Shown here: positions 1 through 64,000 of the stretch, in pieces
How positions within the stretch are numbered: the first letter of the stretch is position 1
Layout: each line of letters starts with the position of its first letter
The notes under the pieces: generated by a model
What the model saw: only the letters and a program-made list of their open reading frames with translations
Databases searched by the model: none
Told to the model about the DNA's origin: nothing
Translations under genes and position numbers: made by a program
Assembly: GCA_045543955.1 (NCBI GenBank)
Contig: JAZPYB010000023.1
Span: 65,499-129,498, forward strand
Reading direction: 5' to 3'
From: Eubacteriales bacterium
Lineage (GTDB): Bacteria > Bacillota > Clostridia > Oscillospirales > CAG-272
DNA length: 64,000 nt

Positions 1-24
1 TTTTATCCGTCTTTGCGGACGGTC

Positions 25-141
25 GAGGCGCCTGTCCCTACACATCAAATGCAGCAAGTCCGACTAAAGCCGTTGTCGGCTTGCCAGCAAAAGGCTAGTC
101 GAGACTCTTTGACAAAGGCAAAGCCTCCATCCATCTCACCC
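25..141 (-). repeat. Dispersed non-coding repeat, inverted copy of 11348-11465
   Basis: The reverse complement (gggtgagatggatggaggctttgcctttgtcaaagag...ggcaagccgacaacggctttagtcgg...) aligns by eye along about 110 nt with 11348-11465. Confidence 0.55.
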
Positions 142-315
142 AACAGATAAGCCGCTCGTTACGAGTGGCTTTTTTGTATCTTTGCTTACGCAAACAAATC
201 AAATTCTTTCAACGCTTTTATTTGCGCTAAAAATGTTGAAAAACGATAAGTTTTATTGTACAATTAAATATATCAAAGTAAAGGTGGTAAATTTACCTTA
301 AAAGGGATGATAAAC

Positions 316-1314
316 ATGAAATCAGCTTATGAATACAACAAGGAATTGATGCAAAGGGCTATCCCGTCGATGTCCTATAACGGCGGTGACTTTCAAGAAT
401 GGAGAGCCAATGCCAGAAAAAAGCTTTCACAGCTTTTGGGCTTGGATAAGTTTGAAAGGGTAAACCCGGAATTCAATGTGGAATACCAAAAGAAAACAAA
501 CGGGGCGACTGAAATTAGATTTACCTATCAAAGCGAAGCGGGTTATCGTGTACCTTGCCATTTGTTGCTTCCTGATGGAATTGAGAAGCCACCACTGATG
601 ATATGTCTTCAAGGACACTCTAAGGGAATGCATATTTCTTTAGGCAAGCCTAAATTTTTGGGAGATGAAAAATCCATAAGTGAGGGCGACCGAGATTTTT
701 GTGTGAGAACTGTCAAGGAGGGCTTTGCGGCAATTTCGTTAGAGCAAAGAAACTTTGGAGAATGTGGCGGAGACGAAAACGGACCGAGGTGCTATGAATC
801 GACTATGACTGCATTGCTTATGGGAAGAACAACGGTAGGCGAACGCGTGTGGGATGTGTCAAGGCTAATTGATGTAATTGAAAACGAATTTGCTGATAAA
901 ATTGATACAAAAAATATTTGTTGTATGGGAAACTCCGGCGGGGGCACCGCTACGGTGTACGTTGCAGCCTTGGAGGATAGAATCACTTTGGCAATGCCAT
1001 CCTGTGCAATGTGCACATTTAAGGATTCCATCGGAGCAATGACTCATTGCTCTTGCAATTATGTACCAGCAATATCTAAATATTTTGATATGAACGATCT
1101 TATGGCAATGGCATATCCAAAGTACTTTATTCAAGTGTCGGGAATTGAGGATCCAATGTTCCCGTTGTTTGGTGCTGAGCAGGTCTTCAAAAAGGGAAAG
1201 CAGGTTTATGAATCATTAGAAAAGGGTCACCATTGTACATTGGTTAAAGGAAATGGTGGACACAGATTTTATGCTGACGAAGCATGGCCGATTGTACACA
1301 AATATCTCTTATAG
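316..1314 (+). CDS. alpha/beta-hydrolase fold esterase (carbohydrate-esterase-like)
   Basis: ORF 307..1314. Nucleophile elbow GNSGGG and C-terminal GGHRF. ATG 316 is better spaced from GGG 304-306 than ATG 307. Confidence 0.6.
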   Translation: MKSAYEYNKELMQRAIPSMSYNGGDFQEWRANARKKLSQLLGLDKFERVNPEFNVEYQKKTNGATEIRFTYQSEAGYRVPCHLLLPDGIEKPPLMICLQGHSKGMHISLGKPKFLGDEKSISEGDRDFCVRTVKEGFAAISLEQRNFGECGGDENGPRCYESTMTALLMGRTTVGERVWDVSRLIDVIENEFADKIDTKNICCMGNSGGGTATVYVAALEDRITLAMPSCAMCTFKDSIGAMTHCSCNYVPAISKYFDMNDLMAMAYPKYFIQVSGIEDPMFPLFGAEQVFKKGKQVYESLEKGHHCTLVKGNGGHRFYADEAWPIVHKYLL

Positions 1315-1563
1315 AACACTAAACAGAACATACCTTTAAATAAACTTGACCTTTAATAAAATAGTATAAATTTCAGGTGTAAATTATATTTTTAAGCAAA
1401 AGCAAAATCAATATTTAAAATATTATCTGTAAGCAAAAAGCATCAAGTAATTTTGCCTGTTGGCTTACTCAATAAAATGTACAATTCAACACTTGCGTTT
1501 TTCTTGACAAAGGTTGTTTTAAGGTGTATAATCAACGTATCAACATATTCGAGGAGAATTGTT

Positions 1564-2946
1564 ATGAAAATTGTAAACAAAAAAGCAGAAAATGTAAAAA
1601 TTGCCTATATTGGTGGTGGCTCTCGTGGCTGGGCTTGGGGTCTTATGAGTGACTTAGCCGCTAACGAGGATATGAATGGCGAGGTTTATCTATATGATAT
1701 AGATTTTGAGGCAGCACAGGCAAACGAAATTATCGGTAATAGATATAACGATTGCGAGGGTGCAAAGTCAAAATGGAGCTACAAGGCAGTTAAAACTCCA
1801 AAGGAAGCAATGACGGGCGCTGACTTTGTCGTAATTTCTATTCTTCCCGGTACATTTGATGAAATGGAGAGCGATGTTCACGTTCCGGAAAAATACGGCA
1901 TTTATCAATCTGTTGGCGATACAACAGGCCCCGGTGGAATTGTCCGTGCTATGAGGACTATTCCTATGTTTGAGGAAATCGCAAATTACGTTAAGGAATA
2001 CTGCCCAAATGCCTGGGTAATTAACTACACTAACCCAATGACCCTTTGCGTTAAGACTCTTTATAGAGTATTCCCTGAAATCAAGGCTTTTGGATGCTGC
2101 CATGAGGTTTTTGGAACACAAAGACTGCTTACGTGGGTAGTAGAGGAGTACTTAGGAAAGAAGGCTACAAGAGAGGAAATTAAGGTTAACCCAGTAGCTG
2201 TAAACCACTTTACATGGTTAACAAGTGCTACTTATCAAGGCATTGACCTATTCCCGTATTACGATAAATACTGCGATAAATATGCTGACGGACTTCCCGC
2301 AAAGCCGGATAACAACTGGATGAACAATTTCTTTGCTTGTGCCGGCAAGGTAACCTTCGATTTGTTCAAAAGATTTGGCTATATTTCAGCGGCGGGAGAT
2401 AGACACTTGGCAGAATTCTGCCCTGGAAAGTGGTATCTTGAAAGCCCCGAAAGAGTTAAAGAAATGAAGTTTGGTTTGACCCCTGTTTCTTGGAGAAAAG
2501 AGGACCTTAAGAACCGTCTTGAAAGAAGCCGCAAGCTTCTTGATGGCGAGGAAATCAAGCTTTGTAAAACAGGCGAGGAGGGTGTCAACCAAATGAGAGC
2601 TCTGCTTGGCCTTTGTGACCTTATCACAAACGTTAATATTCCAAACAAGGGACAAATTCCAAATCTTCCCCTTGGCGCAGTTGTTGAAACAAATGCTATA
2701 TTCCGCACAAATGAGCTTAGACCTGTTTTGGCTGGCGAAATTCCAACCGAGATTTACCCACTTGTTTCTAAAATTTGCTCCGAGCAGGAGGCTGTTTCCG
2801 ATGCTATTGCAAAGCGTGATATCGAGGCAATCTTTAACGCATTTGCTTCCGACCCACTTGTTACCTGTAGCATAGGCGATGCAAGAAAGATGTTCGACGA
2901 AATGGTTGAAAATACAAAAGCATATTTGACCGACTATAACATATAA
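1564..2946 (+). CDS. glycoside hydrolase family 4, LplD-like alpha-galacturonidase
   Basis: Internal start MKIVNKK... The N-terminus KIAYIGGGSRGWAWGLMSDL...YLYDIDFEAAQANEIIG closely resembles the NAD-binding N-terminus of B. subtilis LplD/GH4. The 37 upstream codons of the track ORF lack an RBS. Confidence 0.8.
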   Translation: MKIVNKKAENVKIAYIGGGSRGWAWGLMSDLAANEDMNGEVYLYDIDFEAAQANEIIGNRYNDCEGAKSKWSYKAVKTPKEAMTGADFVVISILPGTFDEMESDVHVPEKYGIYQSVGDTTGPGGIVRAMRTIPMFEEIANYVKEYCPNAWVINYTNPMTLCVKTLYRVFPEIKAFGCCHEVFGTQRLLTWVVEEYLGKKATREEIKVNPVAVNHFTWLTSATYQGIDLFPYYDKYCDKYADGLPAKPDNNWMNNFFACAGKVTFDLFKRFGYISAAGDRHLAEFCPGKWYLESPERVKEMKFGLTPVSWRKEDLKNRLERSRKLLDGEEIKLCKTGEEGVNQMRALLGLCDLITNVNIPNKGQIPNLPLGAVVETNAIFRTNELRPVLAGEIPTEIYPLVSKICSEQEAVSDAIAKRDIEAIFNAFASDPLVTCSIGDARKMFDEMVENTKAYLTDYNI

Positions 2947-2956
2947 CGACTTTTTA

Positions 2957-2996
2957 ATAGCCATAGACAAAGATCTATGGCTATTTATATTTTTGT
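2957..2996 (+). terminator. rho-independent terminator
   Basis: atagccatag-acaaagat-ctatggctat stem-loop followed by a T-rich tract. Confidence 0.6.
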
Positions 2997-3128
2997 CTTA
3001 CATATGAAATTTAAAGATATTATTTGATTGACTCAAATTCACAACATTTTTTGAAAAGATTTTTTACCAATTAAAAAGGTGTTAAAAAGCCTTATGGCAC
3101 AAAGTTTATAGCCAATTATTGCTTTTCG

Positions 3129-3980
3129 TTATCTTGAAAACTCATATTCAAAGGAGGCTCTATCGGTTTCAAATGAAAAAAGCGATTGTCCATCCTTTGT
3201 AAAGGAATATGAGGCGCGACATGCGAGGCTTTCGTTTATTGTTCGGTTCATTTTCCCACCAACAGGTGCAAAAAGAGGAAGAGAATGCTTTTTTATTAGC
3301 TTTACTGATAATACCATTTTTCCTTGCTTTATAATTATTTCCCCGTTTTCTATTTTCAGTATTTTTGCACCGAGATAGGAGGCTATGCGATATTCCTTGT
3401 TATTGAGCATAACTACACCAATTACACCGGTAAAGTTGAAAAGCCCTAGAGGAATACTTGCAATGCTTAGCATAATTGAGCCACCAGAAAAAAAGCAGTG
3501 AGTCCACGCATATTCGCGAGGGAAGGAGTAGCCCCTGTCCCCCTCAATATACCCTATATCATTGTCGAATAAATAGCTAACCCCGTTTATCTCTATTTTT
3601 CCACTTACTGTGTGCATCATACTAACAACACTGTGTCGGCACTCCATAAAGGGAACATATTTAAACGGCCCCATAATATCGTATTTTATAGGAGAAAGCT
3701 CTCCAAATTTAAGCGAGCCCACAGCACTGATTTCGGGAGCTTGTATGCATAAATCAATTCCGCTGTTTGAAAAATGATTGCTTCCAATGTCAACGCCGAA
3801 GCCACTGTTACACTGTTTAAATTCATCATAGGGGAAGGACACATTAAATACACCGTCGCTTGTAATCAGTTGTATGGACGATGAGGCGCTTTTCCTTGCC
3901 CTATGAATAGCAGGGATTATAGCCAATTCCTTGTTTGGCGCTTGGCATTTAAAATACCACCCACAAAAATATTCTCGCAT
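3129..3980 (-). CDS. hypothetical protein, possibly tocopherol-cyclase-like family
   Basis: 283 aa ORF. The N-terminal YFCGWYFKCQ resembles the EGWYFK start of the tocopherol-cyclase-like family. The family call is weak. Confidence 0.35.
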   Translation of the reverse strand: MREYFCGWYFKCQAPNKELAIIPAIHRARKSASSSIQLITSDGVFNVSFPYDEFKQCNSGFGVDIGSNHFSNSGIDLCIQAPEISAVGSLKFGELSPIKYDIMGPFKYVPFMECRHSVVSMMHTVSGKIEINGVSYLFDNDIGYIEGDRGYSFPREYAWTHCFFSGGSIMLSIASIPLGLFNFTGVIGVVMLNNKEYRIASYLGAKILKIENGEIIIKQGKMVLSVKLIKKHSLPLFAPVGGKMNRTINESLACRASYSFTKDGQSLFSFETDRASFEYEFSR

Positions 3981-4107
3981 AAAAACCTCGCGCTTGTTTT
4001 AATAACTATATTTTTACAATCTAGCGCTAAATTATACAATATGCCTTGTAAATGATTTTGAGCTTTGATATAATTAGAATAGCTTTAATGTAAAAGGTGG
4101 TGTTATT

Positions 4108-4425
4108 ATGGAAAAATACGCATGGAAGGGCAAAATAGTTGACGGTGCTATTGAGGAATACATAAAAAGGCACGATGCAATTTGGGATGAGATGAAAGAG
4201 GTTTTGGCGCGTGCCGGTATTGTAAACTACACAATTTGGAATGTAGGCAACGAGCTTTTTGGCTATTACGAGTGTGAAAAGGGCATTGAATATGCCGCTA
4301 AGGTTCAAAGGGAAAGCCCTGTGGTTGACCGTTGGAACGAATATATGAAGGACATTTTAATAATGGAAACCGACCCAAAAACCGGCGCACAGCCATTGCT
4401 TACAAAGGTTTTTTCGTTTAGATAA
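4108..4425 (+). CDS. rhaM: L-rhamnose mutarotase
   Basis: 105 aa. Size and sequence (YIKRHDAIWDEMKEVL...GIVNYTIW...LFGYYE...W..YM) are typical of the RhaM/YiiL family. Confidence 0.75.
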   Translation: MEKYAWKGKIVDGAIEEYIKRHDAIWDEMKEVLARAGIVNYTIWNVGNELFGYYECEKGIEYAAKVQRESPVVDRWNEYMKDILIMETDPKTGAQPLLTKVFSFR

Positions 4426-4495
4426 AATTTAATTGACATTTTATAGATACCTTGCTATAATGTTAATATATAAAATATATTAATTGGGGGCATCT

Positions 4496-5179
4496 ATGGA
4501 CGGTTTTATTGATTTTTTAAATTCATATGTTGTGGACCTTAGCTGGGTGTCAATTATTATAAGAATAATCCTTGCTGTTATAGTCGGTGGACTTATAGGT
4601 AGTGAAAGAGGAAGAAGCGGACGTCCGGCTGGACTTCGTACTCACATTCTTGTGTGTCTCGGCTCTGCAATGACTGCGCTTATCAGCGTTTATATTGCAG
4701 AAACAGGCAACTTTGACGATATAGCAAGAATTCCTGCACAGGTTATTTCAGGTATAGGCTTCCTCGGTGCCGGAATGATTATTGTTAAGAAAAATAGTGT
4801 AATTACAGGTCTTACTACTGCCGCCGGTATGTGGGCGACTGCAACAATCGGTATTGCAATCGGCTACGGATTTTACCTTGGTGCGCTTGTGGCAATGGGC
4901 GCATTGATTTTCACAGCCTCAGTTTTGACAATACTAGAGCGCAAAAGCAAAAAATCCGTGCATATATATGCAGAAATTTCAAAGGCAGAGGAATCTGGCA
5001 GAATCACTGAGGAGATAAGGGAAGTGCTCGGGCACGAGGCACACGTTGAGGTTTCCTCAGCAAGAAGTGGTGTGGTTGGCAACCTTGGATTATATATCAC
5101 TACAAGCACACAAAGCGCAGAGAACACTCGCCAAGAAATAGAAAAGCTAGAGGGAATTTCATTTGCAATAAGAGAATAA
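4496..5179 (+). CDS. MgtC/SapB family membrane protein
   Basis: GGLIGSERGRSGRPAGLRTHILVCLGSA motif. ATG 4496 lies 5 nt after GGGGG. The track ORF begins at TTG 4484. Confidence 0.75.
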   Translation: MDGFIDFLNSYVVDLSWVSIIIRIILAVIVGGLIGSERGRSGRPAGLRTHILVCLGSAMTALISVYIAETGNFDDIARIPAQVISGIGFLGAGMIIVKKNSVITGLTTAAGMWATATIGIAIGYGFYLGALVAMGALIFTASVLTILERKSKKSVHIYAEISKAEESGRITEEIREVLGHEAHVEVSSARSGVVGNLGLYITTSTQSAENTRQEIEKLEGISFAIRE

Positions 5180-5183
5180 AAAA

Positions 5184-5205
5184 GCACCCAACCGGGTGCT
5201 TTTTT
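5184..5205 (+). terminator. rho-independent terminator (copy 1 of an identical pair)
   Basis: gcaccc-aacc-gggtgc plus TTTTTT. The same about 29 nt recurs at 5794-5822. Confidence 0.7.
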
Positions 5206-5272
5206 CATACTTGAAAGCATAAACACTTTGTGTTATAATTAAATTGAAATAAGCAAAGAAGGGGAGAAGAGT

Positions 5273-5797
5273 ATGAACGATAGACCAAAGGTTAACTGGC
5301 GTGGCGGACTTCTTTATTTTCTTTTTATTGAAATAGAGGTTTTACTTGTTGCATTTTTCCTTGGCTTTGCAATTTATCCTATAAGAATGGCTGTTGATGA
5401 GGGCGCTTTGCGCACGCTTTTAGAAATAGTTGTCTTTATGGCTCTTGAGCTGGTAATTAGATTTTTCGTTTTCTATAACTTGTTTAAAAATAGCAGAAGA
5501 TTAGATTTTGGTTATTTCGCACAGGGCTATGCTATTACCTTCGGAATAAGACTTATTTTCTCGCTTATTACCAGCTTTGCTGCATTTTCGGCAGGGATGG
5601 CAGTTTTGGAAATCGGTGTAACATTGGCGCAGGAATTAATAAATCCTGAGATAAAAACAATGCAAGAGGTTCCAAAGCTTTTATATATAGTGGTTTTTAC
5701 AGCCTTTGAGGGCATTTCCTTGCTTATAGCATACCTTGGCTTTAGGCTTAGCGAAAGCAAAAGAGAAAAGGAAAGAAAAGAGCTTATAGGCGAATAA
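5273..5797 (+). CDS. hypothetical polytopic membrane protein
   Basis: 174 aa with 4-5 hydrophobic segments. RBS GGGGAG precedes the ATG. Confidence 0.5.
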   Translation: MNDRPKVNWRGGLLYFLFIEIEVLLVAFFLGFAIYPIRMAVDEGALRTLLEIVVFMALELVIRFFVFYNLFKNSRRLDFGYFAQGYAITFGIRLIFSLITSFAAFSAGMAVLEIGVTLAQELINPEIKTMQEVPKLLYIVVFTAFEGISLLIAYLGFRLSESKREKERKELIGE

Positions 5798-5800
5798 AAA

Positions 5801-5822
5801 GCACCCAACCGGGTGCTTTTTT
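5801..5822 (+). terminator. rho-independent terminator (copy 2 of an identical pair)
   Basis: gcaccc-aacc-gggtgc plus TTTTTT. Confidence 0.7.
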
Positions 5823-5824
5823 GT

Positions 5825-6214
5825 TTAGTTGTAAATATAATCGTGAGTTTCGAAATAGTACCAGCCATCTTCAATTTTTTTGACAAAGCACCAGTCGCTT
5901 GTGTCGCTCGCCTCGCCAAAATAGTAGCCACCGTCGCCCTCAGTATAGGTCTTTGGCAAGCTCATTTTGTCCTGTTCGCAAGGTACAACCTTGTCAGCCT
6001 TAGAGTAGTAGTAGCCGTAATATGTATTCTCGTTTGTATCATCTATTGTGTCATAGAAAAAGTATTCTATATTGTTAGATGTAGAAATGGTGCTTTTATG
6101 CTCGGCTACATATGAAGAAACCTCATCGTAATAGCTTTTAGAGAAGGAAGCGCCACAGCCCACTAGCATAAAAACAAATATTATTAGTACAAAAAATGCA
6201 ATAATTTTTTTCAT
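5825..6214 (-). CDS. small Tyr-rich lipoprotein, hypothetical
   Basis: Signal peptide MKKIIAFFVLIIFVFMLVGCG with lipobox L-V-G-C. Confidence 0.55.
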   Translation of the reverse strand: MKKIIAFFVLIIFVFMLVGCGASFSKSYYDEVSSYVAEHKSTISTSNNIEYFFYDTIDDTNENTYYGYYYSKADKVVPCEQDKMSLPKTYTEGDGGYYFGEASDTSDWCFVKKIEDGWYYFETHDYIYN

Positions 6215-6352
6215 TTTATCACCTCGTATATAGTATAACATTTTTCCTTTTCCTCGTCAACAAATTTCTTTTTGTGGTTGACTTTACTCCATAAAAGATT
6301 TATAATTAAATTACTACATATGTAGAATTTTTTGACGGAGAAGGGAATCACT

Positions 6353-7138
6353 ATGAAAATCGCAAGAATTTTATCACTCGCACTTTGTCTTTTAATGATA
6401 TTCTCATTGGTCGCTTGTGGAGCACCTACCAATGATGATAATAAAGATGAAGACAAAGAACCAACCACAGTTGCCGAATACGTTTCAAAAATAAACGAGG
6501 CAATGAAAAACATAAAGGTAAAAGTAACAAGCAAGAATACCGAGACTACAAATGGCATTGATGTAGTAACGACAAGCGTTACTTATGCCGATGGCGAAAA
6601 TTATATCACAGAGGTTGAAGGCTCAACGAATACCTTTGTGGATGACACACTCTATGTTTCTATGCCTATTGTTAATATGAAAAACAAGCTTTCGGGCGCA
6701 ACACAAAAGGCAAAAGAGGTAGGACAAGTAGTAGCCTTGGTATATGGCATTGACGAGACAAACACAGGCGTTAATGCATACAAGAGCAGCTCGTTTAAGA
6801 AAAACGACGATGGAACAGTTACTCTTGTTTTCTCAAACAATTCAGAAAGCGTTGAGAACCTTGTAGACAAAATAACAGGATCAATCGGCGTTCCGGGCTC
6901 TGCGGACCTTGGAGAATCAAGCCAAATTGTTGTAATTGATAAGAACTATCGCATACTCAGTATTACTGAATCTCACGAAATAACAGCATCTGCTTCTGGC
7001 ATTAGTATAACCAGAACCCAAAAGACAGAAGAAACCTATACATATGACGAAGCATTTGAGGTGAAAGCACCAGAGGATGCAGCTGAATATAAAGAGGTTT
7101 CCAGCTGGTATGAGCTTTTTACACAAGTTGGAGAATAA
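6353..7138 (+). CDS. lipoprotein, hypothetical
   Basis: MKIARILSLALCLLMIFSLVACG lipobox followed by a D/K-rich linker. Confidence 0.55.
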   Translation: MKIARILSLALCLLMIFSLVACGAPTNDDNKDEDKEPTTVAEYVSKINEAMKNIKVKVTSKNTETTNGIDVVTTSVTYADGENYITEVEGSTNTFVDDTLYVSMPIVNMKNKLSGATQKAKEVGQVVALVYGIDETNTGVNAYKSSSFKKNDDGTVTLVFSNNSESVENLVDKITGSIGVPGSADLGESSQIVVIDKNYRILSITESHEITASASGISITRTQKTEETYTYDEAFEVKAPEDAAEYKEVSSWYELFTQVGE

Positions 7139-7142
7139 TTAA

Positions 7143-7171
7143 TAAAAGGACGAGATTTCTCGTCCTTTTTT
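7143..7171. terminator. bidirectional terminator between convergent genes
   Basis: ggacgag-attt-ctcgtcc flanked by an A-run and a T-run. Confidence 0.65.
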
Positions 7172-7889
7172 ATTCAAGTATATTTGAGGTAATGTAGTCA
7201 ATACCCCACTCGGCTAATTTTTCGCCCTCTTCCTTTGTGTCAACAGTCCAGCAGTTTACAGTTAAGCCTGCCTTGTGGCACGCATCAATTTGCTCACGTG
7301 TCAGCTCTTTACACCAAACGTCAACATCAATCTTATCACGTGAAAGGCGGGCAATTTCCTCATCGGTTACCTTCCAAAATAGGTATTGTGCGCTTTGACT
7401 TGGCAAAATTTCCTTTACCAATTGCAAATTTTCATAAATAAAGGAGATAAAGGTAGTGTTATCAAGATAGTCATATTCCTTTATTATTTCAATAATGCGG
7501 GCAATTTGCTCTTTTGTAAAGTTAGATTTTAGCTCAAGCACGGCGTGTTTTTCATATTTTTTGCAAATCTTTATATAGTTTTCTAGGCGAGAGGGGCGCA
7601 AATCAACTCGGTCCTTTACCCCGTCCTTGTCAAAGAAGACTATATTTTGAAGTGTCTCTAGGTTTTCCTTTTCAAGGTAAATTTCCTCACCTGATAGCCT
7701 ATTATAATTATCGTCATGACCTATGATAAAATTACCATCGCTTGTTATATGAATATCGGTTTCTATTCCGTAATATGAGCGATTTCCCGCGGCAACAAAA
7801 GCCGAGTTTGTGTTTTCAACCTCAATGCCTGAAAGTCCTCTGTGTGCAACCATGCGCACATTTCTTTTGTCAAATTTAATAGTGTTCAT
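7170..7889 (-). CDS. glycerophosphodiester phosphodiesterase (GDPD family)
   Basis: VAHRGLSGIEVENT...ETDIHIT.DG..I.HD motifs. Confidence 0.8.
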   Translation of the reverse strand: MNTIKFDKRNVRMVAHRGLSGIEVENTNSAFVAAGNRSYYGIETDIHITSDGNFIIGHDDNYNRLSGEEIYLEKENLETLQNIVFFDKDGVKDRVDLRPSRLENYIKICKKYEKHAVLELKSNFTKEQIARIIEIIKEYDYLDNTTFISFIYENLQLVKEILPSQSAQYLFWKVTDEEIARLSRDKIDVDVWCKELTREQIDACHKAGLTVNCWTVDTKEEGEKLAEWGIDYITSNILE

Positions 7890-8030
7890 TTTATCCTCCC
7901 AAAAGGTGTTAAAATTATTTTATCATATCGGCGAGGCATTGTCAACAAAGAGAGAAAGAGAAAACATTTTATATTGCAATTGTAATGTAAAAATGATATT
8001 ATAAACATATAAAGCACTAAGGAGAAGGCT

Positions 8031-8732
8031 ATGAAAATAATGACATTTAATACCCAACACTGTCTAAATTATTTAGAACAGAGGGTTGACTATCAAATAA
8101 TGGCAAAGACCATTTTAGATTTAGGTGCTGAAATTGTCGGCTTAAACGAGATGTATTCCAATGCTGATGCGAGCGACGCTTTCCCAAATCAAACAAAAAA
8201 TCTCGCAGAACTATGCGGCTTTGATAACCACTATTTTGCAAAGGCGATTAATTTGTCATCTGGGGGCGCTTATGGAAACGGGCTTATTTCAAAGCACAAA
8301 TTTTTAAGTGCCGAAACAATTAAAATTCCCGACCCAGAGCCAAAAAAATATGACGGCTATTACGAAACAAGATGTATTCTTAAAGCAAAGCTTGAAAATG
8401 GATTAACTGTTATGGCTGTTCACTTTGGGCTTAATCCCGATGAGCAAGAAAACGCAGTAAAAACAATTTTAGAGAATATGGAAAACGAAAAATGCATTTT
8501 AATGGGCGACTTTAATGTAACGCCTGATAACCCCGTTCTTGCTCCTATAAAAGAGAGAATGAAGGATGCATCCGTTGGCTTTTGCGAAAATACACCAACT
8601 TGGCCAAGCGATAAGCCCGAAATAAAAATCGACTATATTTTTGTAACTCCGGATATTGAGGTTGTCAACGCCGAAATTCCCGAGATTATCGCATCTGACC
8701 ACAGAGTTCATACTGCCAAAATAAAGTTTTAA
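8031..8732 (+). CDS. endonuclease/exonuclease/phosphatase (EEP) family protein
   Basis: MTFNTQH...GLNE...GDFN...SDHRVH pattern. Confidence 0.7.
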   Translation: MKIMTFNTQHCLNYLEQRVDYQIMAKTILDLGAEIVGLNEMYSNADASDAFPNQTKNLAELCGFDNHYFAKAINLSSGGAYGNGLISKHKFLSAETIKIPDPEPKKYDGYYETRCILKAKLENGLTVMAVHFGLNPDEQENAVKTILENMENEKCILMGDFNVTPDNPVLAPIKERMKDASVGFCENTPTWPSDKPEIKIDYIFVTPDIEVVNAEIPEIIASDHRVHTAKIKF

Positions 8733-8734
8733 AA

Positions 8735-8766
8735 ACAAAAACCACGGATTTTCCGTGGTTTTTTAA
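8735..8766. terminator. bidirectional terminator
   Basis: ccacgga-ttt-tccgtgg flanked by an A-run and a T-run. Confidence 0.65.
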
Positions 8767-8767
8767 T

Positions 8768-9592
8768 TTAGTCATCAAGCAAGGCTTTTTTCTTTGCACG
8801 CAAGTGGCGAACCAGGAAGTAAATTCCATAAAACACCGCCATATAAAGAACAAAGAGCAATACAACAACGATAGGGTAAAGCGCCTTGTTCCCGCCAACC
8901 ATAGCAGTTACTATTGTGTATGGTGTGCCGTCATCTGCCATTAAAAACATATAGTTTGGCGAATCTTCGAATATATTTCCTCCGTAACAAAGACCGCAAA
9001 TTACATTAACAGCGTAAGCCAAAACGCAGAAAACACCTAAAATGGCGTGGCTCATCCAAATGTTTTTCTTTCTTACACTTGCCATTCCGGAAATAATTAT
9101 GTAAAGCGAAGTAAAACCGGAGATTGAGTGTGTGATTGCCGACACTATATTGTGAAAGCAAAAAGCGGGGTATGAGTTATAGTCCTGAATTGCGCCAATA
9201 GGTCCAACCAAAGCACCCAATATGCCAAACACCATAACAAAATCAAGCGCGCCCTCCTTTAGTCTGCCGCGACAAAACGCAGCAACGGGAATAGCAACGA
9301 GCTGAATAGAGCAGAGGAAAAGCGGAAGATTCCAAAGCAATGTCTTTATTAAGTTGTCAGACCCAATGCAATTGATTATAATTTTAACAGCCTCAAAAGA
9401 CAGTATCGAAATTGCTGAAACTATAATAACTCTGTTTTTTGTTTTGTATTCCTTTTTTCTCATCCAAAGGCCAATACCGATAGCAAGACCAATCATAAGC
9501 AATACAAAAAATGAAACCTGTACTATATGTTGCCAAGAAAAAGCGCCATTAGGCTCGCGAGTGTAGCCGCCAATGCCGAAAAACTCCTTCAT
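8768..9592 (-). CDS. integral membrane protein (YwaF/TIGR02206-like)
   Basis: 274 aa with about 7 TM segments. The family assignment is from overall look only. Confidence 0.4.
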   Translation of the reverse strand: MKEFFGIGGYTREPNGAFSWQHIVQVSFFVLLMIGLAIGIGLWMRKKEYKTKNRVIIVSAISILSFEAVKIIINCIGSDNLIKTLLWNLPLFLCSIQLVAIPVAAFCRGRLKEGALDFVMVFGILGALVGPIGAIQDYNSYPAFCFHNIVSAITHSISGFTSLYIIISGMASVRKKNIWMSHAILGVFCVLAYAVNVICGLCYGGNIFEDSPNYMFLMADDGTPYTIVTAMVGGNKALYPIVVVLLFVLYMAVFYGIYFLVRHLRAKKKALLDD

Positions 9593-9826
9593 AAAAGCTC
9601 CTTATACGACAATATTTTACAAATTGACATTATTGTATCATATAAAGCATACAAAGTACATACCAAATACAAACAATTAACAAAAAAGACATATTTAGGC
9701 TGAAAAAGAATAATTCATTAAAAATATTTACTTTTCTATGAACAAATGATATAATGCTAGTGTAAGGTTATATTTGAAAGCAAATAACGAAAAGCAATAA
9801 AATTAAATGATTAAAATGGAGGGAAA

Positions 9827-10918
9827 ATGACTAAAAAAAGAAACGGATATCTTGATGTTATAAAATTTTTATTTGCCATAATTATTGCAGAATTTCATGT
9901 GGGAGCAGGCGTTTTTCCTGGCGGAAGACTCGCAGTAGAAGGCTTCTTTATGATAACAGGATATTTTATGATGAATTCCATTGAAAAGGATAAGTATAGT
10001 GCTGAGCAAGCAGGACTTTCAACAGTAAAGTTTTTGATTCGAAAATATAAAGGATTGTTTTTTATTTTACTATCTTCAGCAATTGTTGGATTTGTTGTTC
10101 ATTGCGTGTCCTACAGCTTTACAGGCGAAGTGTCGTTCCAAAAGCTATTGCTATTATCATTTGATGTGTTCCCACTTAACGCAGCAGGCTTCAAGGGCTT
10201 TTATATCGTTGGAATTTCGTGGTATCTTTCAGCTATGTTTATAGCGTTGGCTATTTTGTATCCACTTGTAAGAAAATTTAAAACTAATTTTGTATTAATA
10301 GTGTGTCCGCTGATAGTTTTTCTTGGCTATGGAATTTTGTCTGCAAAGTATGGAAATCTTGCAGTTGGAACTACATATATAGAAAACACATTGCTTCACA
10401 CGGGTATTATTCGCGGACTTTCCGGATGCGCAGCAGGATGCTTAATTTATGAAATTAGCAAGCGTATAGGTGGCAAGGAATTGACTCGCTTTGCAAGAAT
10501 AAGCTTTACAGCGCTTGAGCTACTTGCTTTTGCTATGATGTTTTATTTAATGCATAACTTACCAAAGAGTCAATTTGATTATGTTCTGGTGTTTATCATT
10601 TTTGGTATGCTATTAATAGGAATAAATGGTTTATCATATACATCATATTTGTGGAATCCTAAATGGACAAAGCCGTTTGGAACAATGAGCACATTGATAG
10701 TATTAAACCATTTCTATTGGATTCATTTTATAAGTACAAAATTAAAGCACTGGGAAAGAAATGAAAAAATATGGGCATTTTTTGGATTTTGCATTTGCTC
10801 ATGCATAGTGGTTTATTTAATGAGCAGAGCAATAGAGCTTATATTCAGCAAGCTATTCCAAAAAAAGCTATGGATTAAAGAAAAAGCAACTGAAGAAAAT
10901 TCACCGGATGCACAATAA
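9827..10918 (+). CDS. acyltransferase family 3 (O-acyltransferase) membrane protein
   Basis: N-terminal YLDVIKFLFAIIIAEFHV, polytopic, 363 aa. Confidence 0.7.
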   Translation: MTKKRNGYLDVIKFLFAIIIAEFHVGAGVFPGGRLAVEGFFMITGYFMMNSIEKDKYSAEQAGLSTVKFLIRKYKGLFFILLSSAIVGFVVHCVSYSFTGEVSFQKLLLLSFDVFPLNAAGFKGFYIVGISWYLSAMFIALAILYPLVRKFKTNFVLIVCPLIVFLGYGILSAKYGNLAVGTTYIENTLLHTGIIRGLSGCAAGCLIYEISKRIGGKELTRFARISFTALELLAFAMMFYLMHNLPKSQFDYVLVFIIFGMLLIGINGLSYTSYLWNPKWTKPFGTMSTLIVLNHFYWIHFISTKLKHWERNEKIWAFFGFCICSCIVVYLMSRAIELIFSKLFQKKLWIKEKATEENSPDAQ

Positions 10919-11070
10919 ATTTAGAAACAAAAAAAAGACTACAAACAACTGTAGGGGAGGGACTTGCTCCTCCCTTTGTGATGGAGTAAAATGCAAAAAG
11001 AGACTCTAAGAAGCCTTCTCCAGTAGGAGAAGTTGTCAACGAAGTTGACGGATGAGGTGTATATGGTAGG

Positions 11071-11105
11071 AAAAAAGGACACCGAAATGGTGTCCTTTTT
11101 GTTTG
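11071..11105. repeat. 35-nt perfect direct repeat (terminator hairpin), copy 1
   Basis: aaaaaaggacaccgaaatggtgtcctttttgtttg, identical to 11492-11526. Confidence 0.9.
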
Positions 11106-11345
11106 TGAAGGGGCGATAAAAAATATTTTTCGCCTTTTTACGTTTAGGTTTGAACTCTCGCGTATTCGTTTTATAATAAATTGCTTTTCGACTGACGGGA
11201 GAAAAGCTACATCAGCACCTTTTCACTATTCACTATTACTTATTACTTTCGCCAAAAATCGACAAGGATTTAGTGAAAAGTGAAGAGTGAAGAGAGAAGA
11301 GGTAATAAGTAAAAATCGACAAGCTTCTGTTGAAACTTGTAGATT

Positions 11346-11364
11346 TTTGGCGGAGATGAGTGGA
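11346..11364 (-). repeat. 19-nt duplicate of the tRNA-Ser 3' end and flank (att-like)
   Basis: tttggcggagatgagtgga is identical to 11523-11541, which covers the acceptor and T-stem 3' strand of tRNA-Ser. Confidence 0.85.
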
Positions 11365-11465
11365 GGCTTTTTCTTTGAAAAAGAGCTGCGCCGAGCCTTA
11401 TGTCGGCAAGCCACAACGTCTTTCGTCGCACTTATGCACCACATTTGTGTCAAAGACACAAGGAG
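11348..11465 (+). repeat. Dispersed non-coding repeat, related to 25-141 in inverted orientation
   Basis: ggcggagatgagtggaggctttttctttgaaaaagag...ggcaagccacaacgtctttcgtcg... aligns by eye with the reverse complement of 25-141. Confidence 0.55.
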
Positions 11466-11491
11466 TGGCGCAAAACACCACCCACAGAAAC

Positions 11492-11526
11492 AAAAAAGGA
11501 CACCGAAATGGTGTCCTTTTTGTTTG
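11492..11526. repeat. 35-nt perfect direct repeat (terminator hairpin), copy 2, abutting tRNA-Ser
   Basis: Identical to 11071-11105. Confidence 0.9.
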
Positions 11527-11615
11527 GCGGAGATGAGTGGATTTGAACCACCGCGCCGGTTACCCGACCTACACCCTTAGCAGGGGCGCCTCTTCGGCCA
11601 CTTGAGTACATCTCC
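11525..11615 (-). tRNA. tRNA-Ser (anticodon GCT), long variable arm, encoded CCA
   Basis: Reverse complement GGAGATGTACTCAAGTGGCCGAAGAGGCGCCCCTGCTAAGGGTG...GGTTCAAATCCACTCATCTCCGCCA. The anticodon loop is CT-GCT-AA. Confidence 0.9.
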
Positions 11616-11897
11616 ATAAAATGTACGCAACCAAGGTTGCACAAAACCGCCGTTTACTCTAAAAAATCATTAAAAATTCGATAGAATAGCACGGTGCTAT
11701 CGACTTTGCCATTAAATTATACACAATTTTATTCACCTTGTCAATACTTTTTTTCTTTTTATTTACTTTAAATCAATAGCTTGCAAAGAAATTTATGGTT
11801 ATTTTGATTTTTTATATAATAAAATTATATAATTCGACTTTACACCTTGTTTCCTTTGTGCTATACTTTAGTTGTAGTTGCTTTTTTGGGGGATTTT

Positions 11898-12899
11898 ATG
11901 AAATATACCTATAAGGACAAGCCAATAAAGGTTTTTGGAGTACCTAATATAGAAAAAACTGGTATATTCGAAAGATTGCCAGCCAAATTAAGAGAAAAAA
12001 TGCCATCACTTGAGTTTTTAGGTAGGCGCACACCCGGTGCAAGACTTGGATTTAGAACCGATGCGCCATCGTTTACAGTGAAAATCGCGCTTGAAACTCT
12101 ATCTCTTGATATTGGTCTTTCAATTTATTCTTGCCAAAGTGCATTCGTATATTGGGGAGAGCGCCAGAATTCAAAGCTTTTAGGATTGGTTAACCCGCCA
12201 AATTACGAAACGAAAGACTTTGAACAAACCTTTTCAAAGCCCGAGGGCATGGATGAAATTACCATTTGGCTACCTCGCAACGAGATAATTTCAAATGTAG
12301 AAATTGAAATTCCAGACGGGTATAGCGTAGAGGAGCCAACAGCATATAAATACTCGATTCCTGCACTTTATTATGGCTCGTCAATTACAGAGGAGGCGGC
12401 GGCCGCTAACCAATGCGCAAGCTACAATGCGTTAATTTCAAGGCATTTAGACCTTGATTACTATAATTTCGGATTCTCCGGTAACTGCAAGGGAGAATTG
12501 GAGATGGCAGACTATATAAATACGCTTGATATTTCTGTTTTAGTCTACGATTATGACCATAATGCGCCAACTCCCGAGCATTTAAAAGAAACACACGAAA
12601 AATTCTTTAATCGAATAAGAGAGAAAAAGCCAAACCTACCTGTTGTTATGGTTACACGTCCGACAGCTACCTTTGACGAGGATGCTAAAATACGCCGAGA
12701 CATTGTTAAAAAAACATATGAAAATGCGCTCAAAAAAGGCGATGAGCATGTTTATTTTGTAGATGGCGAGGAGTTTTTTAAGGATTTCCCAGACAAAGAG
12801 GTGTGCTTTACCGACACCATTCACCCAACCGACCTCGGATTTTATAAAATGGCAGAGAAAATTGAGCCTGTAATTAAAAGAGCTTTGACAAAGGCGTAA
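11898..12899 (+). CDS. SGNH/GDSL-type hydrolase (probable carbohydrate acetylesterase)
   Basis: YYGSSITE (block I Ser) and DTIHPTDLG (block V D-x-x-H). ATG 11898 follows GGGGGA. Confidence 0.65.
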   Translation: MKYTYKDKPIKVFGVPNIEKTGIFERLPAKLREKMPSLEFLGRRTPGARLGFRTDAPSFTVKIALETLSLDIGLSIYSCQSAFVYWGERQNSKLLGLVNPPNYETKDFEQTFSKPEGMDEITIWLPRNEIISNVEIEIPDGYSVEEPTAYKYSIPALYYGSSITEEAAAANQCASYNALISRHLDLDYYNFGFSGNCKGELEMADYINTLDISVLVYDYDHNAPTPEHLKETHEKFFNRIREKKPNLPVVMVTRPTATFDEDAKIRRDIVKKTYENALKKGDEHVYFVDGEEFFKDFPDKEVCFTDTIHPTDLGFYKMAEKIEPVIKRALTKA

Positions 12900-12938
12900 A
12901 ATTAACATACACTTTGACGTTTCGCACAAGGAGAAAAA

Positions 12939-14174
12939 ATGATTAAGGTTAAAGGACGAGTAAGGGCTATCGCATGGCTTTTGTGCCTTGCATACTTTGC
13001 AAGCTACGTTATGCGTATCAACCTTTCAGTTATGATTGTTGAGGTATATACAAGCCTTGGCAAAACGAAGGACGAGGTTGCCATTGTATTGACAGCACTC
13101 ACAATTACATACGGCTTAGGTCAAATCTTTTGTGGAATCTTGGGTGACAAGTTAAAGCCAAGACTTATTTTGACTATCGGATTTATAATAGCAATTTCTT
13201 GTAATATAGCGATGTTTTTTACAGAGAGCATTGTGTTGATGACAATAATTTGGGCAATAAACGGCTTAGGCCACGCAATGTTTTGGCCGCCGATAGTTAA
13301 ATTGATGGCGCAAAACCTAACCGAGGCTGAATATTCATACGCAACGGTAAGGGTTACTTGGGGCTCGTCGTTTGCAACAATTTTATTATACCTTGCGTGT
13401 CCATTCTTGCTTTTTATTATGAGCTGGCGCGCGATTATGCTAATATGTGCAGTTGTTGGAATTATCATTATGGCTTTGTGGATTATTTTATACCCAAAGC
13501 TGTTTGGTGGCTCAAGTAATATAATGGATGACTTCAAAGCGCCCAAGGAGGAGGGAGTCAAGCCACCTAAATACATCTTTTTGCCACTTGCACTCATTAT
13601 GCTAGCAATAATTATGCAGGGTGCGCTTCGCGATGGAGTAACTGCTTGGATGCCATCTTACCTTGTAGAAGCCTTTAAAATTCCAAGCAAATGGTCTATT
13701 CTCATTACAGTAATACTCGCTGTTTTCAGTATAATAAGCTTTACCTTGTTTGACTATATAAACAGTCGATTTTTCAAAAACGAAATCTTATCAGCTGCCT
13801 TTATTTTTGGCTTGGCAACGGTTTCGGCTATCTTACTTTTTGTTAGCAATTTATTTGGTATAGCAATACCATCAATTATACTTATGGCAATTTTGGTTGC
13901 ATGTATGCATGGTACAAACCTGATGCTAATCGGCTTTGCGCCTAAGCGCTTCAAAAGGAGCGGTAAGGTGTCAACCTATTCGGGAATTATGAATGCGTGT
14001 ACCTATATAGGTGCAGCAATTTCAACCTATGCCTTTGTTGCTATCTCTAATAGCTTCGGCTGGGGAATAACAATAGGAATTTGGGTAGCAATAGCGTTTA
14101 TAGGCTGTGTACTTTGTATATTTGCACTCCCTAAATGGAAAAAATTCAAAAACGAATACGATAGAGAGGAATAA
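12939..14174 (+). CDS. MFS transporter
   Basis: 411 aa, about 12 TM segments, GDKLKPR loop motif. Confidence 0.75.
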   Translation: MIKVKGRVRAIAWLLCLAYFASYVMRINLSVMIVEVYTSLGKTKDEVAIVLTALTITYGLGQIFCGILGDKLKPRLILTIGFIIAISCNIAMFFTESIVLMTIIWAINGLGHAMFWPPIVKLMAQNLTEAEYSYATVRVTWGSSFATILLYLACPFLLFIMSWRAIMLICAVVGIIIMALWIILYPKLFGGSSNIMDDFKAPKEEGVKPPKYIFLPLALIMLAIIMQGALRDGVTAWMPSYLVEAFKIPSKWSILITVILAVFSIISFTLFDYINSRFFKNEILSAAFIFGLATVSAILLFVSNLFGIAIPSIILMAILVACMHGTNLMLIGFAPKRFKRSGKVSTYSGIMNACTYIGAAISTYAFVAISNSFGWGITIGIWVAIAFIGCVLCIFALPKWKKFKNEYDREE

Positions 14175-14176
14175 AA

Positions 14177-16336
14177 ATGAAAGCACAAGAAATTTTAAAT
14201 GGTATGACTCTTGAAGAGAAAATTTATCATCTCGTTCAAATGACAACAATGACATACCTAAAGTCAGACGGAACAGACATTGTAACAGGTCCTAATAGCA
14301 CTATGCAGCTTGATAAGGAGTATATTTATGATGTAGGAACGCTTCTTAATCTTGTTGGCGCACAAACAATGATTGATGCACAAACAAATTTCTTAAAGGG
14401 TAGCAAAAAGAAGATACCACCTATTTTTATGCAGGATGTTATTCACGGACATAGAACCCTTTATCCAATCAACCTCGGTGTTGCCGCATCCTTTGACCGT
14501 ATACTTGCTCACGATGTAGCAGAGATGGCAGCAAAGGAGGCAAGCCTTGACGGTGTTAGCGTTGCGTTTGCTCCAATGGTGGACCTTGTGCGTGACCCAC
14601 GCTGGGGGCGCGTTATGGAGTCATCAGGAGAGGACCCATATCTAAATGGTGAAATGGCAGCTGCAACAGTTAAGGGCTTCCAAGGCGATATGGGCAAATA
14701 TAATATTGCTGCTTGCGTTAAGCACTATGCCGCATATGGTGGTGCTGAGGCAGGACGTGATTACAACACAGTTGATATGAGTGAAAGAACTTTAAGACAA
14801 TACTATTTGCCACCATATAAGGCTGCAGTTGATGCTGGCGTAAAAATGGTAATGACCGCATTTAATATCGTTGATGGTGTTCCTTGTGCAGGAAACAAGT
14901 GGCTCGTTAAGGATATATTGCGCGATGAGTGGGGCTTTGATGGTGTAGTTATCAGTGACTATAGCGCGTTTGAGGAAATGAGAAACCACGGTAACTGTAA
15001 AGACAGAAAGGACTGTGCATATCTCGCTATGGAGGCAACAGAGGACATTGAAATGATGTCGCCTTGCTATGCGCATCATCTAAAGGAGCTAGTTGAAGAG
15101 GGCAAAATTTCCATTGAACAAATTGACAATGCTGTTTTGCGTGTGCTCAAGCTTAAAGAGGAGCTTGGCGTGTTTGAAAATCCTTACCGTTCAGTAAACG
15201 TAGAGGAGGCGGCAAGAGTTCAAGTAGGACCTGAGCATAGAGCACTAGCAAGATACGCAAGTGAACAGAGCGCAGTTTTACTTAAAAACGACGGCATTTT
15301 GCCATTATCTAAGGACATAAAGAGTGTTGCTGTTATCGGACCAAATGCCAACACAGGCGCAATTCACGGTAGCTGGCAATGTGGTGGTAAGATTGACGAA
15401 ACAATTACAGTTTTAGAGGGCGTTAAAAACATTGTAGGCGACAGAGCCTTTTACGCTAAGGGCTGTAATATTGAATATGATTCAACTGATGAATCAATGA
15501 TTGATGAGGCTGTTGAGCTTGCATCTAAGGTTGATGCCGTAATTCTTTGTCTTGGCGAGCATCAAGACTATTCGGGAGAGGGCAACTGCCGTACAAATAT
15601 TGAAATCCCTGCTATACAGTACAAGCTACTTGATAAGATTTTAGAGGTTAATAAAAACACAGTTGTTGCGCTCTTTGCAGGCAGACCGCTTGCAATTTGG
15701 GAGCTTGACAAAAAAGCACCAGCAATTCTTGATATGTGGATGCCGGGCACCGAGGGTGGTAACGCTTGCGCTAACCTTATTTTTGGTAACGCAGTTCCAT
15801 CCGGAAAAATTACAATGACATTTCCACGCGTGCTTGGTCAAGTGCCAATCTACTATAACGCATATAGAACAGGCAGACCAAAACTCGAGGAGGACGACTT
15901 CAATCGTGTTCGCTTTACCTCGTCTTACCTTGATATGCCAAATAGCCCACTTTACCCATTTGGCTATGGTTTGTCATATACCGAGTTTGAATATAGCGAC
16001 TTCAAATTAAGCGCAAGCACAATGAAACGCGACGAAACCTTGCTTGCTTCCGTTAAGGTTAAAAATGTAGGTAAGTATAAGGCTAAGGAAGCAGTTCAAT
16101 TCTACATTCGCGATGTTGTTGGCTCGGTTGTAAGACCAATGAAGGAATTAAAGGGCTTTGAAAAGATTGAGCTTGATGTTGGCGAAGAAAAGGTAGTAGA
16201 ATTTAATATTACTGAAGAAACATTAAAATACTGGAACAAGGAAATAAAGTTTGTAGCAGAAAGCGGCGAGTTTGAGGTGTTTATCGGTAAGGATTCAACC
16301 TGCAAGCCTTTTGCAAGCTTTGAATTAGTTGATTAA
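14177..16336 (+). CDS. glycoside hydrolase family 3 beta-glucosidase/xylosidase-like
   Basis: DPRWGR, KHYAAYG and SDY (nucleophile region) motifs. C-terminal FnIII-like domain. Confidence 0.85.
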   Translation: MKAQEILNGMTLEEKIYHLVQMTTMTYLKSDGTDIVTGPNSTMQLDKEYIYDVGTLLNLVGAQTMIDAQTNFLKGSKKKIPPIFMQDVIHGHRTLYPINLGVAASFDRILAHDVAEMAAKEASLDGVSVAFAPMVDLVRDPRWGRVMESSGEDPYLNGEMAAATVKGFQGDMGKYNIAACVKHYAAYGGAEAGRDYNTVDMSERTLRQYYLPPYKAAVDAGVKMVMTAFNIVDGVPCAGNKWLVKDILRDEWGFDGVVISDYSAFEEMRNHGNCKDRKDCAYLAMEATEDIEMMSPCYAHHLKELVEEGKISIEQIDNAVLRVLKLKEELGVFENPYRSVNVEEAARVQVGPEHRALARYASEQSAVLLKNDGILPLSKDIKSVAVIGPNANTGAIHGSWQCGGKIDETITVLEGVKNIVGDRAFYAKGCNIEYDSTDESMIDEAVELASKVDAVILCLGEHQDYSGEGNCRTNIEIPAIQYKLLDKILEVNKNTVVALFAGRPLAIWELDKKAPAILDMWMPGTEGGNACANLIFGNAVPSGKITMTFPRVLGQVPIYYNAYRTGRPKLEEDDFNRVRFTSSYLDMPNSPLYPFGYGLSYTEFEYSDFKLSASTMKRDETLLASVKVKNVGKYKAKEAVQFYIRDVVGSVVRPMKELKGFEKIELDVGEEKVVEFNITEETLKYWNKEIKFVAESGEFEVFIGKDSTCKPFASFELVD

Positions 16337-16348
16337 TTAGGAGTAGTT

Positions 16349-17920
16349 ATGTTTTTTAAAACCCAAATTAAGGAAAACGAATACTTTTGGGGTGGAGAGG
16401 TTCTTAGCGCAACAGATATGCCTATTAACAAGGACTCCAAATACTCAAAGGATTTTAGAATCGACGCAACTAACCAAATGATGCCACTATTTATTTCAAA
16501 TATGGGCAGATATATTTGGAGCGATAAAAGCTTTAGAGTTTGGGTAGAAAACGGAGAACTATGCTTTGAGGGAGATGCCCCGTTTGAGCTTTATGAGGGT
16601 GGCAAAACCTTGCGTGATGCTTATCTTTCGGCAATGGAGAAGCATTTCCCGTTTGAAGAAACACGAAAAAACGGCAAAACATTGCCTCGTGAGTTTTTTA
16701 AAACGGCTCAGTTTAACACTTGGATAGAGTTTACCTATGACCCAACGCAAGAGGGCGTTTTAGAATACGCTCACGCAATAATCGACAATGGCTTTGACCC
16801 TGGGATTTTGATGATTGACGAGGGGTGGCACACAAGATACGGACAGTGGAAATTCGATTTTCACAAGTTCCCAGACCCGAAGGCTATGATAGATGAGCTA
16901 CACGCACTTGGCTTTATTGTTATGCTGTGGGTAACTCCTATGGTAACCGCTGATGGCGTTGATTTTTGCAAATCCACGAGAGCTTTGTTTAACCCCGAAA
17001 GCTATAACGACCTGTTTTTGCGAAATAAAGAGGGCAAGGTCGCACTTATTGAGTGGTGGAATGGTTATTCAGCCATCCTTGATTTGAGAAAGGAATGCGA
17101 CCAAAAATATTTGGGAGAAAAGCTTGACTTCTTAATGCAAGAGTATGGAGTTGATGGCTTTAAGTTTGATGGTGGCTCTTATTATATGTACTCACACGAG
17201 GCTATGATAAATGGCACCCCAAGAGACGACCACGACCAAGAGGCTTTAAACATAGCTTGGAATGAGTTTGGTGCAAAATACAAATTCCACGAGTATAAGG
17301 ATACATTTAAGGGTGGCGGAAAGCCAACAATTCAACGCCTTTGCGACCGTGAGCACGTTTGGGAGGGTGGTGGAATTAATTCCCTTATGCCTTGCGCAAT
17401 TTTGCAAGGACTGTTTGGCCATCCGTTCATTTGCCCCGATATGGTAGGTGGTGGTAGTTGGACTGACGATTACCAACCAAACTTCAAAATTGACGAGGAG
17501 CTATTCATTAGAATGGCCTGGGCATCAGCCCTATTCCCAATGATGCAGTTTTCACGCGCACCGTGGAAGTGTCTTTCAAAGGAATCATATGATATAATTG
17601 TTGATGCTTACAAGCTACATAACTCTATGTCAGACAAGATAATATCTTTGGTTGAAAACGCAGAAAAAACAGGTGAGCCAATTCTTCGCTCCCTTGAATA
17701 TAACGACCCACACAATGGCTATGTAACTATAACCGACGAGTTTATGCTCGGCAAGGACATTTTAGTTTGCCCTGTTATTACAAAGGGAACAACTAAAAAG
17801 AAAATAACCTTCCCACAAGGTAAATGGCAAGATGATAACGGCAATATCTACAACGGCAGAGATGTGGTAGAATTATCAACCCCATTAAATAAACTACTAT
17901 GGTTTAGAAGAGTAAAATAA
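16349..17920 (+). CDS. glycoside hydrolase family 31 (short form)
   Basis: IDEGW...W.FD...FPDP, GFKFDGG and DMVGG motifs. Confidence 0.7.
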   Translation: MFFKTQIKENEYFWGGEVLSATDMPINKDSKYSKDFRIDATNQMMPLFISNMGRYIWSDKSFRVWVENGELCFEGDAPFELYEGGKTLRDAYLSAMEKHFPFEETRKNGKTLPREFFKTAQFNTWIEFTYDPTQEGVLEYAHAIIDNGFDPGILMIDEGWHTRYGQWKFDFHKFPDPKAMIDELHALGFIVMLWVTPMVTADGVDFCKSTRALFNPESYNDLFLRNKEGKVALIEWWNGYSAILDLRKECDQKYLGEKLDFLMQEYGVDGFKFDGGSYYMYSHEAMINGTPRDDHDQEALNIAWNEFGAKYKFHEYKDTFKGGGKPTIQRLCDREHVWEGGGINSLMPCAILQGLFGHPFICPDMVGGGSWTDDYQPNFKIDEELFIRMAWASALFPMMQFSRAPWKCLSKESYDIIVDAYKLHNSMSDKIISLVENAEKTGEPILRSLEYNDPHNGYVTITDEFMLGKDILVCPVITKGTTKKKITFPQGKWQDDNGNIYNGRDVVELSTPLNKLLWFRRVK

Positions 17921-17923
17921 ATA

Positions 17924-17953
17924 AAAGGCACAGGTTTTCCTGTGCCTTTTTGA
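17924..17953 (+). terminator. rho-independent terminator
   Basis: aggcacagg-ttttc-ctgtgcct plus TTTTT. Confidence 0.7.
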
Positions 17954-17969
17954 TTGCTTGGTTAGTTCA

Positions 17970-18995
17970 TTATCTTTGAACTCTTCCGCTTCCGCCGCCC
18001 TTAATAAGTCCTTCAACCTCTTTAACGCTAACTAGGTTGTAGTCGCCGATAATTGTGTGCTTGAGACAAGAAGCAGCTACTGCAAACTCAATAACATCTT
18101 GGCTGGACTTGTTCATAAGTGAAGCGTAAATCAAGCCGCCGCCAAATGAGTCTCCGCCACCAACACGGTCAACAATATGAATGTTATATGAGCGTGAGAA
18201 ATAATACTCATTTTCGTTTGCATCATAGAGCATAGCAGCCCAAATGTTGTCATTAGCTGAAATGCTTGTACGAAGTGTGATAGCAACTCTCTTAAAGCCA
18301 AAACGAGCTGAAAGCTGAGATGCAACACTCTTGTATCCCTCGTGGTTAACAACGCCGGCATCAACATCTGTGTTTTCAGCCTTGATTCCGAATACCTTTT
18401 CGGCATCCTCCTCGTTTGCAATGCAAACGTCAACTAACTTCATAAGCTCACCCATAACCTTGCCAGCCTCGTCGGTTGTCCAAAGATTTTTACGGTAGTT
18501 AAGGTCACAGCTTGTAGTAATACCCTTTGCACGGCAAACCTTTAATGCATCCATACAAATTTCAGGGAGCTCGCCACCGAGTGCCGGAGTAATGCCTGTG
18601 AAGTGGAACCAGTTAGCACCGTCGAGGATTTTTTCCCAATCAAAATCGCTTCTCTTGGCAAGAGCAATAGCAGAGTAAGCGCGGTCGTAAATAACCTTTG
18701 ATGGTCTTTGTGATGCGCCAGTCTCAAGATAATAAATACCAACGCGCTCGCCGCCTCTTACGATATCGCTTGTGTCAACGCCGTATCTGCGGAGTGAGTT
18801 AACTGCGCTTTGTCCAATCTCGTGAGATGGGAGCTTTGTAACATATGAAGCGTCAATGCCATAGTTAGCAAGTGAAACCGCAACATTAGCCTCACCTCCG
18901 CCATATGTTGCACCGAATGTATCGGTTTGGATAAATCTTGTGTATCCAGCCGGATTGAGTCTTAGCATAATTTCGCCAAAGCATACTGTTTTCAT
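17970..18995 (-). CDS. kdgK: 2-dehydro-3-deoxygluconokinase (PfkB family)
   Basis: N-terminus VCFGEIMLRLNP.G..RF.Q and C-terminal GGGDSF. Confidence 0.75.
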   Translation of the reverse strand: MKTVCFGEIMLRLNPAGYTRFIQTDTFGATYGGGEANVAVSLANYGIDASYVTKLPSHEIGQSAVNSLRRYGVDTSDIVRGGERVGIYYLETGASQRPSKVIYDRAYSAIALAKRSDFDWEKILDGANWFHFTGITPALGGELPEICMDALKVCRAKGITTSCDLNYRKNLWTTDEAGKVMGELMKLVDVCIANEEDAEKVFGIKAENTDVDAGVVNHEGYKSVASQLSARFGFKRVAITLRTSISANDNIWAAMLYDANENEYYFSRSYNIHIVDRVGGGDSFGGGLIYASLMNKSSQDVIEFAVAASCLKHTIIGDYNLVSVKEVEGLIKGGGSGRVQR

Positions 18996-19050
18996 AATAT
19001 AACCTCTTTAAATAAATATTGTCAAATAAATTATATATTAAATTTTGAGC

Positions 19051-19935
19051 TTAGTCAAGGCTTTGATTATATTTTTCATAGTAGAAAAGATATTGTTGAG
19101 CAATGCCTGCGTGCTTTCCGAGAGCTGTGTGATCAAATGAGCCATCAAAATGGCGCTCAATTGCGCGCTTCATCCAAACATCAATTGGAAAAGCCTCGGT
19201 CTTTTCAAAGCCGAAAAGCAAGGCGCAAGAGGCAACCTTGAGTCCTACGCCCTTGATTTTAGAAAGCTCGCAAAGGGCTGTCTCAAAATCGCTTTCCTTT
19301 ACTATATCAAGAGAAATTTCACCCGAGGTAACTCTTGATGCCGCATCGTGAATGTATTTAGCACGAAAGCCGGTTTTCAATTCAAATAGAGCATCAACCC
19401 CAGCGTTATATAGAGACTCTGATGTGGGGAAGGAATAATATATCTTTCCGTAAAAATCAATTCTTTCACCATATTTTTCACACATCTTGGCTATAATTTT
19501 TTTAATTCTGGGTATATTGTTATTTTGAGAGATAATAAATGAGCAAAGCGCTTCCCACATATCTTGTCTTAAAATTCTAATGCCACGCGAATATTCAGTG
19601 GCAAGTGTCATATGGCTTGAATTTGACGTTTTTATAATGCTTTCGTCAATTTCATCATAGTCAACATCTAAGGAGAGAAAACGTGCCCAAATTGACTCAA
19701 AATCGTCTTTTGTTGAGCCATAAACAAAGAGCTCGTTTTCGTTGCTCTGTGCAAAGACAACATACTTGCCAAAAGCCACGCCACCAAACTCATACTTGTG
19801 CCCGAAAATGGAAACCGGGTCAAATCTAAAGCACTGACCACAATCAAAGGTTTTAAAAATATTAAGCCTTGGTATGTTTTCTAGGTGCACATAGGGTATT
19901 TTATTTTCGTATAAGTCCTCGCAGAGTGTGTACAT
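19051..19935 (-). CDS. ogg: 8-oxoguanine DNA glycosylase / AP lyase (clostridial Ogg type, HhH-GPD)
   Basis: IKGVGLKVASCALLFGF...AFPIDVW HhH-GPD motif, 294 aa. Confidence 0.7.
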   Translation of the reverse strand: MYTLCEDLYENKIPYVHLENIPRLNIFKTFDCGQCFRFDPVSIFGHKYEFGGVAFGKYVVFAQSNENELFVYGSTKDDFESIWARFLSLDVDYDEIDESIIKTSNSSHMTLATEYSRGIRILRQDMWEALCSFIISQNNNIPRIKKIIAKMCEKYGERIDFYGKIYYSFPTSESLYNAGVDALFELKTGFRAKYIHDAASRVTSGEISLDIVKESDFETALCELSKIKGVGLKVASCALLFGFEKTEAFPIDVWMKRAIERHFDGSFDHTALGKHAGIAQQYLFYYEKYNQSLD

Positions 19936-20019
19936 AGCTTTATCCTTTCAAAAAACTCTTGAACTTTTCTAATTATACCATTATAATATAATTAAGTCAA
20001 CATTAAAGGTGGTAAAAAC

Positions 20020-20733
20020 ATGGAGCAAATTTATACAATTCCGGTAAATGAATCATTTGAAGATTGTATGCAAAATGGGTGCGATTGCCCACTTTGCAAA
20101 ATTTATGATAACCTAGAAAATAAAGAGGTAGAAATGGCACTCGGTCCATCTATGATGGAGCCATCAACTCGCCAAATTACAAACGAAAAGGGCTTTTGTC
20201 GTGAGCATTTTAAAATGATGCTTGAAAGGAATAATCGTCTATCTCTTGCGTTGATTTTGGAAAGCCACCTTGATACGGTTAAGGGTAAATTAAATGGCAA
20301 TTTCCTTGATGCTATTTTTGGTGGAAAGGCAAACAAAGCACTCAAGGGCGCTGGAAACGTGCTAGGTAGCTGCTTCATTTGTGAAAGAATTGACAACCAT
20401 TTTGAAAAAATGATAGAAACAACAGTTCTTTTATACGACAAGGACAAGGATTTTAGAGAAAAATTAATAGCTCAAAAATATTTCTGTTTGCCACACTACA
20501 AAATGCTACTAGAATGCGCTCGCGACGAGCTTGACAAAAAGAAATACAGCGCATTTTATAATGATATTTCAGAGATTGAGAATAAGTATTTTGAAAAGCT
20601 AGGCACGGATGTATCTTGGTTTTGCAAAAAATTCGACTATCGCTATGATAATGAGCCTTGGTATGATTCTAAGGATGCGCCGGAAAGGGCAGTAACGTTC
20701 CTTTGTGGTGGTGTAAACAAAAGTGGGCATTGA
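20020..20733 (+). CDS. Cys/His-rich hypothetical protein (DUF6062-like)
   Basis: Two-fold internal pattern: CPLC...FCREHFKMMLE and CFIC...FCLPHYKMLLE. Confidence 0.45.
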   Translation: MEQIYTIPVNESFEDCMQNGCDCPLCKIYDNLENKEVEMALGPSMMEPSTRQITNEKGFCREHFKMMLERNNRLSLALILESHLDTVKGKLNGNFLDAIFGGKANKALKGAGNVLGSCFICERIDNHFEKMIETTVLLYDKDKDFREKLIAQKYFCLPHYKMLLECARDELDKKKYSAFYNDISEIENKYFEKLGTDVSWFCKKFDYRYDNEPWYDSKDAPERAVTFLCGGVNKSGH

Positions 20734-20782
20734 TACAAAGGCACAAACACAGCCGAAATAAAAAAGGGGAGCGCGTCCTCTT

Positions 20783-20818
20783 AAAAAAGCAGATTTCCAT
20801 TTTGGAAATCTGCTTTTA
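20783..20818. terminator. bidirectional terminator
   Basis: gcagatttcc-atttt-ggaaatctgc flanked by an A-run and a T-run. Confidence 0.65.
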
Positions 20819-21727
20819 TATTTTTTCTAATTTTTCAATCAATTTTTTGAAATTGTCTGGCAGCTCACACTCAAATGTAACAATCTCCCGTGTTCTAGGA
20901 TGGGGGAAGGAAAGTACCTTCGCGTGTAAAGCTTGTCCGTCTAAAAGACCGGCATTTGCTTTTTCAAATGGGGTCTTGCCACCACCATAAACGGTATCTC
21001 CTATAATCGTATGTCCAATATGGCTCATATGGACTCTGATTTGGTGGGTTCTTCCGGTTTCAAGCACCATTTTTGCGTATGTAAACGATGGGTACTCGGC
21101 TATAACCTCATAATGAGTAATTGCATCCTTGCCACCCTTTACAACAGCCATTTTCTTTCTGTCAACCGGGTGACGGGCAATCGGCGCATTAACAGTGCCG
21201 CTAGTTTCCTTAAAATGACCTGTAACTATTGCGTGATAAACTCTTTTTATTCCGTGGTCCTTTAAAAGAGAGGAAAGAAAAACGTGTGCCTCATCATTTT
21301 TTGCCACAACTAAAAGTCCACTTGTGTCCTTGTCAATTCTATGCACAATTCCTGGACGAATGACACCATTAATGCCAGAGAGAGAGTCCTTGCAATGATA
21401 GAGAAGTGCGTTTACGAGAGTGCCACTTTCATTTCCGTTTGCAGGATGAACAACCATACCCGAGGGCTTGTTAATAACGATTATATCATCGTCCTCATAA
21501 ACAATATTTAAAGGAATGTTTTCAGGCTCAACCTCTAATTCCTTTGGCTCTGGCTCGTCAATTATGATTTCGTCATTTAAGCGCAAGCGATAGTTTTTAG
21601 CCTCAACCTTGCCATTGACCAAAACACAGCCATCTTCAATCAAAATTTGAGCAGATGAGCGTGTAACTCCAAGCGCTTCTGAAACATAAACGTCAAGTCG
21701 CTTCTTTTGGTCCTCTGCCGAAATCAT
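20816..21727 (-). CDS. rluD: RluA-family 23S rRNA pseudouridine synthase (RluD-like)
   Basis: S4 domain N-terminus plus HRIDKDTSGLL catalytic motif. Confidence 0.85.
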   Translation of the reverse strand: MISAEDQKKRLDVYVSEALGVTRSSAQILIEDGCVLVNGKVEAKNYRLRLNDEIIIDEPEPKELEVEPENIPLNIVYEDDDIIVINKPSGMVVHPANGNESGTLVNALLYHCKDSLSGINGVIRPGIVHRIDKDTSGLLVVAKNDEAHVFLSSLLKDHGIKRVYHAIVTGHFKETSGTVNAPIARHPVDRKKMAVVKGGKDAITHYEVIAEYPSFTYAKMVLETGRTHQIRVHMSHIGHTIIGDTVYGGGKTPFEKANAGLLDGQALHAKVLSFPHPRTREIVTFECELPDNFKKLIEKLEKI

Positions 21728-22305
21728 TTCTTTTCCTCCTCGTCTTCTTCCTTTGAAGGCGTAGTGTCCTCGCTTGCTAAGGAAGATTCATTTTCCTTTG
21801 CTGCCCTTTTCTTTTTTATGCCGTCAGTTACGATAATATCGTAAAGAAGAGTGCAAACCGTTATTGCAGCACCTATGCAAACAAAAGAGTCGGCAACATT
21901 GAAAATAGCATTCCAAATTCCGTAGAAGTCGAACATATCAATAACCTCTCCGTGGAAAAGCTTCTCTCCATAGAAAATACGGTCAATCATATTAGAAAAT
22001 CCACCCGCAAAAATAAAGGAAAGACCAAGCTTCATAATGAGACGGTCCTTTGAAAAGCGGAAAAGATAAATCGCAATAGCGATAAGTGCGATAGGCGAGA
22101 TTATCATAAACACCCATCTTTGTCCCTCTCCGTCAAAAAGACTAAAGGACATACCGGGGTTTGTGATGTATTTGAGACGAAAAAATCCACTTATAATGTT
22201 AACCTCTTCGCCCAGCTCCATAAGGTTGACAACCAATAGCTTTGATATTTGGTCAACAGCTACAATTGCCACCATTACGGAAATAAGAATAATGTTTATT
22301 ACCAT
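21724..22305 (-). CDS. lspA: lipoprotein signal peptidase II
   Basis: NPGMSFS, GGFSNMIDR and FNVADS motifs. 4-nt overlap with rluD. Confidence 0.85.
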   Translation of the reverse strand: MVINIILISVMVAIVAVDQISKLLVVNLMELGEEVNIISGFFRLKYITNPGMSFSLFDGEGQRWVFMIISPIALIAIAIYLFRFSKDRLIMKLGLSFIFAGGFSNMIDRIFYGEKLFHGEVIDMFDFYGIWNAIFNVADSFVCIGAAITVCTLLYDIIVTDGIKKKRAAKENESSLASEDTTPSKEEDEEEKK

Positions 22306-22313
22306 TTTTACTC

Positions 22314-22589
22314 CTACATATAGAATAAAAGCAGGGAGCTAACAACCTCTAAGAGCAAATAAAGCGCCATAAATGAAAGGTCAAGAGGGAATTGGCGCAC
22401 CCAGCTTATGTTATATAGCAAATTTCTGATAGGTACAAGTGGTGGCTCTGTAATCATATGAATAAAGCCATAAAACCTAGATTCCCTAATTGATGGAATC
22501 CACGAGCAAACTGCACGTACCAGCATAAGTAGCTTAAATGCGGAAATTAAAGAATATAAAATCCACGCAATGTATCTAATTATTTCCAT
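22314..22589 (-). CDS. YggT family membrane protein
   Basis: 91 aa, 2 TM segments, follows sepF as in ylm clusters. Confidence 0.7.
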   Translation of the reverse strand: MEIIRYIAWILYSLISAFKLLMLVRAVCSWIPSIRESRFYGFIHMITEPPLVPIRNLLYNISWVRQFPLDLSFMALYLLLEVVSSLLLFYM

Positions 22590-22617
22590 TTTTTATATAT
22601 TTCACAAGGGAAAAGCC

Positions 22618-23010
22618 CTATAATGTGAAGAACTCCTCGTCTTCATCAGCGGTTTCAAATGCCTCACCACTAATGTCAACGTCCTTTGGTGCAATAATAT
22701 ATGAATCATTTGTAGCCTTCTTAATGGAAAGGTCTAGTGCGTATGCAGCGCCGCTTACAAAGTCGATAACTCTATGGTAAACGTCCTTGTCCATATTTTC
22801 GAGATCTAGAAATACGGTTTTACCATTAACTAAGCAGTCAACTGCACTAAGAGATTGTTGGAAGTTTTTCGGCTTGCAGATTTTAATATCTCTTTGACCG
22901 GAAATAGAAACCTCAGGCTCAACCTCGGCCTCCTTTTTTTCCTCGTTCTCATTTTCGTCATCCTCAAAGTTGTCAAACTTTCTTCTTTTGAATATATCAA
23001 AAAATCCCAT
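22618..23010 (-). CDS. sepF: cell division protein SepF
   Basis: Acidic N-terminal linker plus ...VFLDLENMDKDVYHRVIDFVSGAAYAL... core. Confidence 0.8.
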   Translation of the reverse strand: MGFFDIFKRRKFDNFEDDENENEEKKEAEVEPEVSISGQRDIKICKPKNFQQSLSAVDCLVNGKTVFLDLENMDKDVYHRVIDFVSGAAYALDLSIKKATNDSYIIAPKDVDISGEAFETADEDEEFFTL

Positions 23011-23012
23011 TA

Positions 23013-24608
23013 TTATTTCCTTTCTCCAAATATTTTGCTTCCAACCCTGACAAGAGTAGCTCCTGCCTTGATTGCATATTCATAGCTTTCGCTCATTCCC
23101 ATTGATAAAATAGCATTTTCGTCGCTTTCGAAAAGCTTGTCAAAAATTCTTTTAGTTTCACCAAAGTAGCGAAGATATTCTGCCTCTGTGCCACGTGGCG
23201 CCATTGTCATAAGCCCGCGTACGCGAATATTAGAAAACGCTTTTAATTCGTTATAAAAGTCGCATACATTTTCAGGCAAAATTCCACCCTTGCTTTCCTC
23301 ACGGCCGCTGTTAACCTCAATTAAAATGTCCATTACCTTGTCAATTTTCTTTGCACGCTTGTCAATCTCCTCAGCTAAGGAAAGAGAATCAACCGAGTGA
23401 ATAAGGCTGACCTTGTCAATAATGTACTTTACCTTGTTTTTTTGCAATGTTCCTATAAAATGCAGCTCGGCGCTTTTGTCATAGCCCTCGTATTTTTCAA
23501 CCAGCTCATTGACCCTGTTTTCGCCAATAATCTTAACACCCTCTGAAATTAGGTAGTTAATATCGTCTGTGCTTTGAGTTTTGGTTGCAAGGAGCAGAGA
23601 AACTCTTTTTTCGGGGTCAAGCTCCTCAATTCTTTTTTTAACATTTAAATAGTTTTCTTTTAGTTTATTAAATTTATCATTCATTGGATTTTTGCCCTCA
23701 ATAATATCACAAGCATAGCTAAAGGCATCGCATTCGTCAACTAAAATCTTGTGATAATTTTCGTGTCTTGAAAACCAGGTTAGCTGGCGCTTTGCGTAGT
23801 GCCTTGTCGATTTTTTTAGTTCTTCTATACAAGCTTCAAGGGAAGACACGCCCTCAAAATAAGGAATAAACTCCTTGTAGCCAATCGCACCATATGAGGT
23901 GTAGCTCTCCTTTAAAAAGCCACCGTCATATAGCCTTCTTGCCTCGTCTAAAAGCCCGTCGTTTATCATAATGTCAACGCGCTTTTCAATCCTGTCATAT
24001 AGAAGGTCTCTGTCCTTGGCGCACAAAAAGAACACACAAGAGTCGTAGGGTGGCAACACCTTTTTGGATTCCTTGTCAAGCTCGCTTTTTGTTTTGCCGG
24101 TTGCTTTATATATTTCAAGCGCACGAATAACCCTTTTTACATTATTTTTGTGTATAGCCTCAGCACTTTCGGGGTCAATTTCTTGTAGCATTTTGTGTAT
24201 AAAATCAACACCCTTTTCACTGGCTAAATTTTCAAGATAAGCGCGGTATTCTTCATCTCTTGCATTTTCGGAAAATGAAGGAATTTCCAAAACGCTGTCA
24301 AGATAAAGCCCTGTGCCACCACAAAAAATAGGAGTCTTACCTCTTTTTATTATATCATCTATTATATTTTTTGCAAGTATTTGATAGTCCGCGCACGAAA
24401 AATTTTCGTTAGGATTTTTTATATCAATCAAATGATGAGGAATAGATGCAAGCTCCTCTTTGGTTGGCTTTGCGGTTCCAATGTCCATACCCCTGTATAT
24501 TTGCATAGAATCTGCGGAGATAATTTCGCCATTATATTTCTTTGCAAGCTTAATAGCTAAAGCAGTTTTGCCAACAGCCGTCGGCCCTACTATTGCAAAA
24601 ACCTTCAT
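23013..24608 (-). CDS. miaA: fusion protein: tRNA dimethylallyltransferase (MiaA, about aa 1-305) plus YggS/YlmE PLP-homeostasis domain (about aa 312-531)
   Basis: N-terminus GPTAVGKT...ISADSMQIYRGMDIGTAKP. C-terminus LLLATKTQS...HFIGTLQKNKVK...GLMTMAP...SMGMSESYE..I..GAT.VRVGS.IFG. No stop codon between the two parts. Confidence 0.8.
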   Translation of the reverse strand: MKVFAIVGPTAVGKTALAIKLAKKYNGEIISADSMQIYRGMDIGTAKPTKEELASIPHHLIDIKNPNENFSCADYQILAKNIIDDIIKRGKTPIFCGGTGLYLDSVLEIPSFSENARDEEYRAYLENLASEKGVDFIHKMLQEIDPESAEAIHKNNVKRVIRALEIYKATGKTKSELDKESKKVLPPYDSCVFFLCAKDRDLLYDRIEKRVDIMINDGLLDEARRLYDGGFLKESYTSYGAIGYKEFIPYFEGVSSLEACIEELKKSTRHYAKRQLTWFSRHENYHKILVDECDAFSYACDIIEGKNPMNDKFNKLKENYLNVKKRIEELDPEKRVSLLLATKTQSTDDINYLISEGVKIIGENRVNELVEKYEGYDKSAELHFIGTLQKNKVKYIIDKVSLIHSVDSLSLAEEIDKRAKKIDKVMDILIEVNSGREESKGGILPENVCDFYNELKAFSNIRVRGLMTMAPRGTEAEYLRYFGETKRIFDKLFESDENAILSMGMSESYEYAIKAGATLVRVGSKIFGERK

Positions 24609-24690
24609 AGTTATCTCCTTTCAAATAGTTTGCACCTCGCCTAGACGAAGATATGGTGAGCAGAAATTGGTTATGCCGTCATATCAATGC

Positions 24691-25773
24691 CTACTCAATA
24701 AGCATAGCATCGCCAAAAGAAAAGAATCTGTATTTTTTCTTTACTGCGATATCATAAGCTTCCATAATCTTCTCCTTGCCACGCAAAGCACTAACAAGCA
24801 TAAGCAGAGTGCTCTCAGGCAAGTGGAAGTTTGTAATTAATGTGTCAACAGCCTTGAATTTATAGCCTGGGTAAATAAAAATACCCGTGTTGTCGCTGGT
24901 TGGCAAAATCTTGCCATTTTCGTCGCTTGCACTCTCAAGCGTGCGGCACGAGGTCGTTCCTACAGCGATAATTCTGCCACCCCTTGATTTGCGCTCGTTA
25001 ATTATATCGGCGCTTTCCGGGGTAACTAAAATATATTCCGAGTGCATAATATGGTCGGTAATGTTTTCTGCCTTGACGGGCCTAAAGGTACCTAAGCCCA
25101 CGTGGAGCATAACAGGAACAACAGCCACACCCTTTGCTTTGATTTTTTCAAGTAGCTCGGGTGTAAAATGTAGCCCAGCAGTAGGAGCCGCAGCACTACC
25201 GTTTTCCTTTGCATATACGGTTTGGTAGCGGTCCTTGTTTTCTAATTTTTCAGTAATGTAAGGTGGTAATGGCATAGAGCCAATTTTTTCAAGCACCTCA
25301 AAAATATTCGAATACTGGCTTTCATCATATTCAAATTTTACAATTCTGTTTCCGTCCTCAACCGAGTCAACAACAGTCGCCACAAGAGTAGCATCATACT
25401 TGATTTTTCCGCCAATTTTGATTTTCTTGGCAGGGCGCAAAAGCACCTCCCACTCGTTGCCACTTCGTTGCTTTAAGAGTAGGGTTTCAATTTTAGATGG
25501 GGCAGAGACATAAACGCCCTCATCTCGCACCTTTTCTCCATAAATTCTTGCGGGAATAACGCGTGAATCGTTGATAACAAGAGTGTCCTCGGGTCTTAAG
25601 TAGTCAATTATATCATAAAAATGCTTATGCTCAATCTCGCCGTTTTTCTTTATAACCAAAAGGCGCGAGGAGTCGCGTGGCTCAATTGGAGTTTGCGCAA
25701 TCAATTCCTTCGGCAAATCATAATAGAAGTCGCTGGTTTTGAGCGATGTTTTATGTAATGTGTTTTTTATCAT
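24691..25773 (-). CDS. queA: S-adenosylmethionine:tRNA ribosyltransferase-isomerase
   Basis: [27 protein letters not shown] and AVGTTS.R.LES motifs. Confidence 0.9.
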
Positions 25774-25872
25774 AATGGTCCTTTAAAGATAACAAAATAT
25801 AAAAAATATCATAATTATATATATTATAAAGCATTTATTTTGCTTTTTCAACAGTTTTGAAAGGATTTTGTT

Positions 25873-26757
25873 ATGTCATACAAGGAAAAAGTATTTTTCG
25901 GCAGTGCGTGTGCACTGGTAACGCCCTTCAAGGACGGAAAAATAGATTATATATCATTCGAAAAGCTGATAGAATTTCAAATAAAAAACGGAACAGATGC
26001 ATTAGTAGTCCTCGGCACAACAGGAGAAGCGCCAACTATTAGCGAGGAGGAAAGAGAAGAGATAGTTAGATTTGCAAAAAAGAAAATTAAAGACCGTGTC
26101 CCACTTATTGTCGGCACAGGTACAAATTCAACTGAAAGTACAATAAGATATTCAAAAAACGCACACTCCCTCGGGGCAAATGCAATTTTGTGTGTAACGC
26201 CATACTATAATAAGCCCACAGAGGACGGACTTGTAGAGCACTATAAAATGGTGGCAAAAAGTGTGGATTTACCAATAATTTTATATAACGTGCCGTCTCG
26301 AACAGGGGTAAGCCTTTCCATCGGCGCTTTAGAAAAGCTACGCAAAATTCCAAATATAGTTGGGGTCAAGGAGGCGAGTGGAAGTGTCGAGCTTTTTAAA
26401 AAGATGTGCAACCTTTTTGGAGAGGACTATTCCTTTTACACAGGAAATGACGACTTGACCTATGAGTCACTTTCGGCAGGTGGAGAGGGCGTAGTTTCTG
26501 TTGTTGCAAATGTTTTACCCGAAAAAATGCACACTCTTTGTGCCTCATATAAGTCGGGCGACAAAGCAACAAGCAAGAGCTTGCAAGCCTATCTAAACGA
26601 GCTAATAAAGGAGCTTTTTAATGAGACCAATCCAATTCCGGTAAAGAAAGCCCTTTCCATGCTTGGAATGTGCGAAAATGAATTGCGCTTACCACTATAC
26701 CCATCAAAAAGAGAGGAAGAAATTAAAAGCATACTTTTAAAATATGAAATTTTGTAA
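25873..26757 (+). CDS. dapA: 4-hydroxy-tetrahydrodipicolinate synthase
   Basis: ALVTPF, GTTGE, YNVPSRTG and VGVKEASG motifs. Confidence 0.9.
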   Translation: MSYKEKVFFGSACALVTPFKDGKIDYISFEKLIEFQIKNGTDALVVLGTTGEAPTISEEEREEIVRFAKKKIKDRVPLIVGTGTNSTESTIRYSKNAHSLGANAILCVTPYYNKPTEDGLVEHYKMVAKSVDLPIILYNVPSRTGVSLSIGALEKLRKIPNIVGVKEASGSVELFKKMCNLFGEDYSFYTGNDDLTYESLSAGGEGVVSVVANVLPEKMHTLCASYKSGDKATSKSLQAYLNELIKELFNETNPIPVKKALSMLGMCENELRLPLYPSKREEEIKSILLKYEIL

Positions 26758-26760
26758 AAG

Positions 26761-26790
26761 AAAAAAGGCGACCAAAAAGTCGCCTTTTAT
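26761..26790. terminator. bidirectional terminator
   Basis: ggcgac-caaaaa-gtcgcc flanked by an A-run and a T-run. Confidence 0.65.
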
Positions 26791-26794
26791 TTAG

Positions 26795-28591
26795 TTATCT
26801 AGAAACAACTAGGAAGGAATATTTGATATCGCCACCGTCAGCTGGTTCAACCTCTTTTACAAAGATTGCATAGTCTTCCCAATAATAGCAGCCTTCGTAT
26901 AAGTCAACATAAAGCTCTGCCTTATCATAGCTTTGTGTGAAGGAAGCAATTTCCTCGCCATCGGTTGTGTAGAATGCATAAGTCATAGACTTGAGCTCAG
27001 CTCTTTCGTTTTCATTTTCAGGCTTTGCATATTTTTCTTGTTCTATTGCAAAGAAGCAACGGTCGTCGCTTACTACCAAATCAATGTCTGTTCCGCCGTT
27101 TTCCTCGCAATCAAGGTCTTCATCAAAGAGCTCCTCAATTTCGCCATTTGGTTTAACAATATAATATGTTGCCTTGTTGTTGTCGTAATCCCACTCACTG
27201 TAGATAACAGAGTCTATTGTTGCGCCTTCAAGCGAGAAGTCTGTATCAGCTGTGTCGGTCAAATCAACAATCTTTTTAAAGTCGGTTATACTGTAGATGC
27301 CCCAATCTGAAGCGATAAAGTTCTTGTTGTAGTCTTCAAGGTCTCCAATTTCGCCAACTACAGCGCCGGTTTCGTCATAAAGTCTAACAAAGTAGTCGCC
27401 TTCAATGATATATCTTGTGTCGGTAACAGAGATAAACTTATATCCACCGTCAGGAATTTCTACCTCTTGAACCTTACCACTGTTTGAAATAAGGATAGGT
27501 GTTGCAAGTGAGTTTATACCGCTATATAAAATCTTGCCATCCTCAATCTTGAACGCATAAGCCATATTGTCTGCGTTTCTGTAAAGACCACAGCCCTCTT
27601 TTTCAAGGTTTTCTGTAGCTGTTGTAATTTCGTCGTCGATTATGTAATCGAACCTAAGCTCCTTGTATGTTTGCTTGTTAACATTGTATAGGTATGTATC
27701 AAGTGCATAGCATACACCGTCCCATACAAAATCATATTCAACCTCAAATGCATCTAGGTAATTGCCAATAGTTGATATAACCTGGACTAAAACGTTACCA
27801 TTGTCAAGCATGCGCCAGTTTGTTTTCTCGGTGGTGTAGTAATCTAAAGAGTTAGGAGTCAATGTTTGAACTGCAACCTGCTCAAAGTCAGAGTTGAAAA
27901 CAAAAATTTTGGCATCACTCTTAAAGCCATCAGGACCATTGGAGTCGTCGGGAGCGTATTCGCCATTTACATCATAATATTCGCCTTTGCTAACAAGTAC
28001 GTAGCCCTCGCCTGCCGGAGTCAACGCGTGAATAATGTCTTCTACCTTTGTTTCCTTTAAATCCTTTACAAGCTCTAATTTGTTTTCCTTGTAGAAATAA
28101 AGAGCGTGGTCATAGATAACAGCATCGTCATCAAGGTTGTAAATAAAGCGAGGTCTTTCGATAATATCTTCAGCCATAACGTCTGATTCCTCGTTGTAAA
28201 TGGTGTATGTTAAAGAGCCATAATCTTTTCCTTCACCAACTGCAAAAAGGTCTTTTTTAGAAAGAATAACACTAACTATAACCTTGTGATCGGTTACATT
28301 CTTTTTGTAAAGCTCATTACCAGAGATTGCATCATAAACACGGTGTGTAACAGTAACAGTGCCGTCCTTGTTTTGCACATCATCTGTTGTGTAGAAGAAT
28401 CTACCGTTTTGATCGCCGTTAAGACCTATATTGAATCCACCCTTGTAGGAATTTTCCTCTAAAGCCTTATAGCTGGTCTTTTCTTCCCTTTGAGTGCTTG
28501 AGATTGCATCTGAAAAGTTGCCACAGGATGTAAGAACAAGTGGTAAGCAGAGCACAAGACAAAGCACGAGCGCTAAAATTTTCTTTTTCAT
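26795..28591 (-). CDS. large lipoprotein, hypothetical
   Basis: MKKKILALVLCLVLCLPLVLTSCG lipobox. About 575 aa acidic, Tyr/Asp-rich mature part. Confidence 0.55.
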   Translation of the reverse strand: MKKKILALVLCLVLCLPLVLTSCGNFSDAISSTQREEKTSYKALEENSYKGGFNIGLNGDQNGRFFYTTDDVQNKDGTVTVTHRVYDAISGNELYKKNVTDHKVIVSVILSKKDLFAVGEGKDYGSLTYTIYNEESDVMAEDIIERPRFIYNLDDDAVIYDHALYFYKENKLELVKDLKETKVEDIIHALTPAGEGYVLVSKGEYYDVNGEYAPDDSNGPDGFKSDAKIFVFNSDFEQVAVQTLTPNSLDYYTTEKTNWRMLDNGNVLVQVISTIGNYLDAFEVEYDFVWDGVCYALDTYLYNVNKQTYKELRFDYIIDDEITTATENLEKEGCGLYRNADNMAYAFKIEDGKILYSGINSLATPILISNSGKVQEVEIPDGGYKFISVTDTRYIIEGDYFVRLYDETGAVVGEIGDLEDYNKNFIASDWGIYSITDFKKIVDLTDTADTDFSLEGATIDSVIYSEWDYDNNKATYYIVKPNGEIEELFDEDLDCEENGGTDIDLVVSDDRCFFAIEQEKYAKPENENERAELKSMTYAFYTTDGEEIASFTQSYDKAELYVDLYEGCYYWEDYAIFVKEVEPADGGDIKYSFLVVSR

Positions 28592-28713
28592 TTTGTTCTC
28601 CTTAAATATAAACAAATTTGTAATTTAATTATAATATAAAACAAAAATATTGTCAATGCTTTTTTAAAAATAGTAATATACAGCATGGGAGCTAGCATCA
28701 TTTTAAAGGCCTT

Positions 28714-28747
28714 TTGCAAAAAGAAAGACGGAAAAATCCGTCTTTCT
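28714..28747 (-). terminator. rho-independent terminator of the EF-G paralogue
   Basis: agaaagacgg-aaaaat-ccgtctttct with a T-run on the minus strand. Confidence 0.65.
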
Positions 28748-28754
28748 AAATACA

Positions 28755-30806
28755 TTATCTATCAAGGTCGCGAGGCTTAACCTTAGCAGCAATCTGCTGT
28801 GGCACCTCCTCGTATCTTACAAAGTGGAATGTAAAGTTACCTCTACCTTGAGTCATAGCGCGCAAGGAAATTACATAGTCAGTCATTTCGGACTTTGGAA
28901 CCTCAGCCTCAACAACTGAATATTTTGGACGGTGAGCATCAGGCTCCATACCCATAACTCTGCCACGGCGCTTATTGAGGTCGCCCATAACATCGCCAAC
29001 CATAGATTCAGGAACACTAACCTTCAATGTGCCAATAGGCTCAAGAAGAGTAGGCTGAGCATTGATAAGCTCCTTGTAAGCTAGACGAGCTGCAAGCTTA
29101 AATGAAAGCTCGTTAGAGTCAACATCGTGGTATGAGCCACCTGTCAAATCAGCCGCTAAATTAACCATTGGGTAACCTAGAAGAACGCCGGATTCCATAG
29201 CATCAGTAAGTCCCTTTTCAACAGCAGGGAAGTAGTTCTTTGGAACCTCGCCACCTACAACGCTGGTTGTAAATGTCAAGCCCTCGTTCTCGTCATTATG
29301 TGAGAACGTAATTTTAACGTGACCATATTGACCAGCACCACCGGATTGCTTTTTGTGCTTTCCTTCAACGCTGATTTTCTTTTTGATAGTTTCTCTATAT
29401 GCAATCTTTGGCTCGACAAGAGAAACGTTGACGCCATATCTGTTCTTTAGCTTGCAAACAACAGTGTCAAGATGAACGTCACCTATACCCTTAAGGAGCA
29501 ATTCGCCTGTTTCAACAAAGTTTTCGTACTTAACAGTTTTGTCCTCGTCAAGCACCTTTGCAATAGCGTTAGCAACCTTGTCCTCGTCTCTACCGTCAGT
29601 TTTGATTGCCATAGTCATATTTGCTTCTGGGAAATTGATTTTTGCGTACTCTGTGTCTGATTTTTCACATAATGTATCACAAGTGTTAGTGTTATTAAGC
29701 TTTGCAATAACACCGATATCGCCACAAGCAAGAGAGTCAACCTCTGTTTGCTTTTTACCACAGATTGTGTAAATCTTTGCAAACTTTTCACTAGCACCGG
29801 TTGAAACATTTTTAAGAGTCATATCCTTCTTTAATTGGCCATTCATAACCTTGAAGAAGGAGAAACGACCAACAAATGGGTCGGAGATTGTCTTAAATAC
29901 AAATAGTCTACATTCGCCCTCGCGCTCAATAGCAACATCGTTTCCGTTGACATCCTTTTCAACCTTTTTAGCGGTATGACGTGGGAACGATTGAGCAATT
30001 GAAGAAAGAATTGAGTAAATACCCCTCATGCTTTCTGAAGAGCCACACCAAACAGGCACGATTGAACCATTAATCATACCCTCGTGTAGAGCGTTTGCAC
30101 ATTCCTCCTCGGAGAATCTTTCGCCCTCGAAGAATTTTTCAAGCATTTCCTCATTTGTTTGAGCGCAAGCCTCCATAAATATCTCTTGATATTTTTCAGC
30201 TATTTCAAGACGGGAAGGAGTCATTTCCTCCTCTTGTCTTTCGCCGTTTGGTAGATAACGGAAGCACTTCATAGTCTTTAAATCAACCATCATTGTGCCG
30301 TTAGGCTCTTTAATTGGAATAAATACTGGGCAAAGAGCGTTGCCAAATTCTTCTCTTAATTCACTAAACACCTTGTCAAAGTCAGCATCTGGATCATCGC
30401 ATTTGTTGATAAAGAACGCACGTGGTAGTCCTGCCTCTAAAGCGTTATACCAGCCAATTTCTGTACCAACCTCCATGCCGGATTTAGCATCGATGTTGAT
30501 AAGTGCGGCATCAGCTACACGCAGAGCGGATGAAACCTCGCCAGCGAAGCCTAAAAAGCCAGGGCAGTCGATAAGGTTGATTTTGCAACCTTGCCACTCT
30601 AAATTAACAACGGATAAACCGATAGAAATACCTCTTTTAATTTCCTCTTGGTCGTAGTCTGAAACGGTGTTGCCATCACAAATTCTTCCCAAACGGTCAG
30701 TAGCCTTAGCCTTAAATAGCATAGATTCAATAGTGGCGGTCTTACCACTTCCGCTATGACCTATCAAGCACACGTTTCTAATTTCGTTTGTCGCAAATTT
30801 TGCCAT
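28755..30806 (-). CDS. elongation factor G paralogue (EF-G-like translational GTPase)
   Basis: Five-domain EF-G length. G1 GHSGSGKT, G3 DCPG, G4 NKCD. Domain IV/V-like C-terminus. Confidence 0.75.
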   Translation of the reverse strand: MAKFATNEIRNVCLIGHSGSGKTATIESMLFKAKATDRLGRICDGNTVSDYDQEEIKRGISIGLSVVNLEWQGCKINLIDCPGFLGFAGEVSSALRVADAALINIDAKSGMEVGTEIGWYNALEAGLPRAFFINKCDDPDADFDKVFSELREEFGNALCPVFIPIKEPNGTMMVDLKTMKCFRYLPNGERQEEEMTPSRLEIAEKYQEIFMEACAQTNEEMLEKFFEGERFSEEECANALHEGMINGSIVPVWCGSSESMRGIYSILSSIAQSFPRHTAKKVEKDVNGNDVAIEREGECRLFVFKTISDPFVGRFSFFKVMNGQLKKDMTLKNVSTGASEKFAKIYTICGKKQTEVDSLACGDIGVIAKLNNTNTCDTLCEKSDTEYAKINFPEANMTMAIKTDGRDEDKVANAIAKVLDEDKTVKYENFVETGELLLKGIGDVHLDTVVCKLKNRYGVNVSLVEPKIAYRETIKKKISVEGKHKKQSGGAGQYGHVKITFSHNDENEGLTFTTSVVGGEVPKNYFPAVEKGLTDAMESGVLLGYPMVNLAADLTGGSYHDVDSNELSFKLAARLAYKELINAQPTLLEPIGTLKVSVPESMVGDVMGDLNKRRGRVMGMEPDAHRPKYSVVEAEVPKSEMTDYVISLRAMTQGRGNFTFHFVRYEEVPQQIAAKVKPRDLDR

Positions 30807-31088
30807 TGTTAAGTTCCTCGATTCCTATTATTAAAAAGCAATTACTGTATAATTGCCTGTGGCCGTAATGACGGCTACAAATCAATTGTAACACACTTTA
30901 TTTAGCGTTGCAAGAGTTTTTTGTGCATTTTGTTTAGTTTTTTTCTAAAAAAAATAAAATTTTGTGCAAAATGACGATTTAAGGGTTTGAAAACGAGGTA
31001 AATTTAAAGTAAAAGTTGGACAAATAGTTGTAACTTTTATTCTTGTGTGTTAAAATACTAATATAATGAAGCAATTTGCGAGGTATTT

Positions 31089-31748
31089 ATGATTAGCTAT
31101 AACGATATTAAGCACAACGAAAAAATAAAGGTGTATATTCAAAAGGCAGATGAGTCACTTTTGAAGCTCGGCTATACTGAGCATTCCTTTGCACACGTTG
31201 GCTTGGTTGCCAAAAGATGTGAATATATTCTTTCAACTCTTGGATATTCCGAAAGAGATATAGAGCTTGCCAAAATCTCTGCTCACCTACACGATATAGG
31301 AAATATAGTAAACAGGCGTGAGCACTCACAAAGCGGTGCGGTTATGGCGTTTAGAATACTTGACAATTTGGACATGGATGCTAAGGAGATTGCAACAATA
31401 GTTACAGCAATCGGCAATCACGATGAGGGAGAGGGCGAGGCTGTAAACCCAATAGCCGCTGCGCTGATTTTAGCCGACAAGAGCGATGTTCGTCGCACTC
31501 GTGTGAGAAATCAGGATATGACAAAATTCGACATCCACGATAGAGTTAACTATTCGGTTTACGAGTCTGGAATTGAAATAAACGAGGAAAAGACAAAAAT
31601 TTCACTAAACTTAAAAATCGACACAGAAATAAGCTCGGTAATGAACTATTTTGAGATTTTTCTTGCAAGAATGCTTATGTGCAAAAAAGCCGCAAATACG
31701 CTTGGATTAGAATTTAAACTAGTAATCAATGGACAGGAGATAATATAA
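31089..31748 (+). CDS. HD-domain phosphohydrolase
   Basis: H..V....., HLHDIG and NHD motifs. Confidence 0.7.
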   Translation: MISYNDIKHNEKIKVYIQKADESLLKLGYTEHSFAHVGLVAKRCEYILSTLGYSERDIELAKISAHLHDIGNIVNRREHSQSGAVMAFRILDNLDMDAKEIATIVTAIGNHDEGEGEAVNPIAAALILADKSDVRRTRVRNQDMTKFDIHDRVNYSVYESGIEINEEKTKISLNLKIDTEISSVMNYFEIFLARMLMCKKAANTLGLEFKLVINGQEII

Positions 31749-33364
31749 TGCCGGAAATTTACACAGTATCAAGCCTTGAAAAGGTGCTTCTTCACAAAAA
31801 GCCAAAGACTGAAAAGAAAGGCAAAATGGCAAAAAACGAGACCTTTAGCTTTCAGATTGCTTATAAATATAATCGCTTTGCTAATGATATAGAGGTTAAA
31901 ATTGATAGCCAAATTAATGACTATATTACATACCGTCAGGTTGAGTATGTCCCTTGCACATCCGTAAATCTATGGGAGGGCGACGGCTTTTGCTTGTCCA
32001 AGGATGCGTTTGTCTGCCCCGATGTTTTAAGACCGACAAAGGGTGGCAAATTAAAATCTCGCGCCTGTGCTTATAGCTCGGCTTGGTTTACAGTTAAGGG
32101 AGATTTGCCGGTTGGCAAGCACAAGATAAAAATAACACTTCAAGCGCAATGGTGCGACCCACTTGTGGCTGAATATGAGCTTGAGGTTTTGGATTTCGAG
32201 CTAAAAGACAAGGAGTTTGTCTATACAAACTGGTTCCATTATGACGGAATTTCAAATTATTATAATCTACCGGTCTTTTCAAAGAAATATAATGAAATAA
32301 TGTATGATTTTATTGAAAAGGCAGTGGCACACGGAGTAAATATGCTCCTAATTCCTATGTTCACTCCACCGCTTGACACAAGAGTTGGCGGAGAGCGCAA
32401 AACCGTACAATTAATAGATGTATATTATAATGATGGAAAATATTCCTTTGATTTTGACAGACTAATTGACTTTATGAAAAAGGTTCAATCAATGGGAATT
32501 GAATATTTTGAAATGAGTCACCTGTTTGCTCAATGGGGCGCAAAATGTGCACCAAAAATTGTTGCTACAGTAAACGGCAAGAAAAAGAAAATATTTGGCT
32601 GGAAAAACGGAGCAACATCAACTGAATATACCGAGTTTTTGGGTGAGCTTCTGCCAAAGCTTCGCCAAAGACTCATCGATGAGGGATTTTATTCAAAATG
32701 TCGCTTTCACCTCTCCGACGAGCCAAATGAAAATTGCATTGAGGACTACAAAAAAGCCCACTCTGTGTTTAAAAAGAGTATGCCGGATGCATTTATTACA
32801 GACGCGCTTAGCCACTATGATTTTCACAAGGACGGCTTAGTTGATGTTGCTGTTTGCTCAATAAGAACGATTGATATTTTCCTTGAAAACAATATAAAAA
32901 ATCTTTTTGCATACTACTGCTGTGCAGAAAGTGGAGATTTCTTTACTAATAGATATATGTCCTATACCTCTTGGAGAACTAGAGTGTTGGGAATACAGCT
33001 TTATCTAAATAAAATAAGTGGATTTTTACACTGGGGCTATAATTTTTACAACTCCGTCTTGTCAGACGAGCCGATTGACCCATATTTAATCACGGACGGA
33101 GGCGGTGGATATCAGAGTGGAGATGCGTTCATTGTTTACCCAGGCGAAAATGGCGCATACGACTCGCTTCGTCACGAGGTTTTCTATGACGGACTTCAAG
33201 ATATGCGCTTGCTCTACACATTGGAAGAAAAAATAGGCAGAGAAAAGGTTGAAAATCTTCTTTTAAGCTATGGCTTTGAAAAGGGATTTAGAGTGTACCC
33301 ACACGACGAAAAGGTCTTTTTCAAGCTTAGAAACGAGATTCACAAGCTTATGTCTGAGGGCTAA
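31748..33364 (+). CDS. DUF4091-like protein (glycoside-hydrolase-like)
   Basis: 538 aa. The start ATG overlaps the HD gene stop (TAATG). The family call is from overall resemblance only. Confidence 0.45.
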   Translation: MPEIYTVSSLEKVLLHKKPKTEKKGKMAKNETFSFQIAYKYNRFANDIEVKIDSQINDYITYRQVEYVPCTSVNLWEGDGFCLSKDAFVCPDVLRPTKGGKLKSRACAYSSAWFTVKGDLPVGKHKIKITLQAQWCDPLVAEYELEVLDFELKDKEFVYTNWFHYDGISNYYNLPVFSKKYNEIMYDFIEKAVAHGVNMLLIPMFTPPLDTRVGGERKTVQLIDVYYNDGKYSFDFDRLIDFMKKVQSMGIEYFEMSHLFAQWGAKCAPKIVATVNGKKKKIFGWKNGATSTEYTEFLGELLPKLRQRLIDEGFYSKCRFHLSDEPNENCIEDYKKAHSVFKKSMPDAFITDALSHYDFHKDGLVDVAVCSIRTIDIFLENNIKNLFAYYCCAESGDFFTNRYMSYTSWRTRVLGIQLYLNKISGFLHWGYNFYNSVLSDEPIDPYLITDGGGGYQSGDAFIVYPGENGAYDSLRHEVFYDGLQDMRLLYTLEEKIGREKVENLLLSYGFEKGFRVYPHDEKVFFKLRNEIHKLMSEG

Positions 33365-33506
33365 AACCAGACACTCCTGGACACTTTTTGCTGGGTTTGG
33401 TGCAAAGCGTGTCGAAAAATGACGAAAAGTTTATTTTTAGTTAATATTTCTATGACAAAATAAATTTGTACAACTATGGGCGAAATTTTAAAAAGAGGAA
33501 TAAACT

Positions 33507-34400
33507 ATGGGAAGGTACTACATTTTATTTAACTCACACGCTGGCAATGGTGCTGCAAAGGCAAAGGCAGAGGAGCTTGGACAAAAGCTTGACGCTATGG
33601 ACTCACTTTATGATGTGACTAAAATTGAAAGCTATACGGAGTTATTCGTTGACCCCGAGGCTGATATCATAATTCTAGGTGGTGATGGCACTCTTAATCG
33701 TTTTGTGAACGATACATATGAGTTGAACCTTAAAAATAAAATCTTCACTTGCCCAATTGGTACAGGAAATGACTTCCTTCGTGACCTTGGTCAAAACGAG
33801 GCAACAGAGCCGGTTGAAATCACAAAATATCTAAAGGATTTACCCGTTTGCGAAATTGAAGGCAAAAAGCAATATTTTATCAACGGTGTCGGCTATGGAA
33901 TTGATGGCTACTGTTGCGAGGAGGGCGACCGCCAAAAGGCTAAAAATGTTAAAAAGGTTAACTATACATCAATAGCTATCAAGGGTTTGCTCTTCCACTT
34001 TGGTTCTAGAAAAGCTAAGATTACGGTTGATGGTGTTGAATACAACTTTAAAAGAACTTGGCTTGCACCTTGTATGAATGGTAGATATTATGGCGGCGGT
34101 ATGATGCCAACGCCAGGCCAAGATAGATTAAACGAGGAGCGCGATATTTCGGTGATGGTATATCACGGACTTGGTAAGCTCGGCGCACTTATGCTTTTCC
34201 CAAAGATTTTCACAGGCGAGCACGTAAAGAAGGCTAAGAAGGTTTCAATTTTAAAGGGACAAGAAATCATTGTTGAGTTTGCAAAGCCTTGTGCTGCTCA
34301 AATAGATGGCGAAACCGTTTTAAATGTTTCTAAATGCAGATTTATTTCTAGCAAGATAGCGGAAAAGGAAGCAAAAGAAAAGGAAATGGTAGCATTATAA
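33507..34400 (+). CDS. diacylglycerol/lipid kinase (YegS/BmrU family)
   Basis: GGDGTLN and GTGNDF motifs. Confidence 0.75.
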   Translation: MGRYYILFNSHAGNGAAKAKAEELGQKLDAMDSLYDVTKIESYTELFVDPEADIIILGGDGTLNRFVNDTYELNLKNKIFTCPIGTGNDFLRDLGQNEATEPVEITKYLKDLPVCEIEGKKQYFINGVGYGIDGYCCEEGDRQKAKNVKKVNYTSIAIKGLLFHFGSRKAKITVDGVEYNFKRTWLAPCMNGRYYGGGMMPTPGQDRLNEERDISVMVYHGLGKLGALMLFPKIFTGEHVKKAKKVSILKGQEIIVEFAKPCAAQIDGETVLNVSKCRFISSKIAEKEAKEKEMVAL

Positions 34401-34438
34401 AAATAAAACGGAGCGTTTTTACGCTCCGTTCTTTTATT
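34401..34438. terminator. bidirectional terminator
   Basis: aacggagcg-ttttta-cgctccgtt. Confidence 0.65.
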
Positions 34439-34940
34439 GATTTTGATTTTCTAAAATGTGTGCAAGAGTTCTGAAAACGTATGTTACAGCGCTTTCTCTT
34501 ATGTTGTTTCTTCCAACATCCTCGAAGTTTACAGTTTTTGTTGTTACGTTCCCGTTTATAGAAAAACCAAAGCATACTGTACCAACAGGTTTTTCCGGAG
34601 TGCCACCAGAAGGACCTGCAACACCGGTAATACCAACGCCAATCTCGGCGCCGGTAAGGTTGCAAACCCCTTGAGCCATAGTGCCGGCAACATCCTCGCT
34701 CACAACGCCACAAAACTCAATAATTTCCTTTTTAATGCCAAGGCGCTTAATTTTTGCTTCGTTTGAATATGTAACAATCGATTCAGCAAACACGCTTGAG
34801 GCATCGGCAACACTGACTAGTGTAGCGGCTGCAAGACCACCAGTGCAGGATTCGGCGAATGAAATATGATATTTTTTGTCCTTTAAAATTTTAACTAGCT
34901 TTTCTTCAGGGGAAACTGCGATGTTTATTTGATTATTCAT
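34434..34940 (-). CDS. pncC: CinA C-terminal domain / nicotinamide-nucleotide amidohydrolase PncC
   Basis: ESCTGGL...GITGVAGP.GG...KPVGTV motifs. Confidence 0.8.
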   Translation of the reverse strand: MNNQINIAVSPEEKLVKILKDKKYHISFAESCTGGLAAATLVSVADASSVFAESIVTYSNEAKIKRLGIKKEIIEFCGVVSEDVAGTMAQGVCNLTGAEIGVGITGVAGPSGGTPEKPVGTVCFGFSINGNVTTKTVNFEDVGRNNIRESAVTYVFRTLAHILENQNQ

Positions 34941-35106
34941 AAAAACCTCACAAAATTAAATAGCTGCAAAAGGTATAATATACTATGATTATATCACAAA
35001 AAATTATGCTTGTCAATTTTTGATTGAAATTATTGAATTATTATGTTATACTACAATGTAGAATAGATGAGGGAAGTAATAACCAAGCATATTGAATTTG
35101 TTAAGT

Positions 35107-35141
35107 AAAAAAGCTTCCTTACTCTGTCAAGGAAGCTTTTT
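35107..35141. terminator. bidirectional terminator 3' of tRNA-Thr
   Basis: aagcttcctt-actctgtc-aaggaagctt flanked by an A-run and a T-run. Confidence 0.7.
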
Positions 35142-35142
35142 G

Positions 35143-35217
35143 TGGAGCTGGTGGTGAGATTTGAACTCATGACCTGCTGATTACGAATCAGCTGCACTAC
35201 CACTGTGCTACACCAGC
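35143..35217 (-). tRNA. tRNA-Thr (anticodon CGT), encoded CCA
   Basis: Reverse complement GCTGGTGTAGCACAGTGGTAGTGCAGCTGATTCGTAATCAGCAGGTCATGAGTTCAAATCTCACCACCAGCTCCA. Confidence 0.9.
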
Positions 35218-35277
35218 ATATAAAATCAACATAAGTATTTTACTATATGCACTTAATTTTGTCAAGGGGGAATAACT

Positions 35278-36183
35278 ATGAACTTGTGCGATATAAACAC
35301 TGTGAAAAGATTGATGTCAAAGTACAGCACAGGCACAAAAAAAGGATTTGGTCAAAATTTTCTTATAAATCCGGATGTGCCATACAATATTGCTAACGAA
35401 AGCTATTCCTATCACAAGGAAGTGAACAAAACAGGAAAAAACGCAGTCTTGGAAATCGGTCCTGGTATAGGCTCTTTAACCTCCGAGCTTTGCCGTGCGT
35501 ACGACAAGGTAGTGGCTGTCGAAATTGATAAAACCTTAATTCCAATCCTTGCTGAAACACTTTATGAGTTTAACAATGTTGAGGTTATAAATGAGGACTT
35601 TTTAAAGCTCGATTTAAACGAGTTTTTGGAAAAACACTTCGAGGAGTGTACGATTTCCGTGTGCGCGAACCTTCCGTATTACATTACAACGCCAATAATT
35701 ATGGCGCTCCTTGAAAACGCAAGAGGCAAAAGCGGAGCGTCTAAATTTACATCAATTACTGTAATGGTGCAAAAGGAGGTTGCCGCGCGCTTGTGTGCAG
35801 ACTCTAAAAGCTCCGATTATGGCGCTATTACAGCTTCGATTAACTACTACGGGGTGGCAAAAAAGCTGTTTGATGTTACACCTGATAACTTCTTGCCAGC
35901 GCCAAAGGTGACATCAACAGTTGTAAGAATTGAACTATACAATGAGCCAAAATATAAGGTTCAAAGTGAGAAGATGCTAAGTAAGGTTATAGCTGGAGCT
36001 TTTGCACAAAGGAGAAAGACACTTTTGAATTCGCTTTCTAGCTCTTTCGGAGAGCTTTCTAAGGATAAAATTGCAGAAATTATTGTTGAGCTTGGCTTTG
36101 ATATAAATATAAGAGGCGAAAGACTCTCAATTGCTGACTTTTGTCGCTTGGCTGACAAGTTTACTGAAGAAATTAAAAAATAA
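35278..36183 (+). CDS. rsmA: 16S rRNA (adenine1518/1519-N6)-dimethyltransferase
   Basis: GQNFL, LEIGPGIG.LT and NLPYYITTPI motifs. Confidence 0.9.
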   Translation: MNLCDINTVKRLMSKYSTGTKKGFGQNFLINPDVPYNIANESYSYHKEVNKTGKNAVLEIGPGIGSLTSELCRAYDKVVAVEIDKTLIPILAETLYEFNNVEVINEDFLKLDLNEFLEKHFEECTISVCANLPYYITTPIIMALLENARGKSGASKFTSITVMVQKEVAARLCADSKSSDYGAITASINYYGVAKKLFDVTPDNFLPAPKVTSTVVRIELYNEPKYKVQSEKMLSKVIAGAFAQRRKTLLNSLSSSFGELSKDKIAEIIVELGFDINIRGERLSIADFCRLADKFTEEIKK

Positions 36184-36192
36184 GAGGTGCAA

Positions 36193-36993
36193 ATGCTTTT
36201 AGGAACATTAGTAAATGCGGGGACGATAATTTTAGGCTCACTTCTTGGGGTTCTTTTGGCTAAGTTCTTCGAGAAAAGCAGAAGACTAAAAAAGCTCCCC
36301 GATGCTTTGATGAAAGCAATTTCCTTGTGCGTTATCTTTATCGGTGTTAAAGGCGCGCTTGAAGGAATGTTTCAGATAACAGAGGATGGAAGAATAGTGG
36401 AGTCTGGCAGCTTTTTGATAGTTCTTATATCAATGGTTGTAGGAACTACTATCGGCTCGTTAATTAAAATAAATTCGCTGCTCAAAAGATTTGGAGATTT
36501 TGTTGAAAGAAAGCTTTCGAATAGCAAAAAATCGAAAGAAAATGAAGATCCAAACGCTCCTGTTACGCTAAATAAGGATGATGGCGAAGATCAAAGGAGC
36601 GTTTCAAAGGCGTTTGTTGCAACAACTTTAACCTGTTGCGTTGGTGCAATGGCTATAATGGGCGCACTTGATGCGGGACTTGAGGGTGACCACAGCTTGC
36701 TCTACACAAAAGCGATTTTAGACTTTATTACCGCATTCGTTTATTCCTCGGCATTTGGTATAGGCGCAATATTTGCATCTGTTTCGGTTTTGCTTTACCA
36801 AGGAATAATTGAGCTTGGTGCAGGGTTCTTATCCGGCGTTTTGGTTTCATCTATTAATGAAATTTCAGCAGTCGGTTCAATAATTGTAATGGGACTTGGA
36901 CTCAATATGCTAGGCGCAACTAAAATAAAGGTTGCCGATATGTTACCATCAGTTTTTTTGCCAATTTTACTTTGCGCAATTCCAATTTTTTAA
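36193..36993 (+). CDS. DUF554 family membrane protein
   Basis: MLLGTLVNAGTIILGSLLG start. ATG 36193 lies 5 nt after AGAGG. Confidence 0.65.
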   Translation: MLLGTLVNAGTIILGSLLGVLLAKFFEKSRRLKKLPDALMKAISLCVIFIGVKGALEGMFQITEDGRIVESGSFLIVLISMVVGTTIGSLIKINSLLKRFGDFVERKLSNSKKSKENEDPNAPVTLNKDDGEDQRSVSKAFVATTLTCCVGAMAIMGALDAGLEGDHSLLYTKAILDFITAFVYSSAFGIGAIFASVSVLLYQGIIELGAGFLSGVLVSSINEISAVGSIIVMGLGLNMLGATKIKVADMLPSVFLPILLCAIPIF

Positions 36994-37044
36994 TAAAAAA
37001 TAGACACTCCTTGGCACTTTTTATCAGGGATGTTGGCTAAAAAA

Positions 37045-37078
37045 AGAAAAAGCGAACACAAAAGTGTTCGCTTTTTGA
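37045..37078. terminator. bidirectional terminator
   Basis: agcgaacac-aaaa-gtgttcgct. Confidence 0.65.
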
Positions 37079-37081
37079 TTT

Positions 37082-39442
37082 TTATTTTGAAAATTGAAGG
37101 TTAAGCTTTTCGCCCGCCTTTAATGAAATTAACGCATAACCGTTTTTGTCAAGAAGGTAATTTTGAAGATTTGGGTATGCGATAGATGCGATTTTGATTT
37201 TGGCATTACGAGCAGCTGAAATTTCTGCAATTGCTATGTCTTTATCCCATTTTATCGACACATCTATGCCGTTTTGTGTGCGTAAGCCACTAATTTCTCC
37301 CTTTTGCCACTCGCTTGGTAAAGCGGGCAAAATTTCAATGATGCCAGAAGGAGATGAGTAGAGAAGCATTTCATAAACCGCGGCAGTAAATCCCATATTT
37401 GCATCAATTTGAAAAGGAGCTTTTCCTGCGTGCATATATTTAAGAGTTACACCCATGTTGCGCCAGTCGTTATGATAAGTGAATAGATTAGGTCCGGTGC
37501 AGAAGCGGAGAAGCAGGTCAAGACATTTTTTAGCTCCTGCTCCATCCTTCAGTCTTGCATAAATATTAGCCATATGAGCAAGTGACCAACCGGTTTGCTC
37601 TTTAAGACCAATTATTAGTCGCTTTTCAACTGCAATCTTCATAGCTTCAAACAACTTGCCACTGTTTTTGTCAATTTCGTAAGCAGGGAAGAGCGGGTAA
37701 ATGTGAGATTGGTGTCTGTGATGATAGTTATCTAAAAAGTCCTTGTGCAACCACTCTTTTATTGCCCCGTCATCGTTAATTTCATATTCTGGGATTGCTA
37801 AAAGCATCTTTTTCCAGTCTGCCACCTTGTCGACATCTATGCCAAGTAAAGTAGCAGAATCGATTAGACTTGTAAGAAGCTCTTTGAGTAGAGCAAAGTC
37901 CATTGTCGGGTTGATACAAACGCTGATTTCTCCACCACCCTCGTAAAGTCCATTGGGGCGATTTTCAGGAGAGTCAGATGGATATGATTTTAACTTGCCG
38001 TTTTCATCATATACATAAAAGTCTTCATAGAAAAGTGCGCACTCCTTCATAAACGGGTAAGCGCGTTCCTTTAAGAAGCGTTCATCCCTTGTGTAAAGAT
38101 AGTATTCATAATATATTGCACTAATCCAAGCAGATGAGCCGGTCCAATATAAAACGTGAGGCTGTAGATTTTTCTTTTTTCCACATCCGTTGTCCATAAA
38201 TAGTGGCAAAAGCAGACCACGGCATCCATAAAGCTTTCGTGCGTTTTCGCGGTAATCCTCTTTAAATTTGTCATATAGATTGAACAATGGAAGCAAAGCC
38301 TCGCAAAGTCCCCCTTTACATGCTTGCCAGTATGCCATTTGTATGTTTTCGTTGTTAAAATATGTACAAGCCCATGCAGGAGAGTAGTCTCCGTTCCAAA
38401 TTCCTTGTAGGTTTGCTGGGTAATCACAGTTGATAGATGAGGAAATAAGTAAATATCTACCGAAATCTGCCATCTTTTCGGCAAGTAAAGGGCTAACAAC
38501 TCCGTTGTAGCTATCTAATTGCATTTCTTCAAGGGATGCATCCTTATCAGAACCAAGAGAAAGCTTTGTTTTGTTAAACAGCTTGGAAAATGCCACCCTG
38601 TGTCGATTAAACAGCGTGTCGTAGTCGTTTGATAGCGCGCTGATTTGATTAAATAGCTCCTCTTTATGCTCAATAGTGTCTGCCACATTGATTGCAAGTA
38701 AAACCTCATAAGCACCCGAAATTTCCAAGAAACCATCAAAGCTTGCATCACCTGACATATCAATTTTTCTTTTTTTGTGCGTTCCGTGAGAAATTTTGCC
38801 GTCTGTTTTTAAAATTTTTACAATGCTACAGTAGTTTAGCCCACCCTGTGTCGTAAATTCGCTGTATATTCCATCATCAAGTGGCTCTGTTTTTTGATCG
38901 GAATTGCCACCTGAATCGGGCAAATCTGCTAAATCGTGCTTTTCAAGGGCGAGTCTCAAGCCTTGTGGAGAATCACTGCTGATTTTTACAATTACTGCGC
39001 CATCAGTTTGAGATGCAAATACCTCACGAGTGCAATTTGTTCCAGCATCCTTGTATTTAACTGTGCAAATGCCGTTTTCCATATCTAGAGTGCGCGAATA
39101 ATCGGTAAAGGCATCCTTGTTTTCAAACAAAATATGCAAATCTAAGGCAGGGTAGTATTTTCCACTTGAAGGACAATATTTGGCATCCTCCAGTTTTTTT
39201 GTGTAGTAGTCTTCTGCTTCCTTATATTTTCCATCGTCCATAAGTTTACGCACTTCGTAAAGCGATTTTGATACATCAGGAATTTCCTTGTCCTCGCACC
39301 AATTAAAAAGCGATTCGTGGTTGATTAAAATTCTTTCGTCATATACGCAACCATAAACTGAAGCACCTAACACACCATTTCCAAGAGGGGTAGCATCATT
39401 CCATCTGGTTGCAGGATATTTGTTTACTAATGTTTTTTTCAT
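37082..39442 (-). CDS. glycoside hydrolase family 95 alpha-L-fucosidase
   Basis: N-terminus W.DATPLGNG.LGA.VYG plus a large (alpha/alpha)6-type body. The track ORF starts at TTG 39460. Confidence 0.8.
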   Translation of the reverse strand: MKKTLVNKYPATRWNDATPLGNGVLGASVYGCVYDERILINHESLFNWCEDKEIPDVSKSLYEVRKLMDDGKYKEAEDYYTKKLEDAKYCPSSGKYYPALDLHILFENKDAFTDYSRTLDMENGICTVKYKDAGTNCTREVFASQTDGAVIVKISSDSPQGLRLALEKHDLADLPDSGGNSDQKTEPLDDGIYSEFTTQGGLNYCSIVKILKTDGKISHGTHKKRKIDMSGDASFDGFLEISGAYEVLLAINVADTIEHKEELFNQISALSNDYDTLFNRHRVAFSKLFNKTKLSLGSDKDASLEEMQLDSYNGVVSPLLAEKMADFGRYLLISSSINCDYPANLQGIWNGDYSPAWACTYFNNENIQMAYWQACKGGLCEALLPLFNLYDKFKEDYRENARKLYGCRGLLLPLFMDNGCGKKKNLQPHVLYWTGSSAWISAIYYEYYLYTRDERFLKERAYPFMKECALFYEDFYVYDENGKLKSYPSDSPENRPNGLYEGGGEISVCINPTMDFALLKELLTSLIDSATLLGIDVDKVADWKKMLLAIPEYEINDDGAIKEWLHKDFLDNYHHRHQSHIYPLFPAYEIDKNSGKLFEAMKIAVEKRLIIGLKEQTGWSLAHMANIYARLKDGAGAKKCLDLLLRFCTGPNLFTYHNDWRNMGVTLKYMHAGKAPFQIDANMGFTAAVYEMLLYSSPSGIIEILPALPSEWQKGEISGLRTQNGIDVSIKWDKDIAIAEISAARNAKIKIASIAYPNLQNYLLDKNGYALISLKAGEKLNLQFSK

Positions 39443-39579
39443 AAGGCGACTCTCTTTCAATTAATACAAATTAAGTATAACACAACAAACTTCTAGTGTC
39501 AATCGATATTGACATTTACTATTGTAAATGGTAAAATTATGACAGGCTAATTTTATTCTATAGCCAAAGGAGTTTTTAA

Positions 39580-40875
39580 ATGAGTATTCAAAGCGAAAGA
39601 GCAATTAGAACAAAGGATTATTGTTATGACCGCTTCGGTATGTTTATACACTGGGGTCTTTACTCTATCCCTGCGGAGCATGAGTGGATTCGCTCACACA
39701 AGAGAATCACAATAGAGGAATATCAAAAGTATTTTGATACCTTTGACCCAGTAAACTATGACCCTAAAAAGTGGGCTAAGCTTGCAAAAAAAGCAGGTAT
39801 GAGATACGCTGTTTTGACAACAAAGCACCACGATGGCTTCTGCTTATTTGATAGCCAATATACTGACTATAAGGCGACAAACACTCCGGCTGGACGTGAC
39901 CTTGTAAGAGAATATGTCGATGCCTTTCGCGCAGAGGGGATAAAGGTAGGCTTCTACTATTCACTCCTTGACTGGCATCATCCAGATTATCCTGCGTATG
40001 ATGACTTGCACCATCCAATGAGAGGAAACGAAGCATATAAGCACCAAAATGGTGAGCACTTTGAAAGATATGTTGAATATATGCATAACCAAGTAAGAGA
40101 GCTTCTTACTAATTATGGAAGAATTGATGTAATGTGGTTCGATTTTTCATATGGAGATATGACTGCTGAAAAGTGGCATGCCACTGAAATGGTTAAAATG
40201 GCAAGAGAGCTTCAACCTCACATTATTATTGACAACCGTATGGGAGGAGATCCAACCTCTGCTGAGCCGGAAATTTATTCAGGCGATTTTGCATCCCCTG
40301 AGCAGATGATTCCTGCGTGGGGTGTGCGCGATGTGTTTGGCAATCCTGTTCCTTGGGAAACCTGTATCACTCTGAACGGGCATTGGGGCTATTGTGCCAA
40401 GGACACAAACTATAAGAGTGCTAAAAATGTTATCAATATGCTTATGGAATGCGTAAGTAAGGGCGGAAATCTATTATTAAATGTAGGTCCTGATGCAAAG
40501 GGCAATATTCCGGATAAGAGCATTGAAATTCTAACCGAGGTGGGCGAATGGATGCGCCTAAACTCCGAGGCAGTTTACGGCTGCGGAATTGCAGATATTC
40601 CAAAGCATGACTGGGGCAGAATTACAAAGAGTGACGATGCACTTTACCTCTATGTTCAAGATACCTGCTCGGAAAATATTGCAATTTATGATTGTCCATA
40701 TAAGGTTAAGGGAGCAGTGCTATTGGCAGATGGTAGCTATATAAATATGGCAGAGCCTTGGAATGCCCATAGCTATAAGGTGGAAGGCAAGGATGTAATT
40801 TTTGTAGCAACCCCTGAGTTTAGAAACCTCAACGGAAATGCAAATGTAATAAAAATCTATCTCGATAAAGAATAA
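39580..40875 (+). CDS. glycoside hydrolase family 29 alpha-L-fucosidase
   Basis: FGMFIHWGLYSIPA...Y.VLTTKHHDGF.L motifs. Confidence 0.85.
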   Translation: MSIQSERAIRTKDYCYDRFGMFIHWGLYSIPAEHEWIRSHKRITIEEYQKYFDTFDPVNYDPKKWAKLAKKAGMRYAVLTTKHHDGFCLFDSQYTDYKATNTPAGRDLVREYVDAFRAEGIKVGFYYSLLDWHHPDYPAYDDLHHPMRGNEAYKHQNGEHFERYVEYMHNQVRELLTNYGRIDVMWFDFSYGDMTAEKWHATEMVKMARELQPHIIIDNRMGGDPTSAEPEIYSGDFASPEQMIPAWGVRDVFGNPVPWETCITLNGHWGYCAKDTNYKSAKNVINMLMECVSKGGNLLLNVGPDAKGNIPDKSIEILTEVGEWMRLNSEAVYGCGIADIPKHDWGRITKSDDALYLYVQDTCSENIAIYDCPYKVKGAVLLADGSYINMAEPWNAHSYKVEGKDVIFVATPEFRNLNGNANVIKIYLDKE

Positions 40876-40884
40876 AAAATGAAG

Positions 40885-40915
40885 GGCAGACCACTTGATA
40901 TGGTCTGCCTTTTAT
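40885..40915 (+). terminator. rho-independent terminator
   Basis: ggcagacca-cttgata-tggtctgcc plus TTTTAT. Confidence 0.7.
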
Positions 40916-40946
40916 ATAAGCTATTATATTATAATTTATTTTAGTA

Positions 40947-40975
40947 TTGACAATTTATGTCGTATTTGCTAAAAT
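40947..40975 (+). promoter_or_regulatory. sigma-A-type promoter of the MoxR/VWA locus
   Basis: TTGACA (40947-52), 17-nt spacer, TGcTAAAAT extended -10 (40967-75). Confidence 0.55.
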
Positions 40976-41013
40976 ATATATACTTATAATAATATGCGTT
41001 TAGGAGGGTGATT

Positions 41014-42759
41014 ATGGATAAAGAAGTAAAAAATCCTATAAATCATTCCGTAAGCGAAGAAAATAAGGTGGAAAATGCCACAAAAGCTCCTGACAAGGAA
41101 GCGATTATACAAAAGGTAAAGGAAAAAACTGTTGAGCTCATAGAAAATGGCGAATACAAAAAGCCAAAGGCTCGAACTAGCACCTATAATCCACCTCAAA
41201 TACTTTTGCCTAAGGACGATTCTGAAGAAACAAAGAAAAAATATCTCGGATTTGGAAAATTTGAAAGGGAAGCTAATAAAGCAAGACATATAAAAGCGAT
41301 TTTTGCAGGGCTTTCATTGGCGTTTATAGTTAGTGGACTCTTGGTTATTCTTTCCAAGCTGGAAATTATAAATATCAATTATTGGATTACGATAGCAATA
41401 GCAATATGCTCGTTTTTTGTTGCTTGGACACCTGTGTTTATTATGTGCAGGTTCAATCTTGAAAAAACCGCAAAGCAGCTTGACCAAAGGTTTTCATTAA
41501 AGGAAAAATCTCAATCTACAATCGAAACCTTGAGAAACGACTCTGAAATGGGCGTTCTTTTGAGAAACGATTTAAGGAAAGAAATTGAGAAAATCGGAGC
41601 AAGTGAATTAAAGGCGCATAAATTCATTTGGATTTACGCGAGCGTGTTTATAATAAGCTGTGCGCTTCTTTTGACCGGAATAATAATTCCAAAAGAGCAT
41701 GTGGATAATTTGACAAGGCCACCTGTTACCAATACAGAATCTGATTATTTTGTTCTCAGCGAGGAAAATGAGGCTAAGCTTAATGAGCTTAAAGCAAGCG
41801 TTCAAAATTCAAGCATGGTTGAGGATGCAAAATCTGAAATCGTTACTGAAATTGACAATCTTTTAAAGCTTCTTAAAAACGTAAGAATGCTTAAAAAGGA
41901 TGCTGTTAATACGGCTAAGCTGACAGCAGATAAAATAGATACAATTACTATGGAAACAGGCTCACAACACGAGCTTTATACGGCGCTCAAAAAGCATGAC
42001 AGCGTATATACGAGAGAGTTTGCCCGACTGCTTTCAAAATTCAGCTGGGAAAAGCATCTGATAAAGCGAATGGAAGTACAGTCATTGTTTGTACATAAGG
42101 ACGAGGGAGCCGAGGTTCCCGACCTTGAGCAAATGAAAAAGGACACAATCAAGGCGCTAAATGATGCTTCTACTCATATGCTTTTAGCACTTGAGTCAGC
42201 AGATGTTCCATCAACCGACCCATTATATGAATTATTATATAAGTTTACAACCGAAAACGACCCATCAAATAAAGAAGCAAAGGGCGAGGGACTTTATGGT
42301 ACTAAAGAAATAGCAAGTGAGATGGAAAGCTTGTCGTATAGATGGGCACAAAAGAGGATAGAGGCTCTGTTCTCAATCTTAGGCGAGGATATATTTAGAG
42401 AGCTGGATTTACAAAATCAAAACTATTCAGTTGGCTATGGCGCAGCAAACAAAATCCGTTCAATGTTTGGCATTCCTAAAAAAGATATAGAGGACAACTC
42501 TAAGGAAGAAAAAGAGGAAGATGAGGAAGAAAAGACCCCACCAGAGGGCGCAGACGGCGGTGGTGGAGGCGGTCTTACCTTTGCCGGCGACGATGCTGTT
42601 TATGACAAGGACAAGTTGAGCCATGTTACATACGGCGACGTAATCAATACTTATTATATGCTAATGCAAAGCACTGACTATACACCTGAACAAAAGGCAG
42701 CAATCCAAAAATACTTTGAGACGCTTTTTGTGGGACTAGAAGAGAAAGATGAGGGTTAA
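41014..42759 (+). CDS. 3-TM membrane protein with a long helical C-terminal domain, hypothetical
   Basis: AGGAGG 41002-07 then ATG 41014. TM segments near aa 95-118, 126-148 and 205-227. Coiled-coil-like stretch, acidic EEKEEDEEEK, G6 tract. Confidence 0.6.
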   Translation: MDKEVKNPINHSVSEENKVENATKAPDKEAIIQKVKEKTVELIENGEYKKPKARTSTYNPPQILLPKDDSEETKKKYLGFGKFEREANKARHIKAIFAGLSLAFIVSGLLVILSKLEIININYWITIAIAICSFFVAWTPVFIMCRFNLEKTAKQLDQRFSLKEKSQSTIETLRNDSEMGVLLRNDLRKEIEKIGASELKAHKFIWIYASVFIISCALLLTGIIIPKEHVDNLTRPPVTNTESDYFVLSEENEAKLNELKASVQNSSMVEDAKSEIVTEIDNLLKLLKNVRMLKKDAVNTAKLTADKIDTITMETGSQHELYTALKKHDSVYTREFARLLSKFSWEKHLIKRMEVQSLFVHKDEGAEVPDLEQMKKDTIKALNDASTHMLLALESADVPSTDPLYELLYKFTTENDPSNKEAKGEGLYGTKEIASEMESLSYRWAQKRIEALFSILGEDIFRELDLQNQNYSVGYGAANKIRSMFGIPKKDIEDNSKEEKEEDEEEKTPPEGADGGGGGGLTFAGDDAVYDKDKLSHVTYGDVINTYYMLMQSTDYTPEQKAAIQKYFETLFVGLEEKDEG

Positions 42760-42762
42760 AAA

Positions 42763-43779
42763 ATGAGCAAAAATGAAATGAAAAATAGAGTAGCAACAGC
42801 TGAGGAGCTTGAAAAGGTAAAGCTATTTAGCGAAAAGGTTGCAAAAATCAAGGACGAATTAAAAAAGGACGTCGTTGGCCAAAAGGAAATTATTGATAAC
42901 GTTATTATTGCAATAGTAGCAGGTGGTAACGTTCTTTTGGAGGGTGTTCCTGGCGTTGGTAAGACACGTTTGGTTCGTTCACTTGGTAGAGTTCTTTCTC
43001 TCCCATTCTCACGTATTCAATTTACACCTGACCTTATGCCATCAGACGTTACAGGTACAAACATAGTTGAAAAGGATGAAAACGGCAGACTCAATACATC
43101 CTTTAGAAAGGGACCAATCTTTGCAAACCTTGTTTTAGCAGATGAAATCAACCGTGCAACTCCGAAAACACAATCAGCTATGCTTGAGGTAATGCAGGAG
43201 CACAAGGTTACAGTTGGTAACGACGTACATAAAATTGCTGAACCATTCTTTGTTTTGGCAACAGAAAACCCAATAGAGCAGGACGGTACATACCCACTTC
43301 CAGAGGCGCAAATGGACCGTTTCGTGTTCAAGCTAATTGTTAATTTCCCATCAGATGAGGAGCTAGCTGATATCGTTAAGATGACTCAAATTACACTTGA
43401 CGAAACAGCAACTGCCGTAATTGATGGCGATGAAATTTTGGAAATGAGAAGACTCGCTTCGGGAGTTATCGTTTCTGAAGACGTTCTTATGTATGCAATC
43501 AGACTCGTTTCTGGCACTCACCCAGAGCTTGATAAGTCTTGCGCTAGCACAAAGAAGTATGTAAAATATGGTGCTTCTCCCCGTGCTGGACAAGCGCTCA
43601 TTACATGCGCTAAGGCTAAGGCTCTTATGGAAGGCAGATATAATGTTTCTTATGACGATATTAATGAGCTTGCATACCCTGTACTTCGCCACAGAATTAA
43701 GATTAACTTCACAGCTGTAAACGACAAGCTTGGAGTAGATGATGTAATCTCAATGATAATAAAGGAAACTAAAAAATGA
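42763..43779 (+). CDS. MoxR-family AAA+ ATPase
   Basis: Walker A GVPGVGKT, Walker B LADEINRA, QSAMLEVMQE, and R-finger region GASPRAGQAL. Confidence 0.9.
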   Translation: MSKNEMKNRVATAEELEKVKLFSEKVAKIKDELKKDVVGQKEIIDNVIIAIVAGGNVLLEGVPGVGKTRLVRSLGRVLSLPFSRIQFTPDLMPSDVTGTNIVEKDENGRLNTSFRKGPIFANLVLADEINRATPKTQSAMLEVMQEHKVTVGNDVHKIAEPFFVLATENPIEQDGTYPLPEAQMDRFVFKLIVNFPSDEELADIVKMTQITLDETATAVIDGDEILEMRRLASGVIVSEDVLMYAIRLVSGTHPELDKSCASTKKYVKYGASPRAGQALITCAKAKALMEGRYNVSYDDINELAYPVLRHRIKINFTAVNDKLGVDDVISMIIKETKK

Positions 43780-44660
43780 GTAAATTCACGATAAATGAGG
43801 AGCTTTTGAGCGAGATAGAATCGCTTCAAAGCATTCTCAAAAACAATGTAGCCGGTATGTTTGGCGGAAATCGTCAATCAAAAAGCTTCGGTTCATCGTG
43901 TGAATTTGCAGATTATAGAGACTATCTCCCAGGAGATGATATAAACAGAATTGACTGGAATGCATATGCAAGATTTGATAAGCTTTACCAAAAGCTATAT
44001 TATGACGAGAGACAGATGCATACCAGAATATATATTGATGCCAGCCGTTCAATGTGCCACGGCAGTGATGAAAAAGCATCTCAAGCATTAAAAATTGCTG
44101 CGTGCTTGGCATATCTTTCCGTTTGTGAGATGGAAAAGGTTTCAATATATGCAATTCACGGCAAGGAAATCGAAGAGGTTATATCGGGTATGGTAGGCAA
44201 GGAGTCCTATATTACCTCTATAAATAAGCTCAATGACATAGAATTTGTTGGGGACAGCCATATTAGCGAGGCGATAATCCCTACAAATGTCGGCAGGGGC
44301 GACGGCTTTTCCGTTATAATTTCCGACTTTTTAACTGATGAAAATTACGAGAGTGCGATTGACCACCTCGTATCAAAGAAAAAGGATGTTATTTGCGTTC
44401 AAATTTTATCTCAAGAGGAATTAAATCCTCAAATGAGAGGAAAGATGCATCTTTTCGACTCGGAAAATGCAGCAAAAACATACCGTAAAAAAATAGACCA
44501 TGATATTGTCAAGGCTTATAAAGAGGCTTTGAAGTTCGTAATTGAAAGAATCAAGGGATACTGCGAGGCAAGAGGCGCTCAATACCTTTTAGCCCCGGCT
44601 AGCGCTAGCATTTACGAGGTATTCTTTGTCAAGCTAGTGGATATGGAGGTGCTTAAATGA
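43776..44660 (+). CDS. DUF58 domain protein (VWA-like, MoxR partner)
   Basis: FADYRDYLPGDDINRIDWNAYAR motif. ATGA overlap with moxR. Confidence 0.85.
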   Translation: MSKFTINEELLSEIESLQSILKNNVAGMFGGNRQSKSFGSSCEFADYRDYLPGDDINRIDWNAYARFDKLYQKLYYDERQMHTRIYIDASRSMCHGSDEKASQALKIAACLAYLSVCEMEKVSIYAIHGKEIEEVISGMVGKESYITSINKLNDIEFVGDSHISEAIIPTNVGRGDGFSVIISDFLTDENYESAIDHLVSKKKDVICVQILSQEELNPQMRGKMHLFDSENAAKTYRKKIDHDIVKAYKEALKFVIERIKGYCEARGAQYLLAPASASIYEVFFVKLVDMEVLK

Positions 44661-46537
44661 GCTTAATGTACCCTCTTTGTCTTCTCGCTCTTTTAGGTGT
44701 TCCTGTCGTTATTATAATTTACATTTTAAAAAGACAATACACAGAGCAGACAGTAAATTCGACATACATTTGGGAGCTAAGTGAGAAGTTCTTAAAAAGA
44801 AGAAATCCACTCAGTGGACTTACTGGCATAATCTCCTTGATTTTGCAAATCTTAATGATTGTTTTAATCGTTTTTGCGTTAATCCACCCACTTATTACTT
44901 TAAAAGGCGAGGCAGAGGAATACTGCTTTGTTCTTGATGCCTCCGGCAGTATGAATATGGCTGAGGAAGAGGAGTCAAGATTTGAACGTGGCAAGGACAA
45001 AATCGAACAAATGATTTCCGACTCAACTAAGGGCAGTGAATACACTCTTATTTGTATGGCTGATGAGGCGACAACTGTTTATGAGCGCTTAAATGATAAG
45101 GACATAGCTATAAAGCTGCTTAACGAGCTTGAGCCCGCATATTCAGGCTCAGATCACTTAAAGGGCGCAAGTGTCGCGCAAGAGCTTTTCAATCAAAGAC
45201 CATCTACAAAGGTATATCTTGTTACAGATAAGGTCTTTGCAATGAAGCAAAATGTTCAAATAATTAATGTTGCCGGCAACGAAAACAATGTTGGCATTAC
45301 AGATTTAGATGTTGTTTGCGAGGACAAGCAGCTCAAAATCAACGGAATTATCAATTCCTACAAAAAGCAAAACACAGTTACTATTGATATATATGTTGAT
45401 GATTCTCCTAGACCTTCAGCAAGTGCGACAGTTATGTCCCCACCACAAAGTGGAATGCCGGCAGGCATGGACACGCCATTTTCAGTTCCGCCAATTCCTT
45501 GTGAGGTAGGCACATATTCAAGCGTAAGAGCCGTTATAAGAAATGCAGATGCATTGATAGAGGACAACGAGATTGTTGTATATAACCAAGAAAGCAACGA
45601 CCAAAACTCAATTATATTAGTTAGTGAAGCACCTCTTTTTCTTGAGGTCGCAATAGATGCACTTGGAGATTATAGTGTGACAAGCGTTACACCTAGTGAA
45701 TACGAGGCTACATATAAGGATAAATCATACGGCTTATATATTTTCGACTCCTATTCTCCTGCTTCAACCCCTGATAATGGTGCTGTTTGGATGCTCAATA
45801 CAAGCACCAGTGTTCCAAATTCTGGATTTAGCTATCGCTCAAGCATAGAGCTAAAGGAGCCTTTGCAAATAGAAAAAACTACTAGCACAGCAACTCTGGC
45901 AAGAAAGCTTCTTGAGGGAATGGAAACCAAAGATATTTATTTGATTAAATATCTAAGATATAGCACCTACACAAATTACACAACACTGTTTTCACTAAAT
46001 GGCACACCGCTTGTTATGGCGGGTGAAAACTCACACGGAAATCGCTCCGTTGTTTTCGCATTTGATATACACGACTCAAATATTGCAATGACGGGAGATT
46101 TTGTTAACCTTTTAGGAAACCTCCTTGGCTACTCATTCCCGAGCGTGCTTGATAAAACAAGCTATGTTGTTGGCGATGATGTTACAATAAACACAGTTGC
46201 AAATAGCGAAAGCATAAAGGTTACATCACCTCTTGGCAATGTAAAATATTTAAACACTGAGCAAACAATTAATGAGTTCTCACTTGACGAGGTCGGCACT
46301 TACATAGTTAATGTAAATGTAGGCGACACAGAGAGTGAATATAAGATTTTCTCCGAGCTTAACTTGGAGGAGCGCTCCCCTAACAGGATAGAGCAAAACT
46401 TCAGCATATACGGTACACCTAGCAATGACCGTATAGATGGAGAATATGACCCTATGATAATTATATTTATTCTCATAGCGGTAATTTTCGCGGCGGATTG
46501 GATGGTGTATATGTATGAAAAACGTCAGCTTCGATAA
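44657..46537 (+). CDS. BatA-like protein: N-terminal double-TM (BatA_N) plus VWA plus C-terminal TM anchor
   Basis: MSLMYPLCLLALLGVPVVIIIYILKR start and second TM. MIDAS VLDASGSMN (44935-49). Terminal TM MIIIFILIAVIFAADWMVY. Confidence 0.8.
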   Translation: MSLMYPLCLLALLGVPVVIIIYILKRQYTEQTVNSTYIWELSEKFLKRRNPLSGLTGIISLILQILMIVLIVFALIHPLITLKGEAEEYCFVLDASGSMNMAEEEESRFERGKDKIEQMISDSTKGSEYTLICMADEATTVYERLNDKDIAIKLLNELEPAYSGSDHLKGASVAQELFNQRPSTKVYLVTDKVFAMKQNVQIINVAGNENNVGITDLDVVCEDKQLKINGIINSYKKQNTVTIDIYVDDSPRPSASATVMSPPQSGMPAGMDTPFSVPPIPCEVGTYSSVRAVIRNADALIEDNEIVVYNQESNDQNSIILVSEAPLFLEVAIDALGDYSVTSVTPSEYEATYKDKSYGLYIFDSYSPASTPDNGAVWMLNTSTSVPNSGFSYRSSIELKEPLQIEKTTSTATLARKLLEGMETKDIYLIKYLRYSTYTNYTTLFSLNGTPLVMAGENSHGNRSVVFAFDIHDSNIAMTGDFVNLLGNLLGYSFPSVLDKTSYVVGDDVTINTVANSESIKVTSPLGNVKYLNTEQTINEFSLDEVGTYIVNVNVGDTESEYKIFSELNLEERSPNRIEQNFSIYGTPSNDRIDGEYDPMIIIFILIAVIFAADWMVYMYEKRQLR

Positions 46538-49241
46538 TCCGTACCTATTATTACTAGCAATACCGCTTTTGCTTCTTGTTTTAATCCCGTTTGTTATAGC
46601 GATTAGAAAGGAAAACAGGAGCAAATCAACTGTTGCATCATTAGTAATTCACATCACTATTGTTGTTCTGGTTACCCTTGCCGCAGCAGGGACTATGATA
46701 ACGACAATATTAACAGAAACAACCGTATACGTGGTAGCGGATGTTTCGTATTCGGGCGAGAGAAATCTTGACCTAATAGACGAATATATTGACGAGCTTG
46801 AAAAAGAGCTACCAAAGAACACAAAGCTAGGTGTTGTTTGCTTTGGCGAAAATGCAGAGATTCTTTATCGCCCAGGCGAGGAAGCCAAAAGTGTAAGAGA
46901 ATCAACTGTTGTTAATTCAAGCACCGATATAGTAAATGCAATTAGATATACAAAAAATTTGTTTCCCGATGATTCTATAAAGAAAATGATTCTTATTTCG
47001 GATGGTAAGGACACCGATGCAAATGCAAGAGGCAAGCTTGTCTCCGAGGTTGAGTCACTAAAGCAAAGCAAGATTACACTTGATGCAATCTTCCTTGACA
47101 ACAATCTAAAGGAAACAGAAAAGGAAACTCAAATTTCCGACCTTGAAAGAGCAGAGACTGTATATCTTGATAGCAAGGTTACAGCAAAGGCGTTGATACA
47201 AGCAAACTATGACGGGGCAGCAAAAATAACCCTTTCAGTTAAAGAGCCTGATAGCAACACATATGTTGAAATGCCATATATTATGCAGGACCTCTATCAC
47301 GGCTATAATATGGTTGAGCTGCCACTCAGCACTCAAAAGGTTGGAATTTATGACTACAAGCTAGAAATTGAAAGCACAAATGATATTTGGGAGCAAAACA
47401 ACGTTTATACCTTTGCTCAAGAGGTAAAGGATGAGCTCAAGGTGATGCTTTTGACAGGCTTGCAGGAGGATGTTGATGCAGTAAACAAGCTCTATGAGGG
47501 CAAGGCAACTGTTGACGCATTCCTAATAAATAAAAAGGTACAGGACGAAATTCCTTACACAGTAGAGGAGCTTTGTCAGTACGACGAGTTTATCATTTCC
47601 AATATTGATATAAGAAGCGTTACAAATATCACATCATTTTTAAATGCTGTTGAAATTGTTGTTTCTCAATTTGGCAAAACCTTAACAACAATGGGCAATT
47701 TGGAAATTCAAAACAAGGATGACGGCACACTTGGTGCACTGGGAGAGATGCTTCCTATTAACTATGGAAATGCAAATGCCGACGCAAAGCTATATGTTTT
47801 AGTGCTCGACACCTCTCACAGTATGAATCAAGCCTCAAAGCTTCCTACAATGAAGGAGGCGGCAAAGTCTCTTCTTTCCTTGCTAAGCGATACCGATACA
47901 GTTGCACTTGTTACATTCTCTGGCGATGTTGAAACACGTCAGCCACCTGTTCAGCTTGGCACAAAGAGACAAGAAATAATCGATACAATCGATGGTCTTA
48001 AGCCATCACAAGGTACATTCCTTGGTACAGCCTTAAAGAGTGCTTACGATATTTCTAAGCTGTTTGAGGCTGGCGAAAAGCAGGTTATGCTTATTTCCGA
48101 CGGTAAGACTAATGATTACGATATCGATGGAGAGCTTGTGGCTACCCAAATGGGAGCAGAGGAGATAGTTGCATCTACAATAAATATGCTCAACACAAAT
48201 GACGAAAAGGCGACAAAGCTTCTTTCAAACATTGCTAAAAAGTCAGGCGGCAACTACTATCCGGTTTCCGACCTTTCAAAAATTGACGAGCTTATTTTTG
48301 CCGACATTGCTGATGATATGACCGAAGCAATAGTTGAGGCTGAAACAAGCGTAAACATAAAGCAAATCAAGGATATGCTTTTGGTTGGCGATGACGACTC
48401 ATATGAAAACGACATCACCTTTATTGAAAACATTTTCGGCTTTGTACAAACGGGCAACAAGCTCGATGCGACAGTTGTTTTAACAGCTGATTACGTAAAG
48501 GACGAGGATGTTGTTGTAGAGGTTCCTTTGTATTCATATCGTGACTATGGTAATGGAAGAGTAGCAACCTTCACAAGTAGCCTAGGCAACAGCTGGCTTG
48601 ATGGCTGGAGTGACGAGTTTAAAGACCTACTCTTTGGCAATATGTTAATTCAAAACAGACCCGAAGAGAAGATAGTGAATCCATTTGAAATTGAAATAGA
48701 TTATGATGGATTAAATTCAAGGCTTTTAATAACTCCCGCCGCTTTACGCACAGATGCGCAGGTTTTAGTAAAAATCACCTCCTTTGATGGCAAGATTTTG
48801 ACAATTACCCCAGCAAGTCAAGAGGGCGAAACCGCAAGCCCATATTCACAAATGTATTTCGATACTCAAAAATATTATTTCGACGTACAAACCAAGGAGG
48901 TTGGTAGATACGATATAGAGATAATATACAATTACAACCAAAGCAAAGACGGCGCATATTCAAATTCAATAACCACAAATGCTTTCTTTGACGTATCATA
49001 TTCGCCTGAATATAATGCATATGAAACATTCTCGGCATCCAGTCTTCACGCGTTTGTTGACGGGGAGGTTGTTGAGGGCTCAGGACTCAAGATTACAAAT
49101 GATGAAGATGAGCTAGCTACATACGAATATCGCTTCACAATACCATTCTTAATAATTGCGATGGTTCTATTCCTAATAGATATCGCGATAAGAGTGCTTA
49201 AATTCAACAAAAAAGCCAAGACAAAGGGGGAGAAAATATGA
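46515..49241 (+). CDS. BatB-like protein: BatA_N double-TM plus two VWA domains plus C-terminal TM anchor
   Basis: F.NPYLLLLAIPLLLLVLIP start. DVSYS (about 46740) and DTSHS (47809-23) MIDAS motifs, each followed by an ..LISDGK.. motif. Terminal TM. 23-nt overlap with the upstream gene. Confidence 0.8.
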   Translation: MKNVSFDNPYLLLLAIPLLLLVLIPFVIAIRKENRSKSTVASLVIHITIVVLVTLAAAGTMITTILTETTVYVVADVSYSGERNLDLIDEYIDELEKELPKNTKLGVVCFGENAEILYRPGEEAKSVRESTVVNSSTDIVNAIRYTKNLFPDDSIKKMILISDGKDTDANARGKLVSEVESLKQSKITLDAIFLDNNLKETEKETQISDLERAETVYLDSKVTAKALIQANYDGAAKITLSVKEPDSNTYVEMPYIMQDLYHGYNMVELPLSTQKVGIYDYKLEIESTNDIWEQNNVYTFAQEVKDELKVMLLTGLQEDVDAVNKLYEGKATVDAFLINKKVQDEIPYTVEELCQYDEFIISNIDIRSVTNITSFLNAVEIVVSQFGKTLTTMGNLEIQNKDDGTLGALGEMLPINYGNANADAKLYVLVLDTSHSMNQASKLPTMKEAAKSLLSLLSDTDTVALVTFSGDVETRQPPVQLGTKRQEIIDTIDGLKPSQGTFLGTALKSAYDISKLFEAGEKQVMLISDGKTNDYDIDGELVATQMGAEEIVASTINMLNTNDEKATKLLSNIAKKSGGNYYPVSDLSKIDELIFADIADDMTEAIVEAETSVNIKQIKDMLLVGDDDSYENDITFIENIFGFVQTGNKLDATVVLTADYVKDEDVVVEVPLYSYRDYGNGRVATFTSSLGNSWLDGWSDEFKDLLFGNMLIQNRPEEKIVNPFEIEIDYDGLNSRLLITPAALRTDAQVLVKITSFDGKILTITPASQEGETASPYSQMYFDTQKYYFDVQTKEVGRYDIEIIYNYNQSKDGAYSNSITTNAFFDVSYSPEYNAYETFSASSLHAFVDGEVVEGSGLKITNDEDELATYEYRFTIPFLIIAMVLFLIDIAIRVLKFNKKAKTKGEKI

Positions 49242-50953
49242 GAATAGCTAATAAGCTTATAGCACTGATTTTAGCGCTAACATTCATTCTTTCCCTCTGT
49301 GCTTGTGGCACCTTCAAGCCGGCAATCGACTCTGATAGTGACTCAAATACAGACACAGAGCCTGGTATAATCGGCACAGATACCTCAACAGAAACAGAGA
49401 CAGATTCGGACATAGGCGCAGATTTTGATATTGAAAATAGTGGCTACACCGAGGATGATTTTACTGTTGCTTTAAGATATAATGGAGAAAAGTATATTCC
49501 AGACGAGGAAATCCTTGTTTATTGGAAAAACGCTAACACCTTAGAGACCTGTCAAATAAACAAAAAGGGCTTTGCAGGTACATCTAAGCTGGATGGCGAC
49601 TATCGTGTTACTCTTTCTCACGTTCCCGAGGGAATGGCATATAATCCAAATGTACACGAGGCAACAAACGATAATAAGCACATTATAATTGACATTTATG
49701 ACTTGGTTGTTACTAAGAAAGTAGGCACAGACCAAAGAAACCCTGAAGCCTACCCAAACCAAGGAAGAAAGCTTAATAGAATTGCGGTATACAGTGTTAC
49801 CTTAAATAGTAAATCTCAAACCATTTATTTCGACTTCACACCAAGAGACGAGGGCGATTATAAAATCGAGAGCTGGATGGACACAACAGCCGAGCAATAT
49901 AATCCATATTGCGAGGCTTATACAGGCTCAATTGTATATAAGCGCCACGATGGAACAGTTGACGGTGGTGGAGCTGAGGGGCTTTATACTAAAAATTTCT
50001 TGAATGGTATAACCGTTAGTAAGGATATGATAGGCAACGTGCTAACCTTTGGCATTCACGTTGATTCCAAAAACGCAGACAACTATCCTGTTGATGTTGT
50101 TTTTGCGATAACTCTTAATGACGGCTTTGAGCCACCAAAGAAGTCAGAATACACAATGTACGCACCAGAGGATCCTGATGCCTATTTAGATGGAATGCGC
50201 TACTATGGTAGTGAATATGAAATTAAATATCCTGAAAAAGAAATGCCTGGCAGAAATACATATTACTTTAAGGAAGAGAACTTCCAGCTATGGACAAAGG
50301 AATCCGGCGGAGACGGTTATTACCACGTTTATGATATGGAAAAATATAGCCGAGATAATTATCCAAATGGATACGAGGCTGGCTATCCCGAGGGCTATGG
50401 ACCTATTCTGTATGCAAACATAAGCGTGCCTTGTCGCTTCCTTGATAGACCCTTTACTTTTTTTGAAATAGAGAGTAAGCCATTATCAATTAAGGTTAGC
50501 GAGGATTTGAAAATCAACTATAAGCACTTTATAGAGGGCTATGATGCGTTGGCGGAAAGAATTTATGACCCGCCAATGGGTGGCTATACATCAAGCTATT
50601 ATTGCTTCCGTGATTGCCCGTGTCATCCAACAGACCAAATTTATAACTATGCTTGTCCCGAGGGATGTACAAACTGCCTACCTGACTGTCGTCAGGTTGA
50701 CAACGATTTGATTGTAGGCTATAGAGATGATGGAAGCCCGATATACTTTGCTGGCTTGTCTCACTACGTAAATAACGATGGTGGAGTTGCAGTAACGGAG
50801 GAGTTAAAAACCTTCTTATATAGACTAAGCGTAGCACAAAGATACTTTGCCGATGGAGATGGCTGGGTTGAAACACATCCTAAACTTAATATCGACTCCT
50901 CGGACGAAGCACAATGGCTTTTTGCGTGTTATTATTACGAGCTAGTAAAATAA
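49238..50953 (+). CDS. lipoprotein with a C-terminal 8-Cys cluster, hypothetical
   Basis: MRIANKLIALILALTFILSLCACG lipobox and a D/S/T linker. YYCFRDCPCHPTDQIYNYACPEGCTNCLPDCRQ. ATGA overlap with the upstream gene. Confidence 0.6.
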   Translation: MRIANKLIALILALTFILSLCACGTFKPAIDSDSDSNTDTEPGIIGTDTSTETETDSDIGADFDIENSGYTEDDFTVALRYNGEKYIPDEEILVYWKNANTLETCQINKKGFAGTSKLDGDYRVTLSHVPEGMAYNPNVHEATNDNKHIIIDIYDLVVTKKVGTDQRNPEAYPNQGRKLNRIAVYSVTLNSKSQTIYFDFTPRDEGDYKIESWMDTTAEQYNPYCEAYTGSIVYKRHDGTVDGGGAEGLYTKNFLNGITVSKDMIGNVLTFGIHVDSKNADNYPVDVVFAITLNDGFEPPKKSEYTMYAPEDPDAYLDGMRYYGSEYEIKYPEKEMPGRNTYYFKEENFQLWTKESGGDGYYHVYDMEKYSRDNYPNGYEAGYPEGYGPILYANISVPCRFLDRPFTFFEIESKPLSIKVSEDLKINYKHFIEGYDALAERIYDPPMGGYTSSYYCFRDCPCHPTDQIYNYACPEGCTNCLPDCRQVDNDLIVGYRDDGSPIYFAGLSHYVNNDGGVAVTEELKTFLYRLSVAQRYFADGDGWVETHPKLNIDSSDEAQWLFACYYYELVK

Positions 50954-50978
50954 TTTGCAAAAATATTAGAAAATAATA

Positions 50979-51007
50979 TACAAAAATGTATTATTTTATG
51001 TTATAAT
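50979..51007 (+). promoter_or_regulatory. possible internal promoter (extended -10) for the giant lipoprotein gene
   Basis: TGtTATAAT at 50999-51007. The -35 (tacaaa) is weak. The context is AT-rich, so this could be fortuitous. Confidence 0.3.
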
Positions 51008-51104
51008 ATAATTTACCTAAAATATACTTCAAATTTCTTTTATTCATTTTGGTTTCAATTAGATTTTTGAAATATATAAATTATTTTTAAGGAGGTCCTT
51101 TCAA

Positions 51105-54100
51105 ATGAAAAGGAAACTAGCACTTATTGTATGTGTTATAGCTCTCTTTGCAATGATCTTTACACTCGCATCATGCGGTGGAGACGGCGACAAAGATCAT
51201 ACACATACATATGCGCAAGCTTGGAGCTCCAATAATGCAGGACACTGGTACGCAGCTACCTGTGGATGCGAGGGAGAGGTTTCAAACTATGGCGCGCACG
51301 TCGATGCTAACAAGGACGGCAAGTGTGACACATGTGCTTTTGTAACATGTACTCATACATATGCCGAGGAATGGCAAAGCGACGAAACAAATCACTGGAA
51401 TAACCCAACCTGTGGTTGTAATGTTAAGGGTTCATTCGGCGCTCACGCTGATGCTAATAAGGACGGTAAATGTGATACATGCGCTTATGTAATGTGCGCT
51501 CACACATATGCTGACACTTATTCAAGCGATGCTACAAATCACTGGTTCGCAGCTAACTGCGGATGCCAAGTAGCAGGCAAGGGCACAGAAAAGCACATTG
51601 ACGAAGTACTTGACGGTATTTGCGACAAGTGTCAATACGTAATGTGCACACACACCGACCTAGTAGGTGGTGTAAATGGTGGTAAAAACGGTCTTTGCGA
51701 TGACTGTGGCTTTGTAATGTGCGAGCATGAATATGACACAGTATGGTCAAAGGACGAAACAAACCACTGGAAAGAGCTAAAATGTGGATGCGACGTTGAA
51801 AACGAAAGCGTAGCAGCTCACGTTGCTGTTGTAGGCGATGTTGATACAAAATGTGGCGATTGTGGTTACGTTATTTGCGAAAAACACACATTTGCATCCG
51901 AAAAGGTTGGCAATGACACACACCACTGGTACAAGGCTACATGTGGATGTGACACAATAAAGGGCAAGGAAGCTCATATTTGGGCTAACGAATGGTCTGA
52001 CGATGCATCTAATCACTGGCACGCAGTTACATGCGGATGTGATGCTCCAAACAAGGATACGGCAGCTCACATCGATGCAACAGGCGGAGAAAAGGGTGGC
52101 AAGGATGGTATATGCGACATCTGTTCACGTGAGATGCACAAGCACACCTATGAAGAGAAATATGAAAAGAATGGTTCACACCACTGGTATGTACCAACAT
52201 GTGGATGTGATTTAAGACTCTCACTTGAAGAGCACGAAGATGCAGACGGTGACTTTTTCTGTGATAAATGCTCAAAAGAGGTTCATGAGCATACTTATTC
52301 AGACACAAAGGTATGGGATGCTACACATCACTGGTATCCTTCAACCTGTGGCTGTGAAGATATGAAGAAGGCTTATGAAGAGCACACATGGGCAGAAGTA
52401 TGGTCAAGCGATGCAACAGGACACTGGTACGCAGCTGACTGTGGATGCGACGTTAAAAAGCTTGAGGCAAGCCACGTTGACCTAGAAGGCAACGAGCTTG
52501 ATGGAAAGCAAGATGGTAAGTGTGACGTTTGTGCATTTGTTGTTTGTGAGCACGTTGATGTAGAGGGTGGCGAAAACGGCGGCAAAAACGGCGTTTGCGA
52601 TAACTGTGGCGCAGTAAGCTGTCTACACAATTATTCTAACGAGATAACAAGCAATGCTACACATCACTGGTACGCAGCTATCTGTGGATGCGACGTTGTT
52701 AAAGACAAGGGCGAGCACTACACAACAGATGGAGCTTTGGAAAACGACGAAAATGACCACTGGTATGTTTGCGACGAGTGCGAAGAGGTATATGACAAAG
52801 TAGCACACGTTGACGTTGACCTAAACAAGGATGGCGTTTGTGATGATTGTGAGTATGTAATTTGTACACACACATTTGCAACTGAATTGTCAAAGAATGA
52901 GCTTTATCACTGGTACGACGCAACTTGTGGATGCTACGTTAACAAGGATCTTGCAGCGCACGATGCTGACGAATGTTCAGTTTGTGGATTTAAGTCCGAA
53001 ATTAAAGAAACAATCGATAACCTCGACAGCGAGGCTTCACTCAATACAAACTCCACAGAATCAATAAAGGACAAGGGAGCAATCTTATCATATGAGGATA
53101 ACTACACATATGAGGTTTTAGAGGATGGCAGACTTTCTCTTTACAATGATTGGGGAGAAATGCAATATATCTACATCACTCTTACAGATGGAGTTCCAAC
53201 CTTAATTGATGATGTTTATGGCAATGGCGAAAATGCTCTTGTTCCTGTTGACGGAGAAGATGGAGCATACTATTATACAAAGGGTATATACACCTATACT
53301 ATAAAAGTTGACGAAACAAGCAATGTTGTAATCATGGAAACAGCTTGGTCAGCGGAAAAATATAGCTATTACAAGGTTTACGACAACTACTTGGTTGTTA
53401 GCGATATTTATGGTAACGTTAAATACTATTCATATTACGGTGAAAACGGCGATCTTCTCTTCGTTATGACAGTAGATGAATATGGCAATGTAAACAGAGA
53501 AACCGATGCTTCAGAGCTTGGTGCAATTGCAAACTACAATGCAGTTTACTGGAACGTTCAAGCATCTAACCACGAGGACTTTATTAAGGGACTTTACAAT
53601 CTTGGCGTAAACGGCACATCTTTAGGAACAAGCTATGGCTTTGTTGGTGCTGAAAACGAGGGCGCTTACTCATTCTCATACCTCTACGTTGAGGAAGGTA
53701 TGTATTTCGTTATAGAAGTATCATTTACTGTTGATAGTGATGTAAACGGTATTTCATCTGCTAATGTATCAATTAAACAATACAACGAAAGCAGCATAAC
53801 CTTGAATCCTGCAGCTGATACATATGCAGTAGCAGAAGAAGCAGAGACTGACGGCTCTGAAACCTATGAAATCACTCAAACATTTGGTGATCCAATGGAT
53901 TCAACAAGCAATCCTAACCCATACCCAGCATCAGATTATATCGTAACTGATTTCACACTCACAGACGGAACAAATGTTTACGAGGACGGCGATGAAATCG
54001 AGCTTGATGCAATGGAAGAGCTAGTTCTCAACTTCAATGCTGAAATTGCTGACAAGATTGGCTTCAACATAGTTGATGCTACAGCAACAACAAGCGATGG

Positions 54101-56153
54101 CGCAGAGCTTTCTAGCTGGTCATCACAAGGTACTATTAATGTAAATACTTGGGCAGACCCACTCGCTATTGAATTTGTTGGTAAGCAAGCAGATACATTT
54201 ACAATAGTTATAGATGTTGAGGGAACAACCTTGACACTTACAGCAAAGGTTAACTACCTAACACCTGATTCAATCGACTCCGTTGTTTACGACGAGGATG
54301 ATGAAAAGGTTATAACAAGCGAATACACAATCTATAGAGGTCAAGCTCTTAAGATTACAGCTTCAGTTGCTGCAGGCTGCAACCCAGCATTCACAGCAAC
54401 ACTTCCACAAGGCGCAGCTGCTGCTCTTACAGACAATGAAGATGGCACATACACATTCACACCTGTAATGGCTGGCGAATTTGAAATTACATTAACATCA
54501 ACAGCTGCTGCCGGCGTTTCAACAGTTCTTACTGTTACCGTTGAAGAGCCACCGGCAATCAGTGATGTTCTTAACGGCACTCACACAGGCGATAATATGT
54601 ATTCAGGTCTTACTGTAGGCGCTACATTTACTCCAAGCGAGGAAGGTGCGGAGACTGGTACAGTAGTTGTTACTGTAAGTGGTGAAATGTTCAGCTATGC
54701 AACTTGGGAGTGGGAAATTATTGAATATTCCGCAACATATACATATGCATACAACGATGGCGCAATTGAGCTCACATATGTTGAGGGCGATGAGTTGGAG
54801 GTTGAACTTTTTGTTAATAACTACAAGGTTGTAGCAATTTATGAGTTCAATGAATACAAGCTTGTACAAGAAGAACAAGAGCCAGAAAATCCAGATGGAC
54901 CAGTTGTTGGCGGAGCTACAGAAAGCCCAATTACTGTAACAATGACAGGTGCTTATACATATTGCTATGAGTACACATTTACATTCGTAGCAGGCGATGC
55001 AGGCTATTACACATTTACAGTTCCTTCAGGCTTTGGTGTTATGAGCGAGGCGGATTATCAAAATTACGGCTCAGCATACGTTGACTTCCAAATGGACGAT
55101 GGTGGAACATTCACAATTCAACTTTCAGAGGGTGCGTCGTTTGCACTTCGCTTTGGTTCATTGGATGCTAAGGATTATGAGCTTTCATTCACATACTCAG
55201 CAACCGACCCAGAGGGTGGAAATGCTGGCGATACAACAACAGGTCTTGAGGGCACATATACAGCAGCAGATGACTGGGACAACTCATTCGATGTTGTTAT
55301 TACAGGTACAACAATCACATTTACACCTGCTGGTGCAACAGACCCAATTTCATACACATATCAATATGCAAATGGTGTAGCTACCTATTTCGATTCACTT
55401 GGTGTGCAAGTAACAATGGGAATGCAATTCTCACTCACTATTACTGATGGTGAAGTAACAGGTATGACATACAACGGAACTGGTTATACTCTTACAAATC
55501 AAGACTCTTCAAATGAAGATGACGACGACAACCAAGGCTCAGTAGAGGCTATCACAGGTGACGGCTCAGAAGAAAATCCATTTGTTATCGCAGGCGCAGG
55601 CTCAACAATGATTTCTGCTAATAAATTCATGCCTTTATTTGTAAAAGTAAATGCAGGAGTGACAGTTACTCTTCCAGCGGGTGCTCAATTCTATACTGAC
55701 CCAACAGATACAACAACAGCAGTTGGTGCAACAGTAACACCTGATATAGATACACTTTATTATGTATATGCAGATTCAATGGCTGGTTGCATGGGCAATC
55801 TTACAGCAACTGTAGGCGGTAATGATGGTGGCAATACAATTACTGGTAGCGGAACAGAGGGCGATCCATTTGTTCTTACAACAGCTGGTGATTATGTTTG
55901 TGAATTCCCTGGCGGATTTACACCTATTTGGTATGTATATACAGCAGAGGCTGATGGAAGCCTTACACTTTCATCAACATATGAAAACGCTTGGCTTGGT
56001 GTAGCAGAAGATGCTATGACTGCTAACAATACTCATAACGAGGGCGTTGGCTCAAAAACCATTTCCGTAACCGCAGGTGAAACATATTACATTATGGTTG
56101 GAGATTGGAATGAAGCAGCTATGGACGTTCCATTTACAATCACTATAGCATAA
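51105..56153 (+). CDS. giant (1682 aa) surface lipoprotein: N-terminal Cys/His-rich repeat array plus a T/G/E/Y-rich beta-type region
   Basis: AAGGAGG RBS and lipobox FTLASCG. Repeats described separately. Uninterrupted ORF. Confidence 0.75.
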   Translation: MKRKLALIVCVIALFAMIFTLASCGGDGDKDHTHTYAQAWSSNNAGHWYAATCGCEGEVSNYGAHVDANKDGKCDTCAFVTCTHTYAEEWQSDETNHWNNPTCGCNVKGSFGAHADANKDGKCDTCAYVMCAHTYADTYSSDATNHWFAANCGCQVAGKGTEKHIDEVLDGICDKCQYVMCTHTDLVGGVNGGKNGLCDDCGFVMCEHEYDTVWSKDETNHWKELKCGCDVENESVAAHVAVVGDVDTKCGDCGYVICEKHTFASEKVGNDTHHWYKATCGCDTIKGKEAHIWANEWSDDASNHWHAVTCGCDAPNKDTAAHIDATGGEKGGKDGICDICSREMHKHTYEEKYEKNGSHHWYVPTCGCDLRLSLEEHEDADGDFFCDKCSKEVHEHTYSDTKVWDATHHWYPSTCGCEDMKKAYEEHTWAEVWSSDATGHWYAADCGCDVKKLEASHVDLEGNELDGKQDGKCDVCAFVVCEHVDVEGGENGGKNGVCDNCGAVSCLHNYSNEITSNATHHWYAAICGCDVVKDKGEHYTTDGALENDENDHWYVCDECEEVYDKVAHVDVDLNKDGVCDDCEYVICTHTFATELSKNELYHWYDATCGCYVNKDLAAHDADECSVCGFKSEIKETIDNLDSEASLNTNSTESIKDKGAILSYEDNYTYEVLEDGRLSLYNDWGEMQYIYITLTDGVPTLIDDVYGNGENALVPVDGEDGAYYYTKGIYTYTIKVDETSNVVIMETAWSAEKYSYYKVYDNYLVVSDIYGNVKYYSYYGENGDLLFVMTVDEYGNVNRETDASELGAIANYNAVYWNVQASNHEDFIKGLYNLGVNGTSLGTSYGFVGAENEGAYSFSYLYVEEGMYFVIEVSFTVDSDVNGISSANVSIKQYNESSITLNPAADTYAVAEEAETDGSETYEITQTFGDPMDSTSNPNPYPASDYIVTDFTLTDGTNVYEDGDEIELDAMEELVLNFNAEIADKIGFNIVDATATTSDGAELSSWSSQGTINVNTWADPLAIEFVGKQADTFTIVIDVEGTTLTLTAKVNYLTPDSIDSVVYDEDDEKVITSEYTIYRGQALKITASVAAGCNPAFTATLPQGAAAALTDNEDGTYTFTPVMAGEFEITLTSTAAAGVSTVLTVTVEEPPAISDVLNGTHTGDNMYSGLTVGATFTPSEEGAETGTVVVTVSGEMFSYATWEWEIIEYSATYTYAYNDGAIELTYVEGDELEVELFVNNYKVVAIYEFNEYKLVQEEQEPENPDGPVVGGATESPITVTMTGAYTYCYEYTFTFVAGDAGYYTFTVPSGFGVMSEADYQNYGSAYVDFQMDDGGTFTIQLSEGASFALRFGSLDAKDYELSFTYSATDPEGGNAGDTTTGLEGTYTAADDWDNSFDVVITGTTITFTPAGATDPISYTYQYANGVATYFDSLGVQVTMGMQFSLTITDGEVTGMTYNGTGYTLTNQDSSNEDDDDNQGSVEAITGDGSEENPFVIAGAGSTMISANKFMPLFVKVNAGVTVTLPAGAQFYTDPTDTTTAVGATVTPDIDTLYYVYADSMAGCMGNLTATVGGNDGGNTITGSGTEGDPFVLTTAGDYVCEFPGGFTPIWYVYTAEADGSLTLSSTYENAWLGVAEDAMTANNTHNEGVGSKTISVTAGETYYIMVGDWNEAAMDVPFTITIA
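51198..53000 (+). repeat. intragenic array of about 11 diverged 30-80 aa Cys/His repeats
   Basis: 11 copies of H-x-[YFW]-x(9-10)-H-W-x4-C-G-C. 12 C-x-x-C pairs, mostly in a DG-x-C-D-x-C-x4-C context. Confidence 0.85.
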
Positions 56154-56174
56154 TCATAAGTTAATGATTAAACA

Positions 56175-56210
56175 AAAAAGCACACCGAGGCAACTCGGTG
56201 TGTTTTTATT
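56175..56210 (+). terminator. rho-independent terminator ending the locus
   Basis: cacaccgag-gcaa-ctcggtgtg plus TTTTT. Confidence 0.75.
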
Positions 56211-56213
56211 TAT

Positions 56214-56242
56214 ATAATAAAAAGGCTCCCACTGGGAGCCTT
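56214..56242 (-). terminator. rho-independent terminator for the minus-strand two-component operon
   Basis: ggctccc-act-gggagcc with a T-run on the minus strand. Confidence 0.6.
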
Positions 56243-56246
56243 TAAT

Positions 56247-56292
56247 TAATCTTGATTTTTCTCAATCTTAAACTCAAACCAGAAGGTAGAGC
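56247..56292 (-). repeat. diverged duplicate of the histidine-kinase 3' end (would encode ...STFWFEFKIEKNQD*)
   Basis: cttaaactcaaaccagaaggtagagc is identical to 56370-56395. The flanks are about 80% similar. Confidence 0.8.
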
Positions 56293-56295
56293 TTA

Positions 56296-56342
56296 GCCGC
56301 CCTTGTGCAAAGGGAGGGGGACCACTTGTGGTGGAGGGATTG
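56296..56342. repeat. GC-rich double-hairpin intergenic element, copy A
   Basis: gccgcccttgtgcaaagggagggggaccacttgtggtggagggatt. Same architecture as 63783-63830. Confidence 0.6.
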
Positions 56343-56354
56343 AGAGCAAACATC

Positions 56355-57770
56355 CTATTGTTTCTCGACCTTAAACTCAAACCAGAAGGTAGAGCCTTTG
56401 CCAACCTCACTCGAAACTCCAAAGCGCGAGCCGTGGAGAAGTAAGATATTCTTTACAATGGATAGACCCAAGCCCGTGCCCAAAATAGCGCGCTTGTGGA
56501 CTTTATCTACCTTGTAATATCTATCCCAAATAAGTGGCAACTTTTCCTCGCTAATTCCCTCGCCGGAGTCGATAACAGAGATTCTTGCAACATCGCCCGT
56601 AACCTCTTGGCGAACAATTACAGTTTTGTCCTCGCCTGTATAGTTAATGGCATTGTTTATAAGGTTATAAACAACCTGCAAAAGCCTTGTTTCATCAGCG
56701 CTTACAAAAACCTCACCATCGTGCTCAAAGAATATTTTATACTCCTTGTGTTCGAGTAGCTTTTCGTATCTTTTAACTGTGTCTTTTACAACTTGGGTAA
56801 GAGAAACAATCTTCAAATCCATAATTTGAGTGCCGGATTGTAGCTTAGAAACAGTAAGTAAGTCATTTACCAAGGAATTAAGGCGAGCAGTTTCGTCAAT
56901 GATAATTTGCATATTTTCTGACGTTCTTTCGTCAGGAAAATCACGCATAACCTCGCTATAACCAGAAATCATAGTAAGTGGGGTTCTTAAATCGTGCGAA
57001 ATGTTCGCTATAAGTTCTTTTTGCGTATCATTCAGCTTCTTTAATTCAGCAGTTGCAGAGTTGAGGGAAATTGCAAGCTCACGAACCTCGCTTGGTCCTT
57101 TTTCCTCAAATTCAACATCATAGTCATAAAGAGTTAGGCTTTTTGCCTTTTTGCTCATACTAGCGATAGGAGAAGAAATACTTCTGGAGAGTGCATATGA
57201 TATAATTACAGAAACAATAATAGCAAGAACTGAAAGAAATGCAAGAGTATTACGAATAACTAAAACCAAGCTAAGAGGTGGAGCTGTGCTTGTGTTTAAA
57301 ACCACCATATACCAAACATCGGCTCCGTCTTGCGAATTATAAACAAGTGTAACACGCACTAATTCATTAGCAGAGGTTGATGAATAAGTATGGTTGTCTT
57401 CCTCACAAGCAGAGTTGAACCAAGAGCACAAAATCTCCTCGTTTCCAACGCTTTGAGTAATAGCTGACTCAGGGTCGGCGCAAACAAGGGAGATGTTGTC
57501 TTGACTTAAAAATTTGAAAACCGCAATAGGTATATCGTATTCAGTTGATTTTTTTGAGACGTATTCTTCTATATTATTAACATCAAAGCTTTCAGAAACA
57601 TCATTTGATGCCTTTTCGATGGTGTTTTCCTTAACGGTTTGGAAAATCAATTTTATAAATCCCATTTGGAAAATCCAAACAAGCAAAATTAGCACCAAGG
57701 TTAAAGCCATCATTGAAATAAAAATTTGATAATTTATAGAGAGCTTTGTTTTTTTATTTTTCTTGCTCAT
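56355..57770 (-). CDS. sensor histidine kinase (HisKA + HATPase_c)
   Basis: H-box SHDLRTPLT, N-box NLINNAINYT, G-boxes DSGEGI and GTGLGLSIV. Two N-terminal TM segments. Confidence 0.85.
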   Translation of the reverse strand: MSKKNKKTKLSINYQIFISMMALTLVLILLVWIFQMGFIKLIFQTVKENTIEKASNDVSESFDVNNIEEYVSKKSTEYDIPIAVFKFLSQDNISLVCADPESAITQSVGNEEILCSWFNSACEEDNHTYSSTSANELVRVTLVYNSQDGADVWYMVVLNTSTAPPLSLVLVIRNTLAFLSVLAIIVSVIISYALSRSISSPIASMSKKAKSLTLYDYDVEFEEKGPSEVRELAISLNSATAELKKLNDTQKELIANISHDLRTPLTMISGYSEVMRDFPDERTSENMQIIIDETARLNSLVNDLLTVSKLQSGTQIMDLKIVSLTQVVKDTVKRYEKLLEHKEYKIFFEHDGEVFVSADETRLLQVVYNLINNAINYTGEDKTVIVRQEVTGDVARISVIDSGEGISEEKLPLIWDRYYKVDKVHKRAILGTGLGLSIVKNILLLHGSRFGVSSEVGKGSTFWFEFKVEKQ

Positions 57771-58459
57771 TTTTCCTCAAAGCGGTAGCCCATACCACGA
57801 ATAGTAACAATAAAGCTGCTATATTTACCCAGGCTCTTTCTTAGAATCTTGATGTGAGTATCAAGGGTTCTGTCATCCCCAAAGAAATCATAGCCCCAAA
57901 CATCAGAGAGAAGCTTGTCACGTGAAAGAGCTATATTTTTATTCTTTAACATATAGAAAAATAGTTCATATTCCTTTGGTGACATATCAATTCTTTCGCC
58001 GTCGATATAAACAATACGTGCGGTTAAATCGGCAACCAAGCCACCATTTGCTAGGGAGATAATTTCGTTTTTATTTTCTTCTGTCTTTTGAGGCTTAGCC
58101 TTGGAGCGCTTCATAATAGCCTCAACACGGAGCATAAGCTCCTTAGGAGAGAAGGGCTTGACAACATAGTCGTCAATGCCAATTTCAAAGCCGTTAATTT
58201 TATCATATTCCTCGCCACGGGCAGAGAGCATAATGATAGGAACATCACTAGTTTCACGAATTTTGCGGCTAGCAGTAAAGCCATCAAGCTCTGGCATCAT
58301 AATGTCCATAATTATAATATCAAATTCGCCATGAGAAAACTTGTTAACCGCATCCATACCATCAACAGCCTCAGTTACTGAAAAACCGTCAAATTCAGCG
58401 TATTTGCGGATTAGCTTTCTTATCATTTCCTCATCGTCAACAATTAAAATGTTATACAT
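57767..58459 (-). CDS. OmpR-family response regulator
   Basis: ILIVDDEE...DIIIMDIMMPELDG receiver plus a winged-helix C-terminus (RGMGYRF). 4-nt overlap with the kinase gene. Confidence 0.85.
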   Translation of the reverse strand: MYNILIVDDEEMIRKLIRKYAEFDGFSVTEAVDGMDAVNKFSHGEFDIIIMDIMMPELDGFTASRKIRETSDVPIIMLSARGEEYDKINGFEIGIDDYVVKPFSPKELMLRVEAIMKRSKAKPQKTEENKNEIISLANGGLVADLTARIVYIDGERIDMSPKEYELFFYMLKNKNIALSRDKLLSDVWGYDFFGDDRTLDTHIKILRKSLGKYSSFIVTIRGMGYRFEEK

Positions 58460-58615
58460 TTTTATCACCTCTATTTTATTTTAGCATACAAAATATAAAA
58501 TTTCAATAATAATATAAGTCCACTAAAACCAAAGACGCACCTCCAAAAAGGAATGGTGCGTCTTTGGTATTTTGAAGGAGAGTAGATTGAGTCGATTTTA
58601 GGGAGATTCAAAATC

Positions 58616-59800
58616 TCATTCTTTGTATTCAAAGGTGGTTACAGATACTATAACCTTCTTGTAGTTTCTAATTATTTCTAGCTCAAAGGTGTCGCCAATT
58701 TCCATATCGCTAACTGCCAAAGATAATGTTTGTGCAGTAACATTTGTAAATGTATCACTACCCGGAATTTTCACGCGAGTAATAATATCGCCAACGCGAA
58801 GGGAAGAGCCCTCACTAACTGAAACAACCTCTACATTGCCTTGGCGTGTGGTTCTGATTTGAATTCCAATAGTAGCTCTGCCAGTAACATAGCCAAAGTC
58901 CTTTAAATCATTGTAAACCTTGAATGCGTCATCATAAGGAATTGCAAAGCCGATGCCCTCAATGTCCTCGTCAGCGATTTTTGCATTAACAATACCGATA
59001 AGCTCGCCATTCATATTGAAGAGGCCTCCACCGGAGTTTCCTGGGTTAACGGCAGCGTCGGTTTGTAAAAGGTTCATTTTAACACCATCAACAGTAATTT
59101 CTCTGTCAAGTGCGCTCAAATAACCATTAGTAACAGTTCCACCAAGCACGCCTAGTGGGTTGCCAATAACAATAACCTCTTCGCCAACCATAAGATCATT
59201 TTCTTTATTTGCCCAAACAGCACAGGTAAGCTCTTTTTCGTTTTCAACTATTTTAAGAACAGCTATATCGCTTTTTGAATCAAAGCCACAAAGAGTAGAC
59301 TTATATTCAGTACCGTCAGTTAAGGTAATTGTTGCAGGGGTGTACATATTTGTGCTTGAGCCCTCAACAACGTGAGCATTTGTAATTATATAATAGCCCT
59401 TTTCACTGTTTGAGTTGTCATACTTACCAACAATAACGCCACTGCCTGAGCCAGTTGATGTTTTAATTTCAACAACGCTATCTTTAATGCGTGCGATTAT
59501 TGAAACTCTTGAACTAGAGTTAGCAAGTAATGTAGCACCGGAGCTGTTCTCTGTTGAAACGTATGAAATATTGTTTGTAACCTCTGGGGCCTTCTGATTT
59601 CCTAATGATGCACCAGCGTCACTTGATAAGAAGTTTAAAACACAACCGAAAAAGAACATAAAGGCAGAAGCAACAATAAGCACAATACAAGCCACCATAG
59701 CAGGGGAAACTGTGCGCTTTTTTGCTGGTGCTGGGTAAACTATTCTTAAATTGTCATCATTATCATTATTATCAAAATTATTGTAAATGTAGTTAGACAT
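58616..59800 (-). CDS. HtrA/DegP-like S1C serine protease with N-terminal TM and C-terminal PDZ
   Basis: TNAHV (His), DIAVLK (Asp) and GNSGGGLFN (Ser) triad. PDZ-like tail. Confidence 0.8.
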   Translation of the reverse strand: MSNYIYNNFDNNDNDDNLRIVYPAPAKKRTVSPAMVACIVLIVASAFMFFFGCVLNFLSSDAGASLGNQKAPEVTNNISYVSTENSSGATLLANSSSRVSIIARIKDSVVEIKTSTGSGSGVIVGKYDNSNSEKGYYIITNAHVVEGSSTNMYTPATITLTDGTEYKSTLCGFDSKSDIAVLKIVENEKELTCAVWANKENDLMVGEEVIVIGNPLGVLGGTVTNGYLSALDREITVDGVKMNLLQTDAAVNPGNSGGGLFNMNGELIGIVNAKIADEDIEGIGFAIPYDDAFKVYNDLKDFGYVTGRATIGIQIRTTRQGNVEVVSVSEGSSLRVGDIITRVKIPGSDTFTNVTAQTLSLAVSDMEIGDTFELEIIRNYKKVIVSVTTFEYKE

Positions 59801-59944
59801 AAATCCTCTTTTGCCAATTTAAACCAAATTAATTTGCTGGAGAAGAGCACAAGGTACTCTTGCTTACGATATTATTCTACTATATTAATGTGAAAAGTAT
59901 ATGAAGATGCACAAAAAAATAATTGAAAAAATAGTAAATAAATC

Positions 59945-59973
59945 TTGCTTTTGCGATGAATATATGTTAAAAT
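59945..59973 (+). promoter_or_regulatory. sigma-A-type promoter for the pheST leader
   Basis: TTGCTT, 17-nt spacer, TAAAAT. Confidence 0.45.
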
Positions 59974-60004
59974 ACCGATTGTAAGTCACAAAATGACTAG
60001 AAAT

Positions 60005-60250
60005 GCAGTGATGAAGCTTGCCTTTGTTACTATTCGCCCACAGAGAGAGTGCCCTTGGCTGAAAGGTGCTTGACGAAAAGCAAAGTGCGTTTCCCTTCGG
60101 AGCAGGTTTTCTGAAAAAACAGTAGGAAAGCTCGGGTAGTCCCGTTATAGACTGTGGAAGTGTTAGCTTCCTTAAAGTGCCGTTTTTACGGAATTTGGGT
60201 GGTACCGCGGACTTTTGTTCGTCCCTTGCTTAAAAGCAGGGGCTTTTTTT
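60005..60250 (+). promoter_or_regulatory. T-box riboswitch leader (Phe specifier)
   Basis: Stem I base gcagTGATGAag.../...cttcggagc and an AGAGAG bulge. UUC at 60091-93 lies just 5' of the closing helix. T-box AATTTGGGTGGTACCGCG at 60192-60209. Terminator cccttgct-taaa-agcagggg plus T7 at 60223-60250. Confidence 0.85.
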
Positions 60251-60301
60251 ATGCCCTAAGCACTATTATATAATTAATGTAGAAAATCCGAGAGGAGAAA
60301 A

Positions 60302-61318
60302 ATGATGAAAGCAAAATTAAATCAAATCAGAGAAGAAGCATTTAAGCTTCTTGAAGACGAAAATTGCAACGTTGAAGAGGTAAGAATTAAGTACCTAGGC
60401 AAAAAGGGAGAACTAACAAGCGTTCTTCGTATGATGGGACAGCTTTCCCCTGAGGAGCGCCCTGTTATGGGTCAGCTCGCGAATGAAGTAAGAGCAGAAA
60501 TCGAAGCAAAAATTGCTGAAATGGCTGAGGCTAATAAAGCAAGAGAGCTTGAAAAAGCGCTAGTTAGCGAAAAGATTGACGTAACCGCTTACGGCAAGGA
60601 GCAGAAGCTCGGTAAGCTTCACCCACTAACACAGGTTCAAAGAAAGATGGAAGACATCTTTATCGGTATGGGCTTCTCAATTGCAGAAGGACCTGAGGTT
60701 GAGTATGATTACTACAACTTCCAAGCGCTCAACATTCCTGAGAACCACCCGGCAAGAGATACACAAGATACATTCTATATTACAGATAATATCTTGCTCC
60801 GTTCACAAACATCTCCGGTTCAAGCAAGAGTAATGGAGAAAACCCAACCACCAATCAGAATTATCTCTCCAGGTAGAGTTTACCGTTCTGACGAGGTTGA
60901 CGGCTCACACTCCCCACTTTTCCACCAATTAGAGGGACTTGTTGTTGATAAGGGCATCACAATGGGCAACCTACGTGGAATGCTTGAAACATTTGCAAAA
61001 ACAATGTTCGGCGAAAAGACAAAAATCCGTTTCCGTCCTCATCATTTCCCATTCACAGAACCAAGCGCAGAGGTTGACGTTTCTTGCTTTGTTTGTGGTG
61101 GCAAGGGCTGTCGTCTATGTAAGGGCGAGGGCTGGATTGAAATTTTGGGTGCTGGTATGGTGCATCCAAACGTACTTCGCACCTGTGGTATCGACCCTGA
61201 GGTTTATAGTGGCTTTGCATTCGGTATGGGTATTGAAAGAATTACAATGTGTCAATATGGCATTGACGATATGCGTTTACTCTACGAGAACAATATTAAG
61301 TTCTTGAAGCAGTTCTAA
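60302..61318 (+). CDS. pheS: phenylalanine--tRNA ligase alpha subunit
   Basis: [17 protein letters not shown] and GAGMVHP.V motifs. Confidence 0.95.
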
Positions 61319-61335
61319 GAAAGGGGGAAGAGTAA

Positions 61336-63741
61336 ATGAATTTATCTAGAAAATGGTTAACTGATTACGTTGACGTAACAGAAGTAAATAATAAAGATTA
61401 TTGTGATAGAATGACCGACACAGGCTCTAAGGTAGAGGGCTTTGAGGTTTTAGCCTCCGACATTGAAAATGTAGTTGTTGGTAAAATCACAAAAATTTCA
61501 AAGCACGAAAATTCCGACCACCTACAAATTTGTATGCTTGACGTTGGAGAGGAAAATGAAATCCAAATCGTAACAGGTGCAGGGAACGTATTTGAGGGAG
61601 CAGTTGTTCCGGTTGCTAAGGCACCTGCAAAATTGCCGGGAGATATCGTAATAAAGGCGGGTAAGCTCCGTGGAGTTGAATCTAACGGTATGCTTTGCTC
61701 AATCGCTGAGCTTGGATTAACTACTCACGATATGCCAACTGCTATTGAAGACGGTATATTTATCTTGAATGAGCTTGACGAGGCTGTTAATTTCATTCTC
61801 GGCATGGACATAAGAGAAGCTCTTATGCTTACTGACGATGTTGTTGAATTTGAAATTACACCAAACCGTCCTGACTGTCTTTCAGTTATAGGCCTTGCGC
61901 GTGAGACTGCTGCTTCATTTGAAAAGCCACTCTCAATTCCAACTCCTTCAGTTAAGGGAGCAACCGATGGCGACAAGGTTGAAAACTACGTTAAGGTTGA
62001 TATAAAGTCAACACTTTGCAAAAGATACGCTGCAAGAGTTGTAAAGAATATTAAAATTGAGCCATCCCCATTGTGGCTAAGAATGAGACTACGCGCATCA
62101 GGCGTACGTCCAATCAACAATATAGTTGATATTACTAACTATGTAATGCTTGAGTATGGTCAACCAATGCACGCATTTGACTATAAGTGCCTTGATGGCT
62201 CACATATCATTGTTAGAGAAGCAAACGAAAATGAATCATTTAAGTCCCTTGACGATATCGACCATACATTAAAAGCAGGTATGCTCGTTATCTCTGACGA
62301 ACAAAAAGCAGTTGCCTTGGCTGGCGTTATGGGTGGTGCAAACAGTGAAATCACCAATGACACAAAGACTGTTGTTTTTGAAAGCGCTAACTTTGATGGA
62401 CCAAGCGTTCGTGTTACATCTCGTGCACTCGGTATGAGAACTGAATCAAGTGCAAGATTTGAAAAGGGAATTGACGAGGAAACAGTTATTCCGGCTATTG
62501 AGCGCGCTTGCGAGCTTGTTGAGCTTCTCGGCGCAGGCGAAGTTGTTGACGGAATGATTGATGTTTACCCAAATCCAAAGAAGGTAAGAGAGATTCCTCT
62601 AAACGCAGAGAAGATTAATGCATTCCTCGGCACAAATATCTCTAAAGAGGAAATGGTAAGAATCTTAACCTCACTAACCTTTAAGATTGAAAACGATACA
62701 GTTTACGTTCCATCATATCGTGATGACGTTGAGGGTATGCAGGACGTAGCTGAGGAAATTGCAAGAATTTACGGCTATAATGAAATAGAAACAACAAATG
62801 TTGTTGCTTCCTTGACACAAGGCGAAAGAACCCCACGTCAAGCATTTGACTTGAAGATTAAGGATTCACTTTGCGCTATGGGACTTTATGAGATTCATAC
62901 ATTCTCATTTATCAGCCCTAAGTATTATGACAAAATTAATTTGCCACAGGGAGATCAAAGACGTAAATCCGTTGTTATTTCTAACCCGCTTGGCGAGGAC
63001 ACAAGCGTAATGCGTACAACATCAATCCCATCTATGCTTGAGGTTTTAAACAAGAACCACAACCTAAAGAATGAAGAAGCTATGCTTTACGAGGTTGCAA
63101 CAATCTATATTCCTGACGAAGACCCAAAAAATCTTCCAAAGGAGCCAAAAGAGGTTGTTCTCGGCATGTATGGCGGAGTTGATTTCTACGACCTAAAGGG
63201 TGTAATTGAGGGACTATTTGGCGTATGCGGAATTAAAAATTACAAGGTTAAGGCAAAGACTGATAACCCAACCTTCCACCCAGGCAGATGTGCAGAAATC
63301 TATCTTGAAAATGGTGTATGTCTCGGCGTATTTGGCGAAATTCATCCATCAGTTGCAGCAAATTACTCCTTTACAAAGAGAGTATATGTAGCAAGCCTTG
63401 ATTTTGAAGCAATGCTTGAAAACGCAGAAAGCGAAGCAAAATACAAGCCACTTCCAAAGTTCCCGGCACTCACACGCGACTTCTCATTTGTTTGCGAGGA
63501 AACACTTGAGGTTGGCACAATCGAAGACACAATTAAAAAGTCAGGCGTTAAGCTGCTTGAAACCGTTAAGCTATTCGATATCTATCGTGGCGCACAAGTA
63601 GGAGAGGGCAAAAAGAGCGTTTCCTTCTCAGTTTCCTTGCGTGCTGCCGACAGAACACTTAACGACGAGGAAGCAGACACAGCTGTTAAGAAGATTCTTA
63701 AGAATCTTGAGAAAGAATTAGGAATCACTTTAAGAGCCTAA
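61336..63741 (+). CDS. pheT: phenylalanine--tRNA ligase beta subunit
   Basis: tRNA-binding, B3/4, B5 and FDX-ACB domain order. 801 aa, directly after pheS. Confidence 0.95.
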   Translation: MNLSRKWLTDYVDVTEVNNKDYCDRMTDTGSKVEGFEVLASDIENVVVGKITKISKHENSDHLQICMLDVGEENEIQIVTGAGNVFEGAVVPVAKAPAKLPGDIVIKAGKLRGVESNGMLCSIAELGLTTHDMPTAIEDGIFILNELDEAVNFILGMDIREALMLTDDVVEFEITPNRPDCLSVIGLARETAASFEKPLSIPTPSVKGATDGDKVENYVKVDIKSTLCKRYAARVVKNIKIEPSPLWLRMRLRASGVRPINNIVDITNYVMLEYGQPMHAFDYKCLDGSHIIVREANENESFKSLDDIDHTLKAGMLVISDEQKAVALAGVMGGANSEITNDTKTVVFESANFDGPSVRVTSRALGMRTESSARFEKGIDEETVIPAIERACELVELLGAGEVVDGMIDVYPNPKKVREIPLNAEKINAFLGTNISKEEMVRILTSLTFKIENDTVYVPSYRDDVEGMQDVAEEIARIYGYNEIETTNVVASLTQGERTPRQAFDLKIKDSLCAMGLYEIHTFSFISPKYYDKINLPQGDQRRKSVVISNPLGEDTSVMRTTSIPSMLEVLNKNHNLKNEEAMLYEVATIYIPDEDPKNLPKEPKEVVLGMYGGVDFYDLKGVIEGLFGVCGIKNYKVKAKTDNPTFHPGRCAEIYLENGVCLGVFGEIHPSVAANYSFTKRVYVASLDFEAMLENAESEAKYKPLPKFPALTRDFSFVCEETLEVGTIEDTIKKSGVKLLETVKLFDIYRGAQVGEGKKSVSFSVSLRAADRTLNDEEADTAVKKILKNLEKELGITLRA

Positions 63742-63782
63742 CTAGAGGACGCAATAGCAGGCATAGAACGAAAAGCACAAAT

Positions 63783-63830
63783 GCCTCCTTTGAAAAGGGA
63801 GGTGCCACGATATATCGTGGCGGAGGGATT
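63783..63830. repeat. GC-rich double-hairpin intergenic element, copy B
   Basis: gcctcctttgaaaagggaggtgccacgatatatcgtggcggagggatt. Confidence 0.6.
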
Positions 63831-64000
63831 TTATCCGTGGTTTTCATATAATAATTATGTAGAAAACAGGCTTTTGCCTGTTTTCTTTTTATGTGCTTTT
63901 CTAATCGCGATAAAAGGCTCTGTCGTACACCAGTACGCCGACGTTCCTTTTCTCGCACTTTCTACGCCTACTCTTGTTCCTCTAAATTTAAATAATTGGT

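Follow-up and report, generated by a model that had tools for sequence, protein, structure and literature searches.

A conserved seven-gene MoxR-DUF58-VWA cassette with three undescribed protein families in uncultured gut Clostridia

Here we report a cassette of seven co-oriented genes, g1 to g7, which lies between a sigma-70-type promoter and an intrinsic terminator in the window (the whole stretch of 64,000 nucleotides that was analysed) and is conserved as one unit. Its core of a MoxR-type AAA+ ATPase, a DUF58 protein and two VWA membrane proteins belongs to a familiar class; what is new is the accessory set, a three-TM helical protein (g1) and two lipoproteins (g6 and g7), together with the monoderm setting. 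We give somewhat better than even odds (roughly 55%) to the reading that the cassette is a monoderm version, specific to its lineage, of the MoxR-DUF58-BatA/BatB module: a seven-protein membrane-spanning apparatus in which MoxR-DUF58 is coupled via cytoplasmic loops to an outer VWA scaffold holding the lipoproteins. The features are listed in Table 1.

Table 1. Features of the cassette, with positions in the window.
Feature	Positions	Strand	Basis or remark
Main sigma-70-type promoter, TTGACA-17 nt-TG-n-TAAAAT	40947..40975	+	score 11/12; hexamers conserved
g1, 581-aa three-TM protein, undescribed family	41014..42759	+	start set by ribosome-binding site and database protein P0122
g2, MoxR-type AAA+ ATPase, cytoplasmic	42763..43779	+	Pfam AAA_3 3.9e-60, AAA_lid_2 4.5e-17
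g3, DUF58 protein (VWA-like), no TM	43776..44660	+	Pfam DUF58 1.8e-27
g4, 626-aa membrane protein	44657..46537	+	Pfam BatA 5.1e-9, VWA_2 4e-11
g5, 908-aa membrane protein	46515..49241	+	Pfam VWA_2, two stretches
g6, 571-aa lipoprotein, undescribed family	49238..50953	+	lipobox L-C-A-C23
Probable internal g7 promoter, extended -10 TGTTATAAT	50999..51007	+	conservation
Inverted repeat TTTCAA-N8-TTGAAA, candidate operator	51053..51072	.	between internal -10 and g7 ribosome-binding site
g7, 1682-aa lipoprotein	51105..56153	+	lipobox L-A-S-C24, Cys24
Intrinsic terminator closing the cassette	56176..56207	+	14-bp stem, 6 G-C pairs, T run

The genes span positions 41014-56153 of the + strand and follow a gene for a GH29 fucosidase, as a preliminary description of this DNA had said. 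The seven open reading frames were recovered where that description had placed them, and its account of the junctions was accurate: a 3-nt gap separates g1 and g2 (42759/42763), ATGA overlaps occur at 43776 (g2/g3), 44657 (g3/g4) and 49238 (g5/g6), g4 and g5 overlap by 23 nt (46515-46537, kept in 72 of 74 loci), and the junction between g6 and g7 is open, with a gap of 151 nt (50953/51105). The tight junctions, with four overlapped or near-abutting, are counted as translational coupling and support a single unit. A terminator search found none in the g6-g7 spacer and no internal terminator in the cassette. The closing terminator, which had been called strong, ranks first among the terminator matches; a second hairpin (56221-56243) serves the convergent - strand operon.

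The main promoter, also described earlier as strong, has an upstream TG and ranks in the top two of all sites in 18 kb. For promoter-like sites as a whole there is no enrichment (49 observed, 47.2 +/- 6.9 expected), so that a sequence match by itself is no proof of it; both hexamers are kept in four species, and the spacer around them diverges. A promoter at this place agrees with the earlier account, but its description as the sole one is too simple, because g7 has a conserved extended -10 of its own in the g6/g7 gap and is probably transcribed from there besides the main promoter. This -10 element is kept in all five close species, with adjacent bases varying, and a match to TGnTAnAAT is present in 29 of 62 g6-g7 spacers. 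The inverted repeat downstream of it, with arms kept in five species and a variable spacer, may be an operator. The RNA fold of the inverted-repeat region and g7 5'UTR has a stability like that of shuffled sequence (z = -0.91). A riboswitch or leader RNA was considered and rejected, as Rfam gave no match in 40000-57000 and the structure of the g7 5'UTR is unremarkable.

MoxR and DUF58 carry no TM segments and are therefore placed in the cytoplasm. The AAA_3 match of g2 covers the full profile, and with its Walker A (GVPGVGKT) and Walker B (LADEINRA) motifs and AAA_lid_2 the protein belongs to MoxR proper; it also matches Pfam bpMoxR (1.5e-16), the AAA_3 match being far stronger. Its identity to MoxR of annotated Bat operons is 38-42%. 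The gene for g3 follows moxR directly, and its DUF58 (PF01882) match takes in profile positions 1-209 of 216, with 28-31% identity to the Bat-operon counterparts. The MIDAS motif of g3, DASRS at residue 88, retains D88, S90 and S92 in 68-69 of 69 orthologues, D88 being the fourth invariant DxSxS of the cassette. Profile searches thus recovered the MoxR and DUF58 core that had been proposed from the sequence.

In g4, a BatA_N double-TM anchor is followed by a predicted extracytoplasmic VWA domain, a beta-rich region, a C-terminal TM and a predicted cytoplasmic tail, YEKxQLR; an N-terminal double-TM BatA domain followed by VWA is the arrangement of BatA-type proteins. The Pfam domain is PF07584, and the match to TIGR02226 lies under the cut-off (21.6 vs 23.05 bits). 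Conservation is higher in the cytoplasmic loop (0.84) and the tail (0.88) than in the VWA domain (0.57), in which the MIDAS motif DASGS at residue 94 is invariant among orthologues. By hhalign (probability 97.9%), g4 and the N-terminal third of g5 are homologous, which makes g4 a paralogue of that part. The longer g5 has two N-terminal TMs, VWA1, a GATase1-like domain (matched in 23 of 29 orthologues, best E-value 1.8e-8), VWA2, a beta-rich region, a C-terminal TM and a K-rich tail. Its MIDAS motifs, DVSYS at residue 76 and DTSHS at residue 432, are both invariant (75/75); DVSYS at residue 826 was rejected as a fourth ectodomain MIDAS since the motif is not conserved. Compared with BatB-type proteins, g5 has as best PDB sequence matches of VWA2 the BatB structure 3ibs (8.4e-5) and 4jdu.

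The three DxSxS motifs attributed to this pair beforehand (g4 D94, g5 D76 and g5 D432) were all found and are invariant in orthologues. Of the two BatA_N-type N-termini attributed to it, that of g4 has its Pfam match, whereas that of g5 rests on resemblance, with no BatA_N profile match in g5 and 29 g5 orthologues. Both proteins are held in the membrane by a pair of N-terminal TMs and a single C-terminal TM, with the VWA and MIDAS regions between these anchors. The g4 and g5 VWA domains, the C-terminal domain of g1 and the lipoproteins g6 and g7 are predicted to lie outside the membrane, in keeping with the large extracytoplasmic parts claimed earlier, and the predicted topology obeys the positive-inside rule. 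It would match the layout of the BatA-like protein BB0173, the topology of which was mapped by experiment, with the VWA domain away from the cytoplasm (PMC5700661).

The start codon of g1 is ATG 41014, 6 nt 3' of AGGAGG, and not GTG 41008. The gene is the first of the cassette in every related locus with enough upstream sequence, and its family holds 830 clusters at 50% identity. The protein has a cytoplasmic TM2-TM3 loop, a helical ectodomain, an acidic/Gly linker and a C-terminal motif, GSDDxVYD...YF; the loop, in which A153, D157 and E164 are invariant in the family alignment, and the C-terminal motif are its best-conserved regions. No relative of g1 was found in Pfam, NCBIfam or PDB sequences. 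Membership of a known family was rejected after 31 homologues, scanned with Pfam at E <= 10, returned TM/coiled-coil noise only, a lone VMAP-M1 match (0.0065) in one of the 31 being taken as noise; for a suspected DUF4175/TIGR02302-type relationship, Pfam gave no match. The g1 profile matched designed helical bundles only in the PDB, and an alignment profile search of a word-indexed database was swamped, with 9 matches only. By hhalign, g1 is not a relative of BatD (probability 0.3%), DUF4381 or the Parabacteroides hypothetical protein. Two distant matches, P0128 and P0129, sit in unrelated neighbourhoods and were set aside, and the apparent lack of g1 in loci L055 and L084 by tblastn is a sensitivity artefact, clear homologues being encoded in both.

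The remaining accessory proteins both have a signal peptide and a lipobox Cys and are lipoproteins. In g6 the predicted lipid-attachment Cys23 is invariant in 32 sequences. An acidic, disordered linker and a pair of beta-sandwich domains come next, and the C-terminal domain carries eight invariant Cys in a cluster (C456, C460, C462, C473, C477, C480, C484 and C564) with a His beside it. At least 206 homologues were found, all of them unnamed. An AlphaFold2 model of g6 (mean pLDDT 79.8) was matched by Foldseek to binding-type beta-sandwiches only (a collagenase collagen-binding domain, the C. perfringens enterotoxin C-terminal domain and a rhamnogalacturonan lyase domain), with no PDB structural neighbour for the Cys-rich C-terminal domain; binding-type folds were found in place of any enzyme signature.

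In residues 30-630 of g7 a Cys/His module of ~50 aa, HxHxY...W..D...HW....CGC......HxD.N.DG.CDxC, recurs about 12 times, with three conserved His and one Asp per module and about 11 CxC and 12 CxxC pairs in all. Residues 1-640 hold 56 Cys and 43 His, compared with 4 and 3 in the remaining ~1040 aa, which are beta-rich and almost Cys-free. The DxNxDG loops give weak, sub-threshold EF-hand/dockerin Ca-loop matches. The model of the repeat (pLDDT 84.9) has no PDB structural neighbour (best Foldseek E-value 1.2), and neither g6 nor g7 has a match in Pfam, NCBIfam or PDB sequences. A c-type haem or ferredoxin motif was rejected for the repeat: CxxCH is absent, and the lone Fer4 label on one fragment reflects Cys spacing. 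Length and sequence of g7 vary strongly between species (homologues of about 650-1950 aa). Homologues of the repeat module start with lipoprotein signal peptides, and the module is also found in other lipoproteins away from the seven-gene block.

Related loci were found in uncultured gut Clostridia, all of them metagenome-assembled genomes. Genes g1-g5 stand in order in 64 of 64 related loci with enough upstream sequence, and a g7 homologue follows g6 in all 74 loci with downstream sequence. Loss of this synteny had been named beforehand as grounds for giving up the seven-gene unit; the accessory genes g1, g6 and g7 were found syntenic with the core in about 80 species-level genomes in which the flanks change, the flanking genes of the window being common to the 11 closest loci only. 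Identity to the window proteins is 68-95% for MoxR, 61-90% for DUF58, 36-74% for g4/g5, 31-64% for g6 and 21-60% for g1, and g7 is conserved in patches only; order and strand are fully kept in all informative loci, down to 31% (g6) and about 21% (g1). The context is ordinary chromosomal, among housekeeping genes, no viral contig was matched and tblastn of g4 against plasmids gave no match; with g5 and DUF58 as queries, all that came up was classical Bat operons or solitary VWA genes. Further points of the preliminary description stood up: the lipoboxes and Cys/His features of its Cys-cluster and Cys/His-repeat lipoproteins, the absence of TPR families, and hence of TPR-type BatC/BatE, from the seven proteins of a Bat-like module, and the position of g1, g6 and g7 outside characterised families. 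It had considered the composition undescribed, and we found no paper or database entry describing it.

We propose that the MoxR hexamer would act via DUF58 as a MIDAS adaptor, in line with the general rule for MoxR/VWA pairs that an extended peptide is seized at the MIDAS site by one of its acidic residues. DUF58 could dock on the conserved cytoplasmic pieces, namely the BatA_N loop and YEKxQLR tail of g4 and the g1 loop with D157 and E164, and ATP-driven remodelling of these pieces would set the assembly or conformation of the outer scaffold. Outside the cell, acidic peptides may be bound at the three invariant g4/g5 MIDAS sites; guessing from conservation alone, we name as candidate ligands the g1 tail GSDDxVYD and the Asp-rich linkers in both lipoproteins, g6 and g7. 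The outcome would be that g6, with its conserved Cys cluster, and the hypervariable Cys/His-repeat protein g7 are organised on the cell surface. We infer that the ATPase drives or matures this assembly. A likely role is the assembly or upkeep of a surface or envelope complex that serves envelope integrity and/or binds host or particle surfaces in the gut; catalysis is less likely. This apparatus reading is supported by the unity of the cassette, translational coupling, domain identities, the four invariant MIDAS sites, the topology, the conservation gradient and the lack of an enzyme signature in g6, and by analogy it draws further support from the MoxR-VWA principle (PMC7159879) and the Arc2 envelope precedent (PMC8926400). 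Against it counts that a cytoplasmic ATPase must reach the ectodomains through loops of 9-60 residues. The own promoter and poor conservation of g7 also mean that g7 may be a cargo or loosely linked partner and not a structural subunit. Doubtful in our view is a more far-reaching version, an "inside-out" monoderm surface apparatus in which MoxR-DUF58 would use ATP to switch or assemble the g4/g5 MIDAS domains via loops and tails, controlling the display or metal-dependent maturation of g7 and g6; if true, it would be a bacterial functional counterpart of integrin-type affinity regulation, built on two new extracellular metal-binding folds.

Two other functions can be proposed for the same genes. 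The cassette could be an orthologue of the Bacteroides/spirochaete Bat "aerotolerance" operon with the same task in tolerance of O2 and oxidative stress, its accessory genes standing in for BatC, BatD and BatE. The MoxR-DUF58-VWA-VWA order equals that of the annotated Bat operons compared (Parabacteroides, Rhizobium, Agrobacterium and Cetobacterium), and the identities of MoxR and DUF58 to their Bat counterparts, the BatA N-terminal domain of g4, the closeness of g5 VWA2 to BatB among solved structures and the occurrence of the carriers as gut anaerobes all fit. We still regard it as unlikely, for BatD is absent (no PF13584-type Pfam match in the seven proteins, for g1, g6 and g7 even at E <= 10, and no BLASTP similarity to three annotated BatD proteins), as are BatC/BatE (no BLASTP similarity to those of Parabacteroides) and the small DUF4381-type protein, the hhalign comparisons of g1 were negative, and g4 and g5 are two to three times the length of BatA and BatB, with added domains. 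Bat function is itself not established; a passage of PMC3557215 states that no specific function of the Bat genes has been demonstrated experimentally. Metal handling appears distinctly unlikely to us. On that view, modelled on CoxD/E, NorQ/D and the chelatases, MoxR/VWA would load or maintain a metal (probably Zn) in the extracellular, Cys/His-rich g6 and g7. The CxC and CxxC pairs and the His and Asp of the g7 modules, their DxNxDG loops and the eight-Cys cluster of g6 beside a His speak for it, as does the work of many MoxR-class ATPases in metal-cofactor insertion. That role is mentioned in a passage of PMC8926400. ATP hydrolysis, however, is cytoplasmic and the Cys/His domains are outside, Pfam finds no metal transporter or known metallochaperone domain in the cassette, the g7 module also occurs in lipoproteins outside the block, and structural Zn sites or disulfides seldom require a dedicated ATPase.

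That the cassette serves in conflict or defence as a MoxR-vWA "ternary" system, g7 being its hypervariable effector or sensor, is very improbable. Such a role would account for the bpMoxR match of g2 and the variability of g7 in length and sequence, and MoxR-vWA pairs do regulate diversifying conflict systems (PMC7159879), but the AAA_3 match is far stronger, PADLOC models gave generic weak AAA+ matches only, Pfam found no VMAP, iSTAND, FtsH, beta-propeller, peptidase or nuclease component in the seven proteins, the VWA domains are predicted to be extracellular, and the setting is chromosomal, among housekeeping genes, with no viral-contig match. Scarcely credible, and already contradicted, is the reading that a four-gene MoxR core happens to have g1, g6 and g7 beside it, without any relation to them, and that local gene order creates a false impression of a seven-gene system. 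The separate promoter of g7 and the gap ahead of it would fit such a reading, but order and strand are kept in every informative locus though flanks differ, and g1/g2 and g5/g6 abut or overlap.

Few conserved gene clusters of bacteria are as widespread as the MoxR-DUF58-BatA/B modules. To our knowledge these modules are still without a mechanism after 25 years. The variant reported here has a simpler layout, with one membrane and no periplasm to bridge. It offers candidate partners or clients for MoxR-DUF58 (the conserved lipoprotein g6, the hypervariable lipoprotein g7 and the 3-TM helical g1), and its conserved cytoplasmic loops and tails mark where the ATPase could couple to membrane subunits, so that the question of the target of the MoxR/DUF58 pair becomes a specific protein-interaction question. 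Three unannotated families (g1, g6 and g7) are defined for a large uncultured gut lineage, g7 bringing a new ~50-residue Cys/His module.

Among known systems, the cassette shares with the Bat operon (moxR-DUF58-(DUF4381)-batA-batB-batC-batD-batE; Borrelia BB0170-BB0176, Leptospira) the order of MoxR, DUF58 and two VWA proteins, the BatA_N double-TM anchor of g4 and, by prediction for g4/g5, a VWA domain away from the cytoplasm as in BB0173. It differs in lacking BatD, TPR BatC/BatE and DUF4381, in having the extra undescribed families g1, g6 and g7, and in its VWA proteins, which at 626 and 908 aa, compared with about 330 aa in Bat, are much larger and include a C-terminal TM anchor, a further VWA and a domain of GATase1-like type; its host, moreover, is a monoderm, which has neither a periplasm nor an outer membrane that would need bridging. 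Also MoxR and VWA membrane-protein clusters, linked to envelope integrity or to defence against envelope damage, are RL3499-RL3502 of Rhizobium leguminosarum, called a "broadly conserved operon", and Arc2 (PA4317-PA4323) of P. aeruginosa. The phenotype of the RL3499 operon was reportedly tied to envelope integrity by Vanderlinde et al. in 2011. RL3499 is cited in PMC5700661, and Arc2, in which MoxR is accompanied by a VWF-domain protein, gives protection from a toxin that targets the envelope (PMC8926400). Compared by description only, these clusters differ in their diderm hosts and other accessory genes, no g1-, g6- or g7-type proteins being reported for them.

The MoxR-DUF58-transglutaminase clusters of Gram-positive bacteria, namely yeaC-yeaD-yebA of B. 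subtilis and the PFNA cluster of Bifidobacterium, share with the cassette a monoderm host, a cytoplasmic MoxR-DUF58 pair and a link to a large membrane or surface protein, which in PFNA is a surface FN3 protein with adhesion or cytokine-binding roles according to passages of PMC8430577 and PMC12607495. The cassette has no transglutaminase (Pfam, seven proteins), FN3 or Ser/Thr kinase and has BatA/VWA-type partners instead. RavA-ViaA, CbbQ-CbbO, NorQ-NorD, CoxD-CoxE, BchI-BchD and Rea1/midasin likewise combine an AAA+ ring with a MIDAS-bearing VWA adaptor, and in MoxR-VWA pairing the adaptor uses its MIDAS site to take hold of an acidic residue in an extended client peptide (PMC7159879). In those pairs client and adaptor are in the compartment of the ATPase, whereas the cassette is predicted to have three MIDAS domains out of four on the far side of the membrane. 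Integrins have no homology to g4/g5 beyond the VWA fold, and by analogy only their inside-out signalling resembles the proposed apparatus in having extracellular MIDAS domains on TM-anchored proteins with short conserved cytoplasmic tails.

The seven plus-strand genes of the cassette (g1 to g7) and all junctions given in the preliminary description were reproduced by ORF listing. Genes g1 and g2 are separated by 3 nt, ATGA four-base overlaps join g2/g3, g3/g4 and g5/g6, a 23-nt overlap links g4 to g5, and g7 is preceded by a gap of 151 nt. Translation of g1 starts at ATG 41014, 6 nt downstream of AGGAGG, and its 581-aa product from this start is identical to a protein already in the public collection. 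The core comprises MoxR (g2), a DUF58 protein (g3) and two VWA membrane proteins (g4 and g5); the accessory genes encode a three-TM protein (g1), a Cys-cluster lipoprotein (g6) and a Cys/His-repeat lipoprotein (g7).

Features of the cassette and its surroundings, in window coordinates
Feature	Position	Strand	Remarks
GH95 and GH29 alpha-L-fucosidases	37082-40875		Back to back, just upstream of cassette
Promoter	40947-40975		TTGACA, 17 nt, TAAAAT, with TG before TAAAAT; among top-scoring in 18-kb scan
Cassette, g1 to g7	41014-56153	+	
g1 N-terminal extension	41014-41250	+	Residues 1-80
g4 C-terminal peptide	46480-46537	+	Residues 608-626
Extended -10	50999-51007		TGTTATAAT; g6-g7 spacer; conserved
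Inverted repeat	51053-51072		TTTCAA-N8-TTGAAA; between extended -10 and g7 RBS
g7 Cys/His module region	51183-53000	+	Residues 27-630
Terminator	56176-56207		Among top-scoring of its kind in 18-kb scan
Histidine kinase (HAMP/HisKA), OmpR-type response regulator, HtrA-like trypsin protease	56355-59800	-	Convergent with cassette

Homologues of g6 number at least 206, all unnamed. Three distant ones (35-44% identity) lie on long metagenomic contigs, each time in the same seven-gene arrangement: a protein of ~500 aa without Pfam match, MoxR, DUF58, a BatA/VWA protein, a large double-VWA protein, the g6 homologue and a protein of 1200-1770 aa without Pfam match. The first and last of these genes are true g1 and g7 homologues by BLASTP, and the neighbours outside the cassette differ among the three contigs. 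A distribution scan in which each of 185,579 species was represented by a single genome returned 96 g6 relatives, from which 80 loci were fetched; the carriers are all uncultured MAGs whose labels read Clostridia, Eubacteriales, Oscillospiraceae or 'Ca. Scatosoma', recovered from gut samples that include ruminants, deer and chicken. Synteny was counted by tblastn with the seven window proteins, the upstream count being limited to the 64 loci that extend 8.4 kb or more upstream of g6. Genes g1 to g5 were found in order and on the same strand in 62 of these, and the two loci missed by tblastn encode obvious g1 homologues, which brings the total to 64/64. A g7 homologue is present in all 74 loci with downstream room (tblastn), and the 23-nt g4/g5 overlap is retained in 72/74. 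The synteny of the accessory genes with the MoxR/DUF58/VWA core, on which the preliminary description had staked its reading, is thereby borne out. Since g1 to g5 and g7 are kept while the flanking genes of the window (the fucosidases on one side, the kinase, regulator and protease on the other) recur only in the 11 closest loci, the conserved entity is the cassette and not its neighbourhood.

Several features of the surroundings vary. An eighth gene lies ~170 nt after g7 in 23/53 loci (e.g. L005:17448-18494, in a homologous locus) and is absent from the window; its product is a lipoprotein of ~348 aa with an H.D.DGD..CD.CG motif, resembling half of a g7 module. Further repeat-bearing genes follow g7 in loci L077, L079, L080 and L084, and the window has none of them. 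The kinase/regulator/protease trio resembles a CssRS/HtrA-type secretion- or envelope-stress module and is probably not part of the cassette, as it adjoins it only in the 11 closest loci. The fucosidases, likewise tied to the cassette in its closest relatives only, are consistent with foraging on host glycans (fucose).

Taken together, promoter-like matches are not enriched (49 vs 47.2 in shuffled sequence), so the match upstream of g1 is by itself weak evidence; it gains weight because both hexamers are kept in four species amid diverged intergenic sequence. In the g6-g7 spacer, the conserved extended -10 and an inverted repeat, whose arms are conserved in five species around a variable spacer, make it very probable that g7 has a promoter of its own. 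The earlier claim of a single promoter is consequently upheld for the conserved promoter before g1 and probably falls short at g7. Folding the repeat region as RNA gave no unusual stability (z = -0.91), so a hairpin seems a less likely reading of it than a DNA operator.

The proposed core composition is confirmed by Pfam. MoxR matches AAA_3 (3.9e-60) plus AAA_lid_2, with Walker A and B intact, and g3 matches DUF58 (1.8e-27) and is without a TM segment. Of the BatA_N-type N-termini attributed to both g4 and g5, Pfam recovers that of g4 (BatA_N 5.1e-9, VWA_2 4e-11) and none in g5, where VWA_2 is matched in two stretches. The three reported DxSxS metal-binding (MIDAS) motifs, in g4, g5-VWA1 and g5-VWA2, are real and invariant in every complete orthologue; DUF58 adds a fourth, an invariant DASRS. 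In the predicted topology of both g4 and g5, a K/R-rich loop separates two N-terminal TMs, a large central region follows, and the protein closes with a C-terminal TM and a basic tail. The positive-inside rule predicts that the central regions lie outside the cell, in line with the Borrelia BatA-like protein BB0173, for which experimental mapping gave three TMs and a VWA domain in the periplasm (PMC5700661). The domain order of g5 is VWA1, GATase1-like, VWA2 and a beta-rich region; the GATase1-like domain was matched in 23/29 orthologues (best E-value 1.8e-8), and VWA2 is nearest, among solved structures, to BatB 3ibs and 4jdu. By hhalign (probability 97.9%), g4 and the first third of g5 are paralogous. 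The g4 protein ends in a near-invariant cytoplasmic peptide, DWMVYxYEKxQLR-COOH, unusually conserved for a short tail and a docking candidate for the cytoplasmic pair.

None of g1, g6 and g7 has a Pfam or NCBIfam match, Pfam remaining blank even at E <= 10, and the cassette supplies three undescribed protein families. The predicted topology of g1 comprises a cytoplasmic N-terminus, three TMs, a 61-residue cytoplasmic loop holding the family-invariant A153, D157 and E164, and an outer part made of a helical domain of ~270 residues, a linker rich in acidic residues and Gly, and a conserved C-terminal GSDDxVYDP...YG...YF..L motif. An exhaustive profile search (E <= 1e-3) gave a family of 830 clusters at 50% identity; the best 150 of these are all alike in length and architecture, and Pfam domains are absent from every member scanned. 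The K/E-rich cytoplasmic N-terminal extension of g1 occurs in the closest subclade only, most homologues starting near window residue 80, and database proteins P0167, P0188, P0195 and P0197 carry instead an extension of ~200 aa without Pfam match. The homologue P0125 is named 'YrzE family protein' in its NCBI MAG annotation; as NCBIfam and Pfam give g1 no family, this label probably arises from a weak TM-region match.

The g6 product is a predicted lipoprotein in which Cys23 is invariant and the linker is rich in Asp, Thr and Ser. Its AlphaFold2 model (mean pLDDT 79.8) contains two beta-sandwiches that resemble binding modules, namely the collagenase collagen-binding domain, the C. perfringens enterotoxin C-terminal domain and a rhamnogalacturonan lyase accessory domain (E-values 1e-6 to 1e-3). 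The C-terminal domain, with eight invariant Cys, is well modelled and gave no match in a structure search.

The predicted lipoprotein g7 begins with ~600 residues made of about 12 copies of a ~50-residue module, and this region holds 56 Cys and 43 His, whereas the other 1040 residues have 4 and 3. Positions conserved across homologues are three His, a Trp, CxC (or CxH), HxD and CDxC, a pattern that fits one Cys4-type and one His/Asp site per module with a DxNxDG Ca-loop-like turn, the latter likeness being limited to sub-threshold EF-hand and dockerin matches. In a confident three-repeat model (pLDDT 84.9) every module is a small three-stranded sheet; the model has no PDB neighbour (best E-value 1.2), and a PDB sequence search with the repeat was without match. 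Beyond the repeats, homologues vary strongly in length (about 650-1950 aa) and sequence. The module recurs in metagenomic proteins P0133-P0151, where it makes up the N-terminal region of many small lipoproteins and of some proteins anchored by a C-terminal TM. Lacking Pfam, PDB-sequence and PDB-fold matches, it appears to constitute a separate, undescribed family of extracytoplasmic domains.

Across the family, identity to the window proteins is 68-95% for MoxR, 61-90% for DUF58, 36-74% for g4 and g5, 31-64% for g6 and 21-60% for g1, and is confined to patches in g7. Within g4, conservation is 0.84 in the cytoplasmic loop and 0.88 in the C-terminal tail vs 0.57 in the VWA domain, and the most conserved parts of g1 are its cytoplasmic loop and C-terminal motif. 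By this order, the inward parts facing MoxR and DUF58 are conserved and the outward-facing parts are fast-evolving.

Of the seven products of the cassette, two are cytoplasmic, three are membrane proteins whose predicted ectodomains are large, and two are lipoproteins; between them they carry four invariant MIDAS motifs. MoxR-class AAA+ rings work with VWA co-chaperones, in which the MIDAS grips an extended acidic peptide (PMC7159879), and MoxR/VWA clusters have been linked to envelope phenotypes, e.g. P. aeruginosa Arc2, PA4317-23 (PMC8926400). We propose that MoxR and DUF58 would dock onto g4, g5 and g1 at their conserved cytoplasmic loops and tails, which the pair would remodel at the expense of ATP. 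Outside the cell, the g4 and g5 MIDAS sites would bind acidic peptides belonging to g1, g6 and g7, thereby arranging these three proteins on the membrane surface, with g6 acting as a conserved binding-type subunit and g7 as a fast-evolving surface component with an additional promoter of its own. To this general model of a MoxR-DUF58 motor, loop docking and an outer MIDAS scaffold we assign a probability of roughly 0.55; any particular contact within it is much less probable.

The least unlikely alternative is that the cassette shares its function, itself undefined, with the Bat operon, with which it has MoxR (38-42% identity), DUF58 (28-31%) and a BatA-type anchor in common; the cassette is without the BatD, TPR proteins and DUF4381 of that operon, its VWA proteins far exceed those of the operon in size and complexity, and it adds g1, g6 and g7. 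Loading of metal into the Cys/His lipoproteins we also hold to be improbable. A role in conflict or defence is very improbable, PADLOC and viral scans being negative, and that g1, g6 and g7 are unrelated neighbours of the core is contradicted by synteny and scarcely credible.

The preliminary reading of composition and synteny was largely right, and literature searches for this seven-gene composition, which it held not to be a described system, returned no description. The cassette also offers a model of simple topology for a long-standing question. The Gram-positive MoxR-DUF58-transglutaminase type (YeaC/YeaD/YebA; Bifidobacterium PFNA cluster) differs from the cassette, which has no transglutaminase and is therefore not of that type; nor was it judged to be a MoxR-vWA ternary conflict system. 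Annotated Bat operons of Parabacteroides, Rhizobium, Agrobacterium and Cetobacterium read MoxR-DUF58-(DUF4381 or hypothetical)-VWA-VWA-(TPR)-BatD. The cassette would probably work like, and partly belongs to, this MoxR-DUF58-BatA/B class, and since BatC, BatD and BatE features are missing from it, we place it as a variant of the class.

What the first reader, a model, noticed from the sequence alone, without database searches (positions are those of the whole stretch)
51198..53000. Array of about 11 Cys/His-rich repeats (HW-x4-CGC plus DG-x-CD-x-C) in a lipoprotein; no family recognised
SEEN: Residues about 32-632 of the 1682-aa lipoprotein are built from two alternating half-modules. Half A is H-[TEIN]-[YFW]-x(9-10)-[NGHY]-H-W-x4-C-G-C, with 11 clear copies plus one degenerate DHWYVCDEC. 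Half B is [AS]-H-x-D-x(2-10)-[DN]-G-x-C-D-x-C-x4-C-x-H; there are 12 C-x-x-C pairs in all. Half A occurs without B at about aa 261-290 and 396-426. Half B occurs without A at about aa 183-207 and 483-507. This indicates two separable units. My hand count is about 54 Cys in 600 aa, and nearly every unit is bracketed by His. No C-x-x-C-H haem motif is present. INFERENCE: Invariant His/Cys spacing in an exported protein of a presumed anaerobe suggests serial metal sites (Zn, Fe or Cu) or redox-active or disulfide knots. The array sits downstream of MIDAS (metal-dependent) VWA proteins and a MoxR ATPase, a family linked to metal-cofactor or complex maturation. I cannot match the motif to any domain I know.
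Basis: partly seen in the sequence, partly recalled or inferred. Interest (0 to 1): 0.8.

Follow-up and report, generated by a model that had tools for sequence, protein, structure and literature searches.

The report
Zinc-stapled stalk repeats in lipoprotein
The Cys/His repeats are real and most likely form a chain of about 23 small zinc-clamped beads that holds a large surface protein away from the cell; this bead type is common in gut Clostridia, has no database family, and has only a predicted, untested precedent in one IgA protease.

Summary
Residues 32-627 of the 1682-aa lipoprotein (window 51198-52985) hold 11 HW-x4-CGC modules and 12 CxxC modules. Neither Pfam nor NCBIfam matches them.

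They belong to a large unannotated family: at least 5001 protein clusters, almost all anchor-proximal arrays in surface proteins of gut Clostridia.

- **Conservation:** the His/Cys positions are invariant across the family. Two positions alternate only between Cys and His, which is typical of metal ligands.
- **Ligand accounting:** all 54 mature Cys and 38 of 43 His sort into 23 four-ligand sets (15 Cys2His2, 8 Cys3His) that bridge neighbouring modules.
- **Fold:** AlphaFold2 gives a confident model (pLDDT 93.5) of small three-stranded sheets, with no structural match in PDB.
- **Precedent:** the only sequence relative with a PDB entry is subdomain II of the "zinc-binding domains" (ZBD1/2, also called CTD2/4) of the Thomasclavelia ramosa IgA protease. 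These were described in 2025 from predictions and SAXS as an uncharacterised, rod-like, zinc-associated "periscope" fold.
- **New element:** half B, a DxDxDG-like loop plus a CxxC knuckle, is not described there.

Best reading: a Zn-stapled, possibly Ca-binding, variable-length stalk carrying Ig-like domains. Redox, haem and disulfide readings are not supported. The MoxR/VWA neighbourhood is conserved for this orthologue group only.

The parts
51105..56153 (+). Gene for the 1682-aa lipoprotein (stop codon included)
   Evidence: ORF list and translation. RBS AAGGAGG at 51089-51095.
51105..51176 (+). Signal peptide with lipobox (MKRKLALIVCVIALFAMIFTLAS-C24). It has no twin-arginine motif.
   Evidence: Read from the translation. 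Nearly all family members start the same way.
51198..52985 (+). The whole Cys/His array, aa 32-627: 11 A modules, 10 B modules, 1 A/B hybrid and 1 truncated terminal B. It holds 54 Cys and 43 His, which sort into 23 proposed four-ligand sites.
   Evidence: Chance control.
51198..51296 (+). Start dyad H32-x-H34 plus A module 1 (aa 34-64)
   Evidence: The [H/C]-x-H start is kept in 172 of 180 array-initial or isolated A modules.
51297..51353 (+). B module (aa 65-83), HVDANKDGKCDTCAFVTCT, with a full DxNxDG-x-CDxC loop
51354..51443 (+). A module (aa 84-113)
51444..51500 (+). B module (aa 114-132)
51501..51593 (+). A module (aa 133-163)
51594..51725 (+). Two consecutive B modules (aa 164-182 and 183-207), forming a B-B junction
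51726..51818 (+). A module (aa 208-238)
51819..51884 (+). Degenerate B module (aa 239-260), CGDC
51885..52067 (+). Two consecutive A modules (aa 261-290 and 291-321), forming an A-A junction with no Cys/His at position -2
52068..52142 (+). B module with a long Gly-rich loop (aa 322-346). Its third Cys is replaced by His345.
52143..52232 (+). A module (aa 347-376)
52233..52289 (+). B module (aa 377-395). Its third Cys is replaced by His394.
52290..52472 (+). Two consecutive A modules (aa 396-426 and 427-456)
52473..52625 (+). Two consecutive B modules (aa 457-482 and 483-507)
52626..52715 (+). A module (aa 508-537)
52716..52805 (+). A/B hybrid (aa 538-567): H538 ... DH552WYVC556DEC559
52806..52868 (+). 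B module (aa 568-588)
52869..52958 (+). Last A module (aa 589-618)
52959..52985 (+). Truncated terminal B (aa 619-627, HDADECSVC). It keeps His and CxxC but lacks the [C/H]-x-H dyad.
   Evidence: The same ending is seen in 130 of 135 family arrays.
53025..56150 (+). C-terminal 1042 aa with almost no Cys or His: a string of Ig-like/beta-sandwich domains (the cargo)
   Evidence: AF2 pLDDT 75.8. Foldseek matches B. ovatus SGBP-B, filamin, S-layer EA1/Sap/SbsC and phage tail proteins at E 1e-9 to 1e-4. Pfam gives nothing significant.
50999..51007 (+). TGTTATAAT, a perfect extended -10 element in the 151-bp AT-rich spacer; a possible own promoter
   Evidence: Read from the sequence. No terminator was found between 50953 and 51105.
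56176..56243 (.). Two GC-rich hairpins with T runs on both strands (terminators) that close the gene
42763..50953 (+). Upstream co-directional Bat-like cluster: MoxR AAA_3 (42763-43779), DUF58 (43776-44660), BatA+VWA (44657-46537), a 908-aa double-VWA protein (46515-49241) and a 571-aa lipoprotein (49238-50953). This is context for the orthologue group, not part of the repeat family as such.
   Evidence: Pfam. Synteny in L001 and L002. VWA2 plus the 571-aa lipoprotein plus a repeat protein are adjacent in 7 of 120 pattern loci.

Best explanation
The array is a chain of two kinds of very small extracellular metal-binding modules.

- **Half A** (about 30 aa) is a three-stranded antiparallel sheet with almost no hydrophobic core.
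- **Half B** (about 20-25 aa) is a CxxC knuckle carrying an Asp-rich DxDxDG-like loop.

I infer that zinc ions are held by four Cys/His ligands contributed by two neighbouring modules:
- One site type is {[C/H]-x-H at the start of an A module, plus C-G-[C/H] after its second strand}.
- The other is {the His of HW, plus the first His of the next module, plus that module's CxxC}.

Each ion would therefore staple one bead to the next. In this protein that gives 23 sites: 15 Cys2His2 and 8 Cys3His. The B loops may also bind Ca2+.

The result would be a stiff, extended rod. If it is as extended as IgAse ZBD1, it is about 50 nm long. It starts right after the lipid anchor and projects about 1040 aa of Ig-like/beta-sandwich domains through and beyond the cell wall. 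Its length varies between orthologues by gain and loss of whole modules.

**Shown:** the motifs, their conservation, the Cys/His swaps, the confident fold prediction, the anchor-proximal position, the module-number variation, and the sequence link to IgAse ZBD subdomain II.

**Inferred:** zinc as the metal, the ligand partition, Ca binding, the rod shape and length, and the stalk function.
For: 1. **Ligand conservation.** H4, H17, C23, H35, D37, C44, C47, H54, H67, W68, C73, H84, C93 and C96 are invariant in 51 diverse ABAB segments.
2. **Cys/His swaps.** Only Cys or His occurs at A position 22 (H 0.61, C 0.36) and at B position 20 (C 0.80, H 0.20). In the window itself, His345 and His394 replace the third Cys of two B modules.
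3. **Composition.** The array has only 7.3% L+I+F+M, against 8.8% Cys and 7.0% His. Something other than a hydrophobic core must hold the fold together.
4. **Fold prediction.** AF2 on ABAB gives pLDDT 93.5, with three strands per A module. In an up-down-up sheet, H1 and C20/C22 lie at one end and H14 and H31 at the other. This argues for bridging sites rather than one site per half-module.
5. **Array register.** Arrays start with [H/C]-x-H even when no B precedes (172 of 180). Arrays end at a CxxC with no following [C/H]-x-H (130 of 135). A-A junctions lack a Cys/His at position -2 (8 of 8).
6. **Bookkeeping.** With this rule, 23 four-ligand sets use all 54 mature Cys and 38 of 43 His. Each of the 5 spare His sits beside a ligand His or one residue from it.
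7. **Homology.** The A profile hits only 9qa6_A (T. ramosa IgA protease) among PDB sequences, at E 5e-6. The matched stretches are chain 906-939 and 1075-1103, which I convert to UniProt 935-968 and 1104-1132. These are exactly the authors' subdomain II of ZBD1 and ZBD2.
8. **What is reported for those domains.** They are predicted to hold Zn in 2His+2Cys or 3Cys+1His sites at subdomain interfaces. They are about 110 A long per 129 aa. SAXS shows a fully extended rod. They were proposed to be zinc-associated periscope domains (PMC12237041; PMC12415215).
9. **Position next to the anchor.** About 185-200 of 233 family proteins are lipoproteins with the array directly after the lipobox. Other arrays lie close before SLH domains, before or after a TM helix, or before the sortase motif of IgAse.
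10. **Variable module number.** Orthologues carry 5 to 23 ligand tokens. The window protein and P0121 (87% identical in the C-terminal part) differ by whole-module indels.
11. **Cargo.** The C-terminal part is made of Ig-like/beta-sandwich domains, as in surface glycan-binding, S-layer and filamin-type proteins.
12. **Export route.** A Sec-type lipoprotein signal means any cofactor must be picked up outside the cell. That fits Zn2+ or Ca2+ and not Fe-S or haem (established knowledge).
Against: - No metal has been measured for any member of this family. Even the IgAse ZBDs are zinc sites by prediction only.
- I could not read model coordinates, so no ligand distances or geometry were checked. 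The ligand partition rests on topology, array register and bookkeeping.
- The sequence link to IgAse is modest: 15-19 bits per copy, mostly over the first two strands. Half B has no counterpart there.
- Correlation of the Cys/His swaps between positions did not discriminate between partition models.
- The repeats are not near-identical at the DNA level, unlike those of canonical periscope proteins.
- A passive stalk role is not shown. The modules could also bind ligands.
- The A-A junction statistic rests on only 8 cases.
Confidence: 0.62

Rival explanations
1. The modules are adhesive or ligand-binding repeats, for example for host glycans, minerals or other cells, rather than a passive stalk. 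Metals would serve only to fold them.
For: The IgAse authors leave extra functions open. Some family proteins consist almost entirely of repeats (P0002-P0009, 600-870 aa), so the array itself could be the working part. The array evolves faster than the C-terminal part: 61% versus 87% identity to P0121.
Against: The same modules are fused to many unrelated cargos: pectate lyase, S11 peptidase, CBM74, LRR, M64 protease and Ig-like strings. They are nearly always at the anchor-proximal end. Outside the ligands and a few aromatic residues, surface positions are poorly conserved.
Confidence: 0.15
2. The array is a surface zinc store or scavenger, like the pneumococcal histidine-triad (Pht) lipoproteins. 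It would load and release many Zn ions for uptake or detoxification.
For: It is a lipoprotein with about 23 potential Zn sites. Pht proteins are surface proteins with several Zn-binding motifs (my own knowledge).
Against: Fully coordinated Cys2His2 and Cys3His sites are typical of tight structural sites, not exchangeable ones. No Zn-uptake gene (ZnuA/AdcA type) lies within about 12 kb on either side. The modules are appended to enzymes of unrelated function.
Confidence: 0.08
3. The modules are metal-free, disulfide-knotted mini-domains, like EGF modules or other Cys-knot repeats.
For: The protein is extracellular and the array is 8.8% Cys.
Against: The Cys count per A+B unit is odd or variable: 5 in most window units and 3-4 where His replaces Cys. 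Two positions alternate only between Cys and His. Four His per A+B are as invariant as the Cys. The host is a gut anaerobe. No disulfides were seen in IgAse, and reducing agent improved its behaviour.
Confidence: 0.05
4. The sites are redox-active or electron-transfer sites (Fe, Fe-S or Cu), for example Rieske-like or rubredoxin-like.
For: There are Cys/His ligand sets. Homologues give weak sub-threshold Pfam hits to rubredoxin-type knuckles (PknG_rubred).
Against: There is no CxxCH. There are no Cys4 sites under the proposed partition. The spacing does not fit Rieske (CxH...CxxH). The signal peptide is Sec-type without a twin-arginine motif, so a pre-assembled cluster cannot be exported (plus established knowledge). 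No redox genes lie nearby.
Confidence: 0.03
5. The lipoprotein is a client or component of the upstream MoxR-DUF58-BatA-VWA machine. That machine would load its metals or assemble it at the surface.
For: The co-directional cluster has no terminator before the gene. It is syntenic in orthologues down to about 33% identity in the C-terminal part. The trio of VWA2, a 571-aa lipoprotein and a repeat lipoprotein recurs in 7 of 120 loci from different genera, with VWA2 only 33-39% identical.
Against: 113 of the 120 repeat loci lack these genes within 8 kb, as does P0004. The gene has a 151-bp spacer with its own extended -10 element. MoxR and DUF58 are cytoplasmic, whereas the array folds outside the cell. 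No biochemical link is known.
Confidence: 0.07

Closest known systems
ZBD1/ZBD2 (also called CTD2/CTD4) of the Thomasclavelia ramosa IgA protease (IgAse/IgAP, UniProt Q9AES2; PMC12237041, PMC12415215)
   Same: Half A aligns with their subdomain II, and the module boundaries coincide (H935-H968 and G1101-H1132). Both have the H-T-x3-[EW]W-x-S-D-x-T-N-H-W-H...C-x-C...A-H signature and three-stranded sheets. Both have predicted 2His+2Cys and 3Cys+1His sites that bridge sheets. Both lie next to the cell anchor. Neither has a structural homologue.
   Different: IgAse has 3+2 subdomains split by an Ig-like domain near the C-terminal sortase anchor. Here there are 23 modules in one uninterrupted N-terminal array after a lipid anchor. 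In IgAse, subdomains I and III are a different module type (H-x-H...ATCTxxG...CxxC). Half B, with its DxDxDG-like loop, is absent there. The IgAse domains themselves are known only from AF2/AF3 models and SAXS; no metal or structure has been determined.
Periscope proteins and their stalk repeats (e.g. SasG/Aap G5-E repeats)
   Same: An elongated array of single-sheet modules with little hydrophobic core sits between the anchor and the functional head. Module number varies between relatives. The IgAP authors drew this analogy.
   Different: Canonical periscope repeats are near-identical at the DNA level and vary between strains. Here the units are about 55% identical in nt and about 41% in aa. 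The variation I saw is between species-level orthologues. The fold and the Cys/His metal sites are unrelated to G5/E.
DxDxDG / EF-hand-type calcium loops, including thrombospondin type-3 repeats
   Same: The B loop reads D-x-[DN]-x-D-G-x-C-D, with Asp/Asn at loop positions 1, 3, 5 and 9 and Gly at 6. Homologues give weak EF-hand_1 hits over exactly the loop positions. Like TSP3 repeats, the loop is flanked by Cys.
   Different: No Pfam EF-hand or TSP_3 match reaches threshold, and the window protein gives none at all. There is no helix-loop-helix. The Cys here sit inside the loop as a CxxC knuckle. Several B units have degenerate or extended Gly-rich loops. Ca binding is untested.
Classical zinc ribbons/knuckles and rubredoxin-like knuckles (e.g. 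Zn_Ribbon_TF, PknG_rubred, DUF1922)
   Same: There are CxxC knuckles and four Cys/His ligands per site. Homologues give weak sub-threshold Pfam hits. The IgAse authors noted a distant resemblance between subdomain I and the TFIIS zinc ribbon.
   Different: Those are mostly intracellular, single, self-contained domains. Here the modules are extracellular and tandem, and the sites appear to be shared between neighbours. Foldseek finds no match (best E 4.3 in PDB and 0.69 in BFVD).
Bacteroides aerotolerance (Bat)-type MoxR-DUF58-BatA-VWA operons
   Same: The upstream genes have this composition and are syntenic with the lipoprotein in orthologues.
   Different: This is a resemblance of gene context, not of the repeats. 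Described Bat operons are not known to end with a Cys/His-repeat lipoprotein (my own knowledge). Most repeat proteins are not next to such operons.

Membership tests
IgAse ZBD/CTD2-CTD4-type zinc-associated rod domain | Sequence similarity to ZBD subdomain II | tested here: met
   The profile of 68 A units hits only 9qa6_A among 177,635 PDB sequences, at E 5e-6, with two copies at the authors' subdomain boundaries. The per-copy scores are modest at 15-19 bits.
IgAse ZBD/CTD2-CTD4-type zinc-associated rod domain | [quoted passage not shown] | tested here: met
   The AF2 ABAB model (pLDDT 93.5) has three strands per A module. Foldseek finds nothing at E<=0.001 in PDB or BFVD.
IgAse ZBD/CTD2-CTD4-type zinc-associated rod domain | Four Cys/His ligands (2His+2Cys or 3Cys+1His) bridging adjacent sheets | tested here: inconclusive
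   The ligand inventory fits exactly: 15 Cys2His2 and 8 Cys3His sites. Array register and strand topology favour bridging sites.
IgAse ZBD/CTD2-CTD4-type zinc-associated rod domain | Actual zinc binding | not testable with these tools
   This needs ICP-MS, EXAFS or a structure. It has not been shown for IgAse either.
IgAse ZBD/CTD2-CTD4-type zinc-associated rod domain | Extended rod, located between the cell anchor and the functional domains | tested here: inconclusive
   The anchor-proximal position is met. The rod shape is extrapolated from IgAse SAXS and models and was not measured on my model.
Periscope proteins | Long tandem repeats that are highly similar at the DNA level | tested here: not met
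   TRF finds no array. A units share a mean of 55% and a maximum of 63% nt identity.
Periscope proteins | Repeat number varies between relatives, changing stalk length | tested here: met
   The 14 orthologues carry 5-17 ligand tokens against 23 in the window protein. Indels relative to P0121 cover whole modules. The comparison is between species-level relatives, not strains.
EF-hand / DxDxDG calcium-binding loop | D-x-[DN]-x-[DN]-G loop with a further acidic ligand at position 9 or 12, recognised by a family model | tested here: inconclusive
   The motif is fully present in 3 window B units (aa 67, 116, 572) and partly in the others. D37 is invariant and D41/D45 are at least 90% conserved in the family. 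Pfam EF-hand_1 scores only below threshold on two homologues (22.7 and 19.3 bits against a cut-off of 25.4) and not at all on the window protein.
Multihaem c-type cytochromes | CxxCH haem-attachment motifs | tested here: not met
   There are 0 CxxCH among 12 CxxC.
Rieske / rubredoxin-type Fe or Fe-S sites | CxH...CxxH (Rieske) or two CxxC knuckles giving Cys4 (rubredoxin), with Tat export if extracytoplasmic | tested here: not met
   The dyads are [C/H]xH plus CG[C/H], or 2 His plus CxxC. There is no Cys4 set under the proposed partition. The signal peptide has no twin-arginine motif. There is no Pfam hit.
Thrombospondin type-3 repeat (Pfam TSP_3) and other curated families | A match to the curated model | tested here: not met
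   Pfam-A and NCBIfam give no hit on the array at E<=1.
Bacterial lipoprotein | N-terminal signal peptide ending in a lipobox [LVI][ASTG][GAS]C | tested here: met
   MKRKLALIVCVIALFAMIFT-LAS-C24. This was read by eye and regex; no dedicated predictor was run.

The most novel reading that the evidence does not exclude
A and B, together with the related ATCT-type module of IgAse, would be members of a large, unrecognised superfamily of extracellular bacterial "zinc-finger beads". These beads would build metal-dependent, length-variable stalks on thousands of surface proteins of gut Clostridia. Stalk stiffness or extension would respond to luminal Zn2+/Ca2+. In this orthologue group the stalked protein would also be a dedicated partner of a MoxR-VWA (Bat-like) envelope system.
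Probability: 0.15. Interest if true: 0.8.

Novelty: new variant of a known kind. Interest (0 to 1): 0.6.

Why it matters
Extracellular tandem zinc-finger-like modules are unusual in bacteria. This family is large: at least 5001 clusters at 50% identity, in many uncultured gut and rumen Clostridia. It has no Pfam or NCBIfam model and no experimental structure.

The window protein is an extreme case, with 23 putative sites in 600 residues. Its short ABAB unit is predicted with high confidence, which makes it a good target for three things:
- the first structure and metal analysis of the fold;
- a test of whether zinc (and calcium) staples beads into a rod;
- a family model that would annotate the stalk region of thousands of "hypothetical" surface proteins, including the ancillary domains of the therapeutically studied IgA protease.

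The repeat is a general stalk module. The MoxR/VWA neighbourhood is specific to this orthologue group.

Tried and rejected
- **Curated families:** Pfam-A and NCBIfam on the whole protein gave nothing on the array.
- **DNA repeats:** Tandem Repeats Finder found no array.
- **Fold search:** Foldseek of the ABAB model against PDB and BFVD found nothing at E<=0.001.
- **PDB sequence searches:** phmmer with the array as a single sequence found nothing. The B-unit profile gave only chance-level hits.
- **Cys/His swap correlation:** I compared positions proposed to share a site with positions proposed not to. All pairs gave phi 0.38-0.49, so the test is dominated by lineage effects and does not discriminate.
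- **Retrieving the IgAse sequence:** The search for homologous proteins with its fragments returned only an unrelated 92-aa protein. No paper supplement held the sequence. It was recovered instead from gut-metagenome contigs L142 and L145.
- **One self-contained site per half-module** (A = H1, H14, C20, C22; B = H1, C12, C15, C20): considered and set aside. It leaves the conserved start His (H32) unused and the terminal B with three ligands. It also puts H14 at the opposite end of the sheet from C20/C22.
- **Haem, Rieske, rubredoxin and disulfide-knot readings:** considered and rejected (see the rival explanations).
- **Model coordinates:** not available through the tools, so no ligand distances were measured.


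Full report
**1. The observation**

The ORF at 51105..56153 (+) encodes a 1682-aa protein. It begins with a lipoprotein signal peptide, MKRKLALIVCVIALFAMIFTLAS-C24.

A regex count finds 11 copies of HW-x4-CGC, 8 exact copies of [DN]G-x-CD-x-C, 12 CxxC and no CxxCH. Of the protein's 60 Cys, 56 lie in aa 1-640, as do 43 of its 46 His. Within the mature array (aa 32-627, nt 51198-52985) there are 54 Cys.

In 20,000 shuffles of the region, each motif occurred on average 0.01 times and never more than once.

The units are old copies. A units average 41% aa and 55% nt identity, and Tandem Repeats Finder sees no DNA array.

**2. A large, unannotated family**

Pfam-A and NCBIfam give nothing on the array.

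A homology search with the array returned 596 proteins at E<=1e-3. Nearly all come from Clostridia MAGs and nearly all start with a lipoprotein signal. HMMs built from the window's own A and B copies find both modules in essentially all of the 120 listed homologues, in mixed orders.

A profile of 51 ABAB segments, run against 1.84 billion cluster representatives, found at least 5001 proteins at E<=1e-3, 1791 at E<=1e-10 and 401 at E<=1e-30.

I estimate that about four hits would be expected by chance. The hits are almost all gut or rumen Clostridia: Oscillospiraceae, Acutalibacteraceae, Ruminococcaceae, Lachnospiraceae and Christensenellales-like MAGs.

Partner domains vary widely. They include pectate lyase, D-Ala-D-Ala carboxypeptidase S11, CBM74, LRR, filamin-type Ig, SLH and InlB B-repeats.

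**3. Conservation points to metal ligands**

Across 205 A units, H1 and H14 are invariant and C20 is 97% conserved. Position 22 is His in 61% and Cys in 36%. Across B units, C12 and C15 are invariant and position 20 is Cys in 80% and His in 20%.

In the ABAB alignment, these positions are invariant: H4, H17, C23, H35, D37, C44, C47, H54, H67, W68, C73, H84, C93 and C96.

Positions that accept only Cys or His are characteristic of metal ligands, not of disulfide partners. The window itself shows the swap at His345 and His394.

The array is very poor in core-forming residues (L+I+F+M = 7.3%) and rich in Cys, His, Asp and Gly. The fold therefore needs cross-links of some kind.

**4. Predicted fold**

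AlphaFold2 on aa 31-136, using the 51-row alignment, gives mean pLDDT 93.5 and pTM 0.71. Each A module forms three short strands, and the B stretches have no regular secondary structure apart from isolated bridge residues.

Foldseek finds no match in PDB (best E 4.3) or in BFVD (best E 0.69).

Coordinates are not exposed by the tools, so I could not measure ligand distances.

**5. Which ligands go together (inference)**

In an up-down-up sheet, H1 (before strand 1) and C20/C22 (after strand 2) lie at one end. H14 (start of strand 2) and H31 (after strand 3) lie at the other end. One site per half-module is therefore unlikely.

Three family-wide regularities support sites that bridge modules.
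- Arrays that begin with an A module still carry [H/C]-x-H before it, although no B precedes: 172 of 180 cases.
- Arrays end at a CxxC that is not followed by [C/H]-x-H: 130 of 135 cases.
- At A-A junctions the -2 position is never Cys or His: 8 of 8, a small sample.

The rule that fits has these site types.
- {[C/H]-2, H1, C20, [C/H]22}.
- {H14, next module's H1, its CxxC}.
- At A-A junctions: {H14, H1, C20, C22}.
- At B-B junctions: {[C/H]20, H, CxxC}.

Applied to the window protein, the rule gives 23 non-overlapping four-ligand sets: 15 Cys2His2 and 8 Cys3His. They use all 54 mature Cys and 38 of the 43 His. Each of the five spare His sits beside a ligand His or one residue from it, in HHW or HWH.

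A test based on correlated Cys/His swaps did not discriminate between models.

A pure-B array with a 24-aa period exists in L028: C-D-E-H-VDADGDGF-C-D-N-C. This shows that B alone is a complete Cys3His unit.

**6. Possible calcium site**

The B loop reads D-x-[DN]-x-D-G-x-C-D. This is the DxDxDG/EF-hand loop pattern, with Asp or Asn at positions 1, 3, 5 and 9 (my own knowledge of the motif).

D37 is invariant, and D41 and D45 are at least 90% conserved. Two homologues give sub-threshold EF-hand_1 hits over exactly the loop positions.

The window protein gives no such hit, and several of its B loops are degenerate or extended. Calcium binding is therefore a hypothesis only.

**7. Closest known**

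Among all PDB entry sequences, the A-unit profile hits only 9qa6_A, the T. ramosa IgA protease (E 5e-6). The two matched copies are at chain residues 906-939 and 1075-1103. The construct starts at A31, so I convert these to UniProt 935-968 and 1104-1132. That is exactly "subdomain II" of ZBD1 (H935-H968) and ZBD2 (G1101-H1132), as defined in PMC12237041.

That paper describes ZBD1/2 only from AlphaFold3 models. Its main statements are:
- an elongated shape, about 110 A for 129 residues;
- three-stranded sheets;
- putative structural zinc sites with 2His+2Cys or 3Cys+1His at subdomain interfaces;

The ZBDs were not resolved in the cryo-EM map, which shows S32-N876.

PMC12415215 calls the same domains CTD2 and CTD4. 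It shows by SAXS that isolated CTD2 is a fully extended rod consistent with the AF2 model, and it proposes "an uncharacterized periscope domain fold" with structural zinc.

I recovered IgAse-like genes from gut metagenomes (L142, L145). These show that ZBD1 consists of three parts:
- an H-x-H...ATCTxxG...CxxC module;
- the half-A-like module;
- a third, related module.

Canonical half B is absent from IgAse. It does occur next to a half A in another surface protein, encoded in L145.

Half A is therefore a relative of a recently described, but only predicted, domain. Half B and the long A/B arrays are not described in the papers I could search.

**8. What the array is for**

The array is next to the cell anchor in nearly every family member:
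- directly after the lipobox in about 185-200 of 233 proteins;
- after an N-terminal TM anchor in the S11 peptidases;
- close before the SLH domains in P0161;
- before a TM helix in L028;
- before the sortase motif in IgAse.

The rest of the window protein (aa 641-1682) has almost no Cys or His. It is predicted (pLDDT 75.8) as a string of Ig-like/beta-sandwich domains. These resemble B. ovatus SGBP-B, filamin rods, S-layer proteins and phage tail proteins. No catalytic domain was found.

Module number varies among the 14 orthologues, from 5 to 17 ligand tokens against 23 here. The window protein differs from P0121 (87% identical in the C-terminal part) by whole-module indels of 108, 55, 32 and 24 aa.

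Scaling from the IgAse figure of about 0.85 A per residue, a fully extended 596-residue array would be about 50 nm long. This is an extrapolation.

The best-supported reading is a metal-stapled, variable-length stalk that displays a binding head beyond the wall.

**9. The MoxR/VWA neighbourhood**

Upstream, on the same strand and with overlapping stop and start codons, lie:
- a 583-aa two-TM protein;
- MoxR (AAA_3);
- DUF58;
- BatA+VWA;
- a 908-aa double-VWA protein;
- a 571-aa lipoprotein.

The repeat gene follows after a 151-bp AT-rich spacer. The spacer has no terminator but does have a perfect extended -10 element, TGTTATAAT. Strong terminators follow the gene.

Orthologues in L001 and L002 keep the whole upstream cluster. 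L001-L003 all keep the downstream HK/RR/HtrA/pheST genes; in L003 the contig ends just upstream of the gene, so its upstream cluster cannot be assessed. Much of this is plain synteny.

More telling is a recurring trio: VWA2, the 571-aa lipoprotein and a repeat lipoprotein. It appears in the same order and orientation in 7 of 120 pattern-derived loci from other genera. There, VWA2 is only 33-39% identical and the C-terminal part of the repeat protein is weakly similar or not similar at all.

The other 113 loci, and P0004, lack these genes.

The link therefore belongs to this lipoprotein lineage, not to the repeat. Nothing indicates metal-cofactor maturation.

**10. Rivals**

| Reading | Main points against |
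|---|---|
| Disulfide knots | Cys/His swaps, a variable Cys count, invariant His, and the absence of disulfides in IgAse |
| Haem, Fe-S or Cu redox sites | No CxxCH, no Cys4 sets, the wrong spacing for Rieske, and Sec-type export |
| Pht-like zinc store | Ligand sets that look structural, and no zinc-uptake genes nearby; not excluded |
| Adhesive role for the beads | Compatible with the stalk model; not excluded |

**11. Verdict**

The finding is real and is not explained by any curated family. Its metal-site interpretation is largely right, with zinc as the likely metal and sites that bridge modules. Its redox and disulfide options and its cofactor-maturation link are not supported.

It is not categorically new, because the IgAse ZBD/CTD2-4 papers of 2025 describe a related module and propose the same kind of role. 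It is a distinct and much larger variant, with an additional undescribed module, in a family of thousands of proteins that lacks both annotation and experimental structure.

Noticed in passing
L028 (CAYRJG010000027.1, uncultured Ruminococcus sp.), minus strand, about nt 4159-4707 of the locus: A pure half-B tandem array with a 24-aa period (C-D-E-H-V-D-A-D-G-D-G-F-C-D-N-C-G-E-P-V-E-P-D-D, about 11 copies). It lies in an ORF of at least 1867 aa, upstream of a beta domain and a TM helix. It shows that B alone is a complete Cys3His-plus-DxDxDG unit.
   Followed up: partly
L142 (OLVY01003971.1) and L145 (OPDF01002280.1), human gut metagenomes: L142 encodes an IgAse-like M64 protease (HEFGHGLLGLGDEY). 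Its ZBD1 is followed by two peptidoglycan-binding-type repeats (my reading of the sequence) instead of the sortase anchor of T. ramosa IgAse. L145 encodes a different surface protein that carries the same ZBD1 plus a half A-half B pair. A third module type, H-x-H...ATCTxxG...CxxC, accompanies half A in both.
   Followed up: partly
window 49238-50953 (+): A 571-aa lipoprotein (LSLCAC lipobox, acidic linker, Cys-rich C-terminus) with no Pfam match. Together with the 908-aa double-VWA protein it forms a pair that precedes a Cys/His-repeat lipoprotein in 7 distantly related loci (L046, L068, L084, L087, L094, L110, L124).
   Followed up: partly
window 41008-42759 (+): A 583-aa protein with no Pfam match opens the MoxR cluster. 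It has two hydrophobic segments (aa 97-116 and 206-227), long charged stretches and a Gly run. It is conserved in L001 and L002.
   Followed up: no
window 50954-51104: A 151-bp AT-rich spacer contains a perfect extended -10 element (TGTTATAAT, 50999-51007) and no terminator. The lipoprotein gene may have its own promoter as well as read-through from the Bat-like genes.
   Followed up: partly
window 56355-59800 (-): A histidine kinase (HAMP-HisKA-HATPase), an OmpR-type response regulator and an HtrA-like serine protease with a PDZ domain lie convergent to the lipoprotein gene. They are syntenic with it in L001-L003. From my own knowledge this resembles the CssRS-HtrA secretion-stress module of Bacillus.
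   Followed up: no
window 56176-56243: Two adjacent GC-rich hairpins with T runs on both strands (bidirectional terminators) lie between the convergent lipoprotein and kinase genes.
   Followed up: no
window 51105-53024 versus orthologues P0121-P0134: The stalk evolves faster than the head: 61% versus 87% identity to P0121. It changes by whole-module indels. Orthologue arrays range from about 100 aa to about 400 aa, against about 600 aa here.
   Followed up: yes
window 39580-40875 (+): An alpha-L-fucosidase (GH29, Pfam E 1e-94) lies immediately upstream of the Bat-like cluster. It hints at a host- or plant-glycan-foraging lifestyle for the organism.
   Followed up: no
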